DNA of 62,586 bases from Acidimicrobiia bacterium (GTDB lineage Bacteria; Actinomycetota; Acidimicrobiia; IMCC26256; DASPTH01): assembly GCA_036502765.1 (NCBI GenBank), contig DASXXX010000047.1, positions 1-62,586 of the forward strand, written 5' to 3'. The notes under the pieces were generated by a model, which was given only the letters and a program-made list of their open reading frames with translations, ran no database searches and was not told the DNA's origin. The stretch's first letter is position 1. Every line of letters starts with the position of its first letter. Positions 1 through 62,586 of the stretch are shown here, in pieces. Made by a program: the position numbers and the translations under genes.

Positions 1-522
1 GGCTTCGTTGGCCTGCACGATGTGCCAGCCGGCGAAGTTGCTGCTGCCGACGTAGAGCACCTTGCCCTGCGTGACCAGCACGTCCATCGCCTGCCAGATC
101 TCGTCCCACGGCGTGTCGCGGTCGACGTGGTGCATCTGGTACAGGTCGATGTAGTCGGTCTGGAGCCGCTGCAGGCTGGCCTCGCACTCGCGGCGGATGG
201 CGAGCGCGGAGAGGCGCCCGCTGTTCGGCCACGAATCACGCGAGTTGTAGACCTTGGTGGCGAGCACGGTGCGTTCACGTCGACGGTCGCCCTGCGCGAA
301 CCACCGGCCGATGATCGACTCGGTGAGGCCGCGGCCGTCGCCGTAGACGTTGGCGGTGTCGAAGAAGTTGAGGCCGAGGTCGAGGCCGCGGTCCATGATG
401 CGGTGGCCGTCGGCTTCCTCGGTCTGGACCCCGCCTCCGACCTTCCCCATGCCGAAGTTCATGGTGCCGAGGCAGAGCGGGCTGACACGGAGGCCGGTGC
501 GGCCGAGCAGTCGATAATCCAT
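1..522 (-). CDS. aldo/keto reductase, N-terminal 174 codons (3' end outside window)
   Basis: Reverse complement from ATG at 522 reads MDYRLLGRTGLRVSPLCLGTMNFG and stays open to position 1 through TDYIDLYQMHHVDRDTPWDE...GKVLYVGSSNFAGW, classic AKR motifs. Missing from the ORF track only because no stop lies in the window. Confidence 0.85.
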   Translation of the reverse strand, partial: MDYRLLGRTGLRVSPLCLGTMNFGMGKVGGGVQTEEADGHRIMDRGLDLGLNFFDTANVYGDGRGLTESIIGRWFAQGDRRRERTVLATKVYNSRDSWPNSGRLSALAIRRECEASLQRLQTDYIDLYQMHHVDRDTPWDEIWQAMDVLVTQGKVLYVGSSNFAGWHIVQANEA

Positions 523-536
523 GCCCCGCACGCTAC

Positions 537-1379
537 CTACTGGAGCCCGATCGTCCCTCCCGGACCCGACACGTCGACGAGCGGCATGTTCGCGGTGTAG
601 TCGAGCGGTCCGACCGCGGTGAATCCGCCGTCGACCGCCAACGTCTGGCCGCTCACGTAGGTGGAGAGATCGGAGAGGAAGAACAACGCGGCCTTGCCGA
701 TGTCGTCGGTCGTGCCGCGCCGGTGCATCGGCACCGTCGACATCATCTCGGCCTCTTCCTCGGGTGACCGCTCGGGGATGCGGGGCGTGATCATGGCCCC
801 GGGCGCGACCGCGTTGACGCGGATGCCGTGCCCCGACCACTCGGCGGTCATCGTCTTCACCAGGTTCACGAGGCCGGCCTTCGCCGCGCCGTACGACGCG
901 TGACCGGCGGCCGACCGGATGCCGTCGATCGACGCCACGCACACGATGGATCCCGGCGCGCCGCGCGCGATCAACGAGCGCGCGACCTCGCGCGCCGAGA
1001 GGAAGAAGTAGCGGAGGTTGCGCCGGTGATCGAGGTCCCACGTCTCGGTCGTCATGTCGACGAGGCGCGCCCATGCGGCCATGCCGATGATGGTCACGAG
1101 GCCGTCGAGCGGCCCGAGCTCGGTTTCGGTGCGCGCGATCGCGCCCACCAGGGCGTCGTCATCGGTGACGTCGACGACGAGCGGGTACCCGCGCGTACCC
1201 GCCGCGGTGACGGCCGCGGCGACCCGTTCGGCGCGTTCGACCTCGAGGTCGGCGACCGCGACGTCGGCGCCGGCCGCGGCGAGCAGCAACGACGTGCTCT
1301 CCCCCATGCCCTGGCCCCCGCCGAGGACGAGGATCTTCTTGCCGGCCAGTCCGAAGTCGGGTCCCAGGTCGGATCCCAT
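537..1379 (-). CDS. short-chain dehydrogenase/reductase (SDR)
   Basis: 280-aa track ORF. Rossmann GKKILVLGGGQGMG, catalytic S...YGAAKAG (Y-x3-K), NAVAPG. 5-15 nt spacing to same-strand neighbours. Confidence 0.85.
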   Translation of the reverse strand: MGSDLGPDFGLAGKKILVLGGGQGMGESTSLLLAAAGADVAVADLEVERAERVAAAVTAAGTRGYPLVVDVTDDDALVGAIARTETELGPLDGLVTIIGMAAWARLVDMTTETWDLDHRRNLRYFFLSAREVARSLIARGAPGSIVCVASIDGIRSAAGHASYGAAKAGLVNLVKTMTAEWSGHGIRVNAVAPGAMITPRIPERSPEEEAEMMSTVPMHRRGTTDDIGKAALFFLSDLSTYVSGQTLAVDGGFTAVGPLDYTANMPLVDVSGPGGTIGLQ

Positions 1380-1384
1380 GGGCG

Positions 1385-1705
1385 TCAGTCCTTCAGTTCG
1401 ATGATGAACTCGTGGTACGGCTCGGCGCCCACGTTGCGGGCGATCTCGATGCCACCACGCTCCACGAACACCGCCTGCCCCGGCGTGACCGCGCTCTCGA
1501 AGTACGGCGGCAGCGCGCTCACGCTGTCGGGCTCCTGCACCGCGGCGACCCGGTCGCCACCGAGGATCACCAGGATGTAGTCGAGCTCGTGCTGGTGCAC
1601 GTTGCTGTCGGCGCCGGGCGGGAGGTTCAGCTCCCAGATGCGCACACGATCGTTCTCGAACACGACGTCGTCGCCCATCGGCCCGAGCACCCTGGGCTCG
1701 CTCAT
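1385..1705 (-). CDS. cupin-domain protein
   Basis: Track ORF 1385..1948 trimmed to ATG 1705 (MSEPRVLGP...). The upstream part is a Ser/Pro/Arg-rich shadow. The remaining 106 aa has a cupin-like HQHELDY...GGIEIARNVG pattern. Confidence 0.6.
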   Translation of the reverse strand: MSEPRVLGPMGDDVVFENDRVRIWELNLPPGADSNVHQHELDYILVILGGDRVAAVQEPDSVSALPPYFESAVTPGQAVFVERGGIEIARNVGAEPYHEFIIELKD

Positions 1706-1721
1706 GGCACGTTCCTCATCA

Positions 1722-2366
1722 TCATGTTGCCTCTCGGTCGCCGCCGATGCCCTGCAGGCAGAACTGCACCAGGTGGTCGGTCTCGGCGGTGGTGGGTCGG
1801 GTTCCGTGGAGCAGGTGGTGGTGCAGGGTGGTGAACGCGGCGCGGTAGACGACGACGGCATCGTCGCGCGCGCTCGCGGGGCCGTGCAGCGACACGATGG
1901 CGGAGGCGAGGAGGTCGACGAGCAGGTCGACCGACGCCTGCTGCTCACGCGGGAACGCCTCGGCCAGGCGGTCCTGGTCGGTGACGAAGGGCCGCGTGCG
2001 ACCGGCGGCGCGGGTGTCGGTCGCCTGGGCCAGCACGCCCTCGATCCACGCCCGCACCCGCGCCTCGGGCGTGTCGACCCGCTGCATCCGGCGCTCGAGG
2101 GTGGAGAGGATCCGGCGCCGGCCGTCGTCGAGCAGGAGGAGGAAGAGCTCGTCCTTCGACTGGAAGTACCGGTAGAAGGCCTGGGTGGAGAGGCCGGTCT
2201 CGGTGAGGATCTCCCGCAGCGACGGGTCGACCTTGCCGGTTCGCCCGATCAGGTCGTACGTGGCCTCGAGCACGCGCTGGATCTCGTCGGCGTACTGGGT
2301 GCGCCGGTCGCCGAGCGAACGGTCGACCGCCCGCTGGGCCAGGGTTCCCCGCAGGTCGTCCGCCAC
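1722..2366 (-). CDS. TetR-family transcriptional regulator
   Basis: C-terminal part of track ORF 1722..3323. HTH LREILTETGLSTQAFYRYFQSKDELF. Start placed at GTG 2366 (GGGGAG 7 nt upstream); GTG 2393 is an alternative. Confidence 0.8.
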   Translation of the reverse strand: MADDLRGTLAQRAVDRSLGDRRTQYADEIQRVLEATYDLIGRTGKVDPSLREILTETGLSTQAFYRYFQSKDELFLLLLDDGRRRILSTLERRMQRVDTPEARVRAWIEGVLAQATDTRAAGRTRPFVTDQDRLAEAFPREQQASVDLLVDLLASAIVSLHGPASARDDAVVVYRAAFTTLHHHLLHGTRPTTAETDHLVQFCLQGIGGDREAT

Positions 2367-2391
2367 AGCGCTGCTCCCCGATGTCCAGATC

Positions 2392-2416
2392 ACTGTTCTG
2401 TTACGGTCAGAACGGT
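2392..2416. promoter_or_regulatory. candidate TetR operator (inverted repeat)
   Basis: ACTGTTCTG-ttacggt-CAGAACGGT, arms match 8/9. Lies in the 84-bp divergent intergenic region between the TetR gene and the oxidoreductase operon. Confidence 0.5.
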
Positions 2417-2450
2417 ACTCTGCCAGACCGGCGACCGGGGGAAACGGCAC

Positions 2451-3023
2451 ATGGAACGAGAGCTGGTGCTCACCGGGATCGGGGGCCAGGGCGTGCAGCT
2501 CGCGGCCCAGGTGCTGGCGCGGGCGGCGATCGCCGAGGGCCGATCGGCCCAGATGTTCGGGAGCTACGGCGGGATGATGCGGGGTGGCAACACCGAAGCA
2601 ACCCTGGTGCTCGCCGACGGCCCGATCGGCGCGCCGCCGACGGTGGTGGAGACGTGGTCGGCGATCTTCATGCACCACGACTTCTCCGAGCCCACCCGGG
2701 CGAAGCTGCGCCCCGGGAGCCTGGTGCTCGTCAACTCGACGGTGTTCGAGGGCGCGTTCGACCCGGACGTGTACCGCGTGGTCGAGGTGCCGGCCACCGA
2801 TCTCGCCGTCGACCTCGGCAACATCATGACCGCCTCGATGATCATGCTCGGCGCGTACACCGCCGCCACCGGCATGGTGGCCCTCGACTCGCTCGACGCC
2901 GCGGTCGCCGACTCGCTGCCGTCGTACCGCACCCAGCACGTGGCGCGGAACGTCGCCGCGATCCGCGCCGGCTTCGACGCCGGACCCCGCGACCTCTCCC
3001 CCGCATGGAAGGTGCTCGCATGA
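2451..3023 (+). CDS. 2-oxoacid:ferredoxin oxidoreductase, gamma subunit
   Basis: Track ORF 1602..3023 trimmed to ATG 2451 (MERELVLTGIGGQGVQLAAQVLA...). GGQG motif and ~190 aa size are typical of POR/VOR gamma subunits. Confidence 0.8.
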   Translation: MERELVLTGIGGQGVQLAAQVLARAAIAEGRSAQMFGSYGGMMRGGNTEATLVLADGPIGAPPTVVETWSAIFMHHDFSEPTRAKLRPGSLVLVNSTVFEGAFDPDVYRVVEVPATDLAVDLGNIMTASMIMLGAYTAATGMVALDSLDAAVADSLPSYRTQHVARNVAAIRAGFDAGPRDLSPAWKVLA

Positions 3024-3280
3024 CGACGGTCCTGACGCGCGGCACGGTCGTGATCGACGTCGAGGCGTGCAAGGGCTGCGACCTCTGCATCGACGCGTGT
3101 CCCCCGCGCGTGCTCGAGATGACGGTGCACGAGGTGAACACGCGCGGCTACCGCTACCCGCGTCTCGTAGCCGGTTGCACCGGCTGTCGGGCGTGCGCGC
3201 AGATCTGCCCCGACTTCTGCTTCCAGGTCTACAAGTACGAACAGCCTTTGGAGATCCCCGTGCTCGAGGACCTGTCGTGA
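3020..3280 (+). CDS. 2-oxoacid:ferredoxin oxidoreductase, delta subunit (2x[4Fe-4S] ferredoxin)
   Basis: ATG 3020 overlaps the gamma stop (ATGA). 86 aa with two CxxCxxCxxxCP motifs (CKGCDLCIDACP, CTGCRACAQICP). Confidence 0.85.
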   Translation: MTTVLTRGTVVIDVEACKGCDLCIDACPPRVLEMTVHEVNTRGYRYPRLVAGCTGCRACAQICPDFCFQVYKYEQPLEIPVLEDLS

Positions 3281-4389
3281 GCGTGGCCCTGCTCGAAGGC
3301 TCGGAAGCGATCGCCGACGCCATGGTCGCGGCCGGATGCCGCTTCTTCAGCGGCTACCCGATGACGCCGTTCACCGAGGTGCTCGAGCACATGGCGACCA
3401 AGCTGCCCGAGGTGGGTGGCACGTGCATGAACGCCGAGAGCGAGCTCGAGGCCGTCGGCATGGCGTGGGGTGCGGCGGCCACCGGCACGCCCAGCGCCAC
3501 CGGTTCGACGGGCCAGGGGCTCTCGCTGATGCAGGAATCGCTCAGCGAGGCGACGCTCGCCCGCATCCCCCTGGTGGTGCTCAACATGGCCCGGGCGCAG
3601 GGCGACTACTGGCAGGCGACCCGCGGACCCGGTCACGGCGATTCGCGCATGCCCGTCCTCGCACCGATGGACGTGCCCGAGGCGATCACGCTGACCCAGC
3701 TCGCGTTCGAGCTCGCATACCGGTGGCGCAACCCGGTGCTCCTCTTCGGCGACTACTACCTCGCGCACACCGCGAGCTCGGTCGACGTCACGCGCGTCGA
3801 GCACGCGCCGCTTCGGGCCGACGACTGGGCGCTGACCGGGGCCACGAGCGGCACCGGTAACGCCCGACTCGTGTCGCCGCTCGGCTCCGGCGAGTACGGG
3901 GCCGAGAGCAGCTATGCCGACCACCTCGTGCAGTGCGCGCACGCGACCGAGGCGATGCTCGCCGGCATCGAACCTCTCGCCGAAACCGGGTTCTGCGACG
4001 ACGCCGATGTCGTCGTCGTGGCGTTCGGCACGCCGGCGAAGTACGTGCGCGCCGCGGTGACGCGCCTCCGCGCCGAGGGCGCGAGGATCGGATACGTGCG
4101 ACCGATCACCTTGCTCCCGTTCCCGAGCGAGATCCTGGCGCGCGCGGCGCGCGGCGCGCGTACCGTGGCGGTGTACGAGAACAGCCAGGGACAGATGGTC
4201 GACGACGTCCGCCTCGCGCTCGAGGGTGCCGTCCCGGTGCAGTTCATCGGGCGGCTGAGCCTCGACAGCTCCGGCTTCGGCATCGCCCCCGATCTCGACG
4301 GCGACTACCTGCGCGACCGACTCCTGGATGTCTTGAATGTGGATGTCTTGAATGTGGATGTCTTGAATGTGGAGGTCCTCGATGACTGA
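3277..4389 (+). CDS. 2-oxoacid:ferredoxin oxidoreductase, alpha subunit
   Basis: GTG 3277 overlaps the delta stop (GTGA). FSGYPMTPFTEVLEHMA and NAESELEAVGMAWGAAATG are typical of alpha subunits. C-terminus carries the DVLNV x3 repeat. Confidence 0.8.
   Translation: MSVALLEGSEAIADAMVAAGCRFFSGYPMTPFTEVLEHMATKLPEVGGTCMNAESELEAVGMAWGAAATGTPSATGSTGQGLSLMQESLSEATLARIPLVVLNMARAQGDYWQATRGPGHGDSRMPVLAPMDVPEAITLTQLAFELAYRWRNPVLLFGDYYLAHTASSVDVTRVEHAPLRADDWALTGATSGTGNARLVSPLGSGEYGAESSYADHLVQCAHATEAMLAGIEPLAETGFCDDADVVVVAFGTPAKYVRAAVTRLRAEGARIGYVRPITLLPFPSEILARAARGARTVAVYENSQGQMVDDVRLALEGAVPVQFIGRLSLDSSGFGIAPDLDGDYLRDRLLDVLNVDVLNVDVLNVEVLDD
4327..4371. repeat. 15-bp perfect tandem repeat x3 (plus a diverged 4th copy at 4372..4386)
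   Basis: GATGTCTTGAATGTG repeated three times, then GAGGTCCTCGATGAC. In frame in the alpha subunit (DVLNV DVLNV DVLNV EVLDD). Visibly AT-richer than the surroundings. Confidence 0.95.
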
Positions 4390-5170
4390 TCGCTTCCTCC
4401 CGACTGCGCTGCCGCCGGTCGAGGCCGCGCACCTGGTCGACGACTTCGGGCCGTCGCTCCTCGACGTCGCCGAACACAGCCTCTGCCCTGGCTGCGGCGA
4501 GCCGGTCGCGCTGCGCGCCATCCTCGAGGCCATCGAGGACGTCGGTGCCGCGCAACGCACGATCGGCGTCATCGGGATCGGTTGCTACACCGCGTTCGCG
4601 AACTCCCTCGACATCGAGGTGCTCCAAGCCCTGCACGGGCGGGCGCCGTCGTTGGCGACCGGGGCGAAGCGGGCCCGACCCGAGAACCTCGTCATCACGT
4701 TGCAGGGCGACGGCGACATGGTGAACGAAGGCCTCCAGGAGGTGCTCCACACCGCGGCACGCGGGGAGCGCGTCACCTGCTTCATGCTCGACAACGGCGT
4801 GTTCGGCGAGACCGGTGGGCACATGACCGCGACCACCGCGCTCGGCCAGCGCACGAAGAACACGCTCGACGGTCGTGACGCCGAGCAGCACGGCTTCCCG
4901 ATCCGGGTGAGCAACCTCATCGCCGAGCTCGACGGGGCGGCCTACGTCGCGCGCGGCGCGGTGAACAACGCGGGCAACGTGGCGCGCACCAAGAAGATGA
5001 TCCGGAGCGCGCTCGAAATCCAGGAGGCGGGGCTCGGCTTCTCGTTCGTCGAGATCCTGACCATGTGCCCGACCGGTTGGTTCGTCGACACGCCCGATGC
5101 GCCCGACTACCTCACCAGCACACTCGCGCCCGTGCACGCGCCCGGCGTGTTGAAGGACGTGACCTTGTGA
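4382..5170 (+). CDS. 2-oxoacid:ferredoxin oxidoreductase, beta subunit (ThDP-binding)
   Basis: ATG 4382 overlaps the alpha stop. CPGCGE, GIGCYT and LQGDGDMVNEG motifs. In-frame ATG 4367 inside the repeat is an alternative start. Confidence 0.8.
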   Translation: MTDRFLPTALPPVEAAHLVDDFGPSLLDVAEHSLCPGCGEPVALRAILEAIEDVGAAQRTIGVIGIGCYTAFANSLDIEVLQALHGRAPSLATGAKRARPENLVITLQGDGDMVNEGLQEVLHTAARGERVTCFMLDNGVFGETGGHMTATTALGQRTKNTLDGRDAEQHGFPIRVSNLIAELDGAAYVARGAVNNAGNVARTKKMIRSALEIQEAGLGFSFVEILTMCPTGWFVDTPDAPDYLTSTLAPVHAPGVLKDVTL

Positions 5171-6168
5171 CGACGACGGTAGTGGTGGCGTTCCCCTGGA
5201 ACGCTGACGACGCGATGCTCGCGCCGCTGCGGGAGCGCTTCCCCGACCTGGAGCTGGTCGCCCAGCCGTACCTCGGCCGCTTCGGTCATCACCTCCCCGA
5301 CCAGGACGACGAGCTCACTGACGACGCGCGCGCGGTGTGGTCGCGCGCCGAGGCGACGCTGGCGCTCGACCTTCCCGCGCCCATCGCCGAGCTCGCGCCC
5401 GAGCTGCGCTGGGTGCAGGCGATCGGCGCCGGCATCGACCACCTCGCCGATGCCGGCCTGCCCGACACGGTGACGATCACCAACGCGGCCGGTGTCGCCG
5501 CCGCCCCCATCGCCGAATTCGCGATGAGCCGCCTCTTGTCGGTGTGGAAGCGCCTGCCCGAGATCGACGACGAGCAGGCGCAGCACGAGTGGAAGCCCAA
5601 GTTCGGTCGCACCGTCGAGGGGCTGACCCTCGGCGTCATCGGTCTGGGCGCCATCGGCACCGCGGTCGCGCAACGGGCCCGCGGGTTCGGCATGTACCTC
5701 ATCGGGACCCGCCGGAGCTACAAGGAAGGTCAGGACCATCCCGCGGTCGACGAGCTGCGCGGCACCGGCGATCTGCACGAGGTGCTCGGTCGCTGCGACG
5801 CGGTCGTGGTGAGCGCGCCGGGCACCGCCGAGACTGAGAACCTCTTCGACGCCGCCGCGTTCGCGGCCATGCGTGAGGGCGCGCTGTTCTGCAATGTGGG
5901 CCGCGGCTCGCTGGTCGACGAGGCCGCGCTGATCGCGGCACTCGAGTCGGGCCACCTCGGCGGCGCCATCCTGGACGTGACGCGCGAGGAGCCGCTGCCG
6001 GCCGGCGACCCGCTCTGGTCGGCGCCGAACATCTACATCTCCCCGCACTGCTCGGCCGCGCAGGACCGCTACACCGAGACGCTCCTCGCGCTGTTCGCCG
6101 ACAACCTCGAGCGCTACACCCACGGCCTAGGGCTGCGAAACGTCGTCGATCGGCAGGCCGGCTACTGA
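5167..6168 (+). CDS. D-isomer-specific 2-hydroxyacid dehydrogenase
   Basis: GTG 5167 overlaps the beta stop (GTGA). NAD fold GVIGLGAIGTAVAQRA, NVGRGSLVDE and SPH motifs. Track ORF 5065..6168 trimmed. Confidence 0.8.
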   Translation: MTTTVVVAFPWNADDAMLAPLRERFPDLELVAQPYLGRFGHHLPDQDDELTDDARAVWSRAEATLALDLPAPIAELAPELRWVQAIGAGIDHLADAGLPDTVTITNAAGVAAAPIAEFAMSRLLSVWKRLPEIDDEQAQHEWKPKFGRTVEGLTLGVIGLGAIGTAVAQRARGFGMYLIGTRRSYKEGQDHPAVDELRGTGDLHEVLGRCDAVVVSAPGTAETENLFDAAAFAAMREGALFCNVGRGSLVDEAALIAALESGHLGGAILDVTREEPLPAGDPLWSAPNIYISPHCSAAQDRYTETLLALFADNLERYTHGLGLRNVVDRQAGY

Positions 6169-7436
6169 CGCGCGCGCTGAGCCACCTGCGCGGTCGCGCG
6201 TGCACGGTCCTTCGAGAGTTGCCGTTCCTGCTCGTTGCCGGCGAGCGATGCCGCGAGCTCGAACTCGGCCTGGGCTTCGGCAGGGCGATCGAGCCGAGCG
6301 AGGAGATCGGCCCGGACGCTGTGGAGCAGGTGGTAGCGATCGAGGGTCTGGGTGTCGCGGAGCTGGTCGACGAGTTGCAGCGCGACCAGCGGTCCCGCAG
6401 CCATCGACACCGCGACCGCGCGGTTGAGCTCGACGATCGGTGACGGCGTGGTCACTGCGAGCTGGTCGTAGCGCGCCACCAACTCGCACCAATCCGTGTC
6501 CTCGGCTCGAGCGGCCCGGGCATGACACGCGGCGATCGCCGCTTGGAGCGCGTACGGCCCGGGCACCGCTCCCACTCGCTCGGCTCGCGCCAATGACGAC
6601 AGGCCGCGATGGATGAGGAGGCGGTCCCACTTCCTACGGTCCTGGTCGAGCAAGAGGACCGGCCGGCCGCCGGCACCGACCCGCGCGTCCAGGCGGGACG
6701 ACTGGATCTCGATCAAGCCCAGGAGCCCGTGCACCTCTGGTTCGTCGGGTGCGAGGGCAGCCAGGAGTCGACCGAGGCGGAGCGCTTCCGCGCAGAGGTC
6801 CGGCCGCAACCACGCCTCGCCCGCGGTCGCGGAGTACCCCTCGTTGAAGATCAGGTAGATGACTTCGAGGACCGAACCGAGCCGCGCCGCCCGATCTTCG
6901 CCACCGGGAACCTCGAAGGGCACCCCCGCCTGGGCGATCGTCTTCTTCGCCCGCACGATCCGTTGCGCGATCGTCGACTCCTGCTGGAGGTATGCGCGGG
7001 CGATCTCCGCCGTGGTCAGACCCCCGAGCAGCCTGAGGGTCAGCGCGACGCGCGCCGGAACCGGGAGGACGGGATGGCACGCCACGAAGATCAGCCGCAG
7101 GCGGTCGTCGCCTATCTCGTCCTCGGCCATTTCCACCGGGAACGGATCGTCACCCGGGGGCAGCGCCCAGCTGATCTGCGAGCGCTTTCCTTCCAGCGCC
7201 ACCTCGCGGCGGACGCGGTCGATCGCCTTGCGCTTCGCCACCGTCATCAGCCAGGCCCCCGGGTTGCGGGGCGTCCCTTCCTGCGGCCACTGCCTCAGGG
7301 CATCGACGAGCGCGTCCTGCGCCGACTCTTCGGCGAGACCGAGGTCATGGACGTACCGGGCGAGCCCGGCCACGAGCCGGGGAAACTCGATCCGGAAGAC
7401 GGCCTCGATCGCGGCGGTTGGATCGGTGGCCATCAC
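6162..7436 (-). CDS. ECF sigma factor with long C-terminal TPR-like extension (ECF42-type)
   Basis: 424 aa. Sigma region 2 (AQDALVDALRQW...NPGAWLMTVAKRKAIDRVRRE), region 4 (LGGLTTAEIARAYLQQESTIAQRIVRAKKTI), then a ~200-aa helical extension. Downstream of a DGPF gene. Confidence 0.8.
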   Translation of the reverse strand: MMATDPTAAIEAVFRIEFPRLVAGLARYVHDLGLAEESAQDALVDALRQWPQEGTPRNPGAWLMTVAKRKAIDRVRREVALEGKRSQISWALPPGDDPFPVEMAEDEIGDDRLRLIFVACHPVLPVPARVALTLRLLGGLTTAEIARAYLQQESTIAQRIVRAKKTIAQAGVPFEVPGGEDRAARLGSVLEVIYLIFNEGYSATAGEAWLRPDLCAEALRLGRLLAALAPDEPEVHGLLGLIEIQSSRLDARVGAGGRPVLLLDQDRRKWDRLLIHRGLSSLARAERVGAVPGPYALQAAIAACHARAARAEDTDWCELVARYDQLAVTTPSPIVELNRAVAVSMAAGPLVALQLVDQLRDTQTLDRYHLLHSVRADLLARLDRPAEAQAEFELAASLAGNEQERQLSKDRARATAQVAQRARQ

Positions 7437-7469
7437 GCCGCCGATTCAACCACCGGACCGAGCAATGGG

Positions 7470-7814
7470 TCACTCCGGGCCGAACACCGGACGGACCCGC
7501 ACCTCGCCTTCGCCGAGCACGGCCACGAATCGCTTGGACCACTCGACGGCCTCGTCGAGGTCGCGGCATTCGAGCAACGCCCAACCACCGACGAGTTCCT
7601 TGGCCTCGGTGAACGGACCATCCACCACGGTGAACTCACCGTCCTTGAGGGAGATCTTGGCTCCCATCGCGGTCGGCGCGATTCCACCCGTCGCCACGAT
7701 GACCCCGGCCGTGGTGGCTTCCTCCATGAAGCTGCCCATCTTGTCCATGAGCTCGGGGGTGGGCGGCGGCGCGGGAACGGACTCGTCGCCCAAGGTGTAA
7801 CCGAGAAAGCGCAT
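7470..7814 (-). CDS. YciI-like / DGPF-domain protein
   Basis: 114 aa containing VVDGPFTEAKELVGGWALLE (the DGPF motif). Sits immediately upstream of the ECF sigma gene. Confidence 0.8.
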   Translation of the reverse strand: MRFLGYTLGDESVPAPPPTPELMDKMGSFMEEATTAGVIVATGGIAPTAMGAKISLKDGEFTVVDGPFTEAKELVGGWALLECRDLDEAVEWSKRFVAVLGEGEVRVRPVFGPE

Positions 7815-7869
7815 GTGATCACTCCATTCAGGTTGTCGTGCGGCACGATTGCCCCACGCTCACTGCTGC

Positions 7870-7896
7870 GTCGAACGGCACCACGACAGATCGACA
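7870..7896 (-). promoter_or_regulatory. candidate ECF42-type promoter (TGTCGA-N17-CGAC)
   Basis: Minus strand reads GCGG TGTCGA tctgtcgtggtgccgtt CGAC, about 56 nt upstream of the DGPF start. Resembles the ECF42 target motif as I recall it from the literature (not verified here). Confidence 0.35.
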
Positions 7897-7945
7897 CCGC
7901 AACCAGAATTTCTTCTCGCTCGCGATCGAAGCGTCTGAGCGCGCG

Positions 7946-9022
7946 TCACCCGAGGCGCAGCTGTGCGCTCCCGGTGATCGGAGGCAGATCGAGCGAGCTG
8001 AGCGGTCCGGCTGGCGCGTCGCACACCGCGGGGATGGCATTGACGATCCGGTTGGCCGCGGTGGCATTGCCCCCACCGGCCGCGCCCGGCTCGCCCGGTT
8101 CGGTGCCGTGGATGGTGACGTCGAGGTTCGGGTGTCCGGTGATGCGGACGCGGTGGACGCCGCCGGGTTCCGGTGACGACGGCCAGTCGGGCGCGCAGTC
8201 GTCGTCGATGCGGGTGATGTGCTCCATGACGAGCAGTGCCCGGCCGTCGACGATGCCCTGCACCTCGAAGCGGAACGCGCCCTGCGTGCCCTCCTCGAAC
8301 ACACCCATGCCCGGGACATCGACGGTGCGTTCGAGCGCGCGCCGTTCGACGTGCGTGCGGATCTCGTCGAGCTCCAGGTCGAGCGCGTCGGCAAGGATGC
8401 GGACCATCGGCGCCCAGACCATCTCCAGCGCGATGTCGAGCAGCATCAACGGCGTCTGGTCCATCGGGCCGCCGAAGCCGATGACCTCGCGCACGACGTC
8501 GGGCGCGTCGTAGAGCGCGTAGTTGAAGATCTCCTGCACGCGGATCTCCTCGATGCCCGCGCTCACGCCGCTCACGAGGATGGGGAGGATGTCGAGGGCC
8601 CAGCCGGGATCGATGCCCGACACGAACACCGAGGTGTCACCGTTGGCGCAGGCGCGTTCGATGGCCTCGGTCACCGGTGCGGGCGCGCTGGCCGGGTGGA
8701 GCAGCGGATAGAACGACGTCGACACCACGTTGGCGCCGGCCTCCAGGCACGCGACGAGGTCGGCGAACGCGGCGTCGGGTCGCGTGTCGGACGTGGCGGT
8801 GTACACCACCGCGTCGACGTCGCTCGCGAGCGCCACGCTGATGTCGTCGGTCGCCAGCACACCCAACGATTCGATGAACGCGAGCTCACCGGCGTCGCGC
8901 CCGACCTTCGCCGGGTTCGACACGACCACCCCGACGAGTTCGAGATCGGCGTGCGCCGCCACCGCCCGGATCGCCGGTCGCCCCGCGTTCCCCGTCCCCC
9001 ACACCACGACTCGGTAAGCCAT
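7946..9022 (-). CDS. NAD(P)-binding DapB-like / amine-dehydrogenase-family oxidoreductase
   Basis: Track ORF 7946..9088 trimmed to ATG 9022 (MAYRVVVWGTGNAGRPAIRAV, Rossmann). Overall layout is like the dihydrodipicolinate-reductase-like family. Confidence 0.6.
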   Translation of the reverse strand: MAYRVVVWGTGNAGRPAIRAVAAHADLELVGVVVSNPAKVGRDAGELAFIESLGVLATDDISVALASDVDAVVYTATSDTRPDAAFADLVACLEAGANVVSTSFYPLLHPASAPAPVTEAIERACANGDTSVFVSGIDPGWALDILPILVSGVSAGIEEIRVQEIFNYALYDAPDVVREVIGFGGPMDQTPLMLLDIALEMVWAPMVRILADALDLELDEIRTHVERRALERTVDVPGMGVFEEGTQGAFRFEVQGIVDGRALLVMEHITRIDDDCAPDWPSSPEPGGVHRVRITGHPNLDVTIHGTEPGEPGAAGGGNATAANRIVNAIPAVCDAPAGPLSSLDLPPITGSAQLRLG

Positions 9023-9044
9023 GGGGCGGCAGCCTACGAGGGCG

Positions 9045-9287
9045 TCAGTCGGGGATCTTCTCCCACCACTGGCACCACCAGTTGGCACCCACGAGGATCC
9101 GCAGCTTCGGGTGCCAGCAGTACGAGATCTCGGCGGTGTTCTCGAGGTAGTAGAGGCAGTTGTCGCACTGCTCCTCGCCCTGCGGCTGACCCTTCAGGAC
9201 GGCGTTGTCGGCGAGATGGCGGAGCTCGATCGCCAGCTTCTCGTCGATCTCCTTCGGTTCGGGATCGGGGATCACGTAGTCGGCCAT
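9045..9287 (-). CDS. HiPIP-like small iron-sulfur protein (no signal peptide)
   Basis: 80 aa. Four Cys in the pattern EEQCDNCLYY...YCWHPKLRILVGANWWCQWW, closely mirroring the C-x2-C...C...GWC-x-W arrangement of high-potential iron-sulfur proteins. Confidence 0.55.
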   Translation of the reverse strand: MADYVIPDPEPKEIDEKLAIELRHLADNAVLKGQPQGEEQCDNCLYYLENTAEISYCWHPKLRILVGANWWCQWWEKIPD

Positions 9288-9346
9288 CGGACGAAGTTAC
9301 CCCCGGTCAGCGAACGCGGAACCCTTCACCGCGTAGCCTGCGCAGC

Positions 9347-9645
9347 ATGCGCGTCCCCACTGCACCCGTCGTCGCCGGCTCGTTGATCGGCGGCTACTAC
9401 GTCGCTCGCATCACCAAGATCCGTCCGCTCGGTGGCGCGGTCTCACGCTCGGCGGCTTCATCGCCGAGCGCGAGTGGCGGAAGCACGCGGGACCGGTGAA
9501 CGCGGCGATCCTCGGGGCCGTCTACTTCGGCGCCTTCGGCGTGTCGCACCCGCTGGCCAAGAAGATCGGCCCGTGGCCGTCGGTGTTGACGGTCGCCGCG
9601 GTGAGCGCCGCCGCGGCGTGGGCGCTGAGCGATCGGCGCCCCTGA
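9347..9645 (+). pseudogene. small membrane protein interrupted by an apparent 1-nt frameshift
   Basis: ATG 9347 frame gives MRVPTAPVVAGSLIGGYYVARITKIRPLGGAV and then turns Ser/Arg-rich. The next frame continues LTLGGFIAEREWRKHAGPVNAAILGAVYFGAFGVSHPLAKKIGPWPSVLTVAAVSAAAAWAL to TGA 9645. Shift is near 9440. Confidence 0.3.
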
Positions 9646-9658
9646 AACTCGGGCTCGC

Positions 9659-10726
9659 TCAGACGCCGCGCTTCGGGCCGCGTGGCGGCGTCTTGCGCTT
9701 CTTCGGTGGTGGCGGGGTGATGGGGTTCCCGTCGTCGTCCTTGCGGGCCCGGCTCGGTGCCACCCGCGGCGGTTCCCCGGGCATCTTCGGGTACACGGGC
9801 GGCCACGGCGCGTCCTCGAGTCCCGACTCGATGTCGCGGTCGTACATCTCGAGCAGCGGGGTGAGCACCTGCGGGCTGTCGGCGATGTCGGCCCACGGAT
9901 CACCGCGCGACTCGACGCGGTCGGGCACGGTGAGCACCGTGCACGCCTCGGGGTCGATGTCGTCGAGCTCGTCCCAGTGGAACGGCGTCGACACCTCTGC
10001 CGCGGGGCGCGCCCGGATCGACCACGCGCCGAACACCGTCTTGTGCGGCGCGTTCTGGTTGAAGTCGACGAAGATGCGGTCGCCGCGTTCTTCCTTCCAC
10101 CACGCGTCGGTGATCGCCTCAGGCCGTCGGCGCGCCAGCTCACGCGCCACCGCCACCGCCGCCCGGCGGACCTCGATCGGCGTCCAGCGCGGTTCGAGGC
10201 GCGTGTACACGTGGATGCCGCGGTTGCCGGTGGTCTTGGGCCAGCCGCGGATGCCCACGTCGTCGAGCAACCCCTTGAGCTCGCGTGCCGCCTCCCGCAC
10301 CTCGTCGAACCCGAGCCCCGGCTGCGGGTCGAGGTCGATGCGCAGCTCGTCGGCGTGGTCGTCGTCGCGGGCGAGGTTGGGCCACACGTGGAACCCCAGG
10401 CAACCGAGGTTCACCGCCCACACGATGTGCGCGAGGTCGGCCGCGACCAACGCCTCCGACATGGTGCCGTTGGGCGTGCTCACGACCGAGGTCTCCAGCC
10501 ACTCGGGACGCTCCTTCGGCACCCGCTTCTGGAAGAAGTTGGAGCCGTCGACGCCGTTCGGGAAGCGCTGCATGAGGACCGGTCGGCCGCGGATCGCGGT
10601 CATCAACGGGAGTTCGACGCGGCGGTAGAAGTCGACGACGTCGAGCTTGGTGAGGCCCGGCTCCGGGAACATCATCTTGTCGGGGCTGGTGACGCTCACG
10701 ACGCGTCCGGCGACTTCGAGGTCCAC
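9659..10726 (-). CDS. LigD polymerase/primase domain protein (stand-alone NHEJ polymerase)
   Basis: Track ORF trimmed to GTG 10726 (VDLEVAGRVVSVTSPDKMMFP). RFPNG, HVWPN, TTGNRGIHVY and FVDFNQN motifs of LigD-Pol. Pro/Lys-rich basic C-terminal tail. Confidence 0.8.
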   Translation of the reverse strand: MDLEVAGRVVSVTSPDKMMFPEPGLTKLDVVDFYRRVELPLMTAIRGRPVLMQRFPNGVDGSNFFQKRVPKERPEWLETSVVSTPNGTMSEALVAADLAHIVWAVNLGCLGFHVWPNLARDDDHADELRIDLDPQPGLGFDEVREAARELKGLLDDVGIRGWPKTTGNRGIHVYTRLEPRWTPIEVRRAAVAVARELARRRPEAITDAWWKEERGDRIFVDFNQNAPHKTVFGAWSIRARPAAEVSTPFHWDELDDIDPEACTVLTVPDRVESRGDPWADIADSPQVLTPLLEMYDRDIESGLEDAPWPPVYPKMPGEPPRVAPSRARKDDDGNPITPPPPKKRKTPPRGPKRGV

Positions 10727-10769
10727 CCGATCACGGTACGCTCCCGGCAGACGACAGGGGGGAACCACC

Positions 10770-11693
10770 ATGGCCGAGTACCCACGGGAAGAGATCGAGG
10801 CCGCGTGGGCCGAGTACCAGCGGCGCGGCGTCGGCGAGCACGACTGGCCGGGCTGGGCCGACATGTTCACCGACGACGCGCGCTACGAGGAGCACTTCCT
10901 CGGCGTGTTCGAGGGCAAGGCCGCGATCTCCAAGTTCATCGTCGACGTGATGAAGGAGTACGCGGCGATGACCCTCTGGATCGAGTGGTCGATCATCGAC
11001 GGTGACCGGATCGCGTTCTACATCTGGAACAACCTGCCCGATCCCACCGGAACCGGGAAGCGCTACGCGTTCCCCAACACCACCTTCCTGCAGTACGGCG
11101 GCAATGGGAAGTTCTCGTTCGAGGCCGACTACTACAACCCCGCCGACGCCGAGCGCGTCTTCACCGAGTGGCTCACCGACGGCGGTAAGCGCGACACGCC
11201 GCAGGACCGCACGCTCCGCGGCATCGACGGCTGGAACCCCGAGCCGCCCACCCCCGCGTTCCCACGCGAAGAGGTGGAGGCCGAGTTCGAGAAGTACCGC
11301 AACCGCGCATCGCTGGCGGTCGAGACCGGCGACTGGGACCAGTGGGCCGACCAGTTCACCGCCGACGCCCACTACCGCGAGCACCACTACGGGTACTACA
11401 CGTCGGGCGAGCAGATCCGCGAGTGGATCAAGTCGGTGATGCAGCCGTTCCCGACCATGGAGTTCCCGCCGTCGTACGCGCTCATCGACGGCAACCGGGT
11501 GAGCACGCTGATCCCCAACATCCTGCCTGCACCCGAGGGTGACGACGGCTACTACGGCTTCGACGTCAACACGATCCTCCATTATGCGGGCAACGGGACG
11601 TGGAGCTTCGAGGAAGACGTCTACAACCCCCGCGAAGCGGAGGACGTGGTGGCGCGGTGGGTCGCGGCCGGAGGTGTGCTCCCGGGAGCGTGA
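10770..11693 (+). CDS. tandem NTF2/SnoaL-like domain protein
   Basis: ATG 10770 with AGGGGGGAA upstream. Two clearly homologous ~150-aa halves (EEIEAAWAEYQ...DWPGWADMFTDDARYEEH vs EEVEAEFEKYR...DWDQWADQFTADAHYREH). Confidence 0.6.
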   Translation: MAEYPREEIEAAWAEYQRRGVGEHDWPGWADMFTDDARYEEHFLGVFEGKAAISKFIVDVMKEYAAMTLWIEWSIIDGDRIAFYIWNNLPDPTGTGKRYAFPNTTFLQYGGNGKFSFEADYYNPADAERVFTEWLTDGGKRDTPQDRTLRGIDGWNPEPPTPAFPREEVEAEFEKYRNRASLAVETGDWDQWADQFTADAHYREHHYGYYTSGEQIREWIKSVMQPFPTMEFPPSYALIDGNRVSTLIPNILPAPEGDDGYYGFDVNTILHYAGNGTWSFEEDVYNPREAEDVVARWVAAGGVLPGA

Positions 11694-11723
11694 TCTGACG
11701 TCGCCCGCTCGTATGCTGCGCGC

Positions 11724-13286
11724 GTGGTCGACGGAGCGCTGACGCAGGGCACGCTCCGGTCGCTCCGCCAGGCCCGTCGACGCCACTACCTGCGCGAGGG
11801 CGACTGGGTCGACTCGCTCTACAAGGCCTATGTGGTCGGCATCCTGGCCGCGCTCGGGTTGTTCTACGGCAGCGTCGCCCTGAGCGCCGACTTCGACGCC
11901 GCCGCGCTCCACGACGTGGAACGACACGGCGCCGCCCTCCTCGGGCTCGCGGTCGCGGTGCTGGTGCTCCTGGGTCTCCGTTCGGGCGCGCACGGCGGAC
12001 CCCTGGCGCCCGAGTCGGCCGACATCACGTTCCTCCTCCTCGCACCTGTGGCGCGGACCGAGGTGCTGCGACCGCTCGCGGTCCGGCAACTCCGCGGCGT
12101 CGTGCTCGTCCCCGCGGTGGGCGGCGCGGTCGCCGGCAGCATCGCCTCCCGTCCGCTCGGCGGCGACCGGATCGAGTGGCTGCTCGCGGGCGCGGCCTTC
12201 GGCGTGTTGGCGTCGTTGGCGGTCTGGGGATCGGCGCTGGTCGCGTCGAGCGTGCGGCTGCGGGCGCGTGATGCGAACGTGGTCGGCGCCGCCGTCGTGG
12301 TCTGGGCCGCGATCGACGTGGCCGCCGGGTATGCCTCTTCCCCGACCGCACAGCTCGGGCGGGTCGCGCTGCTGCCGCTCACGTGGTCGGCGCTCGCGAT
12401 CGTCGGGGTGGTGCTGCCGCTGGTGCTCGTGGGTGTCGGTCTGGCCCGGGTCGGACACACGTCGCTCGAGCAACTGCGGGACCGGGCGCGTCTCGTGGGT
12501 GAGCTGCGGTTCGCGGCCACGCTCCAGGACATGCGCTCGGTCATCGTCCTGCACCGGGAGCTCGCGCAGGAGCTGCCGCGCACGACGCCGTGGTGGCACG
12601 CCCGGGGCAGCCGGGGCGGACCGGCCTGGCAGCGCGACTGGCGTGGGCTGGCGCGGTGGCCGATGAGCCGCGTCGCGCGCGCGGTGGCCTTCGGGGTCGT
12701 CGTGGCGCTGGCCGGCGTCGGGCTCTGGCACGGCGTGGACGCGCTCGTGCTCCTCGCCGGGCTCGCACTGTTCCTCCTCGGTGTCGACGCGGTCGAGGGC
12801 CTGGCGCAGGAGACCGACCACCCGGAACGATCCGAGCAGTACCCGGTGGTCTGGGGCGAGCTCGTGCTCTCCCATCTCCTCGCGCCCGCAGTGGTCCTGT
12901 TCGGGTTCGCGGTCGCAGCCGCGCTCGCGATCGGTGCCGTCACGGGGAGCGTCGATGCGCTGGCCGTGGCCGCGATCACGGTGGTGCCCGCCACGCTGGC
13001 CGGGGTGGCCGGCGCCGGGCTGTCGGTGGTGATGGGAGCGCCGCCGCCGACCCTCTACCTCGACTTCGGCTTCCCGGAGCTCACCACCTTGTGGTTGGTG
13101 CTGCGCCAGGTGCTCGGGCCGCTGCTCGTCATCGCCGCGTTCGTCCCTCTCGCGGTCGGTGACAACGCGTATGGCGACGCGAGCGCCTCCGCGCTCGGCA
13201 CGACGCTCACGTTCGCGTTCGTGCCCCTGGTGCTCGCGGTACTGGCTGCAGTCTGGATGCGATCACGAACGGCGGTCGTGCGATGA
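11724..13286 (+). CDS. polytopic membrane protein of unknown function, coupled to an ABC ATPase
   Basis: 520 aa with many hydrophobic segments. Its stop overlaps the ATG of the ATPase gene (13283). Resembles the actinobacterial DUF membrane partners of orphan ABC ATPases (family identity not verifiable here). Confidence 0.6.
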   Translation: MVDGALTQGTLRSLRQARRRHYLREGDWVDSLYKAYVVGILAALGLFYGSVALSADFDAAALHDVERHGAALLGLAVAVLVLLGLRSGAHGGPLAPESADITFLLLAPVARTEVLRPLAVRQLRGVVLVPAVGGAVAGSIASRPLGGDRIEWLLAGAAFGVLASLAVWGSALVASSVRLRARDANVVGAAVVVWAAIDVAAGYASSPTAQLGRVALLPLTWSALAIVGVVLPLVLVGVGLARVGHTSLEQLRDRARLVGELRFAATLQDMRSVIVLHRELAQELPRTTPWWHARGSRGGPAWQRDWRGLARWPMSRVARAVAFGVVVALAGVGLWHGVDALVLLAGLALFLLGVDAVEGLAQETDHPERSEQYPVVWGELVLSHLLAPAVVLFGFAVAAALAIGAVTGSVDALAVAAITVVPATLAGVAGAGLSVVMGAPPPTLYLDFGFPELTTLWLVLRQVLGPLLVIAAFVPLAVGDNAYGDASASALGTTLTFAFVPLVLAVLAAVWMRSRTAVVR

Positions 13287-13960
13287 GCAGCCCGGCCGTC
13301 GAGCTCCGCGGGGTCACGAAGGCCTACGCCGACCGCGTCGCCCTCGACGACATCTCGTTGGAGCTCACGCGCGGGGAGCTCGTCGCGCTCGTCGGCGCCA
13401 ACGGCGCGGGGAAGTCGACGCTCCTGCAACTCGCCGTGGGGCTGCTCGAACCCACGAGCGGCGACGTGCTCATCGAGGGAACCGCCGCGGGATCGCTCGA
13501 CGCCCGTCGCTCGCTGTCGTACATCTCCGACCAACCGTCGCTGTACGACGACCTCACCGTGAACGAGCACATCGAGTACGTGTCGCGCCTGCACGGCGGA
13601 CCGGCGCGTCCCGAATCGGCCGACGAGCTCCTCGACCTCCTCAACCTCACCCCCCGAGCCGACGACCTGCCCGCGCGCTTCAGCCGCGGGCTGCGCCAGA
13701 AGACCGCGATCGCGCTCGCGCTGGTGCGCCCGTTCTCGGTGCTGCTCGTCGACGAACCGTTCGTGGGGCTCGACCCCGCCGGTCAGGACGCACTCGCCGA
13801 GCTGTTGACCGCGGCAGCCGACGCCGGGTGCGCGGTGATGGTGGCGACGCACCAGCTCGCGTTCCTCGAGCGCGCGACACGGTGCGTGGCGCTGCGCGAC
13901 GGTGCCGTCGCCTACCGCGGACCCGTCGACCGCGCCGTCATCGATCCCCTACTCGATTGA
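13283..13960 (+). CDS. ABC transporter ATP-binding protein
   Basis: Walker A GANGAGKST, signature FSRGLRQK, Walker B VLLVDEP. Confidence 0.9.
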   Translation: MSSPAVELRGVTKAYADRVALDDISLELTRGELVALVGANGAGKSTLLQLAVGLLEPTSGDVLIEGTAAGSLDARRSLSYISDQPSLYDDLTVNEHIEYVSRLHGGPARPESADELLDLLNLTPRADDLPARFSRGLRQKTAIALALVRPFSVLLVDEPFVGLDPAGQDALAELLTAAADAGCAVMVATHQLAFLERATRCVALRDGAVAYRGPVDRAVIDPLLD

Positions 13961-13995
13961 TGGCGTTCGATTGATGGCGTTCGACTGATGGCCGA
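13954..13995. repeat. 14-bp tandem repeat x3 spanning a stop/start junction
   Basis: CGATTGATGGCGTT, CGATTGATGGCGTT, CGACTGATGGCCGA. Each copy carries TGATG (stop overlapping start). Confidence 0.9.
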
Positions 13996-14731
13996 CGCTC
14001 GTACGCTCGGGCTGCTCGTCCTCCACGCCAAATGCGTGCGCGCCGCCCAGGAGCCCGCGTGGGGTGCGTGGGAGGACGACGTCCATCTCCCCGCACTCTG
14101 CGACGGCTCTGATTCGGCCGACGGCGCGTGGGCGGCGACCCGCTTCGAGCTCACCGCGCGACCCGAACCGGGCACGCCGGGCATCGGGTTCACGCACGTG
14201 ACCATCCTCGAGCTCGACGATCCCGACGTCGCCGCGCAGGCCGCGCGCGTCCTCGCGGTCGACGACGCGCTGCGCGCCGACGGCCGCATGCATCCCGCGC
14301 ACGCGACCATCGCCGCCGACGCGTTCGTCGCGCACGGTCGCTACGGGAGCAAGGCCGAGCCGTCGTCGGCGCGCACGGGGCACATCCTCACCCACGTGCT
14401 GTGCACCGATCCCACGCGTGTCGCGGAATGGGACGAGTGGTACGACGAGGTGCACGTGCCCGACATGCTCTCGTGCGGCGCCTTCTCGGCGATGTCGCGG
14501 TGGCGGCGCGTGACGCCCGTACAAGTCGGCGCGAACCACCTCACGCTCTACGACGTCGTCACCCCGACGGTCGACGAGGCGGTGGCGCGCTCGGCGGCGA
14601 CGCTGGCCGAGGTCGTCGCCGCGGGCCGCAAGCACGAGTGCCACACCGGCGGCCTCACGGTCACCCTGCGCCCGACCGGTCGCCACGGCGCCGCCGGAGT
14701 GCGTCGCGCTACTGCGCGAACAGCTTCTTGA
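13988..14731 (+). CDS. hypothetical protein with two related halves (possible dimeric alpha/beta-barrel-like repeats)
   Basis: 247 aa. Both halves contain W-(E/D)-(D/E)-x-VH-(L/V)-P (AWGAWEDDVHLP; VAEWDEWYDEVHVPDML). The opposite-strand ORF is an Arg-rich shadow. Confidence 0.5.
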   Translation: MADARTLGLLVLHAKCVRAAQEPAWGAWEDDVHLPALCDGSDSADGAWAATRFELTARPEPGTPGIGFTHVTILELDDPDVAAQAARVLAVDDALRADGRMHPAHATIAADAFVAHGRYGSKAEPSSARTGHILTHVLCTDPTRVAEWDEWYDEVHVPDMLSCGAFSAMSRWRRVTPVQVGANHLTLYDVVTPTVDEAVARSAATLAEVVAAGRKHECHTGGLTVTLRPTGRHGAAGVRRATARTAS

Positions 14732-14844
14732 CCGTCTGCGAGAACGAGCACGACGACCACGCCCGCAACGCCTGCACGCGATCCTCTATCAGGGCATTCT
14801 CTCGAAGGGGCACCATGCGCAGGATTGGATAACGTATACAACCC

Positions 14845-16458
14845 ATGAGCACGACCACGATGACCGGTGGCCAGGCGCTGGTCGCCCAGCTCGTCCGCGA
14901 GGGCGTCACGCACGTCTTCGGGCTCCCGGGCGACCAGACGATGCACGCGCTCGACGCGTTCTACGACGAACCGTCGATCGCGTTCGTCACCACCCGCCAC
15001 GAGCAGGGCACCACGTACCTGGCCGACGGCTACGCACGCGGCGGTGGACGGCCGGGCGTGGCCTTCGTCGTCCCCGGCGTCGGCCTCTACAACGCCGGCG
15101 CAGGCCTGGCGACCGCCTACGCGTCCTCCTCCCCCGTCGTGCTGATCGCCGGACAGGTGAATCGAGCGGGCATCGGCAAGCACCTCGGCCTGCTGCACGA
15201 GATCGACGACCAGCTCGACATAGTGCGCCCGATCACCGCGTGGCAACGGCGTGCATTGCAGGCCGGCGAGATCGCCGAGACCGTGCACGAAGCGTTCGTG
15301 CGCGTGCAACGTGGGCGCCGCCAACCGGTCGAGATCGAGATGCCGCCGGAAGCGTTCTCCGAAACCTTCTCCCTCGACGGCGAGATCACGCTGTGCCCAC
15401 CGGCCGAGAGCGTGCGCGAGGGCGCCGATCCCGACGAGATCGCGCGCGCCGCCGACCTCCTCGCGGGTGCCGAGCGCCCGGTCATCTGGGTCGGCGGCGG
15501 CGTGGTCCTCGGTGACGCGACCGCGGAGCTGGCCGAGCTGGCCGAGTTCCTCCAGGCCGCGGTGGTCACCACCCGTCAGGGCAAAGGAGGGTTCGACGCC
15601 CGCCATCCGCTCTACGCCGGCACGGCCTGGGTGAACAAGCGCCTCCAGCCCCTGCTCGACGACGCCGACGTCGTGCTCGCGGTCGGGACGCACCTCATCG
15701 GTCATGCGCTCCCTGCCGGCACGCCCGTCGTGCACGTCGACGTCGACCGGGCCGAGATCGGCATCCACCGTGTCGACGCGCTGCCCGTCGTCGGCGACGC
15801 CGCACCCACGCTCGCCGCGCTCCTCGCCGAGCTGCGCACGCGCCGCGATCCCGCGGCCGACCGCGGTGCGGAGATCACCGCGTTCCGCGCCACTGTCGAC
15901 GCGTCGTTGCGCACGGTGGGACCGCAGGCGCTGATGGTCGACCAGCTGCGCGCCGCCATCCCCGACGACGGCGTGCTGGTGCCGTGCACCACCACGATGG
16001 GCTACATGAGCCACATGCTCTACCCCGCGTACGGGCCGCGCACCTACCTGTCGACCTCCTACATGGGCACGCTCGGCTGGGGCTTCCCGGCCGCGCTCGG
16101 CGTGAAGGTGGCGCGCCCCGACACGCCCGTGGTGTGCGCGACCGGCGACGGCGGCTTCCTGTTCGCCGCCACCGAGCTCGCCACCGCGGTGCAGTACGGC
16201 ATCAACACCGTCACCGTGGTCTACAACGACGACGCGTACGGCAACTCGAACCGCGACCAGCGCGAGCGCTTCGGCGGTCGCGAGATCGGCACCGCGCTGC
16301 GCAACCCCGACTTCGTGAAGTTCGCGGAGTCGTTCGGGGCCGACGCCACGCGCATCACCAAGGGCGGCGACGTCGGTCCCGCGCTGCGCGAAGCTCTCGG
16401 CAACGACCGTCCCACCGTCATCGAGGTGCCCATGGACCGCCTCCCAGCTCCCTTCTAG
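14845..16458 (+). CDS. thiamine-diphosphate-dependent enzyme (acetolactate synthase / benzoylformate decarboxylase-like)
   Basis: 537 aa. N-terminal GGQALVAQLVREGVTHVFGLPG, HEQG, and ThDP motif GDGGFLFAATELATAVQYGINTVTVVYNDDAYG. Confidence 0.85.
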   Translation: MSTTTMTGGQALVAQLVREGVTHVFGLPGDQTMHALDAFYDEPSIAFVTTRHEQGTTYLADGYARGGGRPGVAFVVPGVGLYNAGAGLATAYASSSPVVLIAGQVNRAGIGKHLGLLHEIDDQLDIVRPITAWQRRALQAGEIAETVHEAFVRVQRGRRQPVEIEMPPEAFSETFSLDGEITLCPPAESVREGADPDEIARAADLLAGAERPVIWVGGGVVLGDATAELAELAEFLQAAVVTTRQGKGGFDARHPLYAGTAWVNKRLQPLLDDADVVLAVGTHLIGHALPAGTPVVHVDVDRAEIGIHRVDALPVVGDAAPTLAALLAELRTRRDPAADRGAEITAFRATVDASLRTVGPQALMVDQLRAAIPDDGVLVPCTTTMGYMSHMLYPAYGPRTYLSTSYMGTLGWGFPAALGVKVARPDTPVVCATGDGGFLFAATELATAVQYGINTVTVVYNDDAYGNSNRDQRERFGGREIGTALRNPDFVKFAESFGADATRITKGGDVGPALREALGNDRPTVIEVPMDRLPAPF

Positions 16459-16495
16459 ATGGAGCCCTTCTGATGGAGTCGTTCTAGCGATGGAC
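16450..16495. repeat. ~15-bp degenerate tandem repeat x3 spanning a stop/start junction
   Basis: CCCTTCTAGATGGAG, CCCTTCTGATGGAG, TCGTTCTAGCGATGGAC. Each copy is the end of the upstream gene plus a stop plus ATGGA. Confidence 0.85.
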
Positions 16496-17269
16496 GTCAA
16501 GCGGCAAGCGGGCGCGCTGGGCGCGGTGGTGACGGGCGTCGACATCGCCGACATCGACGACGCCACGTTCGCCGCGGTGCACGAAGCGCTGCTCGAGCAC
16601 CTGGTGCTCTGCATCAAGGGCCAGGCCCACGCCACCCCCGACGACCAGGTTGCGTTCACCGCCCGCTGGGGACGCATCGAGCCGCACCCGTACGTACCGC
16701 CGATCGACGGTCATCCCGAGATCATCGAGATCTACGACCCCAACCCGATCACGGTCACGTGGCACTCCGACTTCACCTACGCCAAGCAACCGCCGTCGGT
16801 CAGCCTCCTGCTCGGGCGGATCATCCCGCCCGTGGGTGGCGACACGATGTTCTCCAACGGCTACCTCGCGTACGAGAGTCTGTCCGACGGCCTGCGCAGC
16901 ACGGTCGATTCGCTGCGCGCGGTGCACTACGCGACGCAGCTCGCGATCGACAGCGGCATGCCCGACGACGAGATCGTCAACTCGCACCCGGCGGCGTGCA
17001 CGCACCCCGAGACCGGTCGACGCGCACTGTTCGTCAACGACAACTACACGAAGCACTTCGACCGGTGGTCGGTGGACGACAGCCAACCCCTGCTCGACCT
17101 GCTGTACGCGCAGTTCGACAAGCCCGAGCACACGTTCCGTCACCGGTGGGAGGAGGGCGACCTCCTCATCTGGGACAACCGCTGTGCGCAGCACTCCGTG
17201 GTCGGCGACACCGACGGTGCGCGCCGCTCCCTCCATCGGACGACAGTTGCAGGAGGACAGCCCGTATGA
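16490..17269 (+). CDS. TauD/TfdA-family Fe(II)/2-oxoglutarate dioxygenase
   Basis: 259 aa. GAVVTGVDI..., WHSDFTY (H-x-D), LLIWDNRCAQH...R pattern. Confidence 0.85.
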   Translation: MDVKRQAGALGAVVTGVDIADIDDATFAAVHEALLEHLVLCIKGQAHATPDDQVAFTARWGRIEPHPYVPPIDGHPEIIEIYDPNPITVTWHSDFTYAKQPPSVSLLLGRIIPPVGGDTMFSNGYLAYESLSDGLRSTVDSLRAVHYATQLAIDSGMPDDEIVNSHPAACTHPETGRRALFVNDNYTKHFDRWSVDDSQPLLDLLYAQFDKPEHTFRHRWEEGDLLIWDNRCAQHSVVGDTDGARRSLHRTTVAGGQPV

Positions 17270-17288
17270 ACGAGCCCGTATGAACGAG
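17261..17288. repeat. 14-bp perfect tandem duplication containing the TauD stop codon
   Basis: CCCGTATGAACGAG x2. Each copy carries ATGA. Confidence 0.95.
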
Positions 17289-17296
17289 GAGGCGAC

Positions 17297-18511
17297 ATGA
17301 CCGACATCCCCTGGATCGTGAGTCTCGACGACCACGTGGTCGAACCTGCAGATGTCTGGACCTCGCGGCTGCCCGCGAAGTACCGCGATGTCGGCCCGCA
17401 CATCGTCATGGCGCCCGCGGGCACACCCGTCCTCGACGGTGGCACCTACCGCGAGGCGCCCGGCACCGATGGGCCCGACGTGGCCTGGTGGTTCTACGAG
17501 GACCAGCAGTACTCGGTGAAGCGCCTCATCGCAGCGGCCGGCTACCCGCCCGAAGAGATCACGTTCGACGGCATCACGTTCGACCAGATGCGCCCGGGCT
17601 GCTGGCAACCCCAGGCCCGCCTCGACGACATGACGATGAACCACGTCGAGGCGTCGCTGTCGTTCCCGAACTACCCGCGCTTCTGCGGCCAGATCTTCCT
17701 GCGCGCCAAGGACAAGGACCTCGCAAAGCTCTGCGTCGAGGCGTACAACGACTGGCAGGTCGACGAGTGGTGCGCGGGGAGCAACGGCCGGCTCATCCCG
17801 CTGTGTCTCGTGCCGCTGTGGGACGCGGAGCTCGCCGCCGCCGAGGTGCGGCGCAACGCCGCCCGCGGGGTGCGCGCGGTCGCGTTCTCCGAGCTCCCGT
17901 CGTGGCTCGGCCTGGCCAGCATCCACTCCGGGTATTGGGAGCCGTTCTTCACCGCGTGTGCCGAGACCGGCACGGTCGTCGCCATGCACATCGGGTCGGG
18001 TACCAAGACCGTGGTGACGTCCGACGACGCGCCCGACGCGGTGCAGGCCACCAACATCTTCGCCAACAGCGCGGTGTCGCTCGTCGACTACCTCTACTCC
18101 GGCATCCTCGTACGCCACCCCGACCTGAAGCTGCTCTACGCCGAAGCGCAGATCGGCTGGATCCCGTTCGTGCTCGAACGCATCGACGACGTGTGGGAAA
18201 CCCACCGGGGCTGGAGCCACAGCCAAGACGCCGTGAGCGAACCGCCGTCGTCGTACTACTACCGCCAGGTCACCAGCTGCTTCTTCAAGGACAGCGTCGG
18301 CCTCGACCTCCTCGACCGCGTCGGACGCCACAACATCGCCTTCGAGACCGACTACCCGCACCAGGACGGCACCTGGCCCAACACCCACCAGGTCGCCAAG
18401 GAGCTCTTCGGCCACCTCGACGACCAGACCGTCTACGACATCGTGCGCGGCAACGCCATCCGTCTCCTCGACCTCCAAGGTCTCGGCGACGGCACGGGTC
18501 CTCGTTCGTAG
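17297..18511 (+). CDS. amidohydrolase-2 (ACMSD-like) family metal-dependent hydrolase/decarboxylase
   Basis: 404 aa. IVSLDDHVVEP at the N-terminus, AMHIGSG, ...NIAFETDYPHQDGTWP near the C-terminus. Confidence 0.8.
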   Translation: MTDIPWIVSLDDHVVEPADVWTSRLPAKYRDVGPHIVMAPAGTPVLDGGTYREAPGTDGPDVAWWFYEDQQYSVKRLIAAAGYPPEEITFDGITFDQMRPGCWQPQARLDDMTMNHVEASLSFPNYPRFCGQIFLRAKDKDLAKLCVEAYNDWQVDEWCAGSNGRLIPLCLVPLWDAELAAAEVRRNAARGVRAVAFSELPSWLGLASIHSGYWEPFFTACAETGTVVAMHIGSGTKTVVTSDDAPDAVQATNIFANSAVSLVDYLYSGILVRHPDLKLLYAEAQIGWIPFVLERIDDVWETHRGWSHSQDAVSEPPSSYYYRQVTSCFFKDSVGLDLLDRVGRHNIAFETDYPHQDGTWPNTHQVAKELFGHLDDQTVYDIVRGNAIRLLDLQGLGDGTGPRS

Positions 18512-18521
18512 TGCTGCCTTC

Positions 18522-19586
18522 ATGATGAGAGTGGCCGCGGCAGTCCTGCGCCGCCAACTCGAACGGCTGCTCGGCGCGCTCGGGGTCCCCGACGCGCAAG
18601 CGGTGGTGATCGCCGACAACCTCGTCGAAGCCGACCTGCGCGGCGTCGACTCGCACGGTTCGCATCTCCTGGCGCTCTACACCGGGCGGGTGCGGAGCGG
18701 GCACCTGCGTCCCGACACCGTGGTGACCACCGTTGCCGATCGGGGGTCCACCGTGCTGCTCGACGGCGGCATCGGCTTCGGCCAGATCGCCGGCGTCGCC
18801 GCGGTCGACCTCGCGGTCGAGCGCGCGCGCAAGCACGGCATGGCCACGGTGGCGGTGCGCGAGATCACGCACGTCGGCGCGCTCGGCTACTACACGATGC
18901 GCGTCGCCGCGGCCGGGTGCTTCGCGATGGCGTTCCAGAACGGCGGCACCATCGTCCCACCCTTCGGCGGCACCACTGGGTTGTTCTCCACCAACCCGTT
19001 CTCGTACGCAGTGCCCGCGGGCCGTCATCCCGACCTCGTCTATGACGTCGCCACCACCGCCGCCGCCGGCAACAAGATCCTGCTCGCCCGCAAGCGCGGC
19101 GACGCGTCGATCCCCGAAGGGTGGGCGAACGACGAGCACGGCTACCCCACCACCGATCCGCAGGCGGCGTCGATCTCGCAGCTGCAGTGGTTCGGGGGTC
19201 ACAAGGGCTTCGGCATCGGGTTGCTGGTCGAGATCATGGCGGGCGTGCTCGCCGACAGCAGCTTCGGCACCACCGAGCACAGCGACTCGGAGTTGACCGG
19301 CTGGGACCGTCTCGCCAAAGGTGCCACCTTCGTGGTCCTCGACGTGTCCCGCTTCCTGCCCCTCGACGCGTTCCGCGCCCACGTCGACGCGTTGGTCGAC
19401 GACGTCCACGCGTCCGAGCTCGCACCCGGCGCCGAACGCATCCTCGTGCCCGGCGAGCTCGAAGCCGAACGCCGCACCGAGCGACTCGCCGACGGGATCC
19501 CACTCGACGACGCACTGGTGGCCGAGCTCGACGCCATCGCCACCTCTCTCGATGTTCCACCGCTCACGCAGGAGATCACCGGATGA
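18522..19586 (+). CDS. Ldh2-family (malate/L-lactate/sulfolactate-type) NAD(P)H-dependent dehydrogenase
   Basis: 354 aa. DLRGVDSHGSHLL, TNPFSYAVPA, ATTAAAGNKI and GHKGFGIGLLVEIMAG motifs. Confidence 0.8.
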   Translation: MMRVAAAVLRRQLERLLGALGVPDAQAVVIADNLVEADLRGVDSHGSHLLALYTGRVRSGHLRPDTVVTTVADRGSTVLLDGGIGFGQIAGVAAVDLAVERARKHGMATVAVREITHVGALGYYTMRVAAAGCFAMAFQNGGTIVPPFGGTTGLFSTNPFSYAVPAGRHPDLVYDVATTAAAGNKILLARKRGDASIPEGWANDEHGYPTTDPQAASISQLQWFGGHKGFGIGLLVEIMAGVLADSSFGTTEHSDSELTGWDRLAKGATFVVLDVSRFLPLDAFRAHVDALVDDVHASELAPGAERILVPGELEAERRTERLADGIPLDDALVAELDAIATSLDVPPLTQEITG

Positions 19587-20398
19587 CCGACCGCTACGGA
19601 CTCACGACCATCAGCACCGAGCTCCACGACGACGGCGTGTTGGTCGCGACGCTGAACCGGCCCGAGCACCGCAACTCGCTGAACCCACAGATGCACCTCG
19701 AGCTGAAGCAGCTCTACGAGCGCATCGTCGCCGACGACGGGCTCAACGCGGTCGTGCTCACCGGAGCCGGCAAGTACTTCTGCGTCGGCGCCGACTTCAA
19801 CGACATGCAGGCGAACGAGAAGTACCCCGACGGCCACCCGGGTCTGCTCATCGAGTCGGTGGCGATGGCGCGCAACATCCTCGCGGTGCGTGTCCCGCTG
19901 ATCGCCGCGATCAATGGCGACGCCATCGGCATCGGCGCCACCATCTCGCTGTTCTGCGACATCGTCTACATGGCCGACGACGCCCGCATCGCCGACCCCC
20001 ACGTGCGCGGCGCGATCGTGTCGGGCGACGGCGGCGCGGTGCTCTGGCCGCTGCTCATGGGTCCCAACCGGGCCAAGGAGTACCTGATGACCGGCGACCT
20101 GGTGAGCGCGCCCGACGCCGACCGGCTCGGTCTCGTCAACCACGTGGTCCCGCGCGACCAGGTGCTCGACGAAGCCATGGCCATGGCCCGTCGCCTCGCC
20201 GCCGGCCCCGCGGTGGCGATCCGCTTCAACAAGCGGCTGGTGAACAAGGAGCTCGAGATGCGCGTCGTCCAGCTCTACGACCTGTCGGTCGCGTTCGAGG
20301 CGATCACGTTCGAGACCGCCGACCACCGCGAAGCCGTCGACTCGTTCCTGGAGAAGCGCCCGGCCACGTTCCGCTCCGGCAAGCCTGGCGGATCCTGA
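19583..20398 (+). CDS. enoyl-CoA hydratase/isomerase (crotonase) family protein
   Basis: ATG 19583 overlaps the Ldh2 stop (ATGA). VATLNRPEHRNSL, VLTGAGKYFCVGADF, AAINGDAIGIGATISL. Confidence 0.85.
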   Translation: MTDRYGLTTISTELHDDGVLVATLNRPEHRNSLNPQMHLELKQLYERIVADDGLNAVVLTGAGKYFCVGADFNDMQANEKYPDGHPGLLIESVAMARNILAVRVPLIAAINGDAIGIGATISLFCDIVYMADDARIADPHVRGAIVSGDGGAVLWPLLMGPNRAKEYLMTGDLVSAPDADRLGLVNHVVPRDQVLDEAMAMARRLAAGPAVAIRFNKRLVNKELEMRVVQLYDLSVAFEAITFETADHREAVDSFLEKRPATFRSGKPGGS

Positions 20399-20433
20399 GT
20401 GGGCGGTTCGTAGACCGGGCGCGCTCCGGGTGG

Positions 20434-21762
20434 CTACTGACTGATCAGGTTCGCCTTGATCTGCACTGCGTTCGACTTGCTGCAGTCGAAGGTGCCCTTC
20501 TTCGTGGGGGCGAGCCGCACGAACTTGCCCTTCTGCAGCTGCGTGATCATCGAACAGGCAGTCGGGACCTTGTTCTTGATGTCGACGCTGCCGATCATGC
20601 CGCCTGCATTGAAGCTGGTGAGTCCGTCGATCCCAGTGCTGAGCATGTTCTCCCGGGTGAGCCCGTTCACCCCGTCCTTCTTGACGATCGCCTCGACCGC
20701 CTGCTTGAAGCCGAGGGTCGCGGTCCAGCCGTAGACCGCGAAACCGTTGGCGTTGTCCTTCCCGACGTACTTCAGGAACGCGGCCAACGTCGTGTTGGTG
20801 CTCGCTTCTTCGAACGGCAGGAACGTCAGAGGCACGTACTGGCCTTCCATCACGTCGGCCTGTGCCTTGACCGCCTTGTCGTAGCAGGCGATCGTGCACA
20901 CGAACGTGATCTTCGAGCTGTCGAGCCCCTGCAGCTGGGCCTCGCTGCGGAGCAGGATGTTGCTCTGCGCCGACGACGCGTCGTAGGCGTAGTTCGATCC
21001 GTCCGTCTTCATCTTGTTGACGACGGGCGTGTAGGCGCTCTGCGGGTCACGCCCGGAGATGCCGAGGGTCTGCGTCGCCTTGATGCCGGCCTTGATCTCG
21101 GTGTTGATCAGCACCTCGCCGCCGCGTTGGGCATCCTTCGTGTCGCTGCCGTAGATCATCGGGCCGCTCAACTCGTTCTTGTTCTTCTTGAGGAGGTACT
21201 TCGCCTCGAACTGGTTGCCGTTGTAGGTCTGCGGATCCTGATCCTTGGTGCTGCACACCAGCTGCGCCGGGCTCACCGGGAACGCGACCGGAGAGCATGC
21301 CTGCGGCACGCCGGTGGCGACGCTGGCCAGGTCGGGGATGCCGATCGCGTCACCCGCCTGGTTCGTGCAGTTGATCTCGTCGTCGACGTTGCTGAGGAAC
21401 AGCACGAACGTGCCGACCATCGCGTAGTCGTTCTGGCACGCGGTGATGATGTCGTTGGCGTTGAGGTGGGTGTCGATGAAGTCGACCACGAGCTTGCGGC
21501 CCGCGACCCCGCCGCCGCCCGCCTTGCTGTTGAGGTACTTCGCCGCGCCCTTCACACCGTCAGCCGCGCCCTTGAACAGCCCGGGCGCGAGCGAATTGTC
21601 GACGTCAGCCAGCACCGCGATGTGGATCTCTTTGGCGGTCACGCCGATCTCGGTGGCCTTGGGCGTGTCGCTCGACGACTGCGCCACCGCCGGAGCGACG
21701 CCCAGCATCGCCACGGCGGTCGCGCACACGCCGACCAGCAGGATCCGACTCTTGCGGAACAT
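20434..21762 (-). CDS. secreted type-I periplasmic-binding-fold solute-binding protein (LivJ-like), orphan
   Basis: Track ORF trimmed to ATG 21762 (MFRKSRILLVGVCATAVAMLGVAPAVAQ signal peptide; GGAGTGAGGGGGAAACAG lies upstream on the minus strand). 12 Cys. Lys/Asn/Thr-rich and visibly lower GC. Confidence 0.75.
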   Translation of the reverse strand: MFRKSRILLVGVCATAVAMLGVAPAVAQSSSDTPKATEIGVTAKEIHIAVLADVDNSLAPGLFKGAADGVKGAAKYLNSKAGGGGVAGRKLVVDFIDTHLNANDIITACQNDYAMVGTFVLFLSNVDDEINCTNQAGDAIGIPDLASVATGVPQACSPVAFPVSPAQLVCSTKDQDPQTYNGNQFEAKYLLKKNKNELSGPMIYGSDTKDAQRGGEVLINTEIKAGIKATQTLGISGRDPQSAYTPVVNKMKTDGSNYAYDASSAQSNILLRSEAQLQGLDSSKITFVCTIACYDKAVKAQADVMEGQYVPLTFLPFEEASTNTTLAAFLKYVGKDNANGFAVYGWTATLGFKQAVEAIVKKDGVNGLTRENMLSTGIDGLTSFNAGGMIGSVDIKNKVPTACSMITQLQKGKFVRLAPTKKGTFDCSKSNAVQIKANLISQ

Positions 21763-21877
21763 CTGTTTCCCCCTCACTCCTGACGACCTCCGCCAGGGCG
21801 GCATACTGTATACATTCCGCCCGCTCGGATGGCGCCGCGGCGTGCGGGCGCACCATGATCCAGTTCATGATCGGCGC

Positions 21878-22345
21878 ATGACCAGCATCCAGGATCGCCT
21901 CGACACCCTCGGGATCGTGCTCCCGGGTCCCTATCCGCCCCACGATCCGCTCGACGCGGTCGTGCTCCACGGGGGCCGGGCCCGCACCTCCGGCCAGCTC
22001 CCCCGTGACCACGACGGCAACCTCGTCCACCCTGGTGTCCTGGGCAACGAGGTGACTGTCGGCGAGGGGACCGAGGCCGCCCGGTGGTGTGCGCTCAACG
22101 CGCTCTCGGTGCTGCGCGCCGAGCTCGGCGAGCTCGACCGGGTCGAGCGCGTCCTCACCGTCCTCGCGTTCGTGGCGTCGGCCCCGGGCTTCGCGCAGCA
22201 GCCCGCGGTCGTCGACGGCGCCAGCCGGCTCCTGCACGAGGTGTTCGGCGACGCCGGGCGCCACTCGCGCTCAGCGGTCGGCGTCGCTGCGCTGCCCCGC
22301 GGGGGCGCGGTCGAGATCGAGGTCGAGGTCGCCCTCCGCGACTGA
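21878..22345 (+). CDS. RidA/YjgF-family protein
   Basis: Track ORF 21443..22345 trimmed to ATG 21878. ...RARTSGQLP..., ...HSRSAVGVAALPRGGAVEIEVEVAL typical C-terminus. Confidence 0.75.
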   Translation: MTSIQDRLDTLGIVLPGPYPPHDPLDAVVLHGGRARTSGQLPRDHDGNLVHPGVLGNEVTVGEGTEAARWCALNALSVLRAELGELDRVERVLTVLAFVASAPGFAQQPAVVDGASRLLHEVFGDAGRHSRSAVGVAALPRGGAVEIEVEVALRD

Positions 22346-22393
22346 CCTGTGCAAGATTGACCCCGTACACCGGTCGAACGAGGGGGATCCCAC

Positions 22394-23419
22394 ATGAAGG
22401 CAGCTCGGATCGAGGACGGCTCGCTCCAGATCCAGGACGTCGACGTCCCGGAACCGGGGTTCGAAGAGGCGCTCATCCACATCAGCGCCGCCGGCGTCTG
22501 TCACTCCGACCTGCACCTCTCGCGGGGTGACTGGTACGGGATCGGCAGCGGCGTGCTCGGGCACGAGGCGATCGGCATCGTCGAAGCGCTGGGTCCGGGC
22601 GCCGATGCGTACGTGTCCGTCGGCGACCGCGTGATCCTGGGTCTCGGCGGCGCCGGTGGCGGCTACTGGTGCGGTGCGTGCCGCGAGTGCCTGAGCGGCC
22701 GGCCGCGGCTGTGCGCGCAGAACAAGCCGATCATGGGCACGTTCGCCGAGTACTTCCCGGTGTACGCCAAGAGCCTCGTCACGTTGCCCGACTCGCTCGG
22801 CGACGAAGAGGCGCCGCTCGCGTGCGGTGGCCTCACCGCGTACGGCGCGGTGAAGAAGTTGCTCGACCACCACGTGCTGCCCAACCGCCCGGTTGCCATC
22901 CTCGGCGCCGCCGGCGGACTCGGTCACTACGCGGTGCAGATCGCCAAGGCGTTCGGGTACCAGGTCGTCGGCATCGACGTGGGCGCGGAACGACTCGACT
23001 TCGTGAAGTCGCTCGGCGCCGACTACGTGTACGAGGCCTCGGAGGCACTCGAGCGCGTGCAGGCCGAGTTGGGCGGCGTCGACGCCAGCCTCGTCTTCGC
23101 GGCACGCGTCGCCGGCTTCCGCCTCGGCTTCGACCTGCTCGGACCCCACGGGCTGTTCGTCGGTGTGGGCCTCCCGCCCACCGAGGACGGCAACCTCGAG
23201 ATCAACCCGTTCGAGCTGTTCATGAAGGACCCGACCATCATCTTCTCGGCGGTCGGCACGGTGCAGGACATGCGCGAGCTCGTCGCCCTGGCCGCCGCGG
23301 GCAAGGTGAAGAGCCACGTGTCGCGCACCGGCGCGATGTCGGAGCTGGGCACGATCTTCGACGAGCTCGAGGGGAGCAAGTACCTCGGGCGCGCGGTCCT
23401 CACGGATCTGAGCAGCTAG
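22394..23419 (+). CDS. zinc-dependent alcohol dehydrogenase
   Basis: GVCHSDLH, GHEAIG, structural-zinc CGACRECLSGRPRLC, NAD fold ILGAAGGLGHYAVQ. Confidence 0.85.
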   Translation: MKAARIEDGSLQIQDVDVPEPGFEEALIHISAAGVCHSDLHLSRGDWYGIGSGVLGHEAIGIVEALGPGADAYVSVGDRVILGLGGAGGGYWCGACRECLSGRPRLCAQNKPIMGTFAEYFPVYAKSLVTLPDSLGDEEAPLACGGLTAYGAVKKLLDHHVLPNRPVAILGAAGGLGHYAVQIAKAFGYQVVGIDVGAERLDFVKSLGADYVYEASEALERVQAELGGVDASLVFAARVAGFRLGFDLLGPHGLFVGVGLPPTEDGNLEINPFELFMKDPTIIFSAVGTVQDMRELVALAAAGKVKSHVSRTGAMSELGTIFDELEGSKYLGRAVLTDLSS

Positions 23420-23438
23420 TCAGCCTTCGCCGCTGCCC

Positions 23439-24380
23439 CTAGCCGAACCGCTGCAGCTCGGGGTGGTCGTCGAGCAGGAAGTCGTTGCTGAGGTCGTCGA
23501 CGAGTTCGCGCGGCGCACGCTCGTCGAGCGCGTCGAGGGTCCAGCCGCCAACGTGTTCCATCTGACGCTCGTACTGCGAGTCGGCGAAGCGCGCCACCCG
23601 ATCGCCGGTCACGTGGAACGTGCGCCCGTTCACGTCGCGCGCGGCGTCGCTGCAGAGCCACACCACCATCGGCGAGATCTTCGCGGGCGGGTGGGTGTCG
23701 GGGGTGGCCGCCGCGAACTGCGACGCCTGCCCGCCACGCGGGCGCATCGTCTCCGCCATGAGCACGGACCACTTCGCGGTGGCTTCGCTGTACTCCGCGG
23801 TCGAGCGCCCCAGCGCGAGCGGTCGGATTGCATTGCAGCGCACGCCGAAGCGCCCGAGCTCGCGGGCGACGGTGCGCGTCAGGCCCACGACGCCTTCCTT
23901 GGCGGCGGCGTACGCGACCGCCGACGGGTGTCCGAAGCCCGACCCCGAGCTCGTGTTGACGATCGCGCCGGCGCCCTGCCCGCAGAACTGCGGTGCGCAC
24001 TCGCGGATCAGGGCGAAGTAGCCCTTGAGGTTCACGTCGATCGCCAGGTCCCACTCGGCCTCGGTGAGCGTCCACAAGTCGGCGTTGCGGGCCGCGGTGG
24101 CGTTGTTCACCAGTACATCGACGTGGCCGAACGCGTCGAGGGCGTGCTCGACGATGGCGGAGGCACCGTCCCACGTCGCCGACGTGGTGTCGGCGACCGC
24201 GGTGCCGCCGTCGGCCTCGATCTCGGCCACGACGCTCGCGGCGTCGGCACCGGTGCGACGCCCGGTGTCGTTCACCAGGACCGACGCGCCCTCACGCGCG
24301 AACAAGCGGGCGTGTTCCCGCCCGATGCCGCCGCCGGCGCCGCTGACGATCACCGTCTTGCCGTCGAATCGTCCGGTCAT
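23439..24380 (-). CDS. SDR-family oxidoreductase (long C-terminal extension)
   Basis: TVIVSGAGGGIGRE, NNA, S...YAAAKEG. Confidence 0.8.
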   Translation of the reverse strand: MTGRFDGKTVIVSGAGGGIGREHARLFAREGASVLVNDTGRRTGADAASVVAEIEADGGTAVADTTSATWDGASAIVEHALDAFGHVDVLVNNATAARNADLWTLTEAEWDLAIDVNLKGYFALIRECAPQFCGQGAGAIVNTSSGSGFGHPSAVAYAAAKEGVVGLTRTVARELGRFGVRCNAIRPLALGRSTAEYSEATAKWSVLMAETMRPRGGQASQFAAATPDTHPPAKISPMVVWLCSDAARDVNGRTFHVTGDRVARFADSQYERQMEHVGGWTLDALDERAPRELVDDLSNDFLLDDHPELQRFG

Positions 24381-25378
24381 GTCGTCCCCCTGTCACGCGC
24401 CCGCCATCGTCCCGGTGAATCGCCGTGCGCTCGCTTGAACGCACGGCTGAACGCTTCCTCTGATTCGTAGCCGACGCGACGCGCGATCGGCACGACGCCG
24501 AGCTCGGTGGTGTCGAGCAGCTCCTCGGCGAGGTGCATGCGCCATTCGGTGAGGTACCGGATCGGCGACCGCCCGAGGACCTGGCGGAACCGGTCGTCGA
24601 GCACCGAACGCGACACCGCGACCTCGGCCGCGAGCTCGCCGACCGTCCAGCGGCGCGCGGGATCACCGTGCAGCAACGCGAGCGCGGGCGCGAGGACGGG
24701 GTCGTGCAGCGCCGCGAGCCAACCCTGATCGGCCGCGGGTGCCGACGCGAGGTGGTGCCGCAGCACCTGGATGAGCACCAGCTCGGGCAGTCGCGTCGAA
24801 GCGACGCTCGCGCTCGCATTCGACGGGACGTTCTCGCTCGCGGCGTAGGTGACGCTCGCCCGCACCCAGCCCTTCGCGGCACCGTCGGGCAGTCGCACCA
24901 CGAACGCCGATGGGAAGACCTGCAGTCCGGGCTCGAACAGCGGGTCGTCGGAGACGAGGTATCCGCACACGAGATCGACCGCAGCGCCGCCACCACCGTG
25001 GCGAATCACAGGGAGATCGCTCCAGGGCAGCGGCGCGACGAGTTCGATGATGGGAATGCACGACGCGGGCGACGCACCACCGATCACGTGGTACTCGCCG
25101 TAGGGAAGCACGATCACGTCACCCGACTCGGCCCAGTGCCGTTCGCCGTCTTCGCCCGCGACCCAACAGGTCCCGCGAGCGACGATGTGGAACTGGATCA
25201 CACGAGTCGCGCCCGGATGGAGCTGACCGGCGATGGCCGACAAGGTCGACTCGAACTCGAACGGCTCCGTGAGCTCGGTGCGGAAGAAGATCGCGCCGTC
25301 GAGACGGATCTGTTCGAGGGCGTCGCCGAGGAGCGGTGTCGCGGCTAGGTCTCGCGGTTGCGCGGTCATGGCCGCCAA
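24377..25378 (-). CDS. AraC-family transcriptional regulator with N-terminal cupin domain
   Basis: C-terminal HTH WTVGELAAEVAVSRSVLDDRFRQVLG...IARRVGYESEEAFSRAFKRAHG. Its stop overlaps the SDR start (ATGA). Confidence 0.8.
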   Translation of the reverse strand: MAAMTAQPRDLAATPLLGDALEQIRLDGAIFFRTELTEPFEFESTLSAIAGQLHPGATRVIQFHIVARGTCWVAGEDGERHWAESGDVIVLPYGEYHVIGGASPASCIPIIELVAPLPWSDLPVIRHGGGGAAVDLVCGYLVSDDPLFEPGLQVFPSAFVVRLPDGAAKGWVRASVTYAASENVPSNASASVASTRLPELVLIQVLRHHLASAPAADQGWLAALHDPVLAPALALLHGDPARRWTVGELAAEVAVSRSVLDDRFRQVLGRSPIRYLTEWRMHLAEELLDTTELGVVPIARRVGYESEEAFSRAFKRAHGDSPGRWRARDRGTT

Positions 25379-25452
25379 TCCCTGTCAGCCGGATACTCGT
25401 ACCTGACACTGACCCTAACGACAAAGGAAGCAGCCATGAGCGAGTTCCCCCG

Positions 25453-25836
25453 TTGACCCACGTCGCGCTGACCGTGCGTGACCTGTCCGTGAGCGTCCCC
25501 TGGTACGAGGCGCTCCTCGATTCCGAACCGGTGATCGACGAGGACACCGACCCCGACCTGCACCACACCGTGTACCTCGTCGGCGGCGGGACCCTGATCG
25601 GTCTCCACCAGCACGGCACCCCGGCTCCCGCCGGTGGCTTCAGCGAGTTCCGCGTCGGCCTCGACCACGTGGCGTTCGGCGTGTCCGACCGGACCGAGCT
25701 CGAGAAGTGGGCCGCCCGCCTCGACGAGCTCGGCATCGAGCGCGGTCGCATCAAGGACGCGACCTACGGCTCGGGCGTGAGCTTCCGCGACCCCGACGGC
25801 ATCGCGCTGGAGTTCTTCGCACCTCCCTCCGCGTGA
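25453..25836 (+). CDS. VOC/glyoxalase-family protein (start uncertain; possible homopolymer frameshift)
   Basis: Domain begins LTHVALTVRDLSVSVPWYEALL. The in-frame start is TTG 25453. A better-placed ATG 25436 (GGAAG 5 nt upstream) is out of frame and stops at TGA 25454-25456 after MSEFPR. Confidence 0.65.
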   Translation: MTHVALTVRDLSVSVPWYEALLDSEPVIDEDTDPDLHHTVYLVGGGTLIGLHQHGTPAPAGGFSEFRVGLDHVAFGVSDRTELEKWAARLDELGIERGRIKDATYGSGVSFRDPDGIALEFFAPPSA

Positions 25837-25850
25837 CGGCTTCCGCGTGA

Positions 25851-25884
25851 CGCGTGACGCGTGACCAAGGTCACGCGTCACGCG
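25851..25884. terminator. perfect 16-bp-stem hairpin (terminator-like, no U tract)
   Basis: CGCGTGACGCGTGACC-aa-GGTCACGCGTCACGCG, built from CGCGTGA heptamer repeats. Begins 15 nt after the VOC stop. Confidence 0.55.
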
Positions 25885-25977
25885 CGCGTGGCAGGGGTCA
25901 CGGTGACTTCAGCGGGTCACCGCGGCCGCCGATGCCCTTCGTGCTGGCCGGGCGGGAGCGCAAGGGGCGACACCATC

Positions 25978-26397
25978 ATGTTCAAGCGTCGTGGAGCACG
26001 AGCCGAGGGACAACCCCGCTTCGGGGATCGCCGCAAGGCGAAGCGGCAGTCCGCCGGTTGGGAGGGCCGTTACCGAGTGGTCGACCTCGAGCGTGAGCAC
26101 CTGCACTACGCGGGTGACGACTACGAGGTGTGCCTGCTGACCGATCTCTCGATGGAGGGCGCCGGGCTCCATCTCACCGAGGGCGAGGTGACGGTCGGTG
26201 ACCACATCGAGCTCGATCTGCCGCTCGGCGACAACAAGCGGGCCAGCATCCAGGTGCGCGCCGAAGTTCGGCACGCCACCGCCGACGACGGAGCCCCGCG
26301 TGCCGGGCTCGAGTTCATCGACGTCGGCGATCTCGAACGCGCGCTCCTCTACCGCCTGCTGCGCGACCTGAACCAGAACGTGTCGCAGAGCGCCTGA
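25978..26397 (+). CDS. PilZ-domain protein (putative c-di-GMP receptor)
   Basis: Track ORF trimmed to ATG 25978. RRKAKR (RxxxR) followed by LLTDLSMEGAG (D-x-S-x-x-G). Confidence 0.6.
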   Translation: MFKRRGARAEGQPRFGDRRKAKRQSAGWEGRYRVVDLEREHLHYAGDDYEVCLLTDLSMEGAGLHLTEGEVTVGDHIELDLPLGDNKRASIQVRAEVRHATADDGAPRAGLEFIDVGDLERALLYRLLRDLNQNVSQSA

Positions 26398-26421
26398 AAC
26401 GGGCGCCTGAAACGGGCGCCC
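26390..26421. repeat. 13-bp tandem duplication containing the PilZ stop; also forms a GC hairpin
   Basis: GCGCCTGAAACGG x2, then GCGCCC. GGGCGCC (26401-26407) pairs with GGCGCCC (26415-26421). Confidence 0.85.
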
Positions 26422-26448
26422 GGAGCGCTCCCCCTACAGTGCGGGCCC

Positions 26449-27432
26449 ATGAGCTCGGTCCGTTTCGGTGTCCTCGGCGCGGCGCGCATCACGCCCGCCG
26501 CGATCGTGAAGCCCGCGCGCAACTCGACGGAAGCGGAGGTCGTCGGCGTCGCCGCGCGTGATCGTGCACGGGCCGATGCGTTCGCGTCCAAGCACGGCAT
26601 TCCGCGGGTCTACGACACCTACGCCGACCTGCTCGCCGATCCCGACCTCGATGCCGTCTACAACCCCCTCCCCAACGGACTGCACGCGGAGTGGACGATC
26701 GCGGCGCTCGAAGCCGGCAAGCACGTCCTCTGCGAGAAGCCGTTCACGAACAACGCGGAGGAAGCTGAACAGGTGGCGGCGGTCGCCGACCGCACCGGCC
26801 TCGTGGTGATGGAGGCGTTCCACTACCGCTACCACCCCCTCGCGGCGCGTATGCGCACCCTGGTCGAGAGCGGCGAACTCGGCACGCTCGAGCACGTCGA
26901 GACCGCACTGTGCTTCCCGCTGCCGAAGTTCTCCGACATCCGCTACCAGTACGACCTCGGTGGTGGCGCCACGATGGACGTGGGCAGCTACACCGTCCAC
27001 CTCGCCCGGTTGCTGGGGCTCGAGGAGCCCACGGTCACGTCGGCGACCGCCAAGTTGCGTACACCCGACGTCGATCGGGCGATGACCGCGGAGCTCGCGT
27101 TCCCGAGTGGCCACACCGGCCGCATCACCTGTTCGATGTGGTCGACCGACGTGTTGAAGACGTTCGTGCGCGCCCGTGGCACACGCGGCGAGCTGCACGT
27201 GATCAACCCGACCAGTCCGCAGGTGTGGCACCGCATGCGGGTGAAGGTCGACGGCGTGTCGCGCACCGAGCGCTTCTCCCGCCGCCCGACGTACGAGTAT
27301 CAGCTCGACGCGTTCACCGCCGCCGTGCTGCGCGGCGAACCGACGCTCACTCCGCCGGCCGACTCGATCGCCAACATGCGCGTGCTCGACGCGATCTACG
27401 TCGCCGCGGGCATGCATCCCCGGGGCACGTAG
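26449..27432 (+). CDS. Gfo/Idh/MocA-family oxidoreductase
   Basis: VRFGVLGAARI, ...EKP motif (HVLCEKPF), 327 aa. Confidence 0.85.
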   Translation: MSSVRFGVLGAARITPAAIVKPARNSTEAEVVGVAARDRARADAFASKHGIPRVYDTYADLLADPDLDAVYNPLPNGLHAEWTIAALEAGKHVLCEKPFTNNAEEAEQVAAVADRTGLVVMEAFHYRYHPLAARMRTLVESGELGTLEHVETALCFPLPKFSDIRYQYDLGGGATMDVGSYTVHLARLLGLEEPTVTSATAKLRTPDVDRAMTAELAFPSGHTGRITCSMWSTDVLKTFVRARGTRGELHVINPTSPQVWHRMRVKVDGVSRTERFSRRPTYEYQLDAFTAAVLRGEPTLTPPADSIANMRVLDAIYVAAGMHPRGT

Positions 27433-27444
27433 CGCACCACCACC

Positions 27445-28587
27445 ATGTTCCGACACGCGCGAGTGGGCGCAGTCGTCGTGGTCACCGCCCTTGCGCTCAG
27501 CGCGTGCGGCAGCTCGGGCGACGACGCCGGCCCGACTACGGACACGTCGTCGGTCCCGACGTCGTCGTTCACCACCGGGAGTGCAGCGACGCCGAGCACC
27601 ACCGCGGCCCGGGCGACCGCGCCGCGCACCTACGCGCCCGACGCGTTCGTGGGCGTCGACGCGGCGCTCGAGCAGCGAGTGGCGAACGCCGGGCTCCCGG
27701 GCGGGTACGTCCGCATCGTCGCCGACGACGATGCGGTGATCCACGAGCACGGCGTGGGGAGCGTGACCAGCGCGACGCCGTTGGACATCGCGTCGTCCAG
27801 CAAGTGGCTCACCGCGGCGACGTTCATGACCTTCGTCGACGACCACGCGGTGGGACTCGACGACGACATCGCCCGGTGGCTCCCGGAGTTCGCCGGCTCC
27901 ACGCCGCCGATCACGCCGCGCATGCTCATGGACCACACCTCCGGCGTGCACGACAACTCGTGCCAGAACGGCGGCGTCTCGCTCACCGCGTGCGTGCAGA
28001 CGTTGGCGGTCTCGTCACGGGAGTTCACCCCGGGGAGCGCGTTCTCCTACGGGAACTCGCCGTTGCTCGTGGTCGGTCGTCTGGTCGAGGTGCTCGGCGG
28101 CGCCGACTTCGCGTCGGTCGTGCAGCAGCGGCTCGCGGGGCCGCTGGGCATGTCGTCGACGACGTGGCCGGGCGCGCCCGAGGCTCCGAACCCCGCGTTC
28201 GGCGCGACCACGACCGTCGACGACTACGGACGGTTCGTGGCGATGCTGCTCCACGGGGGCACCGCCGCCGGCCGACGGATCCTCTCGCGCGCCGCGGTCG
28301 ACGAGATGGTGCGCAACCAGGTGGCGGCGTACGACACGACCCACGACTACTCCGTGGGCATCACCGGCATCCCCCGGTACGGGCTCGGGTGCTGGCCCGA
28401 CGTGGTCGGGAGCGACGGTGCCACCGAAGTGGTCAGCGGCAACGGCGGGAAGGGCCTCTACCCCTGGATCGACTTCACCAGCCGGACCTGGGGTGTCGTC
28501 GGGGTCCAGGACGACCGGGGCGCCGACGTCGCGGTGCCCGCATCGCAGCAGGTCGAGGTGGCGGCCCGCACCGCGGTCGACGGCTGA
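27445..28587 (+). CDS. serine hydrolase (beta-lactamase/PBP4-like fold) lipoprotein
   Basis: Lipobox LALSAC, intact SxxK (SSSK), Y-G-N motif (FSYGNSP). Confidence 0.75.
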   Translation: MFRHARVGAVVVVTALALSACGSSGDDAGPTTDTSSVPTSSFTTGSAATPSTTAARATAPRTYAPDAFVGVDAALEQRVANAGLPGGYVRIVADDDAVIHEHGVGSVTSATPLDIASSSKWLTAATFMTFVDDHAVGLDDDIARWLPEFAGSTPPITPRMLMDHTSGVHDNSCQNGGVSLTACVQTLAVSSREFTPGSAFSYGNSPLLVVGRLVEVLGGADFASVVQQRLAGPLGMSSTTWPGAPEAPNPAFGATTTVDDYGRFVAMLLHGGTAAGRRILSRAAVDEMVRNQVAAYDTTHDYSVGITGIPRYGLGCWPDVVGSDGATEVVSGNGGKGLYPWIDFTSRTWGVVGVQDDRGADVAVPASQQVEVAARTAVDG

Positions 28588-28647
28588 CGGGATAGCGTTC
28601 CGGCCAGTTCGCACCATCTGGGCACGACGAGACCGGGGGGAATCGTC

Positions 28648-29493
28648 ATGGCGATCGATCTGCAGGCCCCGCGACGGCGCCGCTCCGGAAGCACCGCCCG
28701 CTGGTGCGCCGTCCTGGTCTTCGGTTTCGTCGTCGGCGCAGCCCTGGTGCTCCTCACCGACTCGGACCCGAACGAGTCCTCGGTCTCTGCGACACCGACC
28801 GCCGCGAACGCCGCGACGCCGACTGCTGGTTCGTCGGCCGCGTCCTCGAACGCTGGTGTCACCGATGTCAACGGTGCGCACGTGCACGGCGTGAAGGCGC
28901 AGGACATCGCGGCCGAGACCCAGCCCGACGTGCCCCTCGACGCGCCGACGCGGGAGCTCGTCGCGCAGCAGCTCACCACTGCGCGCTCGCACGCGATGCA
29001 GTACCCCACCGTCGCCGACGCCACTGCCGCGGGCTATCACCTCGCCGGTGGGTTCGCGCCCGGCAGCGGGGCCCACTACGTGGGTGGGCCGATCACCGGC
29101 GGTGGAACGTTCGACCCCAACGCCGTGCAGTCGCTGATCTATGACGGCACCAATTCCACGTCCAAGATCGTCGGGCTCATGTACTACGCGATGGGTGACG
29201 CACCCGAGGGCTTCGCGGGGCCGAACGACCACTGGCACCGCCACAGCCACGTGTGCATCAAGCCGACTGCCACCGGCATCGACGTGCCGTTCCCCGCCGA
29301 CGCCGAGGTCTCTCAGGCGCAGTGCTCGGAGGTCGGCGGGCTCTTCATGTCGATCACCGGCTACATGGTGCACGCCTGGGTCGTCCCCGGGTGGGAGAGC
29401 CCGCAGGGCGTGTTCTCGCACGAGAACGTCAACGTGCGCTGCGCCGACGGGACCTACAACACCACCGCCAACGGGATGTGCCAGGGCACCTGA
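28648..29493 (+). CDS. membrane-anchored secreted protein of unknown function, His-rich (HWHRHSH)
   Basis: N-terminal RRRR + TM (WCAVLVFGFVVGAALVLL), Ser/Thr/Ala linker, then a globular part with NDHWHRHSHVC, GYMVHAWVVPGW and 4 Cys. Confidence 0.55.
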   Translation: MAIDLQAPRRRRSGSTARWCAVLVFGFVVGAALVLLTDSDPNESSVSATPTAANAATPTAGSSAASSNAGVTDVNGAHVHGVKAQDIAAETQPDVPLDAPTRELVAQQLTTARSHAMQYPTVADATAAGYHLAGGFAPGSGAHYVGGPITGGGTFDPNAVQSLIYDGTNSTSKIVGLMYYAMGDAPEGFAGPNDHWHRHSHVCIKPTATGIDVPFPADAEVSQAQCSEVGGLFMSITGYMVHAWVVPGWESPQGVFSHENVNVRCADGTYNTTANGMCQGT

Positions 29494-29496
29494 GTC

Positions 29497-29526
29497 ACCA
29501 GATCCGCCCCTACCAGATCCGCCGGA
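29497..29526. repeat. 15-bp tandem duplication of a gene 3' end (in-frame second stop)
   Basis: ACCAGATCCGCCCCT / ACCAGATCCGCCGGA. The minus strand reads ...RRIW-TAG-GRIW-TGA. Confidence 0.9.
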
Positions 29527-30730
29527 GCTGCGCACCCTCTCGTCGCGCGCGCAGCTGCGCGCGTCGTTCCTCGGGTGACACCACCGGTGTGTCGGCCGGG
29601 AGGTGCGCACGCACGTCGGCGACCTTCACCTTCTGGATGATCGGTGTCGGGTACTCGTTGGCCACGAAGAAGCGCATCTGGATGATGCCCCACGGGAAGT
29701 CGGCCTTGTCGAGCCAGTTCGGCACGCCCGGGTCGTCGTGCGAGATGACGGCACGGAACCAGCCGTCGGTGTCGACGTGCGCCTGCGCGTCGTTGATGCT
29801 CGACTGGCGATTCACCCAGTCGACGGTGGCGAAGCGGTCGTCGGCGACCAGCGCCTGCCAGTAGCGACACTCCGACGGGAGTGGCGTCTCGAGGATCAGC
29901 GCTTCGTCGTCGTCGATCTCGTGGATGCCGTCGTAGTACGCCTGGCGGGGCAGGCCGCCCATGTCGTCGATCTTGCTCGACCGCAGGAACGTGTTCACGC
30001 CGTGGTGCTCCCTGTAGTACCGCACGAGCCCCATGTCGAACTGGATCGTGCCCTCGATCCACGTCGCGAGGTCGGAGAACCGGCGCGCGGTGTCCTCGGG
30101 CGACATGTCGGCGCCGGAGCCTCCGGAGTTGTCGAGCCGGTTGATCGACACGCGGGCGTCGACCTCGTTGATCCAGTCGCACGAGCAGCGGCGCATGAGC
30201 AGCCGGACGGTCTGCTCGCGCAGCTCCCACCAGTCGCCGTCGTGACCGGCGGGCCGTTCGGCACTCAGTACCACGCGGAACCGGCCGTCGGAGTCGAGGG
30301 ACAGGTCGTCGAGGTCGTACGCCTGCTGCATCGACGTCCCGCCCCGACCCGACATGAGCTCCGGAGTCATGATGTCGTACGCCTGCGGCTGGATCTCGAC
30401 GAAGCGCGACGTACCGCGGAAGCCCGAGATCTCGTAGACGCCCTGCGGGTCGATCTCGACGGTGGAGTACACGTAGTCGGGGTCGGGACCACCCTGGTTG
30501 AACGCGTAGTTCCACAACGGCATGAACACAGGCCGGTCCGCGTCGGTGTACACGCGACACAGGTAACCCTCGGCCAGGATCGACAGCGCGAGCTTGTTCA
30601 TGTCCTGCGTCTCGGCGGCGGTGGCGCCGTCGGGCCGCCACGCGGCGATGAGGTTGTCGCCGACGCCCTCCAGCGCGCGCAGCTGGTCGGCCCAGGTGGG
30701 CAACCCGCCAAGAGATGCTGCTTCGGTCAT
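29510..30730 (-). CDS. DUF1214-like protein of unknown function
   Basis: Track ORF trimmed to ATG 30730 (MTEAASLGG...), which overlaps the sulfotransferase stop (ATGA). The family call comes from overall resemblance (NQGGPDPDYVYS, ISGFRGTSRF, CDWINE) and is tentative. Confidence 0.55.
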   Translation of the reverse strand: MTEAASLGGLPTWADQLRALEGVGDNLIAAWRPDGATAAETQDMNKLALSILAEGYLCRVYTDADRPVFMPLWNYAFNQGGPDPDYVYSTVEIDPQGVYEISGFRGTSRFVEIQPQAYDIMTPELMSGRGGTSMQQAYDLDDLSLDSDGRFRVVLSAERPAGHDGDWWELREQTVRLLMRRCSCDWINEVDARVSINRLDNSGGSGADMSPEDTARRFSDLATWIEGTIQFDMGLVRYYREHHGVNTFLRSSKIDDMGGLPRQAYYDGIHEIDDDEALILETPLPSECRYWQALVADDRFATVDWVNRQSSINDAQAHVDTDGWFRAVISHDDPGVPNWLDKADFPWGIIQMRFFVANEYPTPIIQKVKVADVRAHLPADTPVVSPEERRAQLRARREGAQLRRIW

Positions 30731-31878
30731 GGGTTCCCCTCGGTGTCGATGTCGAAGTGGTCGATGTAGAAGCGGTAGTCGTCGCGCAGCTTCGCGTCGG
30801 TCAGGCCGAACTGCTCGGCGGTGTAGCGGTGCGTGCCCTGGGCGCCGGACCGGTTGACGGCGGTCCAGTCGGCGATCGTCTGCTCCACCGACGGCACGAG
30901 CTCGTAGCCCAGGAAGTCGTACACGCGCTGGACGGTACCCATCGGGTCGGCCACGAACTCGCGGTGGTGCACGTCGAGGAAGCGGTCCTCCCCGATGCGG
31001 GCGCGCGCCGCGATCGCCTGCTCGACGCCGACCCGCAGGTGGTTCGACACTTCGCGTCCGAGCCGGTGGAGGTCGAAGTCGCCGGCCGGTTCGGGGAAGA
31101 TCGCCGACACCAGGCTGGCCCACGACGGCACTGCCTTCGCCGGATCGCGGTGCGTCATCACGAAGCGCACGTCGGGATATGCCGACACGATCGCGTCCAG
31201 GTGGAAGTTGTGGTGCGGCGCCTTGAACAACCAGAGGTGCGGCGGCCGTTGTGACTCGAGCAGCTTGATCACCCGACGGTGGTAGGCGTAGGCCTCGGTC
31301 GCGTCGGCCTCGCGCCACCACGCGTGGTACCCGTACACCGGCACCGTGTACTGCTGCCCGTGCACCGCCATGCCGAGCAACCACGTGTCCTCCACCGACG
31401 CGTCGACCTCGTAGAGGTGCATCGCCTTGAGCTCGGCCGGGAGCGCGTCGTTGTCGCGCTCGAGCTGCAGGCGGCGCGGGTCGGTGGCCTCACCGGCGAG
31501 CGTCGGCGGCGGGCACGGCTGCACCTGCTCCCACTGGCGCAGGCTGCGGAACTGCGGGTCGAGCGACAGCATGTTGGCCAGCGCGGTGGTGCCGGTGCGC
31601 GGCAGGCCGTTGATGTCGACCGGACCGAGCACCGGCAGGTCGTCGACCTCGGGGTGCTCCGCGTACCAGGCTTCGACCTCGAGCCGGTTCACCAGCCGGC
31701 GCCGGAGGTCGGCCACCACGTCGGCATCGGTCGAAGGGTCCAGGCCGGCGTCATGTCCGTAGCTCTCGAGCAGCACCTGCAGACCCTCGCGGAAGTCACC
31801 GGGGCCGAAGTCGTCGAGACCGGTCTCGACGGCCGTTGCCGCCAGCAGGTCGTCGACGCTGGGGTACCGGTCCGTCAC
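30727..31878 (-). CDS. PAPS-type sulfotransferase-family protein
   Basis: GTG 31878. 5'-PSB-like loop GLPRTGTTALANML, plus THRDP and later RxxS-type segments. Confidence 0.75.
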   Translation of the reverse strand: MTDRYPSVDDLLAATAVETGLDDFGPGDFREGLQVLLESYGHDAGLDPSTDADVVADLRRRLVNRLEVEAWYAEHPEVDDLPVLGPVDINGLPRTGTTALANMLSLDPQFRSLRQWEQVQPCPPPTLAGEATDPRRLQLERDNDALPAELKAMHLYEVDASVEDTWLLGMAVHGQQYTVPVYGYHAWWREADATEAYAYHRRVIKLLESQRPPHLWLFKAPHHNFHLDAIVSAYPDVRFVMTHRDPAKAVPSWASLVSAIFPEPAGDFDLHRLGREVSNHLRVGVEQAIAARARIGEDRFLDVHHREFVADPMGTVQRVYDFLGYELVPSVEQTIADWTAVNRSGAQGTHRYTAEQFGLTDAKLRDDYRFYIDHFDIDTEGNP

Positions 31879-31879
31879 G

Positions 31880-32797
31880 TCAGCTCCACACGCGGTCGGG
31901 ATAGAAGTGCTCGGCCACACGACGGAAGCCGTCGCGCCAGCCGACCGTGCACGGTCCCGTGATCGAGGTCCGCGCGGTGTGGTCGGCGACCGAGCCGTGT
32001 GACGCGCCCGGGATCTCGGTGACCACCACCTCGGGCTCCACCGCGAGCAGCTCACCGAAGAACGCCGAGTACTCCTGCACGCTGACCGGTTCGTCGCCCG
32101 CCCAGTTCACGATGGTGGCGGGAACGGTGGCGGCGTCGAGCAACGGTTCGAGGTGTGCGCAGATGTCGTCGTCGTGGATGGGGCTGTAGGTCATCGGGTC
32201 CCAGCGGGTGTGCACGGGTTCGCCCGCCGCGATGGCGTCGAGGTGCCAGACCGGCAAGCCGCTCTGGTCGCTGTACGCCGCGCCCATCCGGGCGATGGTC
32301 GTGGGGAGCCCGAACGAGCGCGCGCAGTAGCGGGCGACACCCTCTTCGGCGATCTTGGTGACCGAGTACGGCGCCGACGGCGGTGCCATGGCGTCGCCCA
32401 GTGGGTCGCCTTCGTGGAACGCGTGCCAGGGATCGGGATGCGGCTTGTACACCGTGACCGTCGACATCACCAGTGCCGCCTTGGCGTGGCGACAGTGCTC
32501 GAGCACGAAGCCCGTGCCCTCCGCGTTCACTCGGAGGGCGCGGTCGTAGTCGTCGGGGCTGAAGTCGGCGACGAGGTGCAACAGGTACGTGAAGTCGGTC
32601 GGCAGGTCACCGAAGTCGCCGTCGGACAGGTCGAGGGTGAGCGTCGTCACGCCGAGCGCCTCCACCTTGTCGCGGCTGGCCGGATCGGAGAAGCGCGCGA
32701 TGCCCCAGACGTCGTTGTCGGCAACGAGCGAGCGGGCCAGCCCGAACGCGATGCGCCCGGCCGGGCCCGTGATCAGGATCTTCTCGTCCTGCAGCAT
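31880..32797 (-). CDS. NAD-dependent epimerase/dehydratase-family protein
   Basis: ATG 32797 (MLQDEKILITGPAGRIAFGL), catalytic YSVTK. Stop lies 1 nt before the sulfotransferase start. Confidence 0.8.
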   Translation of the reverse strand: MLQDEKILITGPAGRIAFGLARSLVADNDVWGIARFSDPASRDKVEALGVTTLTLDLSDGDFGDLPTDFTYLLHLVADFSPDDYDRALRVNAEGTGFVLEHCRHAKAALVMSTVTVYKPHPDPWHAFHEGDPLGDAMAPPSAPYSVTKIAEEGVARYCARSFGLPTTIARMGAAYSDQSGLPVWHLDAIAAGEPVHTRWDPMTYSPIHDDDICAHLEPLLDAATVPATIVNWAGDEPVSVQEYSAFFGELLAVEPEVVVTEIPGASHGSVADHTARTSITGPCTVGWRDGFRRVAEHFYPDRVWS

Positions 32798-32853
32798 CGA
32801 CGGTTCCCCCTGGCCTACGTCCCTGGTCCGTTGCGCAGCGTCCCGGAGCGTAC

Positions 32854-33774
32854 GTGGTAGCCATGGCGCCCGTGCCGCCGCCACTCGACCAACGGATCCT
32901 CGCCTCGCTCGACGGCCTGCTCCACGCGTTGGAGCTGGCACCCACCGGCGACGACCGGTTCGTCGCGCCGCCGGAGCCGGACCGCTTCACGCGGGTGTTC
33001 GGCGGCCAGACCCTCGCGCAGGCGCTCCTCGCGGCCGGTGCCACCGTCGGCGGACCCATCGCCGACCACTTGGCCCCGCACTCGTTGCACGCGTACTTCG
33101 TGCAGGCCGGGGTCGCCGGCCACGCGGTGGAGGTCGCGGTGGAACGGGTGCGCGACGGCCGCACGATGGCCACCCGCCGCAGCACGGTGACCCAGGGCGA
33201 CCGGACCTTGCTCGTGGCGATCGCGTCGTTCCACGACAACCCCGACGAACCCGTGTTGGCCGATCCCCTGCTCGACGCGCCCCTCCCCCTCGACGTGCCT
33301 CTGCTGCAGGACTGGTTGCACGACCTGCCACCCGCGCTGGCGGGACACGGCCGCGCCTGGGTCGACCATCCGCCGCCGCTCGACCTCCGCATCGCCGAAG
33401 CGCCCACGTTCCTCGGCGGCACACCCGCCGACGGCGCACGCGCGCACTGGATGCGGTTGCCGCGCGACGTCGGTGACGATCGGCTGCTGCACACCGTGCT
33501 GCTCGCGTACGCCAGCGACTACCTGCTGCTCGACATGGCGTTCCGCTCGTACCCGGGAGAGGTGCCGCCCGGCGGGTTCGCCGCCGTGAGCGTCGATCAC
33601 GCGCTGTGGTTCCACCGCCCGGTGCAGTTCGACCGGTGGCACCTGCACACCCAGGAGATCGTCGCACTCGCCGGACATCGCGGGCTCGTCCGCGGTTCCG
33701 TGCACGACGAGGACGGCCGCCGCGTCGCCACCGTCATGCAGGAGGTGCTGGTGCGACCCAACGCGACCACGTAG
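32854..33774 (+). CDS. tesB: acyl-CoA thioesterase II
   Basis: 306 aa double hot-dog. RVFGGQTLAQAL, HSLHAYF, DHALWFHRP motifs. Confidence 0.75.
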   Translation: MVAMAPVPPPLDQRILASLDGLLHALELAPTGDDRFVAPPEPDRFTRVFGGQTLAQALLAAGATVGGPIADHLAPHSLHAYFVQAGVAGHAVEVAVERVRDGRTMATRRSTVTQGDRTLLVAIASFHDNPDEPVLADPLLDAPLPLDVPLLQDWLHDLPPALAGHGRAWVDHPPPLDLRIAEAPTFLGGTPADGARAHWMRLPRDVGDDRLLHTVLLAYASDYLLLDMAFRSYPGEVPPGGFAAVSVDHALWFHRPVQFDRWHLHTQEIVALAGHRGLVRGSVHDEDGRRVATVMQEVLVRPNATT

Positions 33775-33783
33775 CGTGCGCGC

Positions 33784-34359
33784 GTGACGCGAGAGCATCC
33801 GGCGCCCATGTTCGAGCAGCGGTGGCCCGACGGCGACTACCGCATGTTCCAGGTGGGTGTCGTCGTCGACGACCTCCTCACCGCGTGCGGCGACTTCTCC
33901 CGGGTCTTCGGCATGGGCCCGTTCCACGTGGTCCCGCGCATCGAGACCGACTGCTGGTACCGCGGCACCGACACCGCCGTCGACCTGCAGATCGCGGTGA
34001 CGCAGGCGGGACCCGTGCAGTTCGAGCTCATCCAGCAGCACTGCGATCGGCCGAGCGTGTACCGGGAGCTCGCCGGCACCGGAACCCGCATCCACCAGCT
34101 GTGCACGATCACGTCCGACTACCAGGGCAAGAAGGCGTGGTACGCGGAGCAGGGCTACCCGCTCGTGGCAGAGATGCACGTGCGCGGTCAACACGTCGGG
34201 TTCGTCGACACGCTCGACGACTTCGGCTTCTACACCGAGCTCGCCGAAGACGTGCCCGGGTTCGTCGAAGGGCTCACGCGGGTGGCGCGCACGTGTGCGG
34301 AGTGGGACGGCACCGATCCCGTGCGCATCCTCACCAGGGACGGCTACCGCACGCCGTAG
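33784..34359 (+). CDS. VOC/glyoxalase-like family protein
   Basis: 191 aa. FQVGVVVDDL...QFELIQ pattern. The start could be the internal ATG 33808. Confidence 0.55.
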   Translation: MTREHPAPMFEQRWPDGDYRMFQVGVVVDDLLTACGDFSRVFGMGPFHVVPRIETDCWYRGTDTAVDLQIAVTQAGPVQFELIQQHCDRPSVYRELAGTGTRIHQLCTITSDYQGKKAWYAEQGYPLVAEMHVRGQHVGFVDTLDDFGFYTELAEDVPGFVEGLTRVARTCAEWDGTDPVRILTRDGYRTP

Positions 34360-34374
34360 GTCCGGAGCACCGCG

Positions 34375-35244
34375 TCACGCGGTGGAGCGTCGGAACAAGA
34401 AGGACCACGCCTCGTCCTGCTCGGGCGCGCCGACGACATCGGGCTGGTGGCCGATCACGAACTCGCGGGTGAGCTGCACCCCGGCGTCCGACGCGACGTC
34501 GAGGAGCTCCTGCTGGTTGAAGACCCACCCGAGGTACTCGGTCTCGAACCGGTACGTGTGTGCGCGTTGGAGCACGACGAACGACGCGTGATGGTGCACG
34601 ATCGGCACGCGGCTCAGGAGCAGCCTGCCGTTCACGGCACCGGCGAGTCGGTGCAGCAGCGGTCTCCACTCCTCGGTGTACTGGAGCGCGCTGCTCACGA
34701 ACACGAGGTCGTAGGTGCGATCGAGACACGCCTCGTCGTCCCAGAAGGTGACCTCGGGGATCTCCCGCCGTCCGTACTCGGCGATCCGCGGCACCTCCTT
34801 GCAGTGGTAGTCGAGCTCGATGTCGGGCGGGAGGATGGCGCGAGCGACGAGGCCGTACGCGCCGAGCCCACCGCCCCAGTCGAGCACCGACACGCGCGTG
34901 CTGTGCCGGCTCGCCTCCAGCAGCGCGTAGGCGAAGATCAGGCTGACGTTCTGCTCCTCGACGCTCGGGGCACCGAGGTCGAGCTCGGCCGACGAGCCGA
35001 ACGCGAACGGGCGCGCGTCGGCGAGCGTCTCCCGGAACGCGTCGAGCTTCGTGCGGTAGGCCTCGAGCACGCTCGGGTCGTTCCAACCCCGCAGATCGTC
35101 GCGCGCGCGCGACCACCCCTCCGGGACGTACTCCCACTCCGGCACTCCTGGCGTGCGCCAGCGGCGAGTGAGGCGCTTCACGGTCGGCAGGAGCACCGGA
35201 GGAATCAGGTCGAGGACCCGCCGCTTCAGATGGCCGCGGTTCAT
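34375..35244 (-). CDS. SAM-dependent methyltransferase (glycan-locus type)
   Basis: Track ORF trimmed to ATG 35244 (MNRGHLKRRV...). VLDWGGGLGAYG SAM motif. Start overlaps the upstream GT stop (ATGA). Confidence 0.6.
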   Translation of the reverse strand: MNRGHLKRRVLDLIPPVLLPTVKRLTRRWRTPGVPEWEYVPEGWSRARDDLRGWNDPSVLEAYRTKLDAFRETLADARPFAFGSSAELDLGAPSVEEQNVSLIFAYALLEASRHSTRVSVLDWGGGLGAYGLVARAILPPDIELDYHCKEVPRIAEYGRREIPEVTFWDDEACLDRTYDLVFVSSALQYTEEWRPLLHRLAGAVNGRLLLSRVPIVHHHASFVVLQRAHTYRFETEYLGWVFNQQELLDVASDAGVQLTREFVIGHQPDVVGAPEQDEAWSFLFRRSTA

Positions 35245-36209
35245 CGGCGCAGTCTGCCCGCGAGTTCCTCCGCCAGTCCCTTGGCCCGCTCGCGTGTCCC
35301 CCGCCACGGGCGCCGCGCCTGCGTCAGGTACCAGAGCGACAACCGGCCGCGGACACCGGCGCGTAGCCACGACGGCAACAGCGCGCCCGGCGCCTGCACC
35401 GCGACGTCGGGGGCGACGAGGAGCCGCCGCAGGCACGTGAGGTACGCGCTGCGCCGCAGCGTCGGGCGGGCCGGGGGTTCCCACGGCTTGGGTGTCCCCC
35501 ACGCGTGGAGCAGCGCCACCGCGTGACCACCGCGCTGACACCGCAGATCAGTGAGGTCGACCACGCGAGTGCCGGTCAGTTGCACCTGCCCTTGGGACTC
35601 GGCTTCGGCCGGTTGGATGTCGACCTGGTCCGGGGTGAGCTCGCTCATGAGGATCGCGTTCAAGGCGTCCTGGCTCGAGAGCGCGGTCGGCGAATCGAAC
35701 GAACCGGTGTCGAGGTAGGTCGTCTCCCCCACGATGCGTTCGCAGCACTCGGCCCACCGCGCGAGGAGATCGGGGAAATGTTGCGTGGAGAACGCGAGGA
35801 ATCCGGCGTTCCCGTACGTCTGATGCCGTACGGGCCCACGCAGACCGAAGATCTCCTGCCACTCGTCGAACCGACGGTCCTCCATGAGGTCCGCGAACAG
35901 CACGACCTTGCCCGCCCGGGCGGCCCGGAGCGCACCGTCGAGGGGACCGGTGACGACGACATCGGCATCGACGTAGACGACGATCTCCGCTTCACGGGTC
36001 ATGCACGCCCGCGGTTCCAACAACCACGGATGGCGTGGCGAGTGCTCGGGCGGCGCGACGAACTCGCACTCGTCCTGCAGCGCTGCCCGCTGCTCGGGTT
36101 CGAACCCGAGGTCGAGCACGGTGATCGGCTCGCGACGACCGTGCAGGCGCAGCGAGTTCACCAGGGCGACCAGGCCCGGAAAATGACGCGCGTCGGCGAG
36201 CACGAACAC
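35241..36209 (-). CDS. GT8-like glycosyltransferase (start uncertain; ATG 36308 possible)
   Basis: VFVLADARHFPGLVALVNSL..., DxD (YVDADVVV). Track ORF 35241..36647 trimmed. Confidence 0.55.
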   Translation of the reverse strand: MFVLADARHFPGLVALVNSLRLHGRREPITVLDLGFEPEQRAALQDECEFVAPPEHSPRHPWLLEPRACMTREAEIVVYVDADVVVTGPLDGALRAARAGKVVLFADLMEDRRFDEWQEIFGLRGPVRHQTYGNAGFLAFSTQHFPDLLARWAECCERIVGETTYLDTGSFDSPTALSSQDALNAILMSELTPDQVDIQPAEAESQGQVQLTGTRVVDLTDLRCQRGGHAVALLHAWGTPKPWEPPARPTLRRSAYLTCLRRLLVAPDVAVQAPGALLPSWLRAGVRGRLSLWYLTQARRPWRGTRERAKGLAEELAGRLRR

Positions 36210-36384
36210 CCGAACCGCTGCAACCTCTGTGTGGTCCCCGCACGAGCCGCGGGTATCTGCGCGTTCCACGCACCCGCCCTTCTGACGCCCCAACACCGAC
36301 CTGCCCATCGGTCTTGCCTGCCCACGAGCGCGGACGACGCACTGGGGTCGTGACGACCGTGGCCCGGCTCGGGCTTCACGATAG

Positions 36385-37578
36385 TCAGTCGAGCGCGGCG
36401 TACACGTCGATCCAGAATTCCTGGACGATCGCGGGGAGCGGGAACGGGCCGGCGAACGCGTCGGTCGTGAGGATGACACCCACCACGTCGTGGTGCGGGT
36501 CGTTGGACCACGACGAACCGAGCCCGCCGGTCCAGCCGTACGCACCGACGGTGGGTCCGAGCCCGGTGCGGCGCATCTGCACACCCACGCCGAAGCCCCA
36601 CCCCTGGGCACCGTCGGGCGCCAGACCCGGCGCACCGGCCGCGACACCCAGTTGATCCGTCGTCATCGCCTCGACCGCGGCCCGCGAGATGAGGTGCGGC
36701 CCGTTCGGGAGACGCCCTCCCGCGAGCAGCATGCGTCCGAACGCGTGCACGTCGTCGACGGTCGACACCAGCCCACCTCCGCCCGACGGGAACGCGGGCA
36801 TCGTCGCCCACTGGCCGTCGGGCGGGTCGAAGACGACCGGCGCGCCGGTGGCCGGGTCGCGCTGGTACGACGACCCCATCCGGGACACGTCGGACGCGAC
36901 GAACGCGGTACCGCTCATGCCGAGTGGTTCGAGCACGCGCTCACGGAGCACGACCTCGAACGGCTGCCCGGCCGCGCGCGCGATCAGCACCCCCAGCACG
37001 TCGGCGCTGTAGTGGTAGGTCCACCGCTCCCCGGGCTGGTGGAGCAACGGGAGCGTGCCGAGCCTGCGGATCCACTCGTCGGGCTCCGGCGGGAGCTGTG
37101 GTGCCGGCGGCGCGGTGGTGATGCCGAGGTCGTCGATCGCCTGCATCAGCGGCTGCGGGAACGGCGCGTCGAAGTCCATGCCGATGCCGGTGCGGAAGGT
37201 CAAGACGTCGTGCACCGTGAGCGGTCGGACTGCGGGCACGGTGTCGCCGTCGATCGGCCCGCGGGCGTCGACGAGCACCCGGCGATCGGCAAGTTCCGGG
37301 AGCAACGCGTCGATCGGATCGTCGAGGTGCAGCGCGTGGTCCTCGACGAGGACCAGCGCGGCGACCGCCGCGATCGGCTTGGTGATCGACGCGATGCGGA
37401 AGACGCTGTCGCGTTCCACGGGCGCCGGTTCGCCGCGCGTCAGGTGGCCGGCCGCGCCGGCGTGCACGTCGTCACCGCACGCCGCGAGCCAGGCCACTCC
37501 CCCGACGTCGTCGGCCGCAGCGTGCTCTGCGATCGCATCACCGAGGCGGATGATCCGGGCCGTGTCGAACGTGCTCAT
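36385..37578 (-). CDS. serine hydrolase (beta-lactamase-fold family)
   Basis: 397 aa with intact SxxK (FRIASITKP). Confidence 0.8.
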   Translation of the reverse strand: MSTFDTARIIRLGDAIAEHAAADDVGGVAWLAACGDDVHAGAAGHLTRGEPAPVERDSVFRIASITKPIAAVAALVLVEDHALHLDDPIDALLPELADRRVLVDARGPIDGDTVPAVRPLTVHDVLTFRTGIGMDFDAPFPQPLMQAIDDLGITTAPPAPQLPPEPDEWIRRLGTLPLLHQPGERWTYHYSADVLGVLIARAAGQPFEVVLRERVLEPLGMSGTAFVASDVSRMGSSYQRDPATGAPVVFDPPDGQWATMPAFPSGGGGLVSTVDDVHAFGRMLLAGGRLPNGPHLISRAAVEAMTTDQLGVAAGAPGLAPDGAQGWGFGVGVQMRRTGLGPTVGAYGWTGGLGSSWSNDPHHDVVGVILTTDAFAGPFPLPAIVQEFWIDVYAALD

Positions 37579-37692
37579 GTCAGGTAGGACCGCCGGCGGC
37601 TCGAGAACTCATCGCGGGGGCGTCGCATCTGGCAGCATCCTCGTCGAGTCCGCAACCGCAACGCAGAACCCGAACACCAGGAGGAGAGCACC

Positions 37693-38004
37693 GTGGTCAT
37701 CGTCGGAGGAGCGTTCGAGGTCGACCCGAGTGAACGCGATGCGTTCGTCGCCGAGCGGGCCGAGGTGATGCGTCGTTCGCGTGCTGAGCAAGGGTGCATC
37801 GAGTACGTGATCGCCGCCGATCCCCTCGAGCCCGGTCGTGCGGTGTTGTTCGAACGCTGGGCGAGCCAGGCCGACCTCGACGCCCACCTCGCTGCGATGT
37901 CGTCGGCACCATCGTCCGACGCGCCGTCCGACGCGCCGTCGGTGGCGCCGACCGCGGTGTCGATCGTGGTGTACGACGTGAGCGGTGAGCACACCCTGGC
38001 CTGA
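37693..38004 (+). CDS. antibiotic-biosynthesis-monooxygenase (ABM)-like small protein
   Basis: GTG 37693 with AGGAGGAG upstream. Ferredoxin-like ...CIEYVIAADPLEPGRAVLFERWASQADLDAHL. Contains the SDAP-SDAP-SVAP repeat. Confidence 0.6.
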   Translation: MVIVGGAFEVDPSERDAFVAERAEVMRRSRAEQGCIEYVIAADPLEPGRAVLFERWASQADLDAHLAAMSSAPSSDAPSDAPSVAPTAVSIVVYDVSGEHTLA

Positions 38005-38142
38005 TTCACTCGGGCGAGTGCGCTCAGCTCCGGGGTGTCTTCGCAGAGCGCCGGCACCAGCGCGCCCGCGTGATCGCGCACTTCGGTGACTGCCTCGACC
38101 TGTCCGGGAGTGCCGCGCCGGACAGTGCGCCAGACTGACCCG

Positions 38143-38880
38143 ATGACCGAGATGTTCGCAGGCATGGAGACCGTCGAGCTCGAGCACGGGGGAAGGCTCC
38201 TCCGCGGCTACGCAGCCCGGCCCGCCACCTCGGGTCCGGTCCCCGCGGTCCTCGTGATGCACAGCGCGCTCGGCGTCGCGCACGGGGTGAACGAGGACGC
38301 CGCTCGGAAGCTCGCCGCACGCGGGTATCTCGCCGTGTGCACCGACATGTACGGCGCGCATCTCCTGGGTGCGGGGATCGAGGAGGCCGGGCTCGCCTAC
38401 GCCGAGAACCTGGCCGCGCCGGAGCAGCAACGCACGAGGACCGTCGCGTGGCTCGAAGCAGTCGCACGCCGCGCCGATGTGGACGAGACCCGGGTCGCGG
38501 CGATCGGGTTCTGCTACGGAGGGATGACCGTGCTCGAGCTCGCCCGGAGCGGCGCGAACCTACGGGCCGCCGTCAGCTACCACGGAATCCTGCAGACGCA
38601 CGCCCGCGCCGAGCCAGGAGCAGTGCGAGCCCATGTCGTCGCGTACTGCGGCGCCGACGATCCCTACGCACCACGCGACGACGTCGACGCGCTCCGCCGA
38701 GAGATGGTCGATGCCGACGTGGAGCGCTACGGGATCACGGTCTTCGGCGGCGTGGGCCACGGCTTCACCGATCCCGAAGCCGGCAACCTGCAACTCGATG
38801 GCGTCGCATACGACCCGATTGCCCACGACGTCTCGTGGAACGGGACGCTGGTGTTGCTGGACCACGTCTTCGCGTCCTGA
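38143..38880 (+). CDS. dienelactone hydrolase-family protein
   Basis: ATG 38143. GFCYGG nucleophile elbow, HG...D, GVGHGF. Confidence 0.8.
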   Translation: MTEMFAGMETVELEHGGRLLRGYAARPATSGPVPAVLVMHSALGVAHGVNEDAARKLAARGYLAVCTDMYGAHLLGAGIEEAGLAYAENLAAPEQQRTRTVAWLEAVARRADVDETRVAAIGFCYGGMTVLELARSGANLRAAVSYHGILQTHARAEPGAVRAHVVAYCGADDPYAPRDDVDALRREMVDADVERYGITVFGGVGHGFTDPEAGNLQLDGVAYDPIAHDVSWNGTLVLLDHVFAS

Positions 38881-38888
38881 CGCCTTCG

Positions 38889-39437
38889 TCATCCGTCGTC
38901 GAGGAGGGCCAACAGCTTCGTCGTCGTCGACCAGCTCCTGATCGTCATGTTCGCGTACTCGGGCGTACCGACGATGCTCGACATGCGGCTCCTGGTCCGC
39001 TGCGCGCTCAGTCGAGCGAAGTACACGACGCCCTTGCCTGCCCACGCCTGGTCGACACCGTCGCGCAGGCGGACGAGCTTCATCACCTGACTCGGGGTGA
39101 GTGGCGAACGCAGGAAGATCGTGTCGGAGTGGAAGGCGTCGGGCTCGGTCCCGAAGCCCGTGGGTGCCTGGGTGACGACCGAACTGAGTTGCGCACGCGA
39201 GCGGACGACGACCACGAGCGGAAATCCGAGATGACGTTCGAGCATGCTCTCGACATCGGCCTCGACCGATGCGCGCGGCGCAGCCGAACGGAACAGCACG
39301 TTGCCGGACTGGATGTAGGTGCGTACGTCGACGTGTCCCGCGTCTTCGAATGCGCTCCGCAACTCCGCCATCGGCACCTTGTTGCGGCCACCCACGTTGA
39401 TGCCGCGGAGCAACGCGACGTACTGCGACGACGCCAT
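38889..39437 (-). CDS. DUF1697-family protein
   Basis: YVALLRGINVGGRNKVPMAELR N-terminus is typical of the family. Confidence 0.75.
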   Translation of the reverse strand: MASSQYVALLRGINVGGRNKVPMAELRSAFEDAGHVDVRTYIQSGNVLFRSAAPRASVEADVESMLERHLGFPLVVVVRSRAQLSSVVTQAPTGFGTEPDAFHSDTIFLRSPLTPSQVMKLVRLRDGVDQAWAGKGVVYFARLSAQRTRSRMSSIVGTPEYANMTIRSWSTTTKLLALLDDG

Positions 39438-40837
39438 CAGTCGTCTCCTTCATCCGCGAGCGCGGAGAGCCGCGCCAGACCGGTCTCTCGTGTGCCGGCG
39501 AGCCTCGTCGCGGCCGCCTGCACTACGGGATCGTCACGTCGCGACGCATCGACGCGAGACGGGTTCAACGCGCAGGCATTGGCCCATGCCGCGATGTCCG
39601 GTTCGGCGCCGAACGTGGCGGCCGCAACCGTGCCCCGCGCCTGCATGCGTGCGCATTGGGCAGCACGGTTGCCGTAGAGATTGGGCGGACACAGGCGGTT
39701 CCGTTCCCGGTCGTCGTCACGGGTGGCCTCGACGTAGCCGGACAGGGCGGCGCAGAAGCACGGGAACCCCACCCGAATGGTCTGCAGCCGGATGGCGTCC
39801 GGGCCCCAGAGCGGAACCATCGGCGGGTACTGCAAGCCCGATGCCGCGCAGTGCACGACGAGTGCGTCAGGCGCCAGCGCCACAGTCGTGTCGGCGAAGA
39901 CGAGCTCTCGAGTCGTCACGCCCCGCAGGTGTCCGTGGCGAATGACGCGCTCGACGCGACGCAGGAGGTCCAGCTCCCACACACCCAGCGTCGGGGTCTT
40001 GGCCATCGTCGGGATCACGTCGGGGTCGACGCGAAGCATCACTCCTCGGTCTTCGAGGCGGACGAACAGGTCGTCGAGCGATGCCGCGTCGGTGGCTGCG
40101 CCCATGATGTCGGCCGCGAGTCCGATCGCGACCGCGGGGTCGGGCTGCACGAGCGCGCGGTTGAGCATCCAGGGATCGCGCGGTCGGAGCCACACGATCC
40201 GGTCGGGATCGACGCCGTTGCCCAGCAACCACACGATCGCATCGGTGGCGGTCTTCCCCGCACCGGCGATCACGTACTCGCTCGGCGCGTCGACGACGTT
40301 CGGAACGTCGTTCACCGCGATCACGCGCGCACCGTCGGCCACACCGAACGGAGGCGCGGTGGTGGCAGGGATGGTCGGTGAGAGGTACGCGGCGTCGACC
40401 ACACGACGACGCGGAGTGACCCAGGTGCGTTCACCCGACACTCGCGACGTCACGATGTGGTCGTCGCCGTCGCGCTGGTACTCACTCGCGGGCAGGAACC
40501 GCACGCGGCCGCTCCCGACGAAGCGGCGGTAGAGGATCTCGTCGAAGTAGGCCTGGATCTCGGAGCGTCGAGCCCGTTCCTGCAGGCCGGTCTCAGGGCC
40601 GTGCTGCTGGACCGCCCCGGTCCCGAGCACGGTCGACGCCACGCCGTAGAACAGCGACGCCTGGTGGAGCTGCACGAACGGGTACGCGTCCTGCCAGTGC
40701 CCGCCGGGGCCGTAGCGGCGGTCGACCAGCGTGACGTGCACGTCGGCGTGGTCGATCAGTGCGTCGACGAACGCCATCCCCATCGCGCCGGCGCCCACGA
40801 CCAGGTAGTCCGTGTCGAGCGTTCCCATTCGCGCCAA
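39437..40837 (-). CDS. FAD/NAD(P)-binding oxidoreductase (flavin-monooxygenase-like)
   Basis: DYLVVGAGAMGMAF and a second dinucleotide motif VIAGAGKTATDA. Stop overlaps the DUF1697 start (TGATG). Confidence 0.7.
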   Translation of the reverse strand: MARMGTLDTDYLVVGAGAMGMAFVDALIDHADVHVTLVDRRYGPGGHWQDAYPFVQLHQASLFYGVASTVLGTGAVQQHGPETGLQERARRSEIQAYFDEILYRRFVGSGRVRFLPASEYQRDGDDHIVTSRVSGERTWVTPRRRVVDAAYLSPTIPATTAPPFGVADGARVIAVNDVPNVVDAPSEYVIAGAGKTATDAIVWLLGNGVDPDRIVWLRPRDPWMLNRALVQPDPAVAIGLAADIMGAATDAASLDDLFVRLEDRGVMLRVDPDVIPTMAKTPTLGVWELDLLRRVERVIRHGHLRGVTTRELVFADTTVALAPDALVVHCAASGLQYPPMVPLWGPDAIRLQTIRVGFPCFCAALSGYVEATRDDDRERNRLCPPNLYGNRAAQCARMQARGTVAAATFGAEPDIAAWANACALNPSRVDASRRDDPVVQAAATRLAGTRETGLARLSALADEGDD

Positions 40838-40954
40838 TCATGACCTGCAGAATCAACGCGCGATCAAATTTGGGTGCTCCGGAGCCCATCCGCATCGTGG
40901 GTCCGTACACTTCGACACCGAAGCGGGCGAGTCGCCAACCTGAAGAGAGGCAGG

Positions 40955-41608
40955 ATGGAAACTCGTCGGATACGCCGCCTGCAACGACGGCGCGTGCACC
41001 GCACTGCTGTGACGACCACGCTCTTCGCACTCATGGGCGTGGGCGTCGGCCTGGTGTTGCCGCGCAGTACGACCGCGTCAGTGGTGCTGCTCGCGGGTGC
41101 GGCTGCGTGCCTCGCCCTCGTCGCGTTGCACGCCGAGTCGCTCGCACCGCTCCACGGTCTCCACCGGGTGGTGCGCCTGCCGTTCCTCCGGTCGATCGCC
41201 CTCACCTGCGTGTCGTTCACGTCGCGAGCGGTTGGTTCGGTGCGTGCCCTGGTGCGTGTCGGTCCCCAGCCGACTCCACTCGTGCTCGACGAACCCGACG
41301 ACGAGGCCGAAGCGTGGTGGGGTGCGACGTCAGCCCCCGCGCCCGTCATGCCTGGCATGCCCTCGCCCGAACCCGCGCCCGAGCCGTGGCCTCCATCACC
41401 GCCCACGCCGGTACCTGCTCCCGCGCTCCCGGCGCCGGTGCTCGCCGCCCCGCTGCCGTCGGCCCACGTCTCGGTCAGCGTGATGAGCCGCGCTCACGAT
41501 CGCGTGGAACGGCTCCGGAGCGGTACGTCGCGGCACCTGAAGGCGCTGGGGACGAGGGCGAAGACGATGACGACGTCGAAGAAGGAGCACGAGGTCGAAC
41601 AGGCTTGA
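40955..41608 (+). CDS. hypothetical membrane protein with Pro-rich segment
   Basis: ATG 40955 with AGAGAGG upstream. Two hydrophobic segments, a PSPEPAPEPWPPSPPTPVPAP tract, and a basic C-terminus. Confidence 0.45.
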   Translation: METRRIRRLQRRRVHRTAVTTTLFALMGVGVGLVLPRSTTASVVLLAGAAACLALVALHAESLAPLHGLHRVVRLPFLRSIALTCVSFTSRAVGSVRALVRVGPQPTPLVLDEPDDEAEAWWGATSAPAPVMPGMPSPEPAPEPWPPSPPTPVPAPALPAPVLAAPLPSAHVSVSVMSRAHDRVERLRSGTSRHLKALGTRAKTMTTSKKEHEVEQA

Positions 41609-41621
41609 CGTCGTTGTCGGA

Positions 41622-42011
41622 TCAGGCCGCGCCGTCGATCTCGGCCCACACGCTGGTGCCCTTGACGTCGCGCTCGACACCCCACGACACGCTCAGCAGC
41701 GCCACCAACCGCAGGCCCCGCCCGTAGCCATCCGCGGTCTCGATGATCCGTGGGTACGGACCGTCACTGGCTTCGTCGCGGACCACGCAGCGGTACAGAT
41801 CCAGCTTGCGCCCGACGGTGATGTGCACCTTGGTCTCGGCGTGGATCACGGCGTTGGTCACGAGCTCGTCGACGACCAGCGTGATCGCGTACTGGACGTC
41901 GTCGGACGCGCTGGCGTCGGTGAGGAGCCCGCGCACCCACTCGCGCGCGTGCCGCGGCGCGTCACCGCTCGGTAGCAACACGAGATCCGCGATCTCCAGG
42001 AGAGAGTCCAC
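41622..42011 (-). CDS. RsbW/SpoIIAB-like HATPase-domain protein (anti-sigma-type Ser kinase), orphan
   Basis: GTG 42011 with GGGAAGG upstream. AREWVRGLL...ITLVVDELVTNAVIHA...GYGRGLRLV. Confidence 0.6.
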   Translation of the reverse strand: MDSLLEIADLVLLPSGDAPRHAREWVRGLLTDASASDDVQYAITLVVDELVTNAVIHAETKVHITVGRKLDLYRCVVRDEASDGPYPRIIETADGYGRGLRLVALLSVSWGVERDVKGTSVWAEIDGAA

Positions 42012-42080
42012 GGCTGAGAACCTTCCCCGCGCCCTATGCCCGACGTCGTACCGAGATGCTACGCACTGGCGCAGAAAGAG

Positions 42081-42111
42081 CCCCCCTGGATGCGGGAAAC
42101 ATCCGGGGGGG
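42081..42111. other. strong GC hairpin in a 263-bp intergenic region
   Basis: CCCCCCTGGATG-cgggaaa-CATCCGGGGGGG (11/12 paired). On the minus strand it is followed by CTCTTTCT. Confidence 0.5.
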
Positions 42112-42274
42112 CGTGCACCACAGAGGGTGAAATCCCCATGGCACGCAACCAGAGTACGGGCTCGATGCGGACGGGATCTCAAGGCCAGATGTCGGAGGGT
42201 TCTCCTGTCAATTCGTCCTTTTCAGCTACGGTGCCGGTCGCCATGGGGTCGTTCTCCCCTCCGGAGGCAGGACC

Positions 42275-43462
42275 GTGATGAAGAAGACCGGTGTTCGTGG
42301 CGTCGTCGTGGCGGCGATCGTGTGTGTCGTCGCGGCTGCTTTGCCCGTCGCGGCGGGCGCGGCGACCAGCGTGAAGTGCTCGGCGAGTCAGGTCGACATC
42401 GGCGGTACGTGCACGAGCAAGGCCGAGGTGTCGAAGCAGATCGTCTCGATCACCCAAGGGGTGATGGAGAAAGAAGACGCCAAGGGTGTGGTCCTGCGCG
42501 TCGACGTCGGCAACGACACGGTCGTCAACACGGGTCTCGGGATCTCCCAGATCGGGTCACCGGTGACGCCGGACATGAAGTGGCGTCCGGGGTCGATGGC
42601 GATCCCGATGCTCACCAGCATCGAGCTGCAGCTGCAGGAAGAGGGCAAGCTCAGCCTCGACGACACGCTCTCGAAGTGGTACCCCGACTACCCCAACGCC
42701 GACAAGGTGACGTTGCGGATGATGTCGAGTGTCACCTCCGGCTACCCCGACTTCATCCAGGACAACCCGCCGTTCCAGGCCGCGCAGCTCGCGGAGCCGT
42801 TCCGCCAGTGGACCGACGACGAGCTGCTGCAGTACGCGTTCGCGTTGCCGGTCGTCTGCGACCCGGGCGCGTGCTTCCACTACGCGCACACCAACTTCAT
42901 CCTGCTCGGCAACGTGATCCAGAAGGTCACCGGGAAGTCGGTGACCCAGCTGATCCAACAGAAGTTCCTCGGCCCGCTCGGGATGACCCAGACGAAGATC
43001 ACGAAGCTTCCCGCCATCCCGGAGCCGGCGCTGCACGCCTACACCGACGAGCGCGGCGTCTACGAGGAGTCGACGGGATGGAGCCCGTCGTGGGGCCTCG
43101 GCGACGGGCTCATCATGACGTCCACCGCGCGCGACATGACCACCCTCATCAAGGCGATCGGCACCGGCAAGTTCCTGTCGCAGAAGTCGGTGAGCGAGCA
43201 GTTCGAGAATTTGTCGAAGGGCCTGGAGGGTGCACCGAACCCGATCGGCTACGGGCTCGGGATCGCCGTCGCCGGCACGGACTGGGTCCTCCAGAACCCG
43301 GTCTTCAACGGATACGCCGGGATCGCCGCCTACGAGCGGGCGCAGAAGATCTCGATCGTGATCGACAACACCCACGGCCCGAACGCAGCGGCGGGCACGA
43401 GCATCGCGACCGAGATCTACAAGGCGCTCGCCGCCTACCTGGCGCCGAACGATCCGATCTAG
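42275..43462 (+). CDS. secreted beta-lactamase-fold protein lacking the SxxK lysine (probable pseudo-enzyme)
   Basis: Signal peptide MMKKTGVRGVVVAAIVCVVAAALPVAAGA. The active-site position reads RPGSMAIPMLTS (S-M-A-I instead of S-x-x-K). The YxN position reads YAH. GC is lower than neighbouring genes. Confidence 0.7.
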   Translation: MMKKTGVRGVVVAAIVCVVAAALPVAAGAATSVKCSASQVDIGGTCTSKAEVSKQIVSITQGVMEKEDAKGVVLRVDVGNDTVVNTGLGISQIGSPVTPDMKWRPGSMAIPMLTSIELQLQEEGKLSLDDTLSKWYPDYPNADKVTLRMMSSVTSGYPDFIQDNPPFQAAQLAEPFRQWTDDELLQYAFALPVVCDPGACFHYAHTNFILLGNVIQKVTGKSVTQLIQQKFLGPLGMTQTKITKLPAIPEPALHAYTDERGVYEESTGWSPSWGLGDGLIMTSTARDMTTLIKAIGTGKFLSQKSVSEQFENLSKGLEGAPNPIGYGLGIAVAGTDWVLQNPVFNGYAGIAAYERAQKISIVIDNTHGPNAAAGTSIATEIYKALAAYLAPNDPI

Positions 43463-43466
43463 CCGG

Positions 43467-43859
43467 TCAGGCGAACTGGTACAGCGCGGCGCAGTTGGTG
43501 CCGGTGACCTTGCTCCGGTCGTCGGGCGTGAGCGCGGCCAGCGTGTCGTCGATCACGCGACGGGAGTGCGGGAACGTGCTGTCGGTGTGCGGAGAGTCGG
43601 ACGCCCACATGCACCGGTCGGCCCCGAGCACCGGGATCTGCTCGGGCAAGGCCTCCTCCTCGAAGGTGGCGTAGACCTGGCGCCGGAAAGCTCACTGGGT
43701 GAGATGGCGGGCGCGTACTCCAGGCCGTCCTTGAGTGCGTTCGACGGCGAGGTGGTCCGCAGCGTCGTGCTTCCCCACTGAGGACCCGACGATCGATGTG
43801 GATGGCAGTTCCTGCAGGCGGGTATACCACCGTGACCGGGACGACCGAGGAGTGCATCC
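43467..43859 (-). pseudogene. amidohydrolase-2 family remnant (5'-truncated, frameshifted)
   Basis: The 60-aa ORF MPEQIPVLGADRCMWASDSPHTDSTFP...TGTNCAALYQF aligns by eye with the C-terminus of the intact paralogue at 17297..18511 (NIAFETDYPHQDGTWP...RGNAIRLLDL). Upstream AFRRQVYATFEEE is cut by TGA, and ISPSE continues in another frame. Confidence 0.55.
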
Positions 43860-43997
43860 ATGGTGAGCTTGAAGGATCACCGCTGCGGCGCGGGCGTCGC
43901 GGTCTCTGACATGCGACGGGCGCGTCGGTTCTACGAGGGGGTGCTCGGGCTCGTGCCCGGCGCCGACATCCTCTCGCTCGCGCAGCCCCCGACATGA
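43860..43997 (+). pseudogene. 45-codon VOC/glyoxalase N-terminal fragment
   Basis: MVSLKDHRCGAGVAVSDMRRARRFYEGVLGLVPGAD... then stop. Its TGA overlaps the ATG 43994 of the complete VOC gene. Confidence 0.4.
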
Positions 43998-44410
43998 CCA
44001 TTGCCACCGCACTCGCGCGCGCCGACGTCGCGACGCGGCTCCCGGCGCAGGATCTCGACCGCGCGCGCCGCTGGTATTCGGACAAGCTCGGACTGGATCC
44101 CGTCGAAGAGCGCCCGGGCGGACTGCGGTACCGGTGCGGCACGACCTACTTCGTCGTGTTCCAGTCGACGGGGCGCGCGTCGGGAACGTCGACGCAGATG
44201 GGGTGGGAGGTCGACGACATCGACGCTGTCGTCGGCGACCTGAAGGCCCGCGGCGTCGAGTTCGATGCTGTCGATGCACCCGGCATGAAGACCGTCGACG
44301 GCATCGCCGACATCGACGGGAACTATCCGTCGAAGGGTCGCGGTGAGCGCGGCGCCTGGTTCCACGACTGCGAGGGGAACCTCTTCGGGATCGGCCAGGT
44401 GATCACATGA
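43994..44410 (+). CDS. VOC/glyoxalase-family protein
   Basis: 138 aa. LPAQDLDRARRWYSDKLGL ... AWFHDCEGNLFGI. Confidence 0.75.
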   Translation: MTIATALARADVATRLPAQDLDRARRWYSDKLGLDPVEERPGGLRYRCGTTYFVVFQSTGRASGTSTQMGWEVDDIDAVVGDLKARGVEFDAVDAPGMKTVDGIADIDGNYPSKGRGERGAWFHDCEGNLFGIGQVIT

Positions 44411-44442
44411 CGAGCTGCCGCACCCTGTCGTTCATCGTTCTT

Positions 44443-45072
44443 TCACCGCTCCCGCACGGTGTAGGTCAGATGCGTGGCCCTCGGGGAAGGATCCGCGCGC
44501 CCTTGCTCCAGGGCCACGCGACCGGCGTCCACGCCCTCGAACAGGCGGATCCCGGAGCCGAACAGCACGGGTGACAGCGCGATCGAGAACTCGTCGATCA
44601 GGCCCGCGTTCACGTGCTCGAGGATCGTTGCGCCGCCGCCCGCGATGCGGACGTCCCGGTCGCCGGCAGCCTCGCGAGCCTGGTCGAGCGCGGTCTCGAT
44701 GCCGTCGTTGACGAAGTGGAAGATGGTCCCGCCCAGTCGCTCCCACGGGTCACGCTGCTCGTGCGTCACGACGAAGACCGGCGTGTGGAACGGTGCCTCC
44801 TCCGGCCACGCCTGCTCGCCGGCTTCGAACATGCGCTTGCCCATCACGCTCGCGCCTGTGCGTTCGAACGTCTCCCGCGCGATGTCGTTGTCGAGTCCTT
44901 CCTCGCCGCCCTCGCCGAGCTTCAGGTTCTCCCGGAAGAATCGCTGCGGGAACGCCCACGCCTGCAACTCCATCCACTGCTGACCCATCAACTCCTCGGG
45001 AGCCTCGGGAGCCTCGGGCGCGATGTAGCCGTCCAGCGACATCGACACGCTGAAGAACACGTTGCCGGCCAT
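44443..45072 (-). CDS. dihydrofolate-reductase-like (RibD C-terminal domain) protein
   Basis: FFSVSMSLDGYIA, VMGKRMFE, RIAGGGATI. Confidence 0.75.
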   Translation of the reverse strand: MAGNVFFSVSMSLDGYIAPEAPEAPEELMGQQWMELQAWAFPQRFFRENLKLGEGGEEGLDNDIARETFERTGASVMGKRMFEAGEQAWPEEAPFHTPVFVVTHEQRDPWERLGGTIFHFVNDGIETALDQAREAAGDRDVRIAGGGATILEHVNAGLIDEFSIALSPVLFGSGIRLFEGVDAGRVALEQGRADPSPRATHLTYTVRER

Positions 45073-45578
45073 CAGTCCTCTCCTTCCTTGGGGAACATCT
45101 CGGTGACGTAAGCAGCCAGGTTGTCCAGGGTCTGCTGGCCACCCTCGATCGCGTGATACCGCTCGACCGCCTCGTCGCGCAGCTCCTTCGTGGGGAACAC
45201 CGTGCGCATCTCGATCCGGGTGCCCGCGCCGTCGGGCGTGAACGTCAGGACCGACTCGAAGGCGTTCGGGTCGCCGCGGGACTCACCGTGGAGCAACGCG
45301 ATCCGCTCCGGCGGTGCGATCTCGGTGTACGAGATCCACTCCTGGTAGTCGGTCCGGTCCGGTCCGTGCATCACGAACTCCCACTCCCCGCCCACGCGGA
45401 AGTCGAACGCCCGCGTGGTGGTGGTGAACCCCTCCGGTCCCCACCACCGCGACAGGTGCCGCTCTTCGGTGAACGCCTCGAACACCAGCTCCCGTGAGGC
45501 GCTGACCACTCGCGAGATCACGATCTCGCGGTCGGCCGTCGCGGACCGCACGGCTGCGTCCCGTCCTGTGGCTGCCAT
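45072..45578 (-). CDS. SRPBCC / AHSA1-domain protein
   Basis: ISRVVSASRELVFEAFTEERHLSRWWGPEGF... Confidence 0.8.
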   Translation of the reverse strand: MAATGRDAAVRSATADREIVISRVVSASRELVFEAFTEERHLSRWWGPEGFTTTTRAFDFRVGGEWEFVMHGPDRTDYQEWISYTEIAPPERIALLHGESRGDPNAFESVLTFTPDGAGTRIEMRTVFPTKELRDEAVERYHAIEGGQQTLDNLAAYVTEMFPKEGED

Positions 45579-45581
45579 CGA

Positions 45582-45935
45582 TCACTCCTGCTTTCTTGCC
45601 TGTTCGAGGTCCTGTACGTACGCGTCCAGCCGATCGAAGCTCTCGTTCCAGAACCGCTCGAACCCGCCGGTCCACTCGTGGACCGGTTGCAGCCCGCGGG
45701 CGTCGAGGCCGTACAGACGCTGCTTGCCCGCCTTGCGATCCCGCACCAGCCCGACCTCCCGGAGCACCCGCAGGTGCTTGGACGCCCCCGGCTGGGTCAT
45801 CCCCAACTCGTGAGCGAGCTCGGTCACCGGCCGCTCACCCGCCCGCAGCAACACCAGGATCTCCCGACGCTGGGGCTCGGCGATCGCGTTGAAGACGTCC
45901 GACGTCGTCGCGGCCCGTGCCATGGTCGAGATCAT
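45582..45935 (-). CDS. ArsR/SmtB-family transcriptional regulator
   Basis: FNAIAEPQRREILVLLRAGERPVTELAHELGMTQPGASKHLRVLREVGLV. ATG 45923 (MARAATT) is a likely alternative start. Confidence 0.85.
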   Translation of the reverse strand: MISTMARAATTSDVFNAIAEPQRREILVLLRAGERPVTELAHELGMTQPGASKHLRVLREVGLVRDRKAGKQRLYGLDARGLQPVHEWTGGFERFWNESFDRLDAYVQDLEQARKQE

Positions 45936-45953
45936 ATACCGATATGGGCATAT
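45934..45953. promoter_or_regulatory. candidate ArsR operator (AT-rich imperfect palindrome)
   Basis: ATATACCGATATGGGCATAT is self-complementary at 16/20 positions. It sits at the 5' end of the ArsR operon and is strikingly AT-rich for this genome. Confidence 0.45.
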
Positions 45954-46067
45954 GTCAACGGACAGAACCAGGCGATGCGAGCGCCGAACGCTTCCTGGCG
46001 CTCACACGCCACGCGGCGTACCTTCACCGCTCCAGAGCGATTCGGATCTTGTCGAGGAGAGATCACC

Positions 46068-46469
46068 ATGGTGCTCGCAGACGACTTCGGTTCCGGCCAG
46101 GTCTTCGTCGATCTGCTCATGTTCTTCGTGTTCGTGATCTGGATCTGGCTCCTGATCGTGGTGTTCAGCGACCTGTTCCGGAGCCACGATCTCAGTGGCT
46201 GGGCGAAGGCGGCCTGGGTGATCGGCATCGTCATCCTCCCCTACGTCGGTGTGCTCGTGTACCTGATCGCGCGCGGCCACAAGATGGCCGAGCACGCCCA
46301 GCAGGCCGCCGCCGCGCAGGACGCCGCGGCCAAGACCTACATCCAGCAAGCAGTTGGCACTGCGCCGAGCGCGGCGGACGAGATCCAGCGGCTCGTCGCG
46401 CTCAAGGCGCAGGGCGTGATCAATGACCAGGAGTTCGAGATCGGGAAGGCGAAAGCGCTCGCGCCGTAG
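46068..46469 (+). CDS. small membrane protein, PLDc_N-like N-terminal domain + C-terminal SHOCT domain
   Basis: ATG 46068 with GAGGAGAG upstream. WIWLLIVVFSDLF...WVIGIVILPYVGVLVYLIARG, then IQRLVALKAQGVINDQEFEIGKAKAL. Confidence 0.7.
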   Translation: MVLADDFGSGQVFVDLLMFFVFVIWIWLLIVVFSDLFRSHDLSGWAKAAWVIGIVILPYVGVLVYLIARGHKMAEHAQQAAAAQDAAAKTYIQQAVGTAPSAADEIQRLVALKAQGVINDQEFEIGKAKALAP

Positions 46470-46650
46470 CTCTGCGGATCGCGCGCATCTCTGCCCAGAA
46501 CGCCGCGGTCATCCTGGTTCCCCCGAGAACGTCTCCCCTGACGTTGCCCATGCCCGCGGGGCGCGCCGATCGACGTACAACGACTTTCGGCTCCGCTCGG
46601 CTGCGCGGCTCTCGTGGCAACGGCGCTACGCAGCCGTCAGTTCGGGATGA

Positions 46651-47424
46651 CTACGGCGCGACGTGTTCCAGGAAACCGTCGGTCGCGAGGGTCTGATCTC
46701 CCTCGATGACGAAGCCGTCGTAATCCGGGTGTCGGTGTCGCAGCCAGTGCAGCCCGTCCATCCCCTTGACGAAGACGGTGGTGGCGAACGCGTCGGCAAA
46801 GGTGAGACTCGGTCCGACGACGGTGGCGCTCGCGATCGCGGTCGCCGCTTCACCGGTGGCGGGGTCGGTGATGTGGCCCGGTCGTTCGTATGCCGCCGAA
46901 GTCGCGACCGCGAAGCTGCCCGAGAGCTCGATGACGGTCGCGAACGATCGGGGCGAGGTGGGATGGCGCACACCGATTCGCCACGGGACACCGGACCGGG
47001 TGCCGCGAACGACGACGTCGCCGCCCGCGTTGATGCAGGAGTTCGCGCAGTCATGGGCGTCGAGGATCGCGGCGGCGCGCTCGACCGACCATCCCTTCAC
47101 GATTCCGGAGGGGTCGAAGGAGCTGCCGTTCGGTGCGGGCACTGCCCACGGGTCGAAGGCGCCGTCGCTCTCGAGCCGGAGCTCGTCGCAGAGGTCGAGG
47201 ACCTGGTTGATCTCGGGCGTGAGCTCCGCGCGGGTGAGCTGACCGAGACCGTACCGAGAGATCGGGCTCTCGAGTCGATAGGTGCTGTAGGTGGCGTCGA
47301 CGTGGTGGAACCAGCGGACGATCTCGTCGACGACCTCCTGTTCCACCGGGTCCTCGAGATCGATCGAGATCGCCGTGCCCATGACCTGCTCGACGTGATG
47401 GCGGGGGCATCGTCCCGGCGTCAT
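46651..47424 (-). CDS. apbE: FAD:protein FMN transferase (ApbE family)
   Basis: MGTAISI, FDPSGIVKGW, INAGGD, TSAAYER motifs. Confidence 0.8.
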   Translation of the reverse strand: MTPGRCPRHHVEQVMGTAISIDLEDPVEQEVVDEIVRWFHHVDATYSTYRLESPISRYGLGQLTRAELTPEINQVLDLCDELRLESDGAFDPWAVPAPNGSSFDPSGIVKGWSVERAAAILDAHDCANSCINAGGDVVVRGTRSGVPWRIGVRHPTSPRSFATVIELSGSFAVATSAAYERPGHITDPATGEAATAIASATVVGPSLTFADAFATTVFVKGMDGLHWLRHRHPDYDGFVIEGDQTLATDGFLEHVAP

Positions 47425-48146
47425 GTCGACGCGGTGACCGCGCGGGCTTTGTCGATGGCGGATTGCAGCGAGTGCTGGTAGCTCGTGCTCGTGTAGGTCG
47501 CGCCGCTGACGGAGTTGACCTTGGCGCTCTGTGCGCGGAGCGTTCCCGCGATCAGTCGCGGAATGGCGTCACTGTTGATGCGGACGCTCTTCCCGTCGCG
47601 GTCGGGGTACTGGACCATGGCGACGTTCGTGATCTGGCCGTTGGCCACGACGATCTGCGCCTGCACGTTGCCGTACTTGTTGGTGGACGCGGATCCGGTG
47701 AAGGTGCCGTCGCCCAGGCCGTTCGACGTGGGCGGCACGGCGGTCCCGGCAGCGGTGGAACTGCTGGAGCTGGTGGAACTGCTGGAACTCGTGCCCCCGG
47801 CGTTCGGAATCGATGTGCCGCTCGTGCCGCTGGGCACCGTGGCGAGCGGGATCGACGAGCTCCCCGAGGACGCATTGGAGTGTTCCAGGAACGCGCCGAG
47901 TCCGAGGGTCGAGACCACGCTCAGCGCGAGCGCGGCGAGGCGGCTGCCCCTCGCAGGGTGACGGCGCGCGCGTCGGTCACCGGGGCGGCGTCGCGGCGGT
48001 GGCGCCGGCGTCGCGGCGGTGCCCGGTGAAGGCGCGCCGAGTGCCCGTCGACGTTCGGCCGATCTCCTGGTCAGCATCGCGAGCCGGTCGTCGGCCGGGT
48101 TCTCCGCCGCGCCCGAGGGGAACGGATGCTCTGCGAAATCGCTCAT
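47421..48146 (-). CDS. membrane-anchored FMN-binding-domain protein (flavinylation substrate)
   Basis: ATG 48146. TM anchor, Ser-rich linker, FMN_bind-like domain with the SVSGATYTS flavinylation-type motif. Stop overlaps the apbE start. Confidence 0.7.
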   Translation of the reverse strand: MSDFAEHPFPSGAAENPADDRLAMLTRRSAERRRALGAPSPGTAATPAPPPRRRPGDRRARRHPARGSRLAALALSVVSTLGLGAFLEHSNASSGSSSIPLATVPSGTSGTSIPNAGGTSSSSSTSSSSSTAAGTAVPPTSNGLGDGTFTGSASTNKYGNVQAQIVVANGQITNVAMVQYPDRDGKSVRINSDAIPRLIAGTLRAQSAKVNSVSGATYTSTSYQHSLQSAIDKARAVTAST

Positions 48147-48769
48147 CGGCTGCCTCCTCGACGTGCTGGTGCAACTGCCCGTCGCCGGGGCCCCGGCCGA
48201 TCGGCCGCGATCGGCTGCAGCTCTCGGAGCTCCTGGCCCCGCCGCCGCCGGTAGATGCCGGTGAGCCGAAGACCGATGGGATACATGGCGACGGCGACGA
48301 GCACGAGGGTCAACATCGTGTACCAGGGCGCCCGCGCGTCGGTCCCGAGGAGATACGCATGGATTCCCGTCACGATCGCGACCGGGAAGGCGACCAGGTG
48401 GACGACGTGCCACGCCTTCCGGGGGAGCAACCGCTTCGGCCAGGTCGTGAAGACCGAGATGAGCATCCCGTACATCGCGAGGACCCCCAGGGTGAAGGCC
48501 GTCGTAGAGGTCGCCGACGCGTTCGGCACGAAGATCTGCGCGATGCCCACACCGAGGTCGGACCCGAACGCCGTGAGAACGTGAAGTCCGGTGAAGATGA
48601 GCGCGTACCCACCCAGGCCGCGATGGAGGTCGAGCCACCACGCGGGACGCAGACGCTGCTTCCCTGCCTCGCGGCCCGAGAAGACGAGCCCGTCAGCGAT
48701 GGCAGCAACGATCAGGACCATCGCGACGATCCCCGAAGCCCGGGTGAGGAACCACAGAGTGCTCTGCAC
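48143..48769 (-). CDS. ferric-reductase-like transmembrane (MsrQ/YedZ-like) haem protein
   Basis: 208 aa with six hydrophobic segments and conserved His (LHRGLG, HVVHLVAF, GIHAY). Stop overlaps the next start (ATGA). Confidence 0.7.
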   Translation of the reverse strand: MQSTLWFLTRASGIVAMVLIVAAIADGLVFSGREAGKQRLRPAWWLDLHRGLGGYALIFTGLHVLTAFGSDLGVGIAQIFVPNASATSTTAFTLGVLAMYGMLISVFTTWPKRLLPRKAWHVVHLVAFPVAIVTGIHAYLLGTDARAPWYTMLTLVLVAVAMYPIGLRLTGIYRRRRGQELRELQPIAADRPGPRRRAVAPARRGGSR

Positions 48770-48933
48770 GAGAAAATGGTGTCGGACGTCAGTAAGAACG
48801 GTGTAAGAGGCGGGTTCTCGTCAGTACGCAGAGCCAGCAGCCGGTGACGAAGCGATCGCGCTGAACGTCGTCGCAGCCGTCGCGCTCGTCAGCGGTGAGC
48901 GCGAGCACCGTGGGACGGTTCATCGGTGGTGGG

Positions 48934-49407
48934 TCACGAGGTCGGCCGACTGCGCGTGAAGAGCACCCGGTCGAGGAGCACGAACTGCAAGATCCAGAGC
49001 AGGCCGAAGCCGCCGAAATGCCCGACCAGGACGGCGCCCGTGCGGAGCATGGGCGTCAGCTGCATGTGCGCCGTCCAGGAAGCGGCGATGGCGACCGTGA
49101 CCGTCGAGAGGGCGAGACCGCAGAATGCAAGGAGCCAGAAGGGGAAGATCTCCCGCCAGAAGTCGCTGCGGTCCCGCCGCGCCCACGTCCACCGACGGTT
49201 CAGGTGGTACGACGGAACGGTTGCGACGCTCGTCGCCAGGATGTTGGCGACGACGGCGGCGAAGGCAAAGACGTTCGTGGCAACCACGATGACCACGACG
49301 CTGATCGCGGTCGTGACCACCGAGACGCTCATGCAACGCCGAAGCCGACCGACCAGCGTGGGAACTTCAGGCGCAACGCATTCCTGGACATCGAGCGCAG
49401 CAGTCAT
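48934..49407 (-). CDS. GtrA-family membrane protein
   Basis: 157 aa, four TM segments, ...YHLNRRWTW... motif. Confidence 0.75.
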   Translation of the reverse strand: MTAALDVQECVAPEVPTLVGRLRRCMSVSVVTTAISVVVIVVATNVFAFAAVVANILATSVATVPSYHLNRRWTWARRDRSDFWREIFPFWLLAFCGLALSTVTVAIAASWTAHMQLTPMLRTGAVLVGHFGGFGLLWILQFVLLDRVLFTRSRPTS

Positions 49408-50207
49408 GACCGGCCGCCGATCGAGTGCAGCACCACGGCCTCGTCGCGCTCGCGCCGCCGATGTTGGAACGCCCGTCGGGTCACCATCACGAGCGCTTCG
49501 CGGATGATGGCCGACGACATCTTCGATTCGCCGGCGGTGCGGTCACGGAACTCGATCGGCACCTCGACCATCACCGCGCCCTGAACTCGCGCCCGATCGG
49601 TCATGTCGATCTGGAATCCGTAGCCAGTGGTCGTCACGGTTTCGAGGTCGATCGCGCGCAGCAGGCTCGCCCGATAGGCGCGGTAGCCAGACGTCACGTC
49701 GCGGAGCGGAAGCCCCAACAAGGTGCGTGCGTACCAGCCGCCCGCCCGCGACAGGAGACGGCGGCGGGCCGACCAACCGGGCGTGTCCCCGCCCGGGACG
49801 TACCGCGAGCCGACTGCGAGGTCGGCACCGCACTCGATGGCTGCGACCAGCGCGGGGAGATCACTCGGATCGTGGGAGAGGTCGGCGTCCATCTCGACGA
49901 GCACGTCGAAGTCCTCCGACAGTCCGATGCCGAACCCCGCGCGATAGGCCGGTCCGAGCCCACGCGGCCCGGTGCGTCGAAGCACATGAATTCGTCCGAT
50001 CATCAACGCCACGGCCTCCGCCCGCTCCGGGGTGCCGTCCGTGCTGCCGTCGTCGACGACGAGCACGTGCGCGGCCGGAAGCGCGTTGCGGACGCGCCGC
50101 AGCACCTCCTCGATGTTGGCGCTCTCCTGCAAGGTCGGTAGCACGACGAGGGTCCGGAACGTGGCTGGATCGGAGTGCATCTCGCGGAGCTCAGCGGAAG
50201 CGGTCAT
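49404..50207 (-). CDS. ppm1: polyprenol-phosphate mannose synthase-like GT2 glycosyltransferase
   Basis: ATG 50207 with AAGGAGG upstream. VVLPTLQESANI, VVDDGSTDGT, EMDADLSHDP, SRYVPGG. Stop overlaps the gtrA-like start. Confidence 0.8.
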   Translation of the reverse strand: MTASAELREMHSDPATFRTLVVLPTLQESANIEEVLRRVRNALPAAHVLVVDDGSTDGTPERAEAVALMIGRIHVLRRTGPRGLGPAYRAGFGIGLSEDFDVLVEMDADLSHDPSDLPALVAAIECGADLAVGSRYVPGGDTPGWSARRRLLSRAGGWYARTLLGLPLRDVTSGYRAYRASLLRAIDLETVTTTGYGFQIDMTDRARVQGAVMVEVPIEFRDRTAGESKMSSAIIREALVMVTRRAFQHRRRERDEAVVLHSIGGRS

Positions 50208-50592
50208 GGCGGTTGCCTCCTTCGTGTTGGACGGGGTGTGCAGCGCGCGAGACGAACTCACTCGCGTTTCCGATGCGGCGTCGTAGCCGCAGGGTCAACT
50301 CGTCGACTGCGGCTTGCATCGTGGTTGCCACGGCTCCGGCGACGATCACTCTGCTGCTGCCGTCGAGGACCACTGCGCACTCTGCGATTGCCAACGGGCG
50401 CGGGTGGCTGACAGGTTCCGAAGTGAGGTGTGCGTGTGCGCAGTACCCCGCCGGCGCCGCATCATCGGAGACCCTGCGCAGCTCGTCGAGTGCATAGGTC
50501 CAGTCGAGCGCGGAGACCGCCCCGTTGAAGGTGGCCGTGACGACACGGTGCGACACCTGCGGACCGCTGCGACCGACACTGACCCTGTCCAT
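50191..50592 (-). CDS. HPF/RaiA (S30EA)-like small protein, tentative
   Basis: ATG 50592 with GAGGAGG upstream. Beta-alpha-beta-beta-beta-alpha-like pattern: VVTATFNGAVSALDWTYALDELRRV ... AIAECAVVLDGSSRVIVAGAVATTMQAAVDELTLRLRRRI. 17-nt overlap with the ppm1-like start. Confidence 0.4.
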   Translation of the reverse strand: MDRVSVGRSGPQVSHRVVTATFNGAVSALDWTYALDELRRVSDDAAPAGYCAHAHLTSEPVSHPRPLAIAECAVVLDGSSRVIVAGAVATTMQAAVDELTLRLRRRIGNASEFVSRAAHPVQHEGGNRHDRFR

Positions 50593-50844
50593 TGGTCCTC
50601 CTCGCGGCTGGCGCGACGACGTGTCACCGAGTGATCGAACCACCCAGCACACAGAGCGTCGCCCCTTGTCGGGACGTCTCGCATCGGGGAGGCCCTAGGC
50701 GATTGCCCCAGTCGTGCGCGCGCCGACGGCCGAGCTGCGGCGGAACTGTGGGCATGCCTGGTGCCTCCCGGATGCGAAGGCGGACCCCGACGAAGACAGT
50801 CGGGCTCGAGAACGCGATCCGCACTCGAGCGGAGGAGCCGAGCC

Positions 50845-52533
50845 GTGACGACCGCACTGGTCGAACTGAATCCGTGGCCCACATCGCGGCGGCCGAGGCG
50901 GTGGTCGGCGAGATCGTGGTTGTGGGCGCCGCTGATCGCGGGCGCGGCAGCGGTCGCGATCTGGCAGCTGGGGTTCCGCGGTTCCGACGTCCCGGCGCAG
51001 CTCTACTACGTCAGGGTGTTCCGCGCCCACGGGTGGGTGCTCTGGGACAACGGCTGGTACGGCGGCCACTTCCAGGTCTCGTACTCGGTCTTGTTTCCAC
51101 CCTTGGGCGCGAGCATCGGTGTGTACGGGGCGGCCTTGGTGTGCGCAGCTTCGTCGGCATGGGCGTTCGAGCGTCTCGTCGCCACTGCCTCTGGTCGACG
51201 CAACTTCGGACCCGGGATCCTGTTCGCGGCCGGGACGGCGGTCGCGGTAGCGATCGGTCAGTTGCCCTTCCTCGCCGGTGTCGCCGCCGGGTTGTTGGCA
51301 CTGTTGGCAGCGTCCCGGAATCGCACCGTCGTAGCGATCGTCTTCAGCGCGAGCTGCGCGCTGTTCAGCCAGATCGCCGGGGCGTTCCTCGTCCTCGCAA
51401 TCCTCTCGTGGGCGCTCACGAGTGCGGCAGGAGAACGCAGGAGGCTGTTCGTGCTCACTGGGGTCGCGGCGCTGCCGGTCCTCATGCAGAGCATCATGCT
51501 CCCCCACCTCGGACCGTTCCCGTTCATGGGTCCCGATCTCTTCGTCCTCGAGAGTGTGTGCGTCCTCGGAGTGATTGCGCTCCCGAAGGAGTATCGGGCT
51601 CTCCGCGTGGGGCTCGTGCTCTACGGCGCCACCGCGTTGGCGGTGTTCGTGGTGCCGAATCCCCTCGGGGGCAACGTGGGACGCGCCATCCTCTACTTCG
51701 CGCCAGCGTTGTTCGCGTTCCTTGGGACGCTTCCGGGGCGACGCGCGTTCGCGTTGCTCGTGCTTCCCCTCCTCGTCTGGCAGTACGTCCCGGCGCTGTC
51801 GTCGCTCCAGAGCGACAACTCGAGGCAGGCCAGCTACTACGCGCCTCTGGTGAAGTTCCTGACCAGCCAACCGACCATCGGTCGACTCGAGATCCCGTTC
51901 ACGAGCGCGCACTGGGAAGCGGCGTACGTGGCACCGCGCGTCCCACTCGCGCGAGGTTGGCTCCGCCAGCTCGACACCCTCGACAACCCCATCTTCTACG
52001 CGTCCGCATCGATCAACGCGACGAGCTACCACCAGTGGCTCCTGCGGAGCGGCGTCACCTGGGTCGCGCTCCCAGACGTCTCGCTGGACTACTCCGCGGC
52101 CGCGGAAGCCCACCTGTTGGAGCACGGTCAGCAGTACCTCCAGCTCGCATGGAACAACGCGCACTGGCGACTCTGGAAGGTCACCGACTCCCCGGGTCTG
52201 GTGAGCGGTCCCGCGCGCGTCGTCGCCCTCGGGCCGGATCACGTGACACTGGAAGCCACTGGCACCGGTCCCGCGCTCGTTCGCGTCCGCTACACGTCGC
52301 TGTGGCACATCGCCCGAGGCAGCGCCTGTCTGCGGTCGAACAGTCGACAGTGGACCAAGCTCATGATCCAACAGCCCGGACGCATCGAGCTCACGACGTC
52401 GCTGTTCGACACCGGCAACGACTGCACCGCGGCGCCATCGGAGCGTGCCCAACTCGCTCGACATGTGGCCACGCCAACAGCCGAGCCGCCCCACAGCGGT
52501 TCGTCAGAACATTCAGGCCAGCATGAACGGTGA
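50845..52533 (+). CDS. polytopic membrane protein with C-terminal extracytoplasmic domain (GT-C-like glycosyltransferase candidate)
   Basis: GTG 50845 with GGAGGAG upstream. ~10 hydrophobic segments, then a ~200-aa soluble domain. Family not identifiable by eye. Confidence 0.45.
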   Translation: MTTALVELNPWPTSRRPRRWSARSWLWAPLIAGAAAVAIWQLGFRGSDVPAQLYYVRVFRAHGWVLWDNGWYGGHFQVSYSVLFPPLGASIGVYGAALVCAASSAWAFERLVATASGRRNFGPGILFAAGTAVAVAIGQLPFLAGVAAGLLALLAASRNRTVVAIVFSASCALFSQIAGAFLVLAILSWALTSAAGERRRLFVLTGVAALPVLMQSIMLPHLGPFPFMGPDLFVLESVCVLGVIALPKEYRALRVGLVLYGATALAVFVVPNPLGGNVGRAILYFAPALFAFLGTLPGRRAFALLVLPLLVWQYVPALSSLQSDNSRQASYYAPLVKFLTSQPTIGRLEIPFTSAHWEAAYVAPRVPLARGWLRQLDTLDNPIFYASASINATSYHQWLLRSGVTWVALPDVSLDYSAAAEAHLLEHGQQYLQLAWNNAHWRLWKVTDSPGLVSGPARVVALGPDHVTLEATGTGPALVRVRYTSLWHIARGSACLRSNSRQWTKLMIQQPGRIELTTSLFDTGNDCTAAPSERAQLARHVATPTAEPPHSGSSEHSGQHER

Positions 52534-52643
52534 CGTTGCCACTCGCCGGGGCCGACGCAGGGGTGCTGTCCCCGAAGACACCAAGTGTCCGAAGCGCGAT
52601 CGTGCTCATGGATCCTCATCGAGGATCACGCGAGGAGCACACG

Positions 52644-55436
52644 ATGGGACCAAGGACCTGCCCTTCCGACCGAGGCGGACAAGCGTGTGACATGCCAGCG
52701 CGCTCTGCGACGCTTGCGATCGGACGGGACGAGGTGACGGAAGCCCTCAACGCCGCCGCAGCCGGTCACGGCAACGCGCTCATCGTGCGAGGCGAGGCCG
52801 GCCTCGGAAAGTCGACGCTGCTGCACGAGGCCGTCGTTGCAGCCGCCGGGTTCCGGGTCGCGACGGTCGCCGGCGAGCAGTTGGAGCAGGGTCTTTCGTA
52901 CGCCGGGCTCCACCGACTGTTCGTGACGATGCTCGACCGCATCGACACGCTGCCCGCTCCTCAGCGCAACGCTCTCGCTGCTGCGCTCGGCACGCGGGAG
53001 GGCATGATCGATCCGTTTCTCGTGGGGTTGGCCGTCATGGGTCTGCTGTCGGAGATGAGTGCGGGCGAACCGTTCCTCTGCGTCATCGACGACGCGCAGT
53101 GGATGGACGCGGCCTCGATGCAGGCGCTGGCGTTCGTCGCCCGTCGCCTCGGCACTGAACGCGTCGCGCTGATGTTCGGGGTCGTGGACACTGCCGACGA
53201 GCTCGCGGGCCTGCCCGAGGTGCTCCTGCGCCCACTCTCGGACGCCGACGCCCACGATCTGGTCGTCTCGGTTGTCCCGGGCCCACTCTGCCCACAGGTG
53301 GCCGATCGGATCGTCGAAGAGTCCCAGGGCAACCCGCGGGTGCTGCTCGCTCTGCTGCGCAGCTTCTCGCCAGAGCAACTCGCCGGCGGGTTCGGCCTGC
53401 CCGTCGCACTGCCGGCGGGCGATCCGCTCGTAGCTACCTTGCGCTCGCGGCTCGACGGTCTCGGTACGGACACGCGGGAACTGCTCCTCGTCGCCGCGGC
53501 GGAACCGGAAGGCGATCTGGCGCGGTTCTGGGGTGCGGTGGAACGCCTCGACCTCGATCACGCCGCGACTGATGAAGCAGTCGCCCTCGGGCTGCTCGGA
53601 TTCGGTACTCGAGTCACCTTCCTCCAGCCGCAGCTGCGTTCGCTCGTGTACCACGATGCCCTCCCGGCCGACCGGCGCGCAGTGCATCGAGCACTCGCTG
53701 GCACGACCGAGCCGGAGCAGGACGTCGACCGGCGCGCATGGCACGAAGGCCATGCCGCGCTGGGCATGGATGCGCCCGTCGCCGACGCGCTTGAACGTTC
53801 TGCGACGAATGCGCAAGTACTCGGAGGCTTCGCAGCTGCAGCCGCCTTCCTCGAGCGGTCGGCCCTGCTCACGTCCCACCCCGACCGCCGCGCGCAGCGC
53901 GCGCTCCTCGCCGCGCGCGCGAAGTTCGAGGCCGGATCGGTGGAGGCGGCCTCCCAGCTGCTCACCCTCGTGAACGAGACGTCGCTCGACCAGCTCGAGC
54001 ATGCACGACTCCAGCAACTTCGCGCCGAGGTGGTCGCGCAACGCCGCGGGAGCGAGGCTCCACCGTTGCTGCTCGACGTCGCCCGCGCACTCGAGCAGCT
54101 CGATGTCCAGCTCGCCCGCGACACGTACCTGCAGACACTCGAAGCCGCCCTCGTCGCCGGGCGACTCGGTGCCCACCGCCGCCTGGTCGAGGCTGCACTC
54201 GCGGGTCGAGGAACACCTCGCTCGAGCATCCCTTGCGGCGCCGACTGTCTGCTCGACGGTCTGGCGCTGCTGATCACGGACGGCCACTCGGCCGCCCAGC
54301 CGGCATTGCGGCGCGCGGTGCAGGCGTTTCGAAGCGAAGACGACACCCGCTGGCTCGGTCTCGCATGCCGCGCCGCGGCCGAGGTCTGGGACGCGGACGC
54401 GACGTTCGACCTCGCGACGCGGTGGACTCAGCTGAGCCGCGACACCGGTGCGCTGATCCACCTTCCGATGGCACTGAACTTCACCGCCGGCCTCCACGTC
54501 CATGCGGGTGAGTTCGAGACCGCCGCAGCACTCGTCGAGGAGGCAACCTCGATCGTGACGGCGACGGACCTCGCGCCGGTCTCGCACGGCGCTTTGGTCC
54601 TCGCCGCGTGGAGCGGTCGTGAGCTTCGAACGTCGGAACTGATCGAAGCGGCCAGGCGCGATGCGCTGACGACCACTGACGGACTCCTGCTCTCCCTCAC
54701 CGAGTACAGCGCCGCCGTGCTCGCGAACGGCCTCGGCCGATATCACGACGCGCTCGACGCGCTCCAGAGCTACGACGACCGCGACGGGCTCGTGTCGAAC
54801 TGGATCCTGCCCGAGCTCGTCGAGGCCGCGGTGCGGAGCGGAGAGCACGCGCTCGCCGCGTCGGCAGCCGAGGAGCTCACGGTGCGCACCGAGGCGGCTG
54901 GCACCGAATGGGCCCTCGGGTTCCAGGCGCGTTCCTCCGCACTGCTCACTGACGGCCCCGCGGCCGAGAAGCGTTACCGGGAAGCCATCGAGCGCTTCGG
55001 ACGCTGCCGGGCTTCTGGCCACCTCGCACGAGCGCACCTGCTGTACGGAGAGTGGCTCCGTCGCGAACGCCGACGCCTCGAAGCACGTGAGCAGCTTCGT
55101 CTCGCACGCGACATGTTCTCGACGATGGGCGCGGCCGCCTTCGCACAACGCGCGGAACGAGAGCTCTTCGCGACGGGCGAACGCGCACGTAGGCGAAGCG
55201 TCGAGACCGTGCGCCACCTCACGCCCCAGGAGCTGGAGATCGCGCGGTTGGCGAGCACCGGAGAGTCGAACCCCGAGATCGCCGTGCGGCTCTTCATCAG
55301 CGCACGCACCGTCGAGTACCACCTGCACAAGGTGTTCACGAAGCTCGACATCCGCTCGCGGACCCAACTCGCCGTCGCACTCGACGGTGACACCCGGTTG
55401 TCGCGGTCACCGAACGCAGGAGCAGCGCTGCGATGA
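52644..55436 (+). CDS. LAL/MalT-type large ATP-binding LuxR-family regulator
   Basis: Walker A GEAGLGKST, long helical-repeat middle section, C-terminal LuxR HTH LTPQELEIARLASTGESNPEIAVRLFISARTVEYHLHKVFTKL. Start at ATG 52644 (CGAGGAGC upstream) or 52692. Confidence 0.85.
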   Translation: MGPRTCPSDRGGQACDMPARSATLAIGRDEVTEALNAAAAGHGNALIVRGEAGLGKSTLLHEAVVAAAGFRVATVAGEQLEQGLSYAGLHRLFVTMLDRIDTLPAPQRNALAAALGTREGMIDPFLVGLAVMGLLSEMSAGEPFLCVIDDAQWMDAASMQALAFVARRLGTERVALMFGVVDTADELAGLPEVLLRPLSDADAHDLVVSVVPGPLCPQVADRIVEESQGNPRVLLALLRSFSPEQLAGGFGLPVALPAGDPLVATLRSRLDGLGTDTRELLLVAAAEPEGDLARFWGAVERLDLDHAATDEAVALGLLGFGTRVTFLQPQLRSLVYHDALPADRRAVHRALAGTTEPEQDVDRRAWHEGHAALGMDAPVADALERSATNAQVLGGFAAAAAFLERSALLTSHPDRRAQRALLAARAKFEAGSVEAASQLLTLVNETSLDQLEHARLQQLRAEVVAQRRGSEAPPLLLDVARALEQLDVQLARDTYLQTLEAALVAGRLGAHRRLVEAALAGRGTPRSSIPCGADCLLDGLALLITDGHSAAQPALRRAVQAFRSEDDTRWLGLACRAAAEVWDADATFDLATRWTQLSRDTGALIHLPMALNFTAGLHVHAGEFETAAALVEEATSIVTATDLAPVSHGALVLAAWSGRELRTSELIEAARRDALTTTDGLLLSLTEYSAAVLANGLGRYHDALDALQSYDDRDGLVSNWILPELVEAAVRSGEHALAASAAEELTVRTEAAGTEWALGFQARSSALLTDGPAAEKRYREAIERFGRCRASGHLARAHLLYGEWLRRERRRLEAREQLRLARDMFSTMGAAAFAQRAERELFATGERARRRSVETVRHLTPQELEIARLASTGESNPEIAVRLFISARTVEYHLHKVFTKLDIRSRTQLAVALDGDTRLSRSPNAGAALR

Positions 55437-56368
55437 TCCAGGCTCGAGGCTTGACCAAGCGCTACGGACCGACGGTCGCGGTCGATGATCTGTCGTTCGA
55501 CGTGTCGCCCGGTCGCGTGACCGGGTTCCTGGGCCCCAACGGTGCCGGGAAGAGCACGACCATGCGCCTCATCGTCGGACTCGACGCACCCACGGCCGGC
55601 GAGGTCTCGATCAACGGGCGGGCGTTCGCGCAGCACCGCTTCCCCGCCCGAGAGGTCGGTGCTCTCCTCGACGCGATGGCGCTGCATCCAGGGCGGCGCG
55701 CGGTCGATCATCTCTGGTCGTTGGCCCAGAGCAACCACATCCGACGGCACCGAGTCGACGAGGTCCTCGACGTCGTGGGGCTCACCGACGTGGCCGGTCG
55801 CCGCATCGGTCCCTTCTCCCTGGGGATGAAGCAACGTCTCGGAATCGCGGCGGTGTTGCTGGGCGATCCGGGCACGCTCCTCTTCGACGAGCCGGTGACC
55901 GGCCTCGATCCCGAAGGGATCGTCTGGATCCGCACCCTCTTCCACCGACTCGCTGCAGAAGGACGCACCGTCCTCGTGTCGAGCCACCTCATGAGCGAGA
56001 TGGCGCTGACCGCGCAACACCTGATCGTGATCGGACGGGGCAAGCTCCTCGCAGACGAGAGCATCGAGCGCATGATTGCCGCGGCCGGCTCCTCGGTGCG
56101 GGTCCGCTCGCCACAGCAGGCGGACCTGGGCCGGGTGCTCGAACACGAAGGTGCCACGACCCGCTCCGACGACGGTGCGCTCGTCGTCACCGGCCTCGAC
56201 GCTGCCGGCATCGGCGACCTCGCCGCCGCGCATCGCATCACGCTGCACGAGCTCTCCCCGCAACGCGCATCGCTCGAGGAAGCCTTCTTCGATCTCACCG
56301 AAGACAGCACCGAATACCAAGGTGCCGACATCACGTCCACACCTGCGACTCGCGAGGTCCTCCGATGA
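55433..56368 (+). CDS. ABC transporter ATP-binding protein
   Basis: GPNGAGKST, FSLGMKQRLG, LLFDEP. Start overlaps the LuxR stop. Confidence 0.9.
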   Translation: MIQARGLTKRYGPTVAVDDLSFDVSPGRVTGFLGPNGAGKSTTMRLIVGLDAPTAGEVSINGRAFAQHRFPAREVGALLDAMALHPGRRAVDHLWSLAQSNHIRRHRVDEVLDVVGLTDVAGRRIGPFSLGMKQRLGIAAVLLGDPGTLLFDEPVTGLDPEGIVWIRTLFHRLAAEGRTVLVSSHLMSEMALTAQHLIVIGRGKLLADESIERMIAAAGSSVRVRSPQQADLGRVLEHEGATTRSDDGALVVTGLDAAGIGDLAAAHRITLHELSPQRASLEEAFFDLTEDSTEYQGADITSTPATREVLR

Positions 56369-57225
56369 GCACCGCCGCCGCGTCCACCCCTCGACCCGCG
56401 CCCGAGTACGCACTCGACGCGTTCGCCGACTCGGAACGACGTGCGCGTCCTGCGGTGCTGCCATACGTCATGCGGTCGGAGTGGACGAAGCTCCGTTCCG
56501 TCCGTTCGACGGTCTGGTCGTTGTTGGCGACGTTCGGCATGACGGTCGGCCTCGGCGCCGTGTTCTCGTGGGCCTACGTCAATCGCTACAGCCAACAGAG
56601 CCTCGCTGACCGCCTCACCTTCGACCCGACTTCCCGCAGTCTCAGCGGCTTGTTCCTCGCCCAACTCGCGATCGGTGTGCTCGGTGTGCTCATCATGAGC
56701 TCCGAGTACGCCACCGGGTTGATCCGAGCCACCTTCATCGCGGTCCCCCAACGCCGCACCGTCCTCGGCGCCAAGGTCGCCGTCTTCGGCGCGGTGGCGC
56801 TGGTCGTGAACATGGTGTCGGTGTTCGTCGGGTTTCTCGTTGGCCAGGCCATCCTGAGCACCAAGAGCCTGGGTGTGTCGCTCGGCGATCCGGGCGTGCT
56901 CCGAGCAGTCGCCGGCGCCGGCGCGTACCTCACCTTCGTGGCGTTGCTCGGTCTCGGCATCGCCACCGTGCTCCGGCGCACCGCTGGTTCGATCGCCACG
57001 CTCGTCGGCTTCGTCCTCGTGCTCCCGCTCCTCGTCCAGGCCCTCCCGAGCCCGTGGAACCACGACATCGCGAAGTATCTGCCCAGCGAGATCGGCGACG
57101 CCCTCTACAGCGTTCGCTCCAGCCCCAACCACCTGTCACCCGCGGCGGCGCTGGGCGTCGCCGCGCTCTATCTCATCGCCACGTACTCCGGCGCAGCAGT
57201 ACTCATCACCCGACGCGACGCGTAG
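56365..57225 (+). CDS. ABC-2-type transporter permease
   Basis: SEWTKLRS and SSEYATGLIRATF motifs, six TM segments. Start overlaps the ATPase stop. Confidence 0.8.
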   Translation: MSTAAASTPRPAPEYALDAFADSERRARPAVLPYVMRSEWTKLRSVRSTVWSLLATFGMTVGLGAVFSWAYVNRYSQQSLADRLTFDPTSRSLSGLFLAQLAIGVLGVLIMSSEYATGLIRATFIAVPQRRTVLGAKVAVFGAVALVVNMVSVFVGFLVGQAILSTKSLGVSLGDPGVLRAVAGAGAYLTFVALLGLGIATVLRRTAGSIATLVGFVLVLPLLVQALPSPWNHDIAKYLPSEIGDALYSVRSSPNHLSPAAALGVAALYLIATYSGAAVLITRRDA

Positions 57226-57322
57226 CCCCCGCAGGCGCGACCGGGCCCACCAGGGCGTTGCGAATGCGCGTCCGCGCAACGCGACATTGCGAAGGATCCA
57301 CCGTGGAACGACGGGAGGTGTG

Positions 57323-58786
57323 ATGAGCAGAACTACAGGCTGGCCACCTGAGTCCACAGTCCACGGATTGGATCCGTTCCTCCTCGCGCCGCCGAGCCGC
57401 GCGCGGGAGATCCACCGCTCACACGGCGCCGGCGTACAACTCCGGCGCTGGTGGATGCTGACCACGATCGTGCTGGCCGGCGCGGTGCTTCGGCTCTGGG
57501 GGCTCGGTGCCCACCGCCTGGACTTCGACGAGGCCTTCACCGCCATGGCCGGTCGCCTCCCGCTCCGCGGCCTGTTCGACTACCTCCGGGTACGGGACTC
57601 GCACCCGCCGCTCGACTACCTGCTCCATGCGCCACTCGCACGCGCCGGCGTCGATGAATTCCTGTTCCGCCTGCCATCGGCAGTCTGCTCGATCGGTGCC
57701 GTCGCGCTGTTCGCCTGGTGGATGCGCCGCCGCGGCTTCTCCGGGATCGTGGCGACGGGCCTGCTCGCCGTGAGTGCCTTCCAGCTCACACATGGACGCG
57801 AAGCTCGCATGTACGCAGAAATGGAGCTCATCGGCGTCGGGGTGGCGGTGCTCGCCGAATCATGGCTGCGCCGACCGCGACGTTGGCACGCGGCCGTGTT
57901 GGCCGCGCTCGTGTTCGTGGGGCTGCTCACGCACGTCTCGATGTTCCTGCTCGGCGCCGGTCTCGTCGTGCTTGCAGGTCGGCGCACGGATCGTGACGCA
58001 TGGCGTTGGCGTCTCGCCCTCGGGGCGGGTGCGGTCGGCTGGGCTGTGCTGTGGGGCTCATCGTTCCTCGTTCAGAGCCGGGGCGGCCATTCGGACTGGA
58101 TTCCGCGCACGACCTTCGACGGCATGATCCACACCTTCGGTCGCCTGGTGACGTACCAACCTGCGCTCCACGTGTTCGTGCTGGCGGCAGTTGCCGCAGG
58201 CGCAGTCCTCCTGGTGCGCGCCGACCGGCAGCTCGGCCGAGTCTGGTTGTGCTGCGTCCTCGTTCCTGCCGCACTGGCCGCGCTGACGGGAACGGTCGCG
58301 CCGGTGCTGCTTGATCGGACGTTGACAGTGGTGTCGTGGGGTCCGCTGCTGGCGCTGGGCGTGCTGGTGGACGCGGCCGCGTCCCGTTCACGACTGCTCG
58401 GCGCGATCGTGGTCCTCGTGCTCGTCGCGGTGATGGTCCCGCCCGCGATCCACGCGGTGACCGAGCCGTCCGCCCCGGACCGGGTGCTGCGCCACGTCGA
58501 AGCGGTCACCGGTCCCGGTGATGTCGTCGCGATCCACCCCGGCGGACGCCTCCACGAGCTCCTCTGGTCCGTCGGTGTCCGAGACAGCCAGCCCTACCAG
58601 CCGGTCTCCCTGGTGGGGTTCGGAGACAGCACCGGATTCGTGCTCAGTCCGGACGCGCCTCGAACCGGCCACCTCTGGATTCTCGACTGGACGAAGCACG
58701 CTCTCCCCGTTCCGACACTGCCGAGGTGCGCACCCGACTGGTCCGGCGGCGGCGCACGCTTGTACTGCCTCGTCGGTGGTCACTAG
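57323..58786 (+). CDS. GT39/PMT_2 (ArnT-like) polyprenyl-phosphate-sugar-dependent glycosyltransferase
   Basis: ATG 57323 with GGGAGG upstream. LDFDEAFTAMAGR (DE motif in the first loop), DSHPPLDYLL, many TM segments. Confidence 0.65.
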   Translation: MSRTTGWPPESTVHGLDPFLLAPPSRAREIHRSHGAGVQLRRWWMLTTIVLAGAVLRLWGLGAHRLDFDEAFTAMAGRLPLRGLFDYLRVRDSHPPLDYLLHAPLARAGVDEFLFRLPSAVCSIGAVALFAWWMRRRGFSGIVATGLLAVSAFQLTHGREARMYAEMELIGVGVAVLAESWLRRPRRWHAAVLAALVFVGLLTHVSMFLLGAGLVVLAGRRTDRDAWRWRLALGAGAVGWAVLWGSSFLVQSRGGHSDWIPRTTFDGMIHTFGRLVTYQPALHVFVLAAVAAGAVLLVRADRQLGRVWLCCVLVPAALAALTGTVAPVLLDRTLTVVSWGPLLALGVLVDAAASRSRLLGAIVVLVLVAVMVPPAIHAVTEPSAPDRVLRHVEAVTGPGDVVAIHPGGRLHELLWSVGVRDSQPYQPVSLVGFGDSTGFVLSPDAPRTGHLWILDWTKHALPVPTLPRCAPDWSGGGARLYCLVGGH

Positions 58787-61700
58787 ATGACCGGGGTCCC
58801 GACCTACCAATTGCAGACCGGCGCCGTCGGTGCGCGCGAAGTTCTGCACCATTCGCGAACGGTCCGAATCATGTTCGCCGCGTTGGGGCTGCTCGCCGTC
58901 GGTCTGGCGCTCCAACTCGCGGTGTTCGCTCATGGTGGCCACACCGCGCTCAGCGACCTCCCACGCGTGTTCTTGCACCGGGGCGTCGGCCCGGACGCGT
59001 TCCCGTATGTCGACCGCGCCACTGAGTATCCCGTCGGATCGGGGCTCCTGCTCTACGTCGCCGCACTGATCTCACCCGGCGCACTCGGGGTGCTGCTCGT
59101 GACCGCGCTCGCCTCGGCGGCGCTGTGTCTCGTGATCGCCGTTGCCCTCGAGCGGCGTGTCGGAGATCGCGCCTGGCGTTGGGCGCTCGCAGTGCCGGTG
59201 CTCCTCTACGCGTTCCAGAACTGGGACGTCTTCGCCATCGCGGCCCTGGTGGCCGGGTTGCTCGCGTTCGAGCGCCGCCGCGACTGGACCGCTGGCGCGG
59301 CGCTCGGACTCGGCGCGGCGGTGAAGCTCTTCCCGGCGATCGTGCTCCCCCCGCTGATCGCCGTTCGCCTCGCCAGGGGTGACCGACGGGGGGCGGTCCG
59401 GCTGGCCGCGTCGAGCGCGATCGCCTTCGTTGCGATCAACCTGCCAGTCCTGCTGGCCAACCCTTCCGGTTGGTGGTGGCCCACGGCCTTCCAGTCTCGA
59501 CGCAACGCGACCTGGGGCAGCGCGTGGTTCTACCTCTTCCGCCTCGGTGGTCTCCCCGTGCACGGCGCGACGGGCGCGCGGCTCGCCAACGTCGTCTCGC
59601 TCGTCGCATTGGTGGCCGCGGTGAGTTGGCTGACCATCGTGACGATGCGGCGCAGGTTGCCGCCGCTCGCCGCCGCGGGAGCCGCGGTTGCGATCTTCAT
59701 CCTCTGCAACAAGGTCTACTCACCGACGTACGACCTCTGGCTGGTCGTGTTCTTCGTGCTCCTGCCCTTGAGCTCCCGCCTCTGGGCCATCTTCTGTGGC
59801 ATCGATCTCGCGGTGTTCATCACCGTGTACGGCCATTTCCACGGCCTCGACTCCACGCAGTTCGTACGGGTCGTGCTGCCGGTTCTGGTAGCGGTACGAA
59901 CGGTGGTCTTGATCGTCCTCGTGTTCTCATCGACTCGCCCGCTTCCCACTGCGTGGAGGATCTCCCGGCCCGCGAGGGGCGGCTCGAGACCGCCGCTCGG
60001 GCGCGCTTGCCGACCAGGGAACCGCCAGGCCGCGAGGTCGAGAGCCTGGCCGTCCGTGTTCCTCGTCCCGCTGCTGATGTGTTCACTCGTCGGCATGACG
60101 GGTGCCGACGCCGCGGGCGCCGCATCGACCACGACGACCATCGGAGCATCGGGACAGGTCACCGCCGCGACGCTCCCCACCCCGCGGCCGTCGAGCGTCG
60201 ATGCCAGCGGGACCGTGAGCGCGTTTCCGGCGCCGGGCACGCTCACCGCTTCGCCCACCACCACGATCACCTTGCGCGGCGTCGACGCGGCGACGCTGAG
60301 CTCCATCGACGTGTCCGGCGCGAAGAGTGGTAGCCACGCCGGACATTTCCAACCACACGCCGACGGGCTGGGCACCACCTTCGTGCCCGACGCCGCGTTC
60401 ACGGCCGGTGAGAGGGTCACCGTGACAACGGGTCTCTCGGTCCGTGCCGGCACGAATGGGCGGTACATGTTCACGGTCGCGCGTCCCGCGGCGTACCCGG
60501 GCCCGGTCCCGGCCACGACCGCCACCGGCGATCTGCAGCACTTCGTCAGCCGGCCCGATCTCACTCCACCTGTGCTCACGCTCACGACGCCACCGAAGAA
60601 CACCGCGCCCGGCGACATCTTCCTCACTCCCCGGGGCGGGGGCGCGCAGAACGGACCGCTCGTCGTCGACGACGAAGGTCAGCTCGTGTGGTCCGCGCCG
60701 GTGCCGGATGCTCCGGTGTACAACCTCCAGCTGCAGCAATACCGGGGGCAACCGGTGCTCACCTGGTACCAGGGCCCGACCGTCAACCCCGGCATCGGCC
60801 AGGGCATGGGCGTGATCGCCGACGCGAGCTATCGCACGATCGCGCAGGTCCACGCGGTGAATGGCTACGCGGCCGATCTCCACGACATGACGATCACGCC
60901 ACAGGGCACGGCCCTGCTGGTCATCTACAACCCCGTGATCGTCGATGCGTCGTCGGTGGGGGGCTCGAAGAACCAACACGTGTTCGAGCCGGTGATCCAG
61001 GAGATCGACATCGCGACCGGCGCGTTGCTCTTCGAGTGGCACGGGATCGGTTCGATCGCCCTGAACGAGACGCACGCGCCGATGCCCACGGCGGCGAGCA
61101 CCATGTTCGACTACGTGCACCCGAACTCGGTCGCCCTCGACGACGACGGCAACGTGCTCCTCTCTGGGCGACACACATGGACCGTCTACAAGATCGACCG
61201 CGTCAGCGCGACACTCGACTGGCGTCTGGGTGGCAAGGTCGGCAACTTCACGATGCCGAAGAACGCCATGCCGGCCTGGCAACACGATGCCCGACGGAAC
61301 AGTGACGGGACCCTCAGCGTCTTCGACGACGGCGCGGGACTGACGACCACGCACAAGTCGCGCGGGTTGGTGCTCGGCATCGACGAGCACACGATGACCG
61401 CAACCCTCGACCATCAGTACTTCCCACCAAAGCCGATCCAGTCGACCGCCGAAGGGAGCATGCAACTGCTCGCGAACGGGGACTGGCTCGTCGGATGGGG
61501 CAGCCAGCCCGAGTACACGGAGTACGCCCCCGACGGCACCGTGGTGTACGACGTGCACTTCCGGTCGTCGTCGGGCGGCCCCGTCACGTCATACCGCGCC
61601 CTGCGGTACGAATGGAGCGGCCGGCCCACCGACGTCCCCGCGGTCGCGGCTGCGCGTACCAGTGGTGATGCAACCAAGGTCGACGTCAGCTGGAACGGTG

Positions 61701-61894
61701 CCACCGAGGTGAGCACGTGGGCGGTGCTCGCGGGGCCGGACGCCGAGCACCTCACGCGGGTGGCGTCCGCACCGAAGAAGGGATTCGAGACCTCGATCCC
61801 CGTCGTGAGCAACCAGCCCTACTTCGCCGTCCAAGCCCTCGACGCCGCCGGCGCGGTACTGGCGACGTCGGCACCCACGACACCGCGAGCGTGA
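58787..61894 (+). CDS. fusion protein: DUF2029/GT87-like membrane glycosyltransferase + Arylsulfotran_2-like domain
   Basis: Single 1035-codon ORF with no internal stop. The N-terminal ~385 aa are polytopic (TEYPVGSG, GLGAAVKLFPA). An Arg-rich linker and a signal-peptide-like TM follow (WPSVFLVPLLMCSLVGMTGADA). The C-terminal domain has DLHDM, QEIDIATGALLFEW, FDYVHPNS, WQHDAR and SVFDDG motifs. Confidence 0.7.
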   Translation: MTGVPTYQLQTGAVGAREVLHHSRTVRIMFAALGLLAVGLALQLAVFAHGGHTALSDLPRVFLHRGVGPDAFPYVDRATEYPVGSGLLLYVAALISPGALGVLLVTALASAALCLVIAVALERRVGDRAWRWALAVPVLLYAFQNWDVFAIAALVAGLLAFERRRDWTAGAALGLGAAVKLFPAIVLPPLIAVRLARGDRRGAVRLAASSAIAFVAINLPVLLANPSGWWWPTAFQSRRNATWGSAWFYLFRLGGLPVHGATGARLANVVSLVALVAAVSWLTIVTMRRRLPPLAAAGAAVAIFILCNKVYSPTYDLWLVVFFVLLPLSSRLWAIFCGIDLAVFITVYGHFHGLDSTQFVRVVLPVLVAVRTVVLIVLVFSSTRPLPTAWRISRPARGGSRPPLGRACRPGNRQAARSRAWPSVFLVPLLMCSLVGMTGADAAGAASTTTTIGASGQVTAATLPTPRPSSVDASGTVSAFPAPGTLTASPTTTITLRGVDAATLSSIDVSGAKSGSHAGHFQPHADGLGTTFVPDAAFTAGERVTVTTGLSVRAGTNGRYMFTVARPAAYPGPVPATTATGDLQHFVSRPDLTPPVLTLTTPPKNTAPGDIFLTPRGGGAQNGPLVVDDEGQLVWSAPVPDAPVYNLQLQQYRGQPVLTWYQGPTVNPGIGQGMGVIADASYRTIAQVHAVNGYAADLHDMTITPQGTALLVIYNPVIVDASSVGGSKNQHVFEPVIQEIDIATGALLFEWHGIGSIALNETHAPMPTAASTMFDYVHPNSVALDDDGNVLLSGRHTWTVYKIDRVSATLDWRLGGKVGNFTMPKNAMPAWQHDARRNSDGTLSVFDDGAGLTTTHKSRGLVLGIDEHTMTATLDHQYFPPKPIQSTAEGSMQLLANGDWLVGWGSQPEYTEYAPDGTVVYDVHFRSSSGGPVTSYRALRYEWSGRPTDVPAVAAARTSGDATKVDVSWNGATEVSTWAVLAGPDAEHLTRVASAPKKGFETSIPVVSNQPYFAVQALDAAGAVLATSAPTTPRA

Positions 61895-62586
61895 GGGCGC
61901 TGGCGGGATTCGTGGTCGCCGGCCTGCTCCTGCCGATCTTGGGGTTCAGTGCGGCGAGCGGGCCGGGGGCGGCGGCGACGCCGAGCGTGTCGGGACGGCC
62001 CAACATCGTCTTCATCCTCACCGACGACCTCGACGCGACGACGTATGACCCGGCGCGCTTTCCCGCGCTGAGGGACCTGATGACGAGCCAGGGCGTCACG
62101 TTCTCGCACTTCTTCGTCGACGATTCGCTGTGCTGCCCGTCGCGGGCGTCGATCCTCCGGGGCCAATACGTGCACAACACGGGCGTGGTCAACAACGTGT
62201 TGCCGACGGGCGGTTTCGAACGCTTCCACGCCGACGGTCTCGAGTCGTCGACGGTGGCGACTTGGCTCCATGCGAGCGGCTACCGGACCGGGCTCTTCGG
62301 CAAGTACCTCAACGGCTACCCGAACACGGTCTCGCCCCGCTACGTGCCGCCAGGCTGGGACACCTGGGTGAGCCCGAGCGGCGGCAACCCGTACGCGGAG
62401 TTCCACTACCTGCTCAACGACAACCGCAGGCTCGTGCCGCACGGTCGCAAGCCAAACGACTACCTGGTCGACGTGCTCGCGCGGAAGACGGTCGGGTTCA
62501 TCAAGGCCGAAGCGGGCCATCCCTTCTTCGCGTACGTGGCGCCCTACGCGCCGCACCAGCCCGCCACCCCGGCGCCCCGGTACGCC
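61891..62586 (+). CDS. formylglycine-dependent sulfatase, N-terminal 232 codons (3' end outside window)
   Basis: GTG 61891 overlaps the preceding stop (GTGA). Signal peptide VRALAGFVVAGLLLPILGFSAASG, NIVFILTDD, CCPSRASILRG. Absent from the ORF track because no stop lies in the window. Confidence 0.85.
   Translation, partial: MRALAGFVVAGLLLPILGFSAASGPGAAATPSVSGRPNIVFILTDDLDATTYDPARFPALRDLMTSQGVTFSHFFVDDSLCCPSRASILRGQYVHNTGVVNNVLPTGGFERFHADGLESSTVATWLHASGYRTGLFGKYLNGYPNTVSPRYVPPGWDTWVSPSGGNPYAEFHYLLNDNRRLVPHGRKPNDYLVDVLARKTVGFIKAEAGHPFFAYVAPYAPHQPATPAPRYA

Follow-up and report, generated by a model that had tools for sequence, protein, structure and literature searches.

Short tandem duplications at gene ends in an Acidimicrobiia genome: probable products of slippage-type error filtered by selection

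Tandem duplications that contain the stop codons of genes are real and genome-wide in the Acidimicrobiia genome under study, that of an uncultured soil actinobacterium (G000). The explanation that we favor, at a probability of roughly 60%, is that these arrays are young, locus-specific duplications that arose by slippage-type error and were then filtered by selection. Units of mostly 13–16 bp, in 2–5 copies, would each have been built from local sequence, most likely by an error of the slippage or template-switch type. Units with a length that three does not divide would survive only where no reading frame is shifted, so that the tolerated units would be those that hold the stop, with the gene still ending in the first copy, and those that sit just past the stop. 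Where the unit includes a start codon, usually in an ATGA or TGATG overlap, every extra copy would add a ghost start, and a period of 2 mod 3 is the only kind that would bring the ghost frame to a close on the following start and permit a hand-over by termination-reinitiation; across wrong-phase copies, ribosomes would pass the true start while reading in another frame. The relay mini-ORFs that result are, on our best reading, a by-product permitted by selection rather than a purpose-built device. The slippage mechanism is an element that we infer, as is the loss of fitness that copies in the wrong phase would bring.

Arrays in the window and in relatives

The window, which is the whole 62,586-nucleotide stretch that was analyzed, had been described in a first-pass annotation as having seven loci with one pattern, in which every repeat unit holds a gene's stop codon and four loci form chains of ATG mini-ORFs. 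Tandem repeats are present at all seven, but the loci are not all the same phenomenon: the unit holds a gene stop at five of them, the exceptions being a read-through at 4327 and a hairpin at 25831, and the true stop/start relays number three (13953, 16450, and 17259). The features are as follows.

13953..13992, plus strand: array, period 14, 2.9 copies, joining an ABC-ATPase gene (13283-13960) and the gene at 13988-14731
16450..16492, plus strand: imperfect array, period 14/15, joining a TPP-enzyme gene and a TauD-family gene
17259-17288 (relay to 17300), plus strand: perfect duplication, period 14, 2 copies, holding the stop of the TauD-family gene
26390..26420, plus strand: perfect duplication, period 13, 2.4 copies, holding the stop TGA (26395-97) of a PilZ-domain gene (26077-26397)
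29494..29526, minus strand: imperfect duplication, period 15, holding the stop TAG (plus-strand CTA, 29510-12) of a minus-strand gene (29510-30703)
4325..4377, plus strand: in-frame array, period 15, 3.5 copies, in a 2-oxoacid:ferredoxin oxidoreductase alpha-like gene (3277-4389)
25844..25884, no strand assigned: hairpin/palindrome, GCGTGAC x3 (25844-25865) and the inverted repeat GTCACGC x2 (25870-84)

Stop and start coordinates bear out the three relays, which had been reported at 13954..13995, 16450..16495, and 17261..17288. In the first, the upstream stop TGA (13958-60) and the real downstream ATG (13988) are bridged by two ghost ORFs, ATGGCGTTCGAYTGA (MAFD*), at 13960-13974 and 13974-13988, with a TGATG link at every step. 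In the second, the ghost ORFs MEPF* (16459-16473) and MESF* (16473-16487) lie between the stop TAG (16456-58) of the TPP-enzyme gene (14845-16458) and the real start of the TauD-family gene at 16490. The third is a three-step chain joined by ATGA, which leads from the stop TGA (17267-69) through MNEPV* (17266-17283) and MNEEAT* (17280-17300) to 17297, where the amidohydrolase gene starts; the ATG that was copied overlaps the stop, is either fortuitous or an alternative start, and does not derive from the one at 17297. The stop-containing duplication reported at 26390..26421 was confirmed as well, and no start codon is copied there. The description of the unit at 29497..29526 as holding a gene stop is correct for the minus-strand gene, the second copy having a TGA at the matching relative position, but not for the plus-strand stop (29491-93), which lies outside the array.

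The repeat at 4327..4386 had to be withdrawn as a stop-codon repeat or relay. Its TGA and ATG are out of frame and the gene reads through them, making it an in-frame C-terminal repeat that encodes (DVLNV)x3-EVLDD* near the C-terminus, with the actual stop at 4387-4389. It is a product of the same duplication process, though neither a stop-codon array nor a relay. The locus at 25831..25866 does not belong to the duplication class at all, as it is the arm of a palindrome, with one extra 7-mer, situated directly after the stop at 25834-36 and kept in the relative G014. The genes at the window arrays are unrelated, ordinary metabolic genes, and some of the units have GGAG at ribosome-binding distance from the following start.

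The orthologous 34 kb was compared in five relatives of G000, and the same junctions were found to have 1, 2, or 3 copies (G000, G008, G007, G014, G002, and G006). The ancestral state, seen in relatives, is a single copy at 13953, 16450, 17259, and 26390. At 13953 there is a single TGATG overlap in G007, G002, and G014, and G008 has its own 3-copy array of period 14, which is independent of that in G000. The MESF copy at 16450 is common to G008, where the mini-ORF differs from that of G000 by a synonymous change only; G007 and G014 have one copy, and the MEPF copy is found in G000 only. At 17259, G007 has the unit once (CCCGTATGAACGAGGAGG), and the duplication is therefore specific to G000; at 26390, G014 has a single unit, GCGCCTGAACCG. 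Two copies at 29494..29526 are present in G008 as well, indicating an older event. The 4325 repeat has one unit in G002 and G007 and none in G008 and G014. When public metagenome contigs were scanned by exact pattern for the 13953 junction with a different number of copies, no match was returned. Arrays of the same type were identified in G002, G015, and >100 other genomes. The arrays are heritable, locally made, and recurrent in the lineage, and the pattern is spread across the class.

Abundance and make-up of the arrays across the genome

There are ~50 perfect stop-codon-containing arrays (period 11-30) in G000, or 148 by TRF with imperfect arrays included, and the whole genome has ~180 perfect arrays of period at least 13. 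In a simulated genome of equal size (second-order Markov), no perfect array had a period of at least 14 and one had a period of 13. Based on our own codon-bias gene caller, and not on a curated annotation, 51 of 52 cases have the stop codon of the called gene within the first copy. The genes ending in arrays are mostly >130 aa, and together these two observations led us to reject spurious ORF ends as the source of the association with stops. The offset of the stop inside the unit is spread across 0-14, with no fixed cut site. The partial extra copy or microhomology at the arrays has a mean of 4.8 nt, compared with 0.4 nt by chance, and unit length has a sharp mode at 14-15 bp that is also present at convergent ends and in intergenic DNA.

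As the metagenome-assembled genome is fragmented (460 contigs) and one array recurs, as its reverse complement, on a second contig (C198 and C205), it might be suspected that the arrays were created during assembly or polishing. We consider this scarcely believable, because artefacts are blind to the reading frame, whereas coding DNA is avoided by the out-of-frame arrays and the stop falls so consistently in the first copy. In addition, two of the window arrays are common to the independently assembled G008, with sequence divergence, the same kind of array recurs in the other genomes noted above, and a sequencing read is longer than any of these arrays.

The composition of the arrays contradicts their being a small mobile repeat (MIRU-like), the footprint of element insertion or excision, or the result of off-target CRISPR spacer integration, and we regard any of these as highly improbable. 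The units of the ~50 perfect stop arrays are mutually unrelated, each being a copy of adjoining sequence that matches its own flank only, and relatives hold one unit in place. The copies, up to 3–5 of them, directly adjoin each other, with no foreign insert in between of the kind expected from an X-Y-X arrangement.

Several of the observations would suit a role for the arrays as adaptive, reversible dials that tune expression through copy number, like simple-repeat contingency loci, with the copies altering the spacing or steps of reinitiation or the distance from stop to terminator. Copy number differs among close relatives at the same junction, junction 13953 gained arrays independently in G000 and G008, the only change in the shared MESF mini-ORF is synonymous, and GGAG lies at ribosome-binding distance in some units. 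Such a role is nonetheless improbable in our view, based on the fact that most stop-codon arrays have no start codon, ~40% are at convergent gene ends with no downstream gene to tune, 114 of 129 arrays have just two copies, and the affected genes are unrelated and of ordinary metabolism.

Placement of the arrays relative to stop codons

Perfect arrays of period 13, 14, 16, or 17 strongly avoid coding DNA, with only 2 of 68 in a CDS and 66 outside in a genome that is 91.5% coding. Enrichment at stops over the intergenic expectation was also substantiated: 48 arrays were observed, compared with 14.6 expected from the possible placements (p=8e-15), and stop-containing arrays are ~5x denser than those in other intergenic DNA, so that the refuting condition set in the first-pass annotation does not hold. 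These values, together with the position of the stop in the first copy, give good support to the first-pass suggestion of a mutational signature tolerated only at junctions. In-frame arrays inside genes (n=113) pile up equally at both protein termini, with 24 near starts and 28 near stops, as predicted by a tolerance filter.

Under a plain tolerance filter, however, arrays should be no scarcer per site in deep intergenic DNA than in the stop zone. Their number there is 5–10 times lower, and this deficit counts against such a filter. Within long spacers the density per 10 kb is 11.4 at the stop, 4.0 at +1..20, 1.9 at +21..70, and 1.1 beyond (rate ratio 8.6, p=5e-7). At period 14, the density per 10 kb is 3.0 for stop-containing placements, 1.3-1.7 for start-containing placements, and 0.38 in deep intergenic DNA. 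Richer microhomology at gene ends was rejected as the cause, since proto-sites occur at 2.6-3.8 per kb in all compartments. Slippage against downstream hairpins was dropped as weak because the structure signal is slight and restricted to convergent ends (-17.2 vs. -15.2 kcal/mol for the 45 nt after the array, p=0.007), while co-directional ends do not differ. Slippage followed by a filter does not account for the gene-end excess or for the 14-15 bp mode.

These features are of the kind that would arise if duplications were made preferentially at gene 3' ends and selection only trimmed them, a possibility that we consider unlikely. After the ribosome leaves at the stop, the uncoupled RNA polymerase would stall or backtrack, and replisome collision or damage repair would re-copy approximately one transcription bubble (~14 bp), perhaps with the participation of end-joining enzymes (LigD polymerase, Ku). 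Consistent with this are the density that peaks at the stop and decays over ~40-100 nt even within long spacers, the highest period-14 density at stop-containing placements, the equal supply of microhomology across compartments, and a 14-15 bp mode that is independent of translation context. In E. coli, RNA polymerase is known to stall, and DNA to be damaged, once transcription and translation become uncoupled (PMC11297953). However, the uniform offset of the stop in the unit indicates that nothing cuts at the stop itself, and the equal frequency of in-frame arrays near starts, along with the enrichment of start-containing arrays, means that the effect is not strictly 3'. Moreover, the link between transcription stalling and tandem duplication is a conjecture.

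The window does encode a stand-alone LigD primase-polymerase (Prim-Pol) domain (9659-10726), which would fit duplication at 3' ends and had been put forward as a possible cause. While the gene is real, it lies within syntenic blocks of all five relatives and its region aligns in 5/5, whether these are array-rich or array-poor according to densities from 160-200 kb samples with small counts, and its presence is thus unsupported as a correlate of the arrays. Also weighing against duplication at 3' ends is the presence of flap nucleases (the PolA 5' nuclease and a FEN-like protein). These account for the two copies of PF02739 in G000, and the domain is present in 40 of 41 relatives, by which, as far as the presence of the genes is concerned, loss of a flap endonuclease was rejected as a cause.

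Phase of start-copying arrays and relation to known systems

A period of 2 mod 3 causes each ghost ORF to stop on the next start, and it was found in 20 of 26 ghost-start arrays in G000, compared with 36% of the arrays with no start (p=2.5e-5). Complete relays are formed by 19 of these 26, and 27 of 40 ghost starts are at offset +1, -2, or -3. Start-containing arrays number 35 at 2 mod 3 and 7 at 1 mod 3, as opposed to 64 and 49, respectively, for intergenic arrays (p=0.002). A class-wide search of 330-400 Acidimicrobiia genomes for three ATGA motifs one period apart gave 16 matches per 100 genomes for period 13, 107 for 14, 19 for 16, and 32 for 17, although these hand-added totals are noisy, with a few genomes supplying most matches, and a reversed-motif control also prefers period 14 over 13, by ~2-fold. 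From the sequence relationships we infer that ribosomes may be handed over through the mini-ORFs by termination-reinitiation. The earlier idea that the arrays keep or tune translational coupling is upheld only in the sense of a survival filter, as reflected in the 2 mod 3 bias; it does not extend to the majority of arrays, which lack a start, or to the ~40% at convergent ends, where there is no downstream gene to couple. The relay ORFs, of 4-6 codons, have no likely function of their own.

The units of MIRUs (mycobacterial interspersed repetitive units) are ~40-100 bp long. They occur in tandem at gene starts and intercistronic junctions, contain a short ORF that ends by overlapping the start that follows (-4), disturb downstream expression little, and differ in copy number between strains (a 2025 review of translational coupling, PMC12548453). 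They represent a described analogue, and the first-pass statement that the pattern had not been described is consequently too strong. Like MIRUs, the arrays vary in copy number between relatives and appear, from their ATGA/TGATG relays at three window loci and in 19 of 26 cases genome-wide, to place an ORF-to-start overlap at junctions. Unlike MIRUs, which are one dispersed, apparently mobile family, they are made at each locus from 13-16 bp with no common sequence, most contain a stop codon only, and many are at convergent ends. Our literature search found papers on MIRUs and on coupling, and no account of locally generated duplications at junctions or stop codons.

Where flap processing or the fidelity of replication breaks down, as in yeast rad27/FEN1 and E. 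coli polA 5'-nuclease mutants, short duplications flanked by direct repeats are produced, and the arrays are similarly small, tandem, and bounded by microhomology of a few bases. In contrast to those mutants, G000 and its relatives have both 5'-nuclease genes, and to our knowledge no 14-15 bp mode or gene-end bias has been reported in flap mutator spectra. Known termination-reinitiation coupling acts at -4 (ATGA) and -1 (TGATG) overlaps (PMC10666635, PMC12548453), the same elements from which the relays are built, and the ancestral 13958 junction in relatives is a TGATG. The difference is that coupling has been described at a single junction between two real genes, whereas in G000 it occurs several times over, separated by ORFs of 4-6 codons. 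The intergenic TAACTGA direct repeats of Beggiatoaceae, a proposed regulatory site (PMC4679880), are also tandem and carry stop codons, but a single heptamer is used at all loci, while each locus in G000 has its own unit.

If the gene-end excess proves mutational and not selective, it would point to genome instability being tied in a new way to transcription and to the termination of translation. It is rather unlikely, in our judgment, that Acidimicrobiia have a process that duplicates gene ends in copies of 14-15 bp (about one transcription bubble), perhaps triggered where RNA polymerase loses the ribosome past the stop codon. Were this true, the targeted process would keep making intergenic DNA, spacers between once-overlapping genes, and mini-ORFs, with selection on ribosome hand-over choosing the survivors, and it would be a source, linked to translation and not recognized before, from which bacteria gain structural mutations and newborn intergenic sequence.

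Under the reading that we favor, that of slippage-type duplication filtered by selection, the junction duplications, which run to hundreds across many genomes, serve as a mutagenesis screen that nature has carried out on translational coupling and that reveals the stop-to-start spacings and phases that are tolerated, those of 2 mod 3 surviving and others being lost. The ghost starts and mini-ORFs can also mislead start-site calling in the annotation of Acidimicrobiia. Finally, the arrays provide a concrete route by which compact, overlapping operons gain spacers and tiny ORFs.

Repeats at the seven loci of the window

The analysis was based on a genome assembly (G000) of 4.78 Mb in 460 contigs with 70% G+C, of which the window is contig C47. 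No annotation being supplied, genes were predicted with a self-trained codon-bias model; 4919 genes were called, covering 91.5% of the sequence. The calls near the seven loci are consistent with Pfam domains and with alignments to five relatives. Tandem duplications of a short unit (arrays) were located by Tandem Repeats Finder and an exact-repeat scan:

4325-4377, + strand, array of period 15
13953-13992, + strand, array of period 14
16450-16487, + strand, array of period 14/15
17259-17288, + strand, array of period 14
25844-25865, array of period 7
26390-26420, + strand, array of period 13
29497-29526, - strand, weaker repeat with 12/15 bases matching

The first-pass annotation had placed repeats on stop/start junctions at all seven loci. 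Five do hold a stop codon, and three of these form relays, in which a chain of mini-ORFs with copied ("ghost") starts runs so that each stop overlaps or abuts the next start. In the relay at 13953, the stop TGA of an ABC-ATPase gene (13958-60) overlaps an ATG and is followed by two MAFD-stop mini-ORFs, with TGATG at each joint, before the real start at 13988. At 16450 the stop TAG (16456-58) is followed by MEPF-stop and MESF-stop, with the real start at 16490. At 17259 the stop TGA (17267-69) overlaps an ATG, and the mini-ORFs MNEPV-stop and MNEEAT-stop both end in ATGA, the last of which is the start of an amidohydrolase gene at 17297. Only the stop codon, and no start, is copied at 26390. 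The repeat at 29497 lies outside the + strand stop (29491-93) and instead holds the stop of a minus-strand gene (29510-30703), with a further stop at the same relative position in its second copy.

The remaining two loci, 4327 and 25831, are of other kinds. A relay at 4327 was rejected because its ATG-TCT-TGA mini-frames fall inside coding sequence: the frame of the upstream gene continues through the array, which encodes (DVLNV)x3, to a stop at 4387-89. The repeat at 25831 forms one arm of a palindrome, TGACGCGTGACC-AA-GGTCACGCGTCA (25840-25890), which closely follows the stop of the gene at 25453-25836 and could be a terminator or operator. It is also kept in the relative G014, the G000 version having one GCGTGAC heptamer more.

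Abundance and reading phase of arrays across the genome

In G000, 36 perfect arrays have period 14 and 73 have period 15, while a second-order Markov genome matched in size contained no perfect two-copy arrays of period at least 14. About 50 perfect arrays of period at least 10 span a called gene's stop codon, or 148 if imperfect arrays are included. This stop is in the first copy in 51/52 arrays, which fits a duplicated gene end rather than an unrelated repeat closing an ORF. Arrays with a period that is not a multiple of three are nearly absent from coding DNA (2/68 for periods 13, 14, 16, and 17), a distribution that no assembly artefact could yield. The first-pass annotation had made its case depend on an excess at gene ends over the intergenic expectation, and this excess is found: there are 48 stop-containing arrays vs 14.6 expected (p=8e-15), counting every possible unit placement and taking stop-containing and purely intergenic placements as equally likely.

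The longest stop-codon arrays are at C264:690-787 (18 bp x 5.4 copies) and C434:2784-2845 (15 bp x 4.1 copies). At C257:1455-1482 a single period-14 duplication holds both stops of a convergent gene pair (TCA...TGA in one unit). An identical three-copy period-14 stop array with its flanks occurs, as reverse complements, at C198:1650-1692 and C205:2427-2469; some sequence in the assembly is therefore redundant and this array is counted twice.

The start codon is also copied in 26 arrays, 19 of which are unbroken relays whose ghost ORF ends on the next start via ATGA or TGATG. Their periods are 2 mod 3 (14, 17, 20, 23, 11) in 20/26 cases, as against 36% of the intergenic and convergent-end stop arrays, which served as a baseline beyond translational constraint (p=2.5e-5). 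Similarly, the ratio of 2 mod 3 to 1 mod 3 is 35:7 for start-containing arrays vs 64:49 for intergenic arrays (p=0.002). The bias arises because a ghost frame opened at ATGA or TGATG meets the stop of the next copy at such periods only; at any other period it would cross the true start out of frame. We infer that the ghost mini-ORFs are translated.

Copy states in relatives and across the class

Five genomes of the same genus are syntenic with the window over its first 34 kb. Junction 13958 has one TGATG overlap in G007, G002, and G014, while G008, the closest relative of G000 (86-89% identity), carries a separate period-14 array of three copies in another register (MASA-stop, MDGA-stop). Locus 16450 has one copy in G007 and G014, two in G008, and three in G000, the MESF-stop frame being common to the last two genomes with one synonymous difference. 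There is exactly one unit of locus 17259 in G007 and one of 26390 in G014; the 29497 array is also present in G008, and the 4327 triplication is found in G000 only among the relatives compared. These states indicate copies that are made locally, are inherited, differ in age, and have arisen repeatedly. At a different gene end of the same orthologous stretch, G002 has a stop array of period 14 with 4.9 copies; G007, G006, and G014 have no stop arrays in this stretch.

At 17280-17300 G007 has an ATG that overlaps the stop of a TauD-family gene in frame with the amidohydrolase gene, and judged from the reading frame this is possibly a true start with ATGA overlap. G000 is one base shorter (GCGAC vs GCGCAC), so that the stretch becomes a 6-codon ORF of its own, which ends on the 17297 start.

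Samples of 160-200 kb held three perfect stop arrays in G015 and two in G008. Another five genomes from the same order had 0-1 each (2 in 1 Mb total, 10.9 expected at the G000 rate), and four other Actinomycetota had none in 800 kb (8.7 expected), all of these being small counts. The G008, G007, and G002 assemblies (e.g., L113-L120) have few contigs but an apparent coding density of only 0.71-0.80, and their PolA matches are split or broken by stops, which suggests uncorrected indel errors; gene-based counts there are thus unreliable.

For the class-wide survey we searched for three ATGA one period apart, with match totals summed by hand and hence approximate. The period-14 motif occurred in 106/401 Acidimicrobiia genomes (about 429 matches, maximum 66 in one genome) and period 13 in 45 (about 63 matches). 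Period 17 was found in 47/331 genomes (about 107 matches) and period 16 in 39/331 (about 64, about half in non-repeat sequence). Other Actinomycetota classes had the period-14 motif in 51/370 genomes, with 73 matches, many due to chance in low-GC genomes. The pattern is thus concentrated in, but not exclusive to, Acidimicrobiia and relay-compatible periods stand out, in a test that is noisy, as a few genomes supply most counts and a reversed-motif control likewise yields about twice as many matches at period 14 as at 13. The 66 matches belong to G358 (family f56), ten times the number in G000, which would make it the best genome for study of the duplication process. Contig C5 of G292 has an identical 36-base string, ATGAGACGAGGTGCAGATGATCTTCGTAGGTGATGA, at four places (e.g., 1207308-1207343); this string probably belongs to a dispersed repeat or an insertion sequence.

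Origin of the arrays and comparison with MIRU

The best-supported mechanism has two steps: a slippage-type error would duplicate local sequence, and a selection filter would then set which duplications persist. The mean length of partial extra copies or microhomology is 4.8 nt vs 0.4 by chance. The stop position within the unit is uniform across arrays, implying that nothing cuts at the stop and favouring the filter. It is also favoured by the equal gathering of in-frame arrays at both protein termini and by the slightly higher number of arrays per stop at convergent ends, where there is no downstream start that an array could disturb. The first-pass suggestion that the LigD polymerase (9659-10726) makes the copies was correct as to a real polymerase-domain gene, but its region aligns in all relatives compared; both 5'-flap nucleases are encoded in G000.

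Two features are outside the explanation of the filter model. From the stop to about +20 nt the density of arrays is 5-10 times that of deeper intergenic DNA, and this excess persists inside long spacers (>100 nt), where the counts per 10 kb are 11.4, 4.0, 1.9, and 1.1 at rising distance from the stop. The supply of microhomology is the same in all compartments. In every context, moreover, the length spectrum peaks sharply at 14-15 bp. These features leave room for a process tied, at gene ends, to the termination of transcription or translation. In E. coli, RNA polymerase that has become uncoupled stalls and damages DNA (PMC11297953).

The nearest described system is the mycobacterial interspersed repetitive unit (MIRU), which inserts at start codons and has an internal ORF coupled at -4 nt (2025 review, PMC12548453). 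Like MIRU, the G000 arrays lie at junctions, have mini-ORFs that appear coupled from their sequence, and vary in copy number. Unlike MIRU, each array repeats sequence of its own locus only, in units of 13-16 bp, and the arrays therefore do not make up the one dispersed family by which MIRU is defined. In a full-text literature search no account was found of duplications that are generated locally at junctions or stop codons. The arrays amount to a version of the MIRU idea that is made at each locus. The pattern itself is real, genome-wide and class-wide, and looks mainly like one of mutation and selection, in which the hand-over of ribosomes is subject to a clear phase filter.

Follow-up and report, generated by a model that had tools for sequence, protein, structure and literature searches.

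Positions 48934 to 62586 of a 62,586-nucleotide contig (the window), which probably comes from a soil Actinomycetota of the Acidimicrobiia-like type, are on balance best read as a composite of independently conserved blocks that were juxtaposed in one lineage and fused in one strain. The fusion joins a GT87 glycosyltransferase to an arylsulfotransferase (ASST); it is real and strain-specific, and both modules that it unites are known. A functional coupling of the two modules through glycan sulfation is a plausible hypothesis. Because the blocks are not co-conserved, and their adjacency is limited to one ~91%-identical relative in which they are out of frame, the fusion counts as weak 'Rosetta-stone' evidence for a functional link. 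The features of the region are listed in Table 1.

Table 1. Features located between positions 48934 and 62586 of the window.
Feature	Coordinates	Strand	Evidence
GtrA-like small polytopic membrane protein, 157 aa	48934..49407	-	PF04138 1.7e-13
GT2, soluble polyprenyl-phosphate hexose synthase (DPMS/Ppm1/GtrB-like)	49404..50207	-	PF00535 2e-26
Mem3, polytopic membrane protein, C-terminal beta-rich soluble domain, predicted GT-C fold	50845..52533	+	AF2/Foldseek
LuxR-family STAND regulator (AAA_16 + GerE HTH)	52692..55436	+	PF13191 3e-14, PF00196 4.6e-16
ABC transporter ATPase, DrrA/lantibiotic-protection-like	55433..56368	+	PF00005 1.9e-27
ABC-2 type permease	56365..57225	+	PF12730 4e-6, 27.4 bits (cut-off 27)
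Mem7, predicted GT-C fold glycosyltransferase, small C-terminal beta domain	57323..58786	+	AF2/Foldseek
GT87 (DUF2029) GT-C domain	58787..59932	+	PF09594 5.3e-13
Arg-rich linker, in place of ~20-aa GT87 tail and stop and of ASST start codon	59933..60046	+	
Former ASST signal peptide, now internal hydrophobic segment, ADA/AGA signal-peptidase-like motifs	60047..60121	+	
ASST: N-terminal Ig-like domain, arylsulfotransferase beta-propeller, C-terminal domain	60122..61894	+	PF14269 7e-50, PF05935 9e-16
Secreted type I (formylglycine) sulfatase, N-terminal 232 aa, window end inside gene	61891..62586	+	PF00884 1.3e-26

The GT87-ASST Fusion

Positions 58787-61894 form a single uninterrupted ORF in which Pfam located GT87 at amino acids 81-304 and Arylsulfotran_2 at amino acids 649-926, confirming the first-pass annotation, which had described a GT87-like N-terminus running without a stop into an arylsulfotransferase-like domain. 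The GT87 half belongs to a polytopic protein, scored 49.7 bits against PF09594 (cut-off 25) and shares 47-66% identity with GT87 proteins, stand-alone or fused to GtrA, from 22 loci. Its residue D57, within SDLPRV, is invariant in alignment A6 and may correspond to D58 of PimE (9dm5). The likeness to PimE consists of the GT87 Pfam match over the cut-off, the polytopic GT-C character and the conserved Asp in the first outer loop; however, phmmer detected no sequence match between the two, and the window protein belongs to its own Acidimicrobiia-type clade, often GtrA-fused, with a C-terminal ASST added in the window copy.

The ASST half reached 170.6 bits (cut-off 27) for the PF14269/PF05935 family, and residues 586-1030 of the fusion protein matched the PDB entry 9kf4, 'Sulfotransferase', at 5e-113 (~50% identity, a by-eye estimate from the alignment). 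Residues H699, H778/N780, R795 and H833 are invariant in alignment A4, and they fit the pattern and spacing of the E. coli ASST residues His252, His356-Asn358, Arg374 and His436 (PMC13426309). The PAPS-independent beta-propeller, the His/His-x-Asn/Arg/His set and the predicted extracytoplasmic targeting are shared with the ASST of E. coli CFT073 (3ELQ), Streptomyces Cpz4 and 9kf4. Unlike these, the window enzyme is of the Arylsulfotran_2 (PF14269) branch, has an extra N-terminal Ig-like domain, comes without dsbL/dsbI partners, shares a polypeptide with a GT-C membrane enzyme and is paired with a sulfatase.

The linker between the two halves contains 10 Arg/Lys and no Asp/Glu, and its codon-usage score was the sixth lowest of the 998 windows scored in the fusion ORF. 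Stand-alone GT87 proteins of two related loci (L112 and L113) stop ~20 amino acids past the point where the linker starts, and homology between the linker and the DNA upstream of the ASST gene in locus L001 was absent before about position 60005. The linker looks like recently non-coding DNA. The signal peptide of a stand-alone ASST (P0001) aligned with the segment that follows, whose hydrophobic peak covers amino acids 424-442. Export of the ASST by means of this retained segment is plausible, and the same was judged of the extracytoplasmic location proposed earlier for ASST and sulfatase together, the latter carrying a hydrophobic signal peptide of its own.

A ~91%-identical relative was found in another soil sample (run X6), where one contig joins GT87 and ASST. 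Its spacer measures 204 nt vs. 166 nt in the window, 38 nt longer, and by frame arithmetic the two are out of frame and would thus be separate genes. The persistence of the adjacency at ~91% identity in a second soil sample speaks against incidental juxtaposition.

Since the fusion was found in this contig alone, the close relative has an indel of 38 nt at the very junction and minor strain variants occur in the source sample, it could be argued that the single ORF arose through an assembly or sequencing error and that the window strain, too, has GT87 and ASST as two genes. This is extremely unlikely. Logan contigs of the source run, an independent assembly, cover 59807-60232 and 60203-62031 with 0 differences from the window at ~17x depth; no indel variant in the linker was reported in these contigs, and the two domains are intact and in the same frame. 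The window strain is the dominant variant of its sample.

That dominance also bears on the notion that the fusion, although real, is damaging, with a mislocalised or inactive ASST half, a nascent pseudogene and a decaying locus. The strain-specific nature of the event, the poor codon usage of the linker and the lack of any convincing internal start that would give a charged n-region ahead of the hydrophobic segment are compatible with this notion. Nonetheless, we regard it as very unlikely: both halves are free of stop codons and frameshifts, their GC3 is 0.86-0.87, the catalytic residues of ASST are conserved, and a hydrophobic segment preceded by a positive-inside linker should direct the correct export of a protein whose strain dominates the sample.

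The Sulfatase and the Packing of the Genes

The gene downstream of the fusion starts with a GTG at 61891 that overlaps the ASST TGA as GTGA, and its product has a hydrophobic signal peptide and the sequence CCPSRASILRG, all as previously noted. Over the 232 amino acids included in the window it shares with type I formylglycine sulfatases (S1 family) the PF00884 N-terminal core (94.1 bits, cut-off 25), the C-x-P-x-R maturation motif and the signal peptide. With the sulfatase located 3' of ASST in L001 it shares 80-91% identity, and carbohydrate sulfatases are its closest matches in the PDB. The Pfam scan of the window ORFs revealed no FGE or anSME gene.

Upstream, the TAG of Mem7 directly abuts the ATG of GT87 (58786/58787). 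As this abutment is followed by the GTGA overlap, and no terminator-like site was seen on the + strand, co-expression of Mem7, GT87-ASST and the sulfatase is favoured. Such tight packing means that a functional link should not be dismissed.

Predicted Synthesis of a Lipid-Linked Sugar

On the minus strand, the GtrA gene overlaps the GT2 stop via ATGA. The GtrA-like protein scored 51.3 bits against PF04138 (cut-off 26.1) and has 3-4 hydrophobic segments. Its identity to the GtrA portion of the GT87-GtrA fusion proteins of L002 and L003 is 59-67%, and L005 has a stand-alone GtrA with which it shares 61% identity. In its relatives, the orthologous domain is fused or adjacent to GT87. A strong Shine-Dalgarno sequence, GAAGGAGG, lies 5' of the GT2 ATG at 50207. 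This protein groups with the polyprenyl-phosphate hexose synthases (GT2; DPMS/Ppm1/GtrB type): it scored 93.4 bits against PF00535 and has the Asp-rich motifs VVDDGSTDG and EMDADLSHD, and its nearest solved structure is the Pyrococcus furiosus dolichol-phosphate-mannose synthase (5mlz, 1.2e-32), followed by ArnC (1.7e-8). All NCBIfam cut-offs were far above its scores (AglJ, 65.6 vs. 325; PpgS, 42.8 vs. 370). The overlapping GtrA-GT2 pair of the first-pass annotation was therefore recovered, while its Ppm1-like label holds for the GT2 family and the closeness to DPMS and not for a specific mannose synthase equivalog. The best similarity to DPMS and the presence of the GT87 family suggest that the sugar is probably mannose. 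Pfam puts GtrA together with the transmembrane domain of DPMS, so that GT2 and GtrA jointly resemble a split archaeal-type DPMS; they differ from DPMS (5mlz) and actinobacterial Ppm1 in having one gene for the catalytic and another for the membrane part, and their mannose specificity is predicted.

The closest known systems are GtrA/GtrB/GtrC, which likewise combine a GT2 polyprenyl-phosphate sugar synthase, a GtrA membrane protein, a GT-C enzyme and an extracytoplasmic acceptor, encoded by clustered, overlapping genes. The mycobacterial PpgS-Rv3632-GT-C set is an analogue of this three-component system. In contrast, the window encodes three distinct GT-C proteins, its GT2 is closer to archaeal DPMS than to GtrB/PpgS, and GtrA in its relatives is fused to the GT-C protein (GT87) rather than being stand-alone.

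Mem3 and Mem7

Pfam, even at E=10, and NCBIfam gave no match for Mem3. For Mem7, Pfam up to the same limit returned nothing but a spurious DUF2243 match, and the best NCBIfam match, Agl23, reached merely 1.2e-4; HMM support for the PMT_2/GT39-like label that had been attached to Mem7 is thus absent. Confident AlphaFold models were obtained for both proteins (pLDDT 89.1 for Mem3 and 89.8 for Mem7). Their significant Foldseek matches were all GT-C enzymes (probability 1.00), which assigns both to a predicted GT-C fold. PDB matches to Mem3 were STT3 (2e-5), DPY19, AftA, ArnT, ALG12 and PglB, and Mem7 matched STT3 (5.6e-6), ArnT (TM-score 0.55), AftA, Pmt4, PglB, EmbB, AftB and PimE. The GT-C nature first proposed for the two proteins is hence supported by the structural models and not by HMMs. 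A function of Mem7 as a PMT_2/GT39 protein O-mannosyltransferase is not supported: there was no Pfam PMT or PMT_2 match, and Pmt4 and Pmt1/2 were only lower-ranked fold matches.

Mem3 has more than 1500 homologues, with no precomputed Pfam domain among the 120 listed, and its D23 and D43 are nearly invariant. In the first loop of Mem7, D69 is invariant and E70 nearly so (alignment A2). Mem3 adjoins GT87 in L013 and L014, and the Mem7 stop abuts the GT87 start in L112 and L113 as it does in the window. The start of Mem3 is uncertain between the GTG at 50845, which has a Shine-Dalgarno sequence, and a JGI call equivalent to 50920.

Distribution of the Blocks

All the Pfam assignments proposed for GtrA, GT2, GT87, Arylsulfotran_2 and Sulfatase were supported; the expected co-occurrence of GT87, ASST and sulfatase was not. 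Around GT87 orthologues (~22 distinct Acidimicrobiia-like loci, 47-66% identity) the neighbours were GT2 (~11), Mem7 (~6), fused or adjacent GtrA (4) and Mem3 (2), with ASST in none, nor did ASST occur in any of the 17 loci from species-representative genomes that have a GT87 relative. Conversely, GT87 adjoined ASST in 0 of 80 soil metagenome loci with ASST homologues. The only recurrent family beside ASST in these 80 loci, apart from extra ASST copies, was sulfatase, which adjoined the ASST gene in 19 of the 77 with a called ASST ORF and lay immediately upstream in 13 of 44 assessable loci. No description of this recurrent pairing was found in the literature searched. The closest ASST-sulfatase pair (L001, 77-90% amino acid identity) has an unrelated upstream gene and no GT87, and among the best 150 matches from 1.84e9 representative proteins none matched both halves of the fusion. 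Neither a conserved GT87-ASST fusion nor the triad with the sulfatase was found across diverged genomes, and the adjacency appears restricted to this lineage, that is, the window and its ~91% relative. Of the dedicated mannosylation and sulfation/desulfation module that the first-pass annotation put forward, the domains and the plausible extracytoplasmic location of ASST and the sulfatase stand, while the comparative data do not bear out its being dedicated and co-evolving. In six diverged metagenome loci, ASST paralogues lie amid the envelope-glycan genes UppP, DedA, DUF354, CapD and LytR_C, and for this reason a role of ASST in envelope glycans is not far-fetched.

A Model of the Region and Its Possible Function

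The composite reading that we favour can be put as follows. Block 1 would be a Gtr/DPMS-type surface glycosylation system, in which GT2 and its GtrA-like partner make a polyprenyl-phosphate hexose, probably mannose, at the cytoplasmic face, and up to three GT-C transferases (Mem3, Mem7 and GT87) use the lipid-linked sugar outside the membrane on an envelope glycan, a lipoglycan or a protein. Block 2, comprising the LuxR/STAND regulator and the ABC-2 exporter, accompanies Mem3 in a relative. Block 3 would consist of an exported ASST and a formylglycine sulfatase, a pairing that recurs in many soil bacteria; its chemistry would be a PAPS-independent ping-pong transfer via a sulfo-histidine, then sulfate ester hydrolysis. 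In this lineage block 3 lies immediately downstream of GT87, and an indel of ~38 nt in the window strain would have taken out the GT87 stop and the ASST start, leaving one ORF. The Arg-rich linker is predicted to stay cytoplasmic, and the old signal peptide may either add a transmembrane segment or function as an internal signal that can be cleaved. In both cases ASST would arrive on the external side, anchored next to the GT-C enzyme or set free from it. What the data show directly are the identities of the domains, the assigned folds, the patterns of synteny, the reads that support the junction and the difference in frame from the relative; which sugar is used, how the protein is oriented in the membrane, whether the signal is cleaved and whether ASST acts on a glycan built by the GT-C enzymes are what we infer.

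A dedicated envelope glycan sulfation machine, the view of the first-pass annotation, is possible but doubtful. A membrane-held ASST would take sulfate from aryl sulfates, either exogenous or made by the cell, and pass it to the hexose added by a GT-C enzyme, and the co-translated sulfatase would trim or recycle this sulfate. Physical fusion, translational coupling to Mem7 and the sulfatase, and an adjacency kept in the ~91% relative agree with such a machine, as do the topology predicted to put ASST outside the cell, its intact catalytic residues, its paralogues in envelope-glycan gene settings elsewhere and the carbohydrate sulfatases that head the solved relatives of the sulfatase. Cpz4, an ASST-type enzyme reported to sulfate a sugar hydroxyl, provides a precedent (PMC13426309). 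However, co-occurrence stops at the immediate lineage (0 of ~22 GT87 loci with ASST and 0 of 80 ASST loci with GT87), L001 has the closest ASST-sulfatase pair without GT87, the nearest relative has GT87 and ASST out of frame, the linker resembles recent non-coding DNA, and a sulfate donor pathway is not evident within the locus.

A bolder proposal, which we consider distinctly unlikely, is that GT87-ASST and its partners constitute the first PAPS-independent extracytoplasmic sulfation system for a bacterial envelope glycan, with a hexose added by GT-C enzymes, a tethered ASST and a sulfatase for editing or recycling. If this were true, soil organic matter would supply the aryl-sulfate donors to the tethered ASST, and the wider ASST-sulfatase pairs and the ASSTs in UppP-DedA-CapD-LytR settings would be versions of one unrecognised envelope-sulfation chemistry.

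The Regulator and Transporter Genes

Three genes located between Mem3 and Mem7, encoding the LuxR/STAND regulator, the ABC ATPase and the ABC-2 permease, had been left out of the first-pass annotation. ATGA overlaps connect the ATPase gene to both the regulator and permease genes. The ATPase scored under the curated cut-offs of TIGR03740 and TIGR01188. The order Mem3-LuxR-ABC-ABC is kept in L031, which is without Mem7, GT87 or ASST. The longest ORF for the regulator begins at 52530.

Gene organization of the region

The window has a G+C content of ~69%, its nearest relatives are MAGs under the label Acidimicrobiia or "uncultured Actinomycetes", and its DNA was found almost entirely in one soil metagenome run, X1 (96% of sampled words). 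The 48.9-62.6 kb region was mapped by third-position GC analysis and profile searches. The gene coordinates proposed in the first-pass annotation agreed well with this map and with direct reading of the junctions, and the map adds the regulator and ABC transporter genes, absent from that description. The junctions consist of ATGA overlaps at 49404-7, 55433-6 and 56365-8, a TAG/ATG abutment between the Mem7 stop and the GT87-ASST start (58784-9) and a GTGA overlap between the GT87-ASST stop and the sulfatase start (61891-4). Shine-Dalgarno motifs precede 50207, 50845 and 57323. A scan of the locus returned no Rfam family, no promoter-like site and a single terminator-like site, on the minus strand; no RNA runs containing the locus were found. 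Among those window ORFs that were scanned, none was an FGE or anSME sulfatase-maturase gene.

Genes of the glycosylation, regulator/exporter and ASST-sulfatase region
Gene	Coordinates	Strand
GtrA-like	48934-49407	-
GT2	49404-50207	-
Mem3	50845-52533	+
LuxR/STAND regulator	52692 (or 52530)-55436	+
ABC ATPase	55433-56368	+
ABC-2 permease	56365-57225	+
Mem7	57323-58786	+
GT87-ASST ORF	58787-61894	+
Sulfatase, cut by window end	61891-62586	+

Mem7 is separated from the ABC-2 permease by 97 nt, which include a perfect 8-bp inverted repeat, GCGTTGCG-N12-CGCAACGC (57255-57282), near which the motif TTGCGAA occurs twice; the repeat could be an operator or attenuator for a Mem7/GT87-ASST/sulfatase unit. 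The divergent intergenic region between GT2 and Mem3 (50208-50844) is unusually long, ~640 nt, and contains two repeats, one inverted (8 bp, 50285/50307) and one imperfect direct (15 nt, 50347/50378). A 133-aa ORF called by JGI between the two genes (50191-50592, minus strand) has no Pfam match and failed the third-position-GC screen.

Glycosylation genes

The GtrA-like (PF04138, 1.7e-13), GT2 (2e-26) and GT87 (5.3e-13) calls were all upheld by Pfam matches above the gathering score. The best solved relative of GT2 is the Pyrococcus dolichol-phosphate-mannose synthase 5mlz (1.2e-32), far ahead of ArnC, which makes the earlier term "Ppm1-like" a fair description; GT2 reached no NCBIfam equivalog cut-off, and the similarity gives no sugar assignment. 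Since Pfam places GtrA in one group with the membrane domain of DPMS, GT2 plus GtrA resembles a split DPMS. In the relatives P0002-P0005 (L002:1810-3630, L003:1547-3280), encoded just downstream of a histidine kinase, GT87 carries a C-terminal GtrA domain. This fusion is a physical link between a lipid-sugar handling protein and its GT-C consumer. The orthologous GtrA of the window adjoins GT2 instead of GT87 ("moved").

The polytopic proteins Mem3 and Mem7 had no Pfam match even at E=10, and NCBIfam gave nothing usable either; the label "PMT_2/GT39-like" given to Mem7 thus failed the HMM test. A PDB sequence search found no match for Mem7 or for the GT87 domain. Both families are large and uncharacterised, with >1500 (Mem3) and >400 (Mem7) homologues found. 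AlphaFold models based on the homologue alignments were confident (pLDDT 89.1 for Mem3 and 89.8 for Mem7), and among PDB entries Foldseek matched them significantly to GT-C enzymes only (STT3, ArnT, AftA, PglB, Pmt4, EmbB, AftB, PimE, DPY19 and ALG9/12). The description of three GT-C-looking membrane proteins was therefore borne out at the fold level, for GT87 by Pfam. The predicted GT-C fold of two Pfam-less families is new here; the two families are part of a glycosylation system of Gtr/DPMS-like type that is common among Acidimicrobiia-like MAGs.

The GT87-ASST open reading frame

The arylsulfotransferase-like domain matched Arylsulfotran_2 at 7e-50 and the adjoining gene, in which CCPSRASILRG follows a hydrophobic signal peptide, matched Sulfatase at 1.3e-26, both above the gathering score and as first annotated. 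Residues 586-1030 of the fusion match PDB 9kf4/9kf6, "Sulfotransferase", at 5e-113. A literature search on 9KF4 found no paper, and one on PF14269/Arylsulfotran_2 found generic mentions only. Residues H699 (DLHD), H778 and N780 (DYVHPNS), R795 (SGRH) and H833 (AWQHDA) are invariant across an alignment with nine homologues. They agree in order and spacing with the active site of E. coli ASST, His252, His356, Asn358, Arg374 and the sulfurylated His436 (PMC13426309), so that the ASST half looks catalytically competent. Little is known about what bacterial ASTs act on naturally or about their roles (PMC13426309).

Stand-alone GT87 orthologues (L112 and L113, 64-66% identity) stop ~20 residues past the last membrane helix, and the relatives P0002-P0005 run on into their GtrA domain. 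In the window, a 38-codon linker (59933-60046) takes the place of the GT87 tail; it has 10 Arg/Lys and no acidic residue, and its codon-usage score is the sixth lowest among 998 windows of the ORF. The linker leads into WPSVFLVPLLMCSLVGMTGADAAGA, which is homologous to the signal peptide of P0001, a stand-alone ASST (76% identity). DNA homology to L001, the P0001 locus, starts only near 60005, and nothing in the window corresponds to the ATG of the L001 ASST. The positive-inside rule would place the linker in the cytoplasm, consistent with the GT87-GtrA fusions, whose GT87 C-terminus must be cytoplasmic too. In that case the old signal peptide should carry the ASST to the outer face, acting as a tether or, given its ADA/AGA motifs, as a signal-peptidase substrate. 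A separate internal ASST start is unlikely; in frame, only GTG 60056 and ATG 60077/60095 are available, and these lie within the hydrophobic core and have no charged n-region.

That the single ORF is an assembly artefact is very hard to credit, as Logan contigs of X1 reproduce the junction exactly, covering 59807-60232 and 60203-62031 without difference at ~17x depth. A 14.6-kb contig from a different JGI sample, identical in sequence, spans the locus to 59 codons into GT87.

Conservation of the fusion and of its neighborhood

An exact look-up of the fusion protein found no database record. Relatives recovered from 5.8e9 proteins by a word-indexed search were ASST-only or GT87(+GtrA)-only, with no fusion. 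In an exhaustive phmmer search of 1.84e9 representatives, none of the best 150 matches, within which a moderate-identity GT87-ASST fusion would fall, matched both halves. The protein P0008 (1006 aa) was considered as a second fusion and rejected as a tandem ASST-ASST. A 1123-nt contig from X6, a run from a different soil study, aligns on one strand with the 3′ end of GT87 (59749-59943) and with ASST (60110-60700+) at ~91% identity. The spacer between the two pieces is 204 nt, compared to 166 nt in the window, and since a difference of 38 nt is not divisible by three, GT87 and ASST cannot share a frame in X6. This run also has GT2, LuxR, ABC, Mem7 and GT87 contigs at similar depth and identity. 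These results indicate that the GT87-ASST adjacency is common to a species- or genus-level group and that the single ORF is specific to the window strain. Judged from the sequences compared, the fusion is not conserved. All parts of the region belong to known families; the GT87-ASST architecture is new and so far unique to the window strain.

The neighbors of GT87 were identified by tblastn with all window proteins and by gene calls at ~22 distinct loci (17 species-representative genomes plus metagenome/MAG contigs; the genome scan used a single protein as query). Mem7 was a neighbor in ~6 of them, abutting stop to start as in the window in L112 and L113, and Mem3 in two. GT2 was present in ~11 loci and GtrA in four, fused in two. 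The GT87-ASST-sulfatase triad was not found, with ASST in none of the ~22 GT87 loci and GT87 next to ASST in 0 of the 80 loci (39-48% identity) recovered by a metagenome scan with an ASST alignment. One GT87 locus has a sulfatase gene, ~7 kb off. Locus L031 keeps the order Mem3-LuxR-ABC-ABC, followed by an HtrA-like protease instead of Mem7 or GT87, and L029 pairs Mem7 with GT2 and has no GT87. This block-wise synteny indicates that the region is a mosaic of glycosylation, regulator/exporter and ASST-sulfatase blocks. The flanks of the GT2-Mem7 locus L029 carry two Sulfotransfer_3 genes and one TauD gene.

Of the 77 loci with a called ASST ORF, 19 have a sulfatase gene next to ASST; it is the immediate upstream neighbor, mostly divergent, in 13 of 44 assessable loci. 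The only other recurrent neighbor is an extra ASST copy (32 loci). The pair in L001 shares 77-91% aa identity with the window and has an unrelated upstream gene. No description of this recurrent pairing, which is new here, was found in the literature searched. Two to four ASST paralogues flank a divergently oriented sulfatase in L034, L037, L041, L042, L052, L105, L109 and others; the sulfatase of L034, the single one inspected, has a Tat-like signal and a CSPAR motif. The L001 sulfatase (L001:2253-2947), downstream of the closest stand-alone ASST, reads in two frames that switch near L001:2657, pointing to a frameshift error or else a pseudogene in the metagenome contig. A 534-aa polytopic protein without a Pfam match lies directly upstream of ASST in four loci (L033:1603-3207, L074:4257-5861, L047 and L060), overlapping its start by 13-31 nt; it was considered as a Mem3/Mem7 relative and has no profile similarity to either.

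Possible functions

Sulfation outside the cytoplasm cannot use PAPS, and organic sulfate esters are a major soil sulfur pool. A GT-C membrane enzyme joined to an ASST is a concrete candidate for extracytoplasmic glycan sulfation, and the recurrent ASST-sulfatase pairing in soil bacteria may represent an unstudied two-enzyme route for organic sulfate esters. The region is probably a composite of independently conserved blocks, in which glycosylation genes and a separate ASST-sulfatase pair were recently fused. The GT2/GtrA pair would produce a polyprenyl-phosphate hexose, and Mem3, Mem7 and GT87 would transfer the lipid-linked hexose onto an acceptor outside the cytoplasm, in the manner of Gtr-type and PPM-dependent systems. 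The ASST and the sulfatase would form an exported pair of separate evolutionary origin, processing sulfate esters independently of PAPS. The fusion would have originated recently by an indel, and it is probably tolerated because ASST export is preserved. Should the fusion be no more than a neutral accident at strain level, the locus would amount to an ordinary mosaic of known families.

The first-pass annotation had proposed a coupled system in which the glycan is sulfated. Tight translational coupling and the persistence of the GT87-ASST adjacency in X6 speak for it, as do the carbohydrate sulfatases that are the best solved relatives of the sulfatase and the action of Cpz4 on a sugar, whose hydroxyl it is reported to sulfate (PMC13426309). 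Further support comes from six diverged soil-metagenome loci (L032, L066, L069, L081, L086 and L103; e.g., L069:600-11000; ASST 51-75% aa identity) that share one context: DsbA-like thioredoxin, BacA/UppP, DedA (VTT), DUF354, two ASST paralogues, CapD-like Polysacc_synt_2 and LytR_C. By gene content, these ASST genes sit in an envelope-glycan/lipid-carrier neighborhood. However, GT87 and ASST do not co-occur at all outside the lineage and the nearest relative is out of frame, making the coupled model doubtful next to the composite one. PAPS-independent sulfation of an envelope glycan as such, of high interest if true, is improbable.

Elsewhere, the window includes a PAPS-type sulfotransferase gene (Sulfotransfer_3, 1.5e-38; 30727-32106, minus strand) adjoining an epimerase/NAD_binding_4 gene and, away from it, a TauD-family dioxygenase gene (4e-59; 16319-17269, plus strand). 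Three separate serine beta-lactamase/PBP-like (PF00144) genes lie within 16 kb (27433-28587, 36385-37608 and 42131-43462).

Follow-up and report, generated by a model that had tools for sequence, protein, structure and literature searches.

A probable gene fusion joining a GT87 glycosyltransferase to a secreted ASST-type sulfotransferase in an uncultured soil actinobacterium

PimE, a GT87 glycosyltransferase with a GT-C fold (9DM5), is one of the mannosyltransferases that depend on polyprenyl-phosphate-mannose; it carries its catalytic Asp58 at the tip of JM1, the first juxtamembrane helix, and has both termini in the cytoplasm (PMC12041525). Cpz4, from caprazamycin biosynthesis in Streptomyces, belongs to the PAPS-independent ASST family of sulfotransferases and sulfates a sugar hydroxyl of a glycoside, not a phenol (PMC13426309). 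It is a 472-residue protein encoded within an antibiotic gene cluster and has neither a signal peptide nor an N-terminal Ig-like domain. The E. coli ASST (3ELQ), in which His436 is the sulfo-histidine (PMC13426309), is exported, consists of an N-terminal beta-sandwich and a six-bladed propeller, and is a soluble periplasmic homodimer that is not membrane-linked. In experimental evolution of P. fluorescens, deletions have generated gene fusions by which a domain is moved to the membrane (bioRxiv 10.1101/091744), and four-nucleotide overlaps between genes are associated with coupled translation and with the subunits of complexes (PMC10666635).

The locus described here brings these elements together in one gene. 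Within the window (the whole stretch of DNA analysed, 62,586 nucleotides), a single stop-free reading frame on the + strand (58787..61894; 1035 codons plus stop) encodes, in order, an N-terminal GT87/GT-C module, an Arg/Pro-rich linker, a signal-peptide-like segment and a C-terminal ASST-type beta-propeller sulfotransferase. In our judgement it is probably a real, evolutionarily young and lineage-private GT87-ASST gene fusion in an uncultured soil Acidimicrobiia-type actinobacterium. The original prediction had described one uninterrupted frame with a GT87 half and an arylsulfotransferase-like propeller half, and Pfam recovers both at scores above the curated thresholds: GT87 (PF09594) at residues 81-304 (E 5e-13; 49.7 bits vs a cut-off of 25), Arylsulfotran_2 (PF14269) at 649-926 (E 7e-50; 170.6 vs 27 bits) and Arylsulfotrans (PF05935) at 621-910 (E 9e-16; 58.3 vs 24.2 bits). 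Third-position GC content (GC3) remains steady across the junction, at 0.73-0.87. Public gene calls on the contig begin at Met29 (ATG 58871) and yield a 1007-residue protein (P0397), so the true product may be 1007 rather than 1035 residues long; codons 1-28 show 10 non-synonymous differences and 1 synonymous difference from the related contig L021, considered below. A search of RNA runs found the locus in none of them.

The GT87 half (residues 1-382; 58787..59932, +; Pfam match at nucleotides 59027-59698) is polytopic and was modelled with AF2 at a core pLDDT of ~95 and a pTM of 0.80. PDB sequence and profile searches with this half gave no significant match; Foldseek ranked GPI-MT-I, PIG-U, ALG3, PimE (9DM5; TMt 0.56, E 5e-3), ALG6/9/12 and Emb proteins highest. 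As modelled, this half is of GT-C fold and resembles PimE, with which it shares a GT87 match above threshold and, as predicted, a cytoplasmic tail and a candidate catalytic Asp placed alike, at the start of a juxtamembrane helix; it differs from PimE in sharing only 18% identity and in carrying a 650-residue extracytoplasmic extension. All 36 invariant columns of a 75-sequence GT87 alignment are kept in the window protein. Among them is Asp57 (58955..58957, +), a candidate catalytic base that is invariant in all 75 sequences; it lies where a modelled helix (57-65) begins, within the first outward-facing loop, and is likened to PimE Asp58 by its place in the fold rather than by residue-level superposition on 9DM5. 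Hydropathy and the positive-inside rule (10 K/R and 0 D/E in the tail) predict that both ends of this half are cytoplasmic. Arg/Pro/Ala-rich tails of 15-57 residues are present on standalone GT87 orthologues. The half belongs to an Acidimicrobiia clade of ~400-residue proteins.

The sulfotransferase half begins with a Thr-rich spacer and an N-terminal Ig-like beta-sandwich domain (residues 443-585; 60113..60541, +), which AF2 models as all-beta with pLDDT >90 and which is kept in standalone relatives but absent from Cpz4. It is followed by a Cpz4-like ASST beta-propeller and C-terminal beta-sandwich (residues 586-1030; 60542..61876, +; PF14269 match at nucleotides 60731-61564); the AF2 model of the C-terminal part has a pLDDT of 89.4. 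The closest characterised relative of this half is Cpz4, at 45% identity (PDB entries 9KF4 and 9KF6, whose identity as Cpz4 is taken from the fold-search title; sequence match E 1.6e-113; Foldseek TMt 0.95 for 9KF6 and 0.92 for 9KF4; rmsd 1.7-2.0 Å). The two share the propeller, the C-terminal domain and the active-site His/Arg/His; unlike Cpz4, the window enzyme is fused to a membrane enzyme and comes from a secreted, sulfatase-paired clade. The E. coli enzyme, which likewise has an N-terminal beta-sandwich ahead of its propeller, shares ~18% identity and is matched only by profile (E 8e-6) or by fold (3ELQ/4P07; E 1e-12). In the profile alignment to 3ELQ, His778 (61118-61120), Arg795 (61169-61171) and His833 (61283-61285), which together span 61118..61285 on the + strand, align with its catalytic residues His356, Arg374 and the sulfo-histidine His436, and all three are invariant in a 43-sequence alignment (A7). 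Every family-invariant and catalytic residue is kept in both halves, and both enzyme modules look functional. Standalone members of this clade are secreted proteins of ~620 residues paired with a sulfatase.

The two halves meet in a linker (residues 383-423; 59933..60055, +) that combines the GT87 cytoplasmic tail with what is left of the n-region of the ASST signal peptide. The original prediction had noted an Arg/Pro-rich joining stretch followed by a hydrophobic, signal-peptide-like segment and AGAAS, and both observations hold: the 41 linker residues include 10 Arg (also the total of Arg and Lys) and 7 Pro, with 0 Asp or Glu, and AGAAS directly follows the hydrophobic segment VFLVPLLMCSLVGMTGADA (residues 424-442; 60056..60112, +), identified as the former h-region and AxA site by hydropathy and by alignment with standalone signal peptides. 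In that alignment the signal peptides of the standalone relatives all carry AxA followed by a Thr-rich stretch. The same prediction took the linker for translated former intergenic DNA. That reading fails, because the ancestral GT87 and ASST genes overlapped (an ATGA overlap in L021, below). By alignment with L021, the GT87 tail extends to ~59999 and the n-region remnant starts at ~60000-60008, placing the fusion breakpoint at roughly 59997-60007; homology to the standalone ASST protein P0001 (contig L001) begins near 60007. The N-terminal signal peptide through which the secreted ASST clade is exported no longer exists as such: its h-region and AxA site are kept, but its start codon and ~12 first codons are gone and the segment is now internal, so that export must take place as part of a membrane protein. 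The former h-region is predicted to act as an additional in-to-out transmembrane helix, and signal peptidase I could possibly cut after Ala442 (60112/60113). AF2 gives the linker a pLDDT <50 and no confident structure for residues 405-465, so the prediction of an extra helix draws on hydropathy, the positive-inside rule and signal-peptide homology. AF2 was run on the two parts separately, and the models are uninformative on docking between domains.

The origin of the junction is indicated by the metagenome contig L021, which is colinear with window positions 57877-61510 at 90.7% DNA identity over 3.6 kb. Here the GT87 gene (911-2128) ends in TGA at 2126-2128 and the ASST gene starts with ATG at 2125, forming an ATGA overlap. 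The original prediction had proposed that two adjacent genes were fused by loss of a stop and that orthologues be compared for separate versus fused genes; L021 has the two genes separate, overlapping and in the same order, which supports the proposal. The ASST N-terminus in L021, MTKEPSGDTAADC, matches those of the standalone relatives P0001 and P0278, and because this start is homologous to theirs, the split state is ancestral. Among those listed, none of the remaining relatives of either half is fused to the other. Between exactly conserved flanks the window has 120 nt and L021 149 nt, a net loss of 29 nt in which the ATGA has disappeared; as 29 ≡ 2 mod 3, this loss moves the ASST gene from the -1 frame into that of GT87. 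The ~60 nt upstream of the breakpoint retain only ~50% identity to L021, and the exact order of mutational events cannot be reconstructed from so poor an alignment. One candidate event, slippage between 11-nt direct repeats (ACCAAGGAACC; 2128-2138 and 2167-2177 in L021), was rejected, as it would remove 39 nt but leave the ATGA in place, contrary to what the window shows. The fusion is more recent than the divergence from L021 (dS ~0.19). Relative to L021, dN/dS is 0.23 for the GT87 half, 0.23 for the ASST half and 0.28 for the upstream gene; these values span the whole divergence from L021 rather than post-fusion time, and so are no proof that the fused product is selected.

A joined frame on a single metagenome-derived contig, the only full contig showing the fusion, could also arise through misassembly, particularly as a related strain is present in the same sample, and the true genome would then have a stop or frameshift at the junction. 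We regard such an artefact as extremely unlikely. A Logan contig of 426 nt (depth 16.6) from soil-metagenome run X1, produced by an independent assembler, covers 59807-60232 without a single difference or gap, at a depth that stays even to either side of the junction (16.5-18.8). X1 is probably the source sample of the window, and its match therefore tests the assembly rather than the biology. A 29-nt change in length accompanied by many substitutions relative to L021 is atypical of read error. The minor strain in X1 and a relative in X4 track the window as far as 59976-59987 and then diverge; since the co-occurring strain diverges to non-ASST sequence, a chimera of the two strains would not create the junction. 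In run X2, from another sample and another study, 5 of 6 sampled junction 31-mers are present, support that comes from the k-mer index only, as no contig matching the junction was found in the ~67% of the run that was read. A census of junction alleles among JGI metagenome contigs, using a flank-gap-flank pattern, gave no match; the same pattern matches the window and L021 locally, so the JGI collection is without these contigs.

The original prediction also raised an internal translation start for the second half, in which case the sulfotransferase would be initiated near 60056-60095 and the long frame would be a by-product. In-frame candidates do exist (GTG 60056, ATG 60077 and ATG 60095), but we consider this very unlikely: all three lie inside the hydrophobic core, so that the basic n-region would be missing, Shine-Dalgarno sequences are absent, the ancestral ATG has been deleted, and translation of the GT87 half, lacking a stop, must read through in any case.

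The surrounding genes are conserved with one half or the other. Directly upstream, a 487-residue polytopic membrane protein (57323..58786, +; GGGAGG upstream of its ATG at 57323; weak TIGR03663/Agl23 match) has a stop that abuts the ATG of the fused frame; it is a conserved neighbour of the GT87 clade, syntenic in L007, L013, L017 and L021-L023. Downstream, a sulfatase gene (61891..62586, +; PF00884, E 1e-26), partial because it runs off the window, begins at GTG 61891 and overlaps the ASST stop (GTGA). The sulfatase has its own signal peptide and a CCPSR formylglycine motif, and is 77-89% identical to the genes 3' of ASST in L024 and L001, making it a conserved ASST partner. Among the products of the operon are an ABC-2 exporter and a membrane protein that is the second to look GT-C-like. 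Adjacency of GT87 and ASST is private to the window and L021, while the ASST-sulfatase pairing recurs: an ASST lies within 6 kb of this GT87 at 0 of 17 genome loci, a GT87 lies near the ASST at 0 of 80 metagenome ASST loci, and the metagenome-assembled genome RYN_53 has its GT87 and ASST genes on different contigs. No second protein with both domains occurs among the listed relatives of either half. Two candidates for one were rejected. The top representative match, P0008 (1006 residues, two matched stretches), is a tandem double ASST, and P0395, a named arylsulfotransferase in the GT87 cluster, is a C-terminal ASST fragment that is joined to that cluster solely via the window's own fused protein, P0397.

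This distribution bears on whether the fusion does anything for its host. It may have arisen by accident and be neutral or mildly harmful: the recent deletion would have brought no advantage, the fused form may impair export of the sulfotransferase or GT87 folding, and only its youth would explain its persistence. We hold this to be rather unlikely, though more likely than the other alternatives. Consistent with an accident, the architecture is the only fused one among all listed relatives, it is younger than the L021 split, the tail region around its junction is hypervariable and unconstrained, and the ancestral start codon and first signal-peptide codons have been lost. Neither half, however, is degenerate (0 stops or frameshifts, with the invariant and catalytic residues all in place), the topology is compatible, the fused allele is dominant in X1 (~17x vs ~6x for the related strain), and it appears in a second sample through the X2 k-mers. 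At the other extreme, the tethered sulfotransferase may have been selected as part of an adaptive bifunctional enzyme that would first glycosylate a lipid-linked or envelope glycan and afterwards sulfate it at the outer side of the membrane; the original prediction had suggested such a tether, bringing glycosyl and sulfuryl transfer together on one acceptor. Co-expression of both genes is implied by their ATGA coupling in L021, the nearest characterised homologue acts on a sugar, both active sites are predicted on the same side of the membrane, and the operon includes the second GT-C-like protein and the exporter. Nevertheless, selection for a tether appears unlikely given that the two genes adjoin only in the window and L021, that RYN_53 keeps them apart, that no other listed relative carries both domains, that the ASST travels with a sulfatase instead, and that the tether may be lost through the AxA site still present. 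Less likely still is a working enzyme that builds and then sulfates such a glycan, with the PAPS-independent, Cpz4-like sulfotransferase supplying the sulfate and the sulfatase and an aryl-sulfate donor completing an extracytoplasmic cycle of sulfation and desulfation; if true, Actinomycetota would have a new way of making sulfated cell-envelope glycoconjugates.

We therefore return to a young, lineage-private fusion of genuine origin as the preferred reading. In the ancestral arrangement a secreted Cpz4-like ASST and sulfatase cassette stood directly behind a GT87 gene, whose stop shared an ATGA with the ASST start in the manner typical of translational coupling; a net 29-nt loss at the overlap then took out both stop and start and aligned the frames. 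The resulting protein is predicted to consist of the polytopic GT87 module, a basic cytoplasmic linker and the former h-region as one further in-to-out helix, beyond which the sulfotransferase, with its Ig-like domain, propeller and C-terminal domain, would be exposed on the outer side of the membrane. The fusion would be topologically neutral, because the two pieces that it joins, the GT87 tail and the n-region of the signal peptide, would each lie in the cytoplasm. With its AxA site preserved, the sulfotransferase may still be freed by signal peptidase I, in which case the two ancestral proteins may be restored at a fixed 1:1 stoichiometry; if uncut, the sulfotransferase would remain tethered beside the glycosyltransferase active site, and a shared acceptor for both modules is possible.

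The locus would be a natural snapshot of the birth of a multidomain protein, in which ATGA-coupled genes merged by a 29-nt loss while an unfused sister allele is still extant. A cleavable signal peptide can be appended to a C-terminal tail in the cytoplasm without upsetting the topology, which explains why such an event was permitted: a single step suffices to turn a secreted enzyme into the ectodomain of a membrane-bound one. The fusion itself appears, from the sequences compared, to be so far unique to one strain. The locus also points to a large, uncharacterised clade of Cpz4-like sulfotransferases, secreted by soil Actinomycetota and habitually paired with sulfatases, whose natural acceptors may be glycosides or glycans, given that the nearest characterised relative sulfates a sugar.

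Precedents exist both for the route and for the site. As in the P. fluorescens fusions, two neighbouring genes of the same orientation were joined through a small deletion, so that an N-terminal part that spans the membrane now precedes the enzyme domain encoded downstream, and the starting point is an ATGA-type overlap like that of four-nucleotide overlapping coupled gene pairs (PMC10666635); the P. fluorescens fusions arose under laboratory selection with a measured phenotype, whereas the window fusion is natural and known here from sequence. In related Actinomycetota, GT87-GtrA fusions (P0002-P0005 and P0057) of the same GT87 clade, at 50-61% identity, are extended at the same C-terminal tail. 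Their partner is a GtrA-like module with four transmembrane segments rather than a secreted enzyme, and they are found repeatedly, in several lineages, against a single case of the ASST fusion; they show that the site tolerates added transmembrane segments.

A single open reading frame at 58787..61894 (+), of 1035 codons with zero stops, joins a GT87 domain (PF09594, aa 81-304; Pfam, E 5e-13) to an arylsulfotransferase-type (ASST) domain matched in Pfam by both Arylsulfotran_2 (PF14269, aa 649-926, E 7e-50) and Arylsulfotrans (PF05935, aa 621-910), all on the + strand. Between the two domains lies the linker TRPLPTAWRISRPARGGSRPPLGRACRPGNRQAARSRAWPS (aa 383-423, nt 59933-60055, +), which contains 10 Arg, 7 Pro and 0 acidic residues. 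Directly after it come a hydrophobic stretch, VFLVPLLMCSLVGMTGADA (aa 424-442, nt 60056-60112, +), and the residues AGAAS. GC3 is steady across the junction (0.73-0.87). The coordinates and description of a single fused ORF in the original prediction were accurate, as judged by ORF scan, Pfam, linker, and hydrophobic segment. Soil-metagenome run X1 contains 95% of the words sampled from this region, and its 426-nt Logan contig (depth 16.6) spans 59807-60232 with 0 differences and 0 gaps, with even depth on both sides of the junction (16.5-18.8). X1 is probably the sample from which the window was assembled, so this match rules out a mis-join or assembler error and is not a biological replicate. 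In X2, a run from another sample and study, five of six sampled junction 31-mers were present, and no contig over the junction was found in the two thirds of the run searched. Codons 1-28 (58787-58870) carry 10 nonsynonymous changes and one synonymous change relative to the closest relative, metagenome contig L021, and the public gene call on the same contig (P0397) begins at Met29; the annotated GT87 start is uncertain, and for both reasons the real fused protein may be 1007 aa, the length of the public call.

A search with the N-terminal half returned 276 relatives, and every one of the best 120 is a standalone GT87 protein, 364-467 aa long. The best GT87 relative among the matches listed (P0158; 405 aa, 92% identity) is encoded on L021, whose sequence runs colinear to window 57877-61510 (90.7% DNA identity) with the order upstream membrane protein, GT87, ASST. 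On L021, GT87 ends in ...ARAGLAR followed by TGA at 2126-2128, and the ASST, opening MTKEPSGDTAADCPPRNPQAGSSRAWRSVLLVPLLMSSLVGLTGAGA..., starts at ATG 2125, giving an ATGA overlap between genes in different frames. The N terminus of the L021 ASST shares homology with the N termini of standalone ASSTs found elsewhere, such as P0001 (MTGEPSGDLAADC...) and P0278 (MTGEP...), so the split state is ancestral and the window fusion is derived. The proposal that two adjacent genes had fused is thus demonstrated by a sister allele, and the suggested comparison of orthologues finds separate genes in L021 and in those best 120 GT87 relatives.

Between matching flanks, the window holds 120 nt (59930-60049) and L021 149 nt (2054-2202). 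The window is 29 nt shorter, and 29 ≡ 2 mod 3 is exactly the shift that puts the -1-frame ASST in register with GT87. MAFFT distributes the difference over gaps of 3 + 16 + 10 nt, the 16-nt gap taking out GATGACCAAGGAACCT and with it both stop and start. The ~60 nt before the breakpoint are just ~50% identical between window and L021, so that the exact order of mutational events is not readable from the alignment. Both a rarer strain co-occurring in X1 (depth 6.3) and a relative from metagenome run X4 share the window-type GT87 tail as far as 59976-59987 and then diverge, and homology to the standalone ASST of relative contig L001 starts near 60007, which together place the fusion breakpoint at about 59997-60007. 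Past about 59976-59999, these two strains continue with CGGCCGCTCGCTTCGAA[C/G]ACGCG..., and L021 lacks their window-type tail; the GT87 tail region looks mosaic or hypervariable among strains. An 11-nt direct repeat, ACCAAGGAACC, brackets the first 13 ASST codons of L021 (2128-2138 and 2167-2177), with only the second copy, diverged, retained in the window. As a sole cause this repeat was rejected; it does not by itself account for the fusion. Standalone GT87 orthologues end 15-57 residues past the last membrane helix in nonconserved, Arg/Pro/Ala-rich tails, and CRPGNRQAARSRAW in the window is the counterpart of CPPRNPQAGSSRAW in L021. The linker is such a GT87 tail plus what the ASST signal peptide has left of its basic n-region. 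Its earlier interpretation as translated former intergenic DNA was wrong, since the ancestral genes overlapped and no intergenic DNA existed.

An exhaustive search of 1.84 billion representatives gave 10,878 matches, and both domains occurred together in none of the best 150 of these, nor in any of the best 120 relatives of either half; further fusions may exist among weaker matches. No ASST was found within 6 kb of this GT87 in 17 species-level genomes (all Acidimicrobiia or other Actinomycetes MAGs); in MAG RYN_53, GT87 and ASST are on separate contigs, and the closer GT87 relatives on L022 (79%) and L023 (72%) have unrelated genes downstream. GT87 was likewise absent upstream of the ASST relatives on L001, L024, and L025 (74-76% identity) and near ASST relatives at 0/80 metagenome loci, 46 of them covering 1.5 kb or more upstream. 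The fused architecture is new, is built from two known families via a known kind of event, and is so far known from one strain. Long ASST proteins are not rare, and no GT87 was present in those inspected; P0008 (1006 aa), P0305 (1053 aa), and P0114 (1453 aa) are whole-ASST tandem duplications or have added Ig-like and FG-GAP domains. A GT87 ORF in another MAG (L016, 6001-9280) continues for 712 Arg-rich residues past its conserved end, with a GtrA-like match 2.3 kb beyond, probably reflecting a frameshift or lost stop of that assembly.

The fused ORF is followed by a partial sulfatase gene that runs off the window (61891-62586, +; PF00884, E 1e-26), with a CCPSR formylglycine motif and its own signal peptide; its GTG start at 61891 lies in a 4-nt overlap with the ASST stop. 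Sulfatases 77-89% identical follow the ASST with the same 4-nt overlap on L001 and L024, and a sulfatase adjoins the ASST in 19 of 80 metagenome loci (L026-L105), mostly divergently upstream. Placement is downstream with the 4-nt overlap in close ASST relatives and divergently upstream, at about 200-300 nt, in more distant ones. This gene order suggests that sulfotransferase and sulfatase form a conserved functional pair in soil Actinomycetota. In the history that fits these data, an ASST-sulfatase cassette landed behind GT87 in an ancestor shared by the window and L021 and became coupled to it via the ATGA overlap; GT87 and ASST then fused in the window lineage. A 245-aa ORF at 61819-62556 (-), which has no Pfam match, was discarded as an antisense shadow of the sulfatase. 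On L001, the sulfatase after the standalone ASST switches frame mid-gene (about 2650-2710), an apparent frameshift or sequencing error of that contig.

Compared with L021, the GT87 half (386 codons) has 91.7% protein identity, dS 0.18, and dN/dS 0.23, the ASST half (501 codons) 91.2%, 0.20, and 0.23, and the upstream gene (295 codons) dS 0.20 and dN/dS 0.28. These values, which measure the entire divergence from L021 and not just post-fusion time, give no sign of sequence decay in either half. All invariant columns are kept in the GT87 half (75-sequence alignment), including D57, E80-Y81-P82, Q144-N145-W146-D147, K180, K309, and D316, and in the ASST half (43-sequence alignment). The ASST-half profile reaches E. 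coli ASST (3ELQ, E 8e-6) and aligns its His356, Arg374, and sulfo-histidine His436 (PMC13426309) with His778, Arg795, and His833 of the ORF. Structure prediction, performed separately on aa 1-470 and on the C-terminal half, bore out the expected GT-C and ASST folds, but not the path across the junction, where aa 405-465 have pLDDT <50. The N-terminal model (mean pLDDT 84.5, pTM 0.80; core ~95) resembles polyprenyl-phosphate-sugar-dependent GT-C enzymes, namely GPI mannosyltransferase I, PIG-U, ALG3, and the GT87 enzyme PimE (9DM5; TMt 0.56, 18% identity). PimE crosses the membrane with 12 helices, keeps its two termini in the cytoplasm, and has a catalytic residue, Asp58, where the first juxtamembrane helix has its tip (PMC12041525). 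In the fused ORF, the invariant Asp57 stands at the start of modeled helix 57-65. The model of the C-terminal half (pLDDT 89.4, pTM 0.87) shows a disordered leader and a beta-sandwich, then a propeller and a second, C-terminal beta-sandwich. It superposes on Cpz4, a Streptomyces sulfotransferase from caprazamycin biosynthesis (9KF6/9KF4; TMt 0.95/0.92, rmsd 1.7-2.0 Å, 45% identity; sequence match E 1.6e-113), with E. coli ASST as second-best structural match. Cpz4 favors a sugar hydroxyl in a glycoside over phenolic hydroxyls (PMC13426309).

Hydropathy and the positive-inside rule place the GT87 half N-in and C-in, as in PimE, and its tail is strongly basic. In a signal peptide the n-region lies inside and the C-terminal end outside; with the GT87 tail also inside, joining the two is topologically neutral. 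The former h-region would become one additional in-to-out helix, and the sulfotransferase would emerge on the outer face, the side of the GT-C active site. Members of the same GT87 clade (P0002-P0005 and P0057; L002 and L003; 50-61% identity) have a GtrA-like four-helix module fused to the C-terminal tail, which shows that this site tolerates extra membrane segments. The partner there is different, and that fusion is recurrent at the same tail site. Separate production of the ASST from an internal start, which the original prediction had allowed for, is unlikely as the main route judging from the reading frame: the in-frame candidates (GTG 60056, ATG 60077, and ATG 60095) all lie within the hydrophobic core, have no Shine-Dalgarno upstream, and would yield no basic n-region, and GT87 translation has no stop at which to terminate before the ASST. 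The AxA motif present in all standalone ASST relatives is kept (A440-D-A442 | A443), so signal peptidase I may still free the sulfotransferase, which may either stay tethered or be released.

One hypothesis is that a single acceptor receives both sugar and sulfate from the fused protein. Coupling of GT87 and ASST in the sister strain L021, a closest homologue that sulfates sugar, and placement of both activities on the same membrane side favor a shared acceptor; against it, the adjacency is private to this lineage, the conserved ASST partner is the sulfatase, and the signal-peptidase cleavage site is still present.

Upstream, a 487-aa polytopic membrane protein (57323-58786, +) is preceded by a GGGAGG Shine-Dalgarno, and its stop abuts the ATG of the fused ORF. 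Its single match is weak (TIGR03663/Agl23-like), and it is possibly a second GT-C-type enzyme; it is a conserved neighbor of this GT87 clade on L007, L013, L017, and L021-L023. Farther upstream, the operon context takes in a GT2 glycosyltransferase gene (49404-50261, -) and three genes joined by overlapping stops and starts: those for a LuxR-family regulator of 968 aa that carries an AAA_16 ATPase domain (52530-55436), an ABC ATPase (55433-56368), and an ABC-2 permease (56365-57225).
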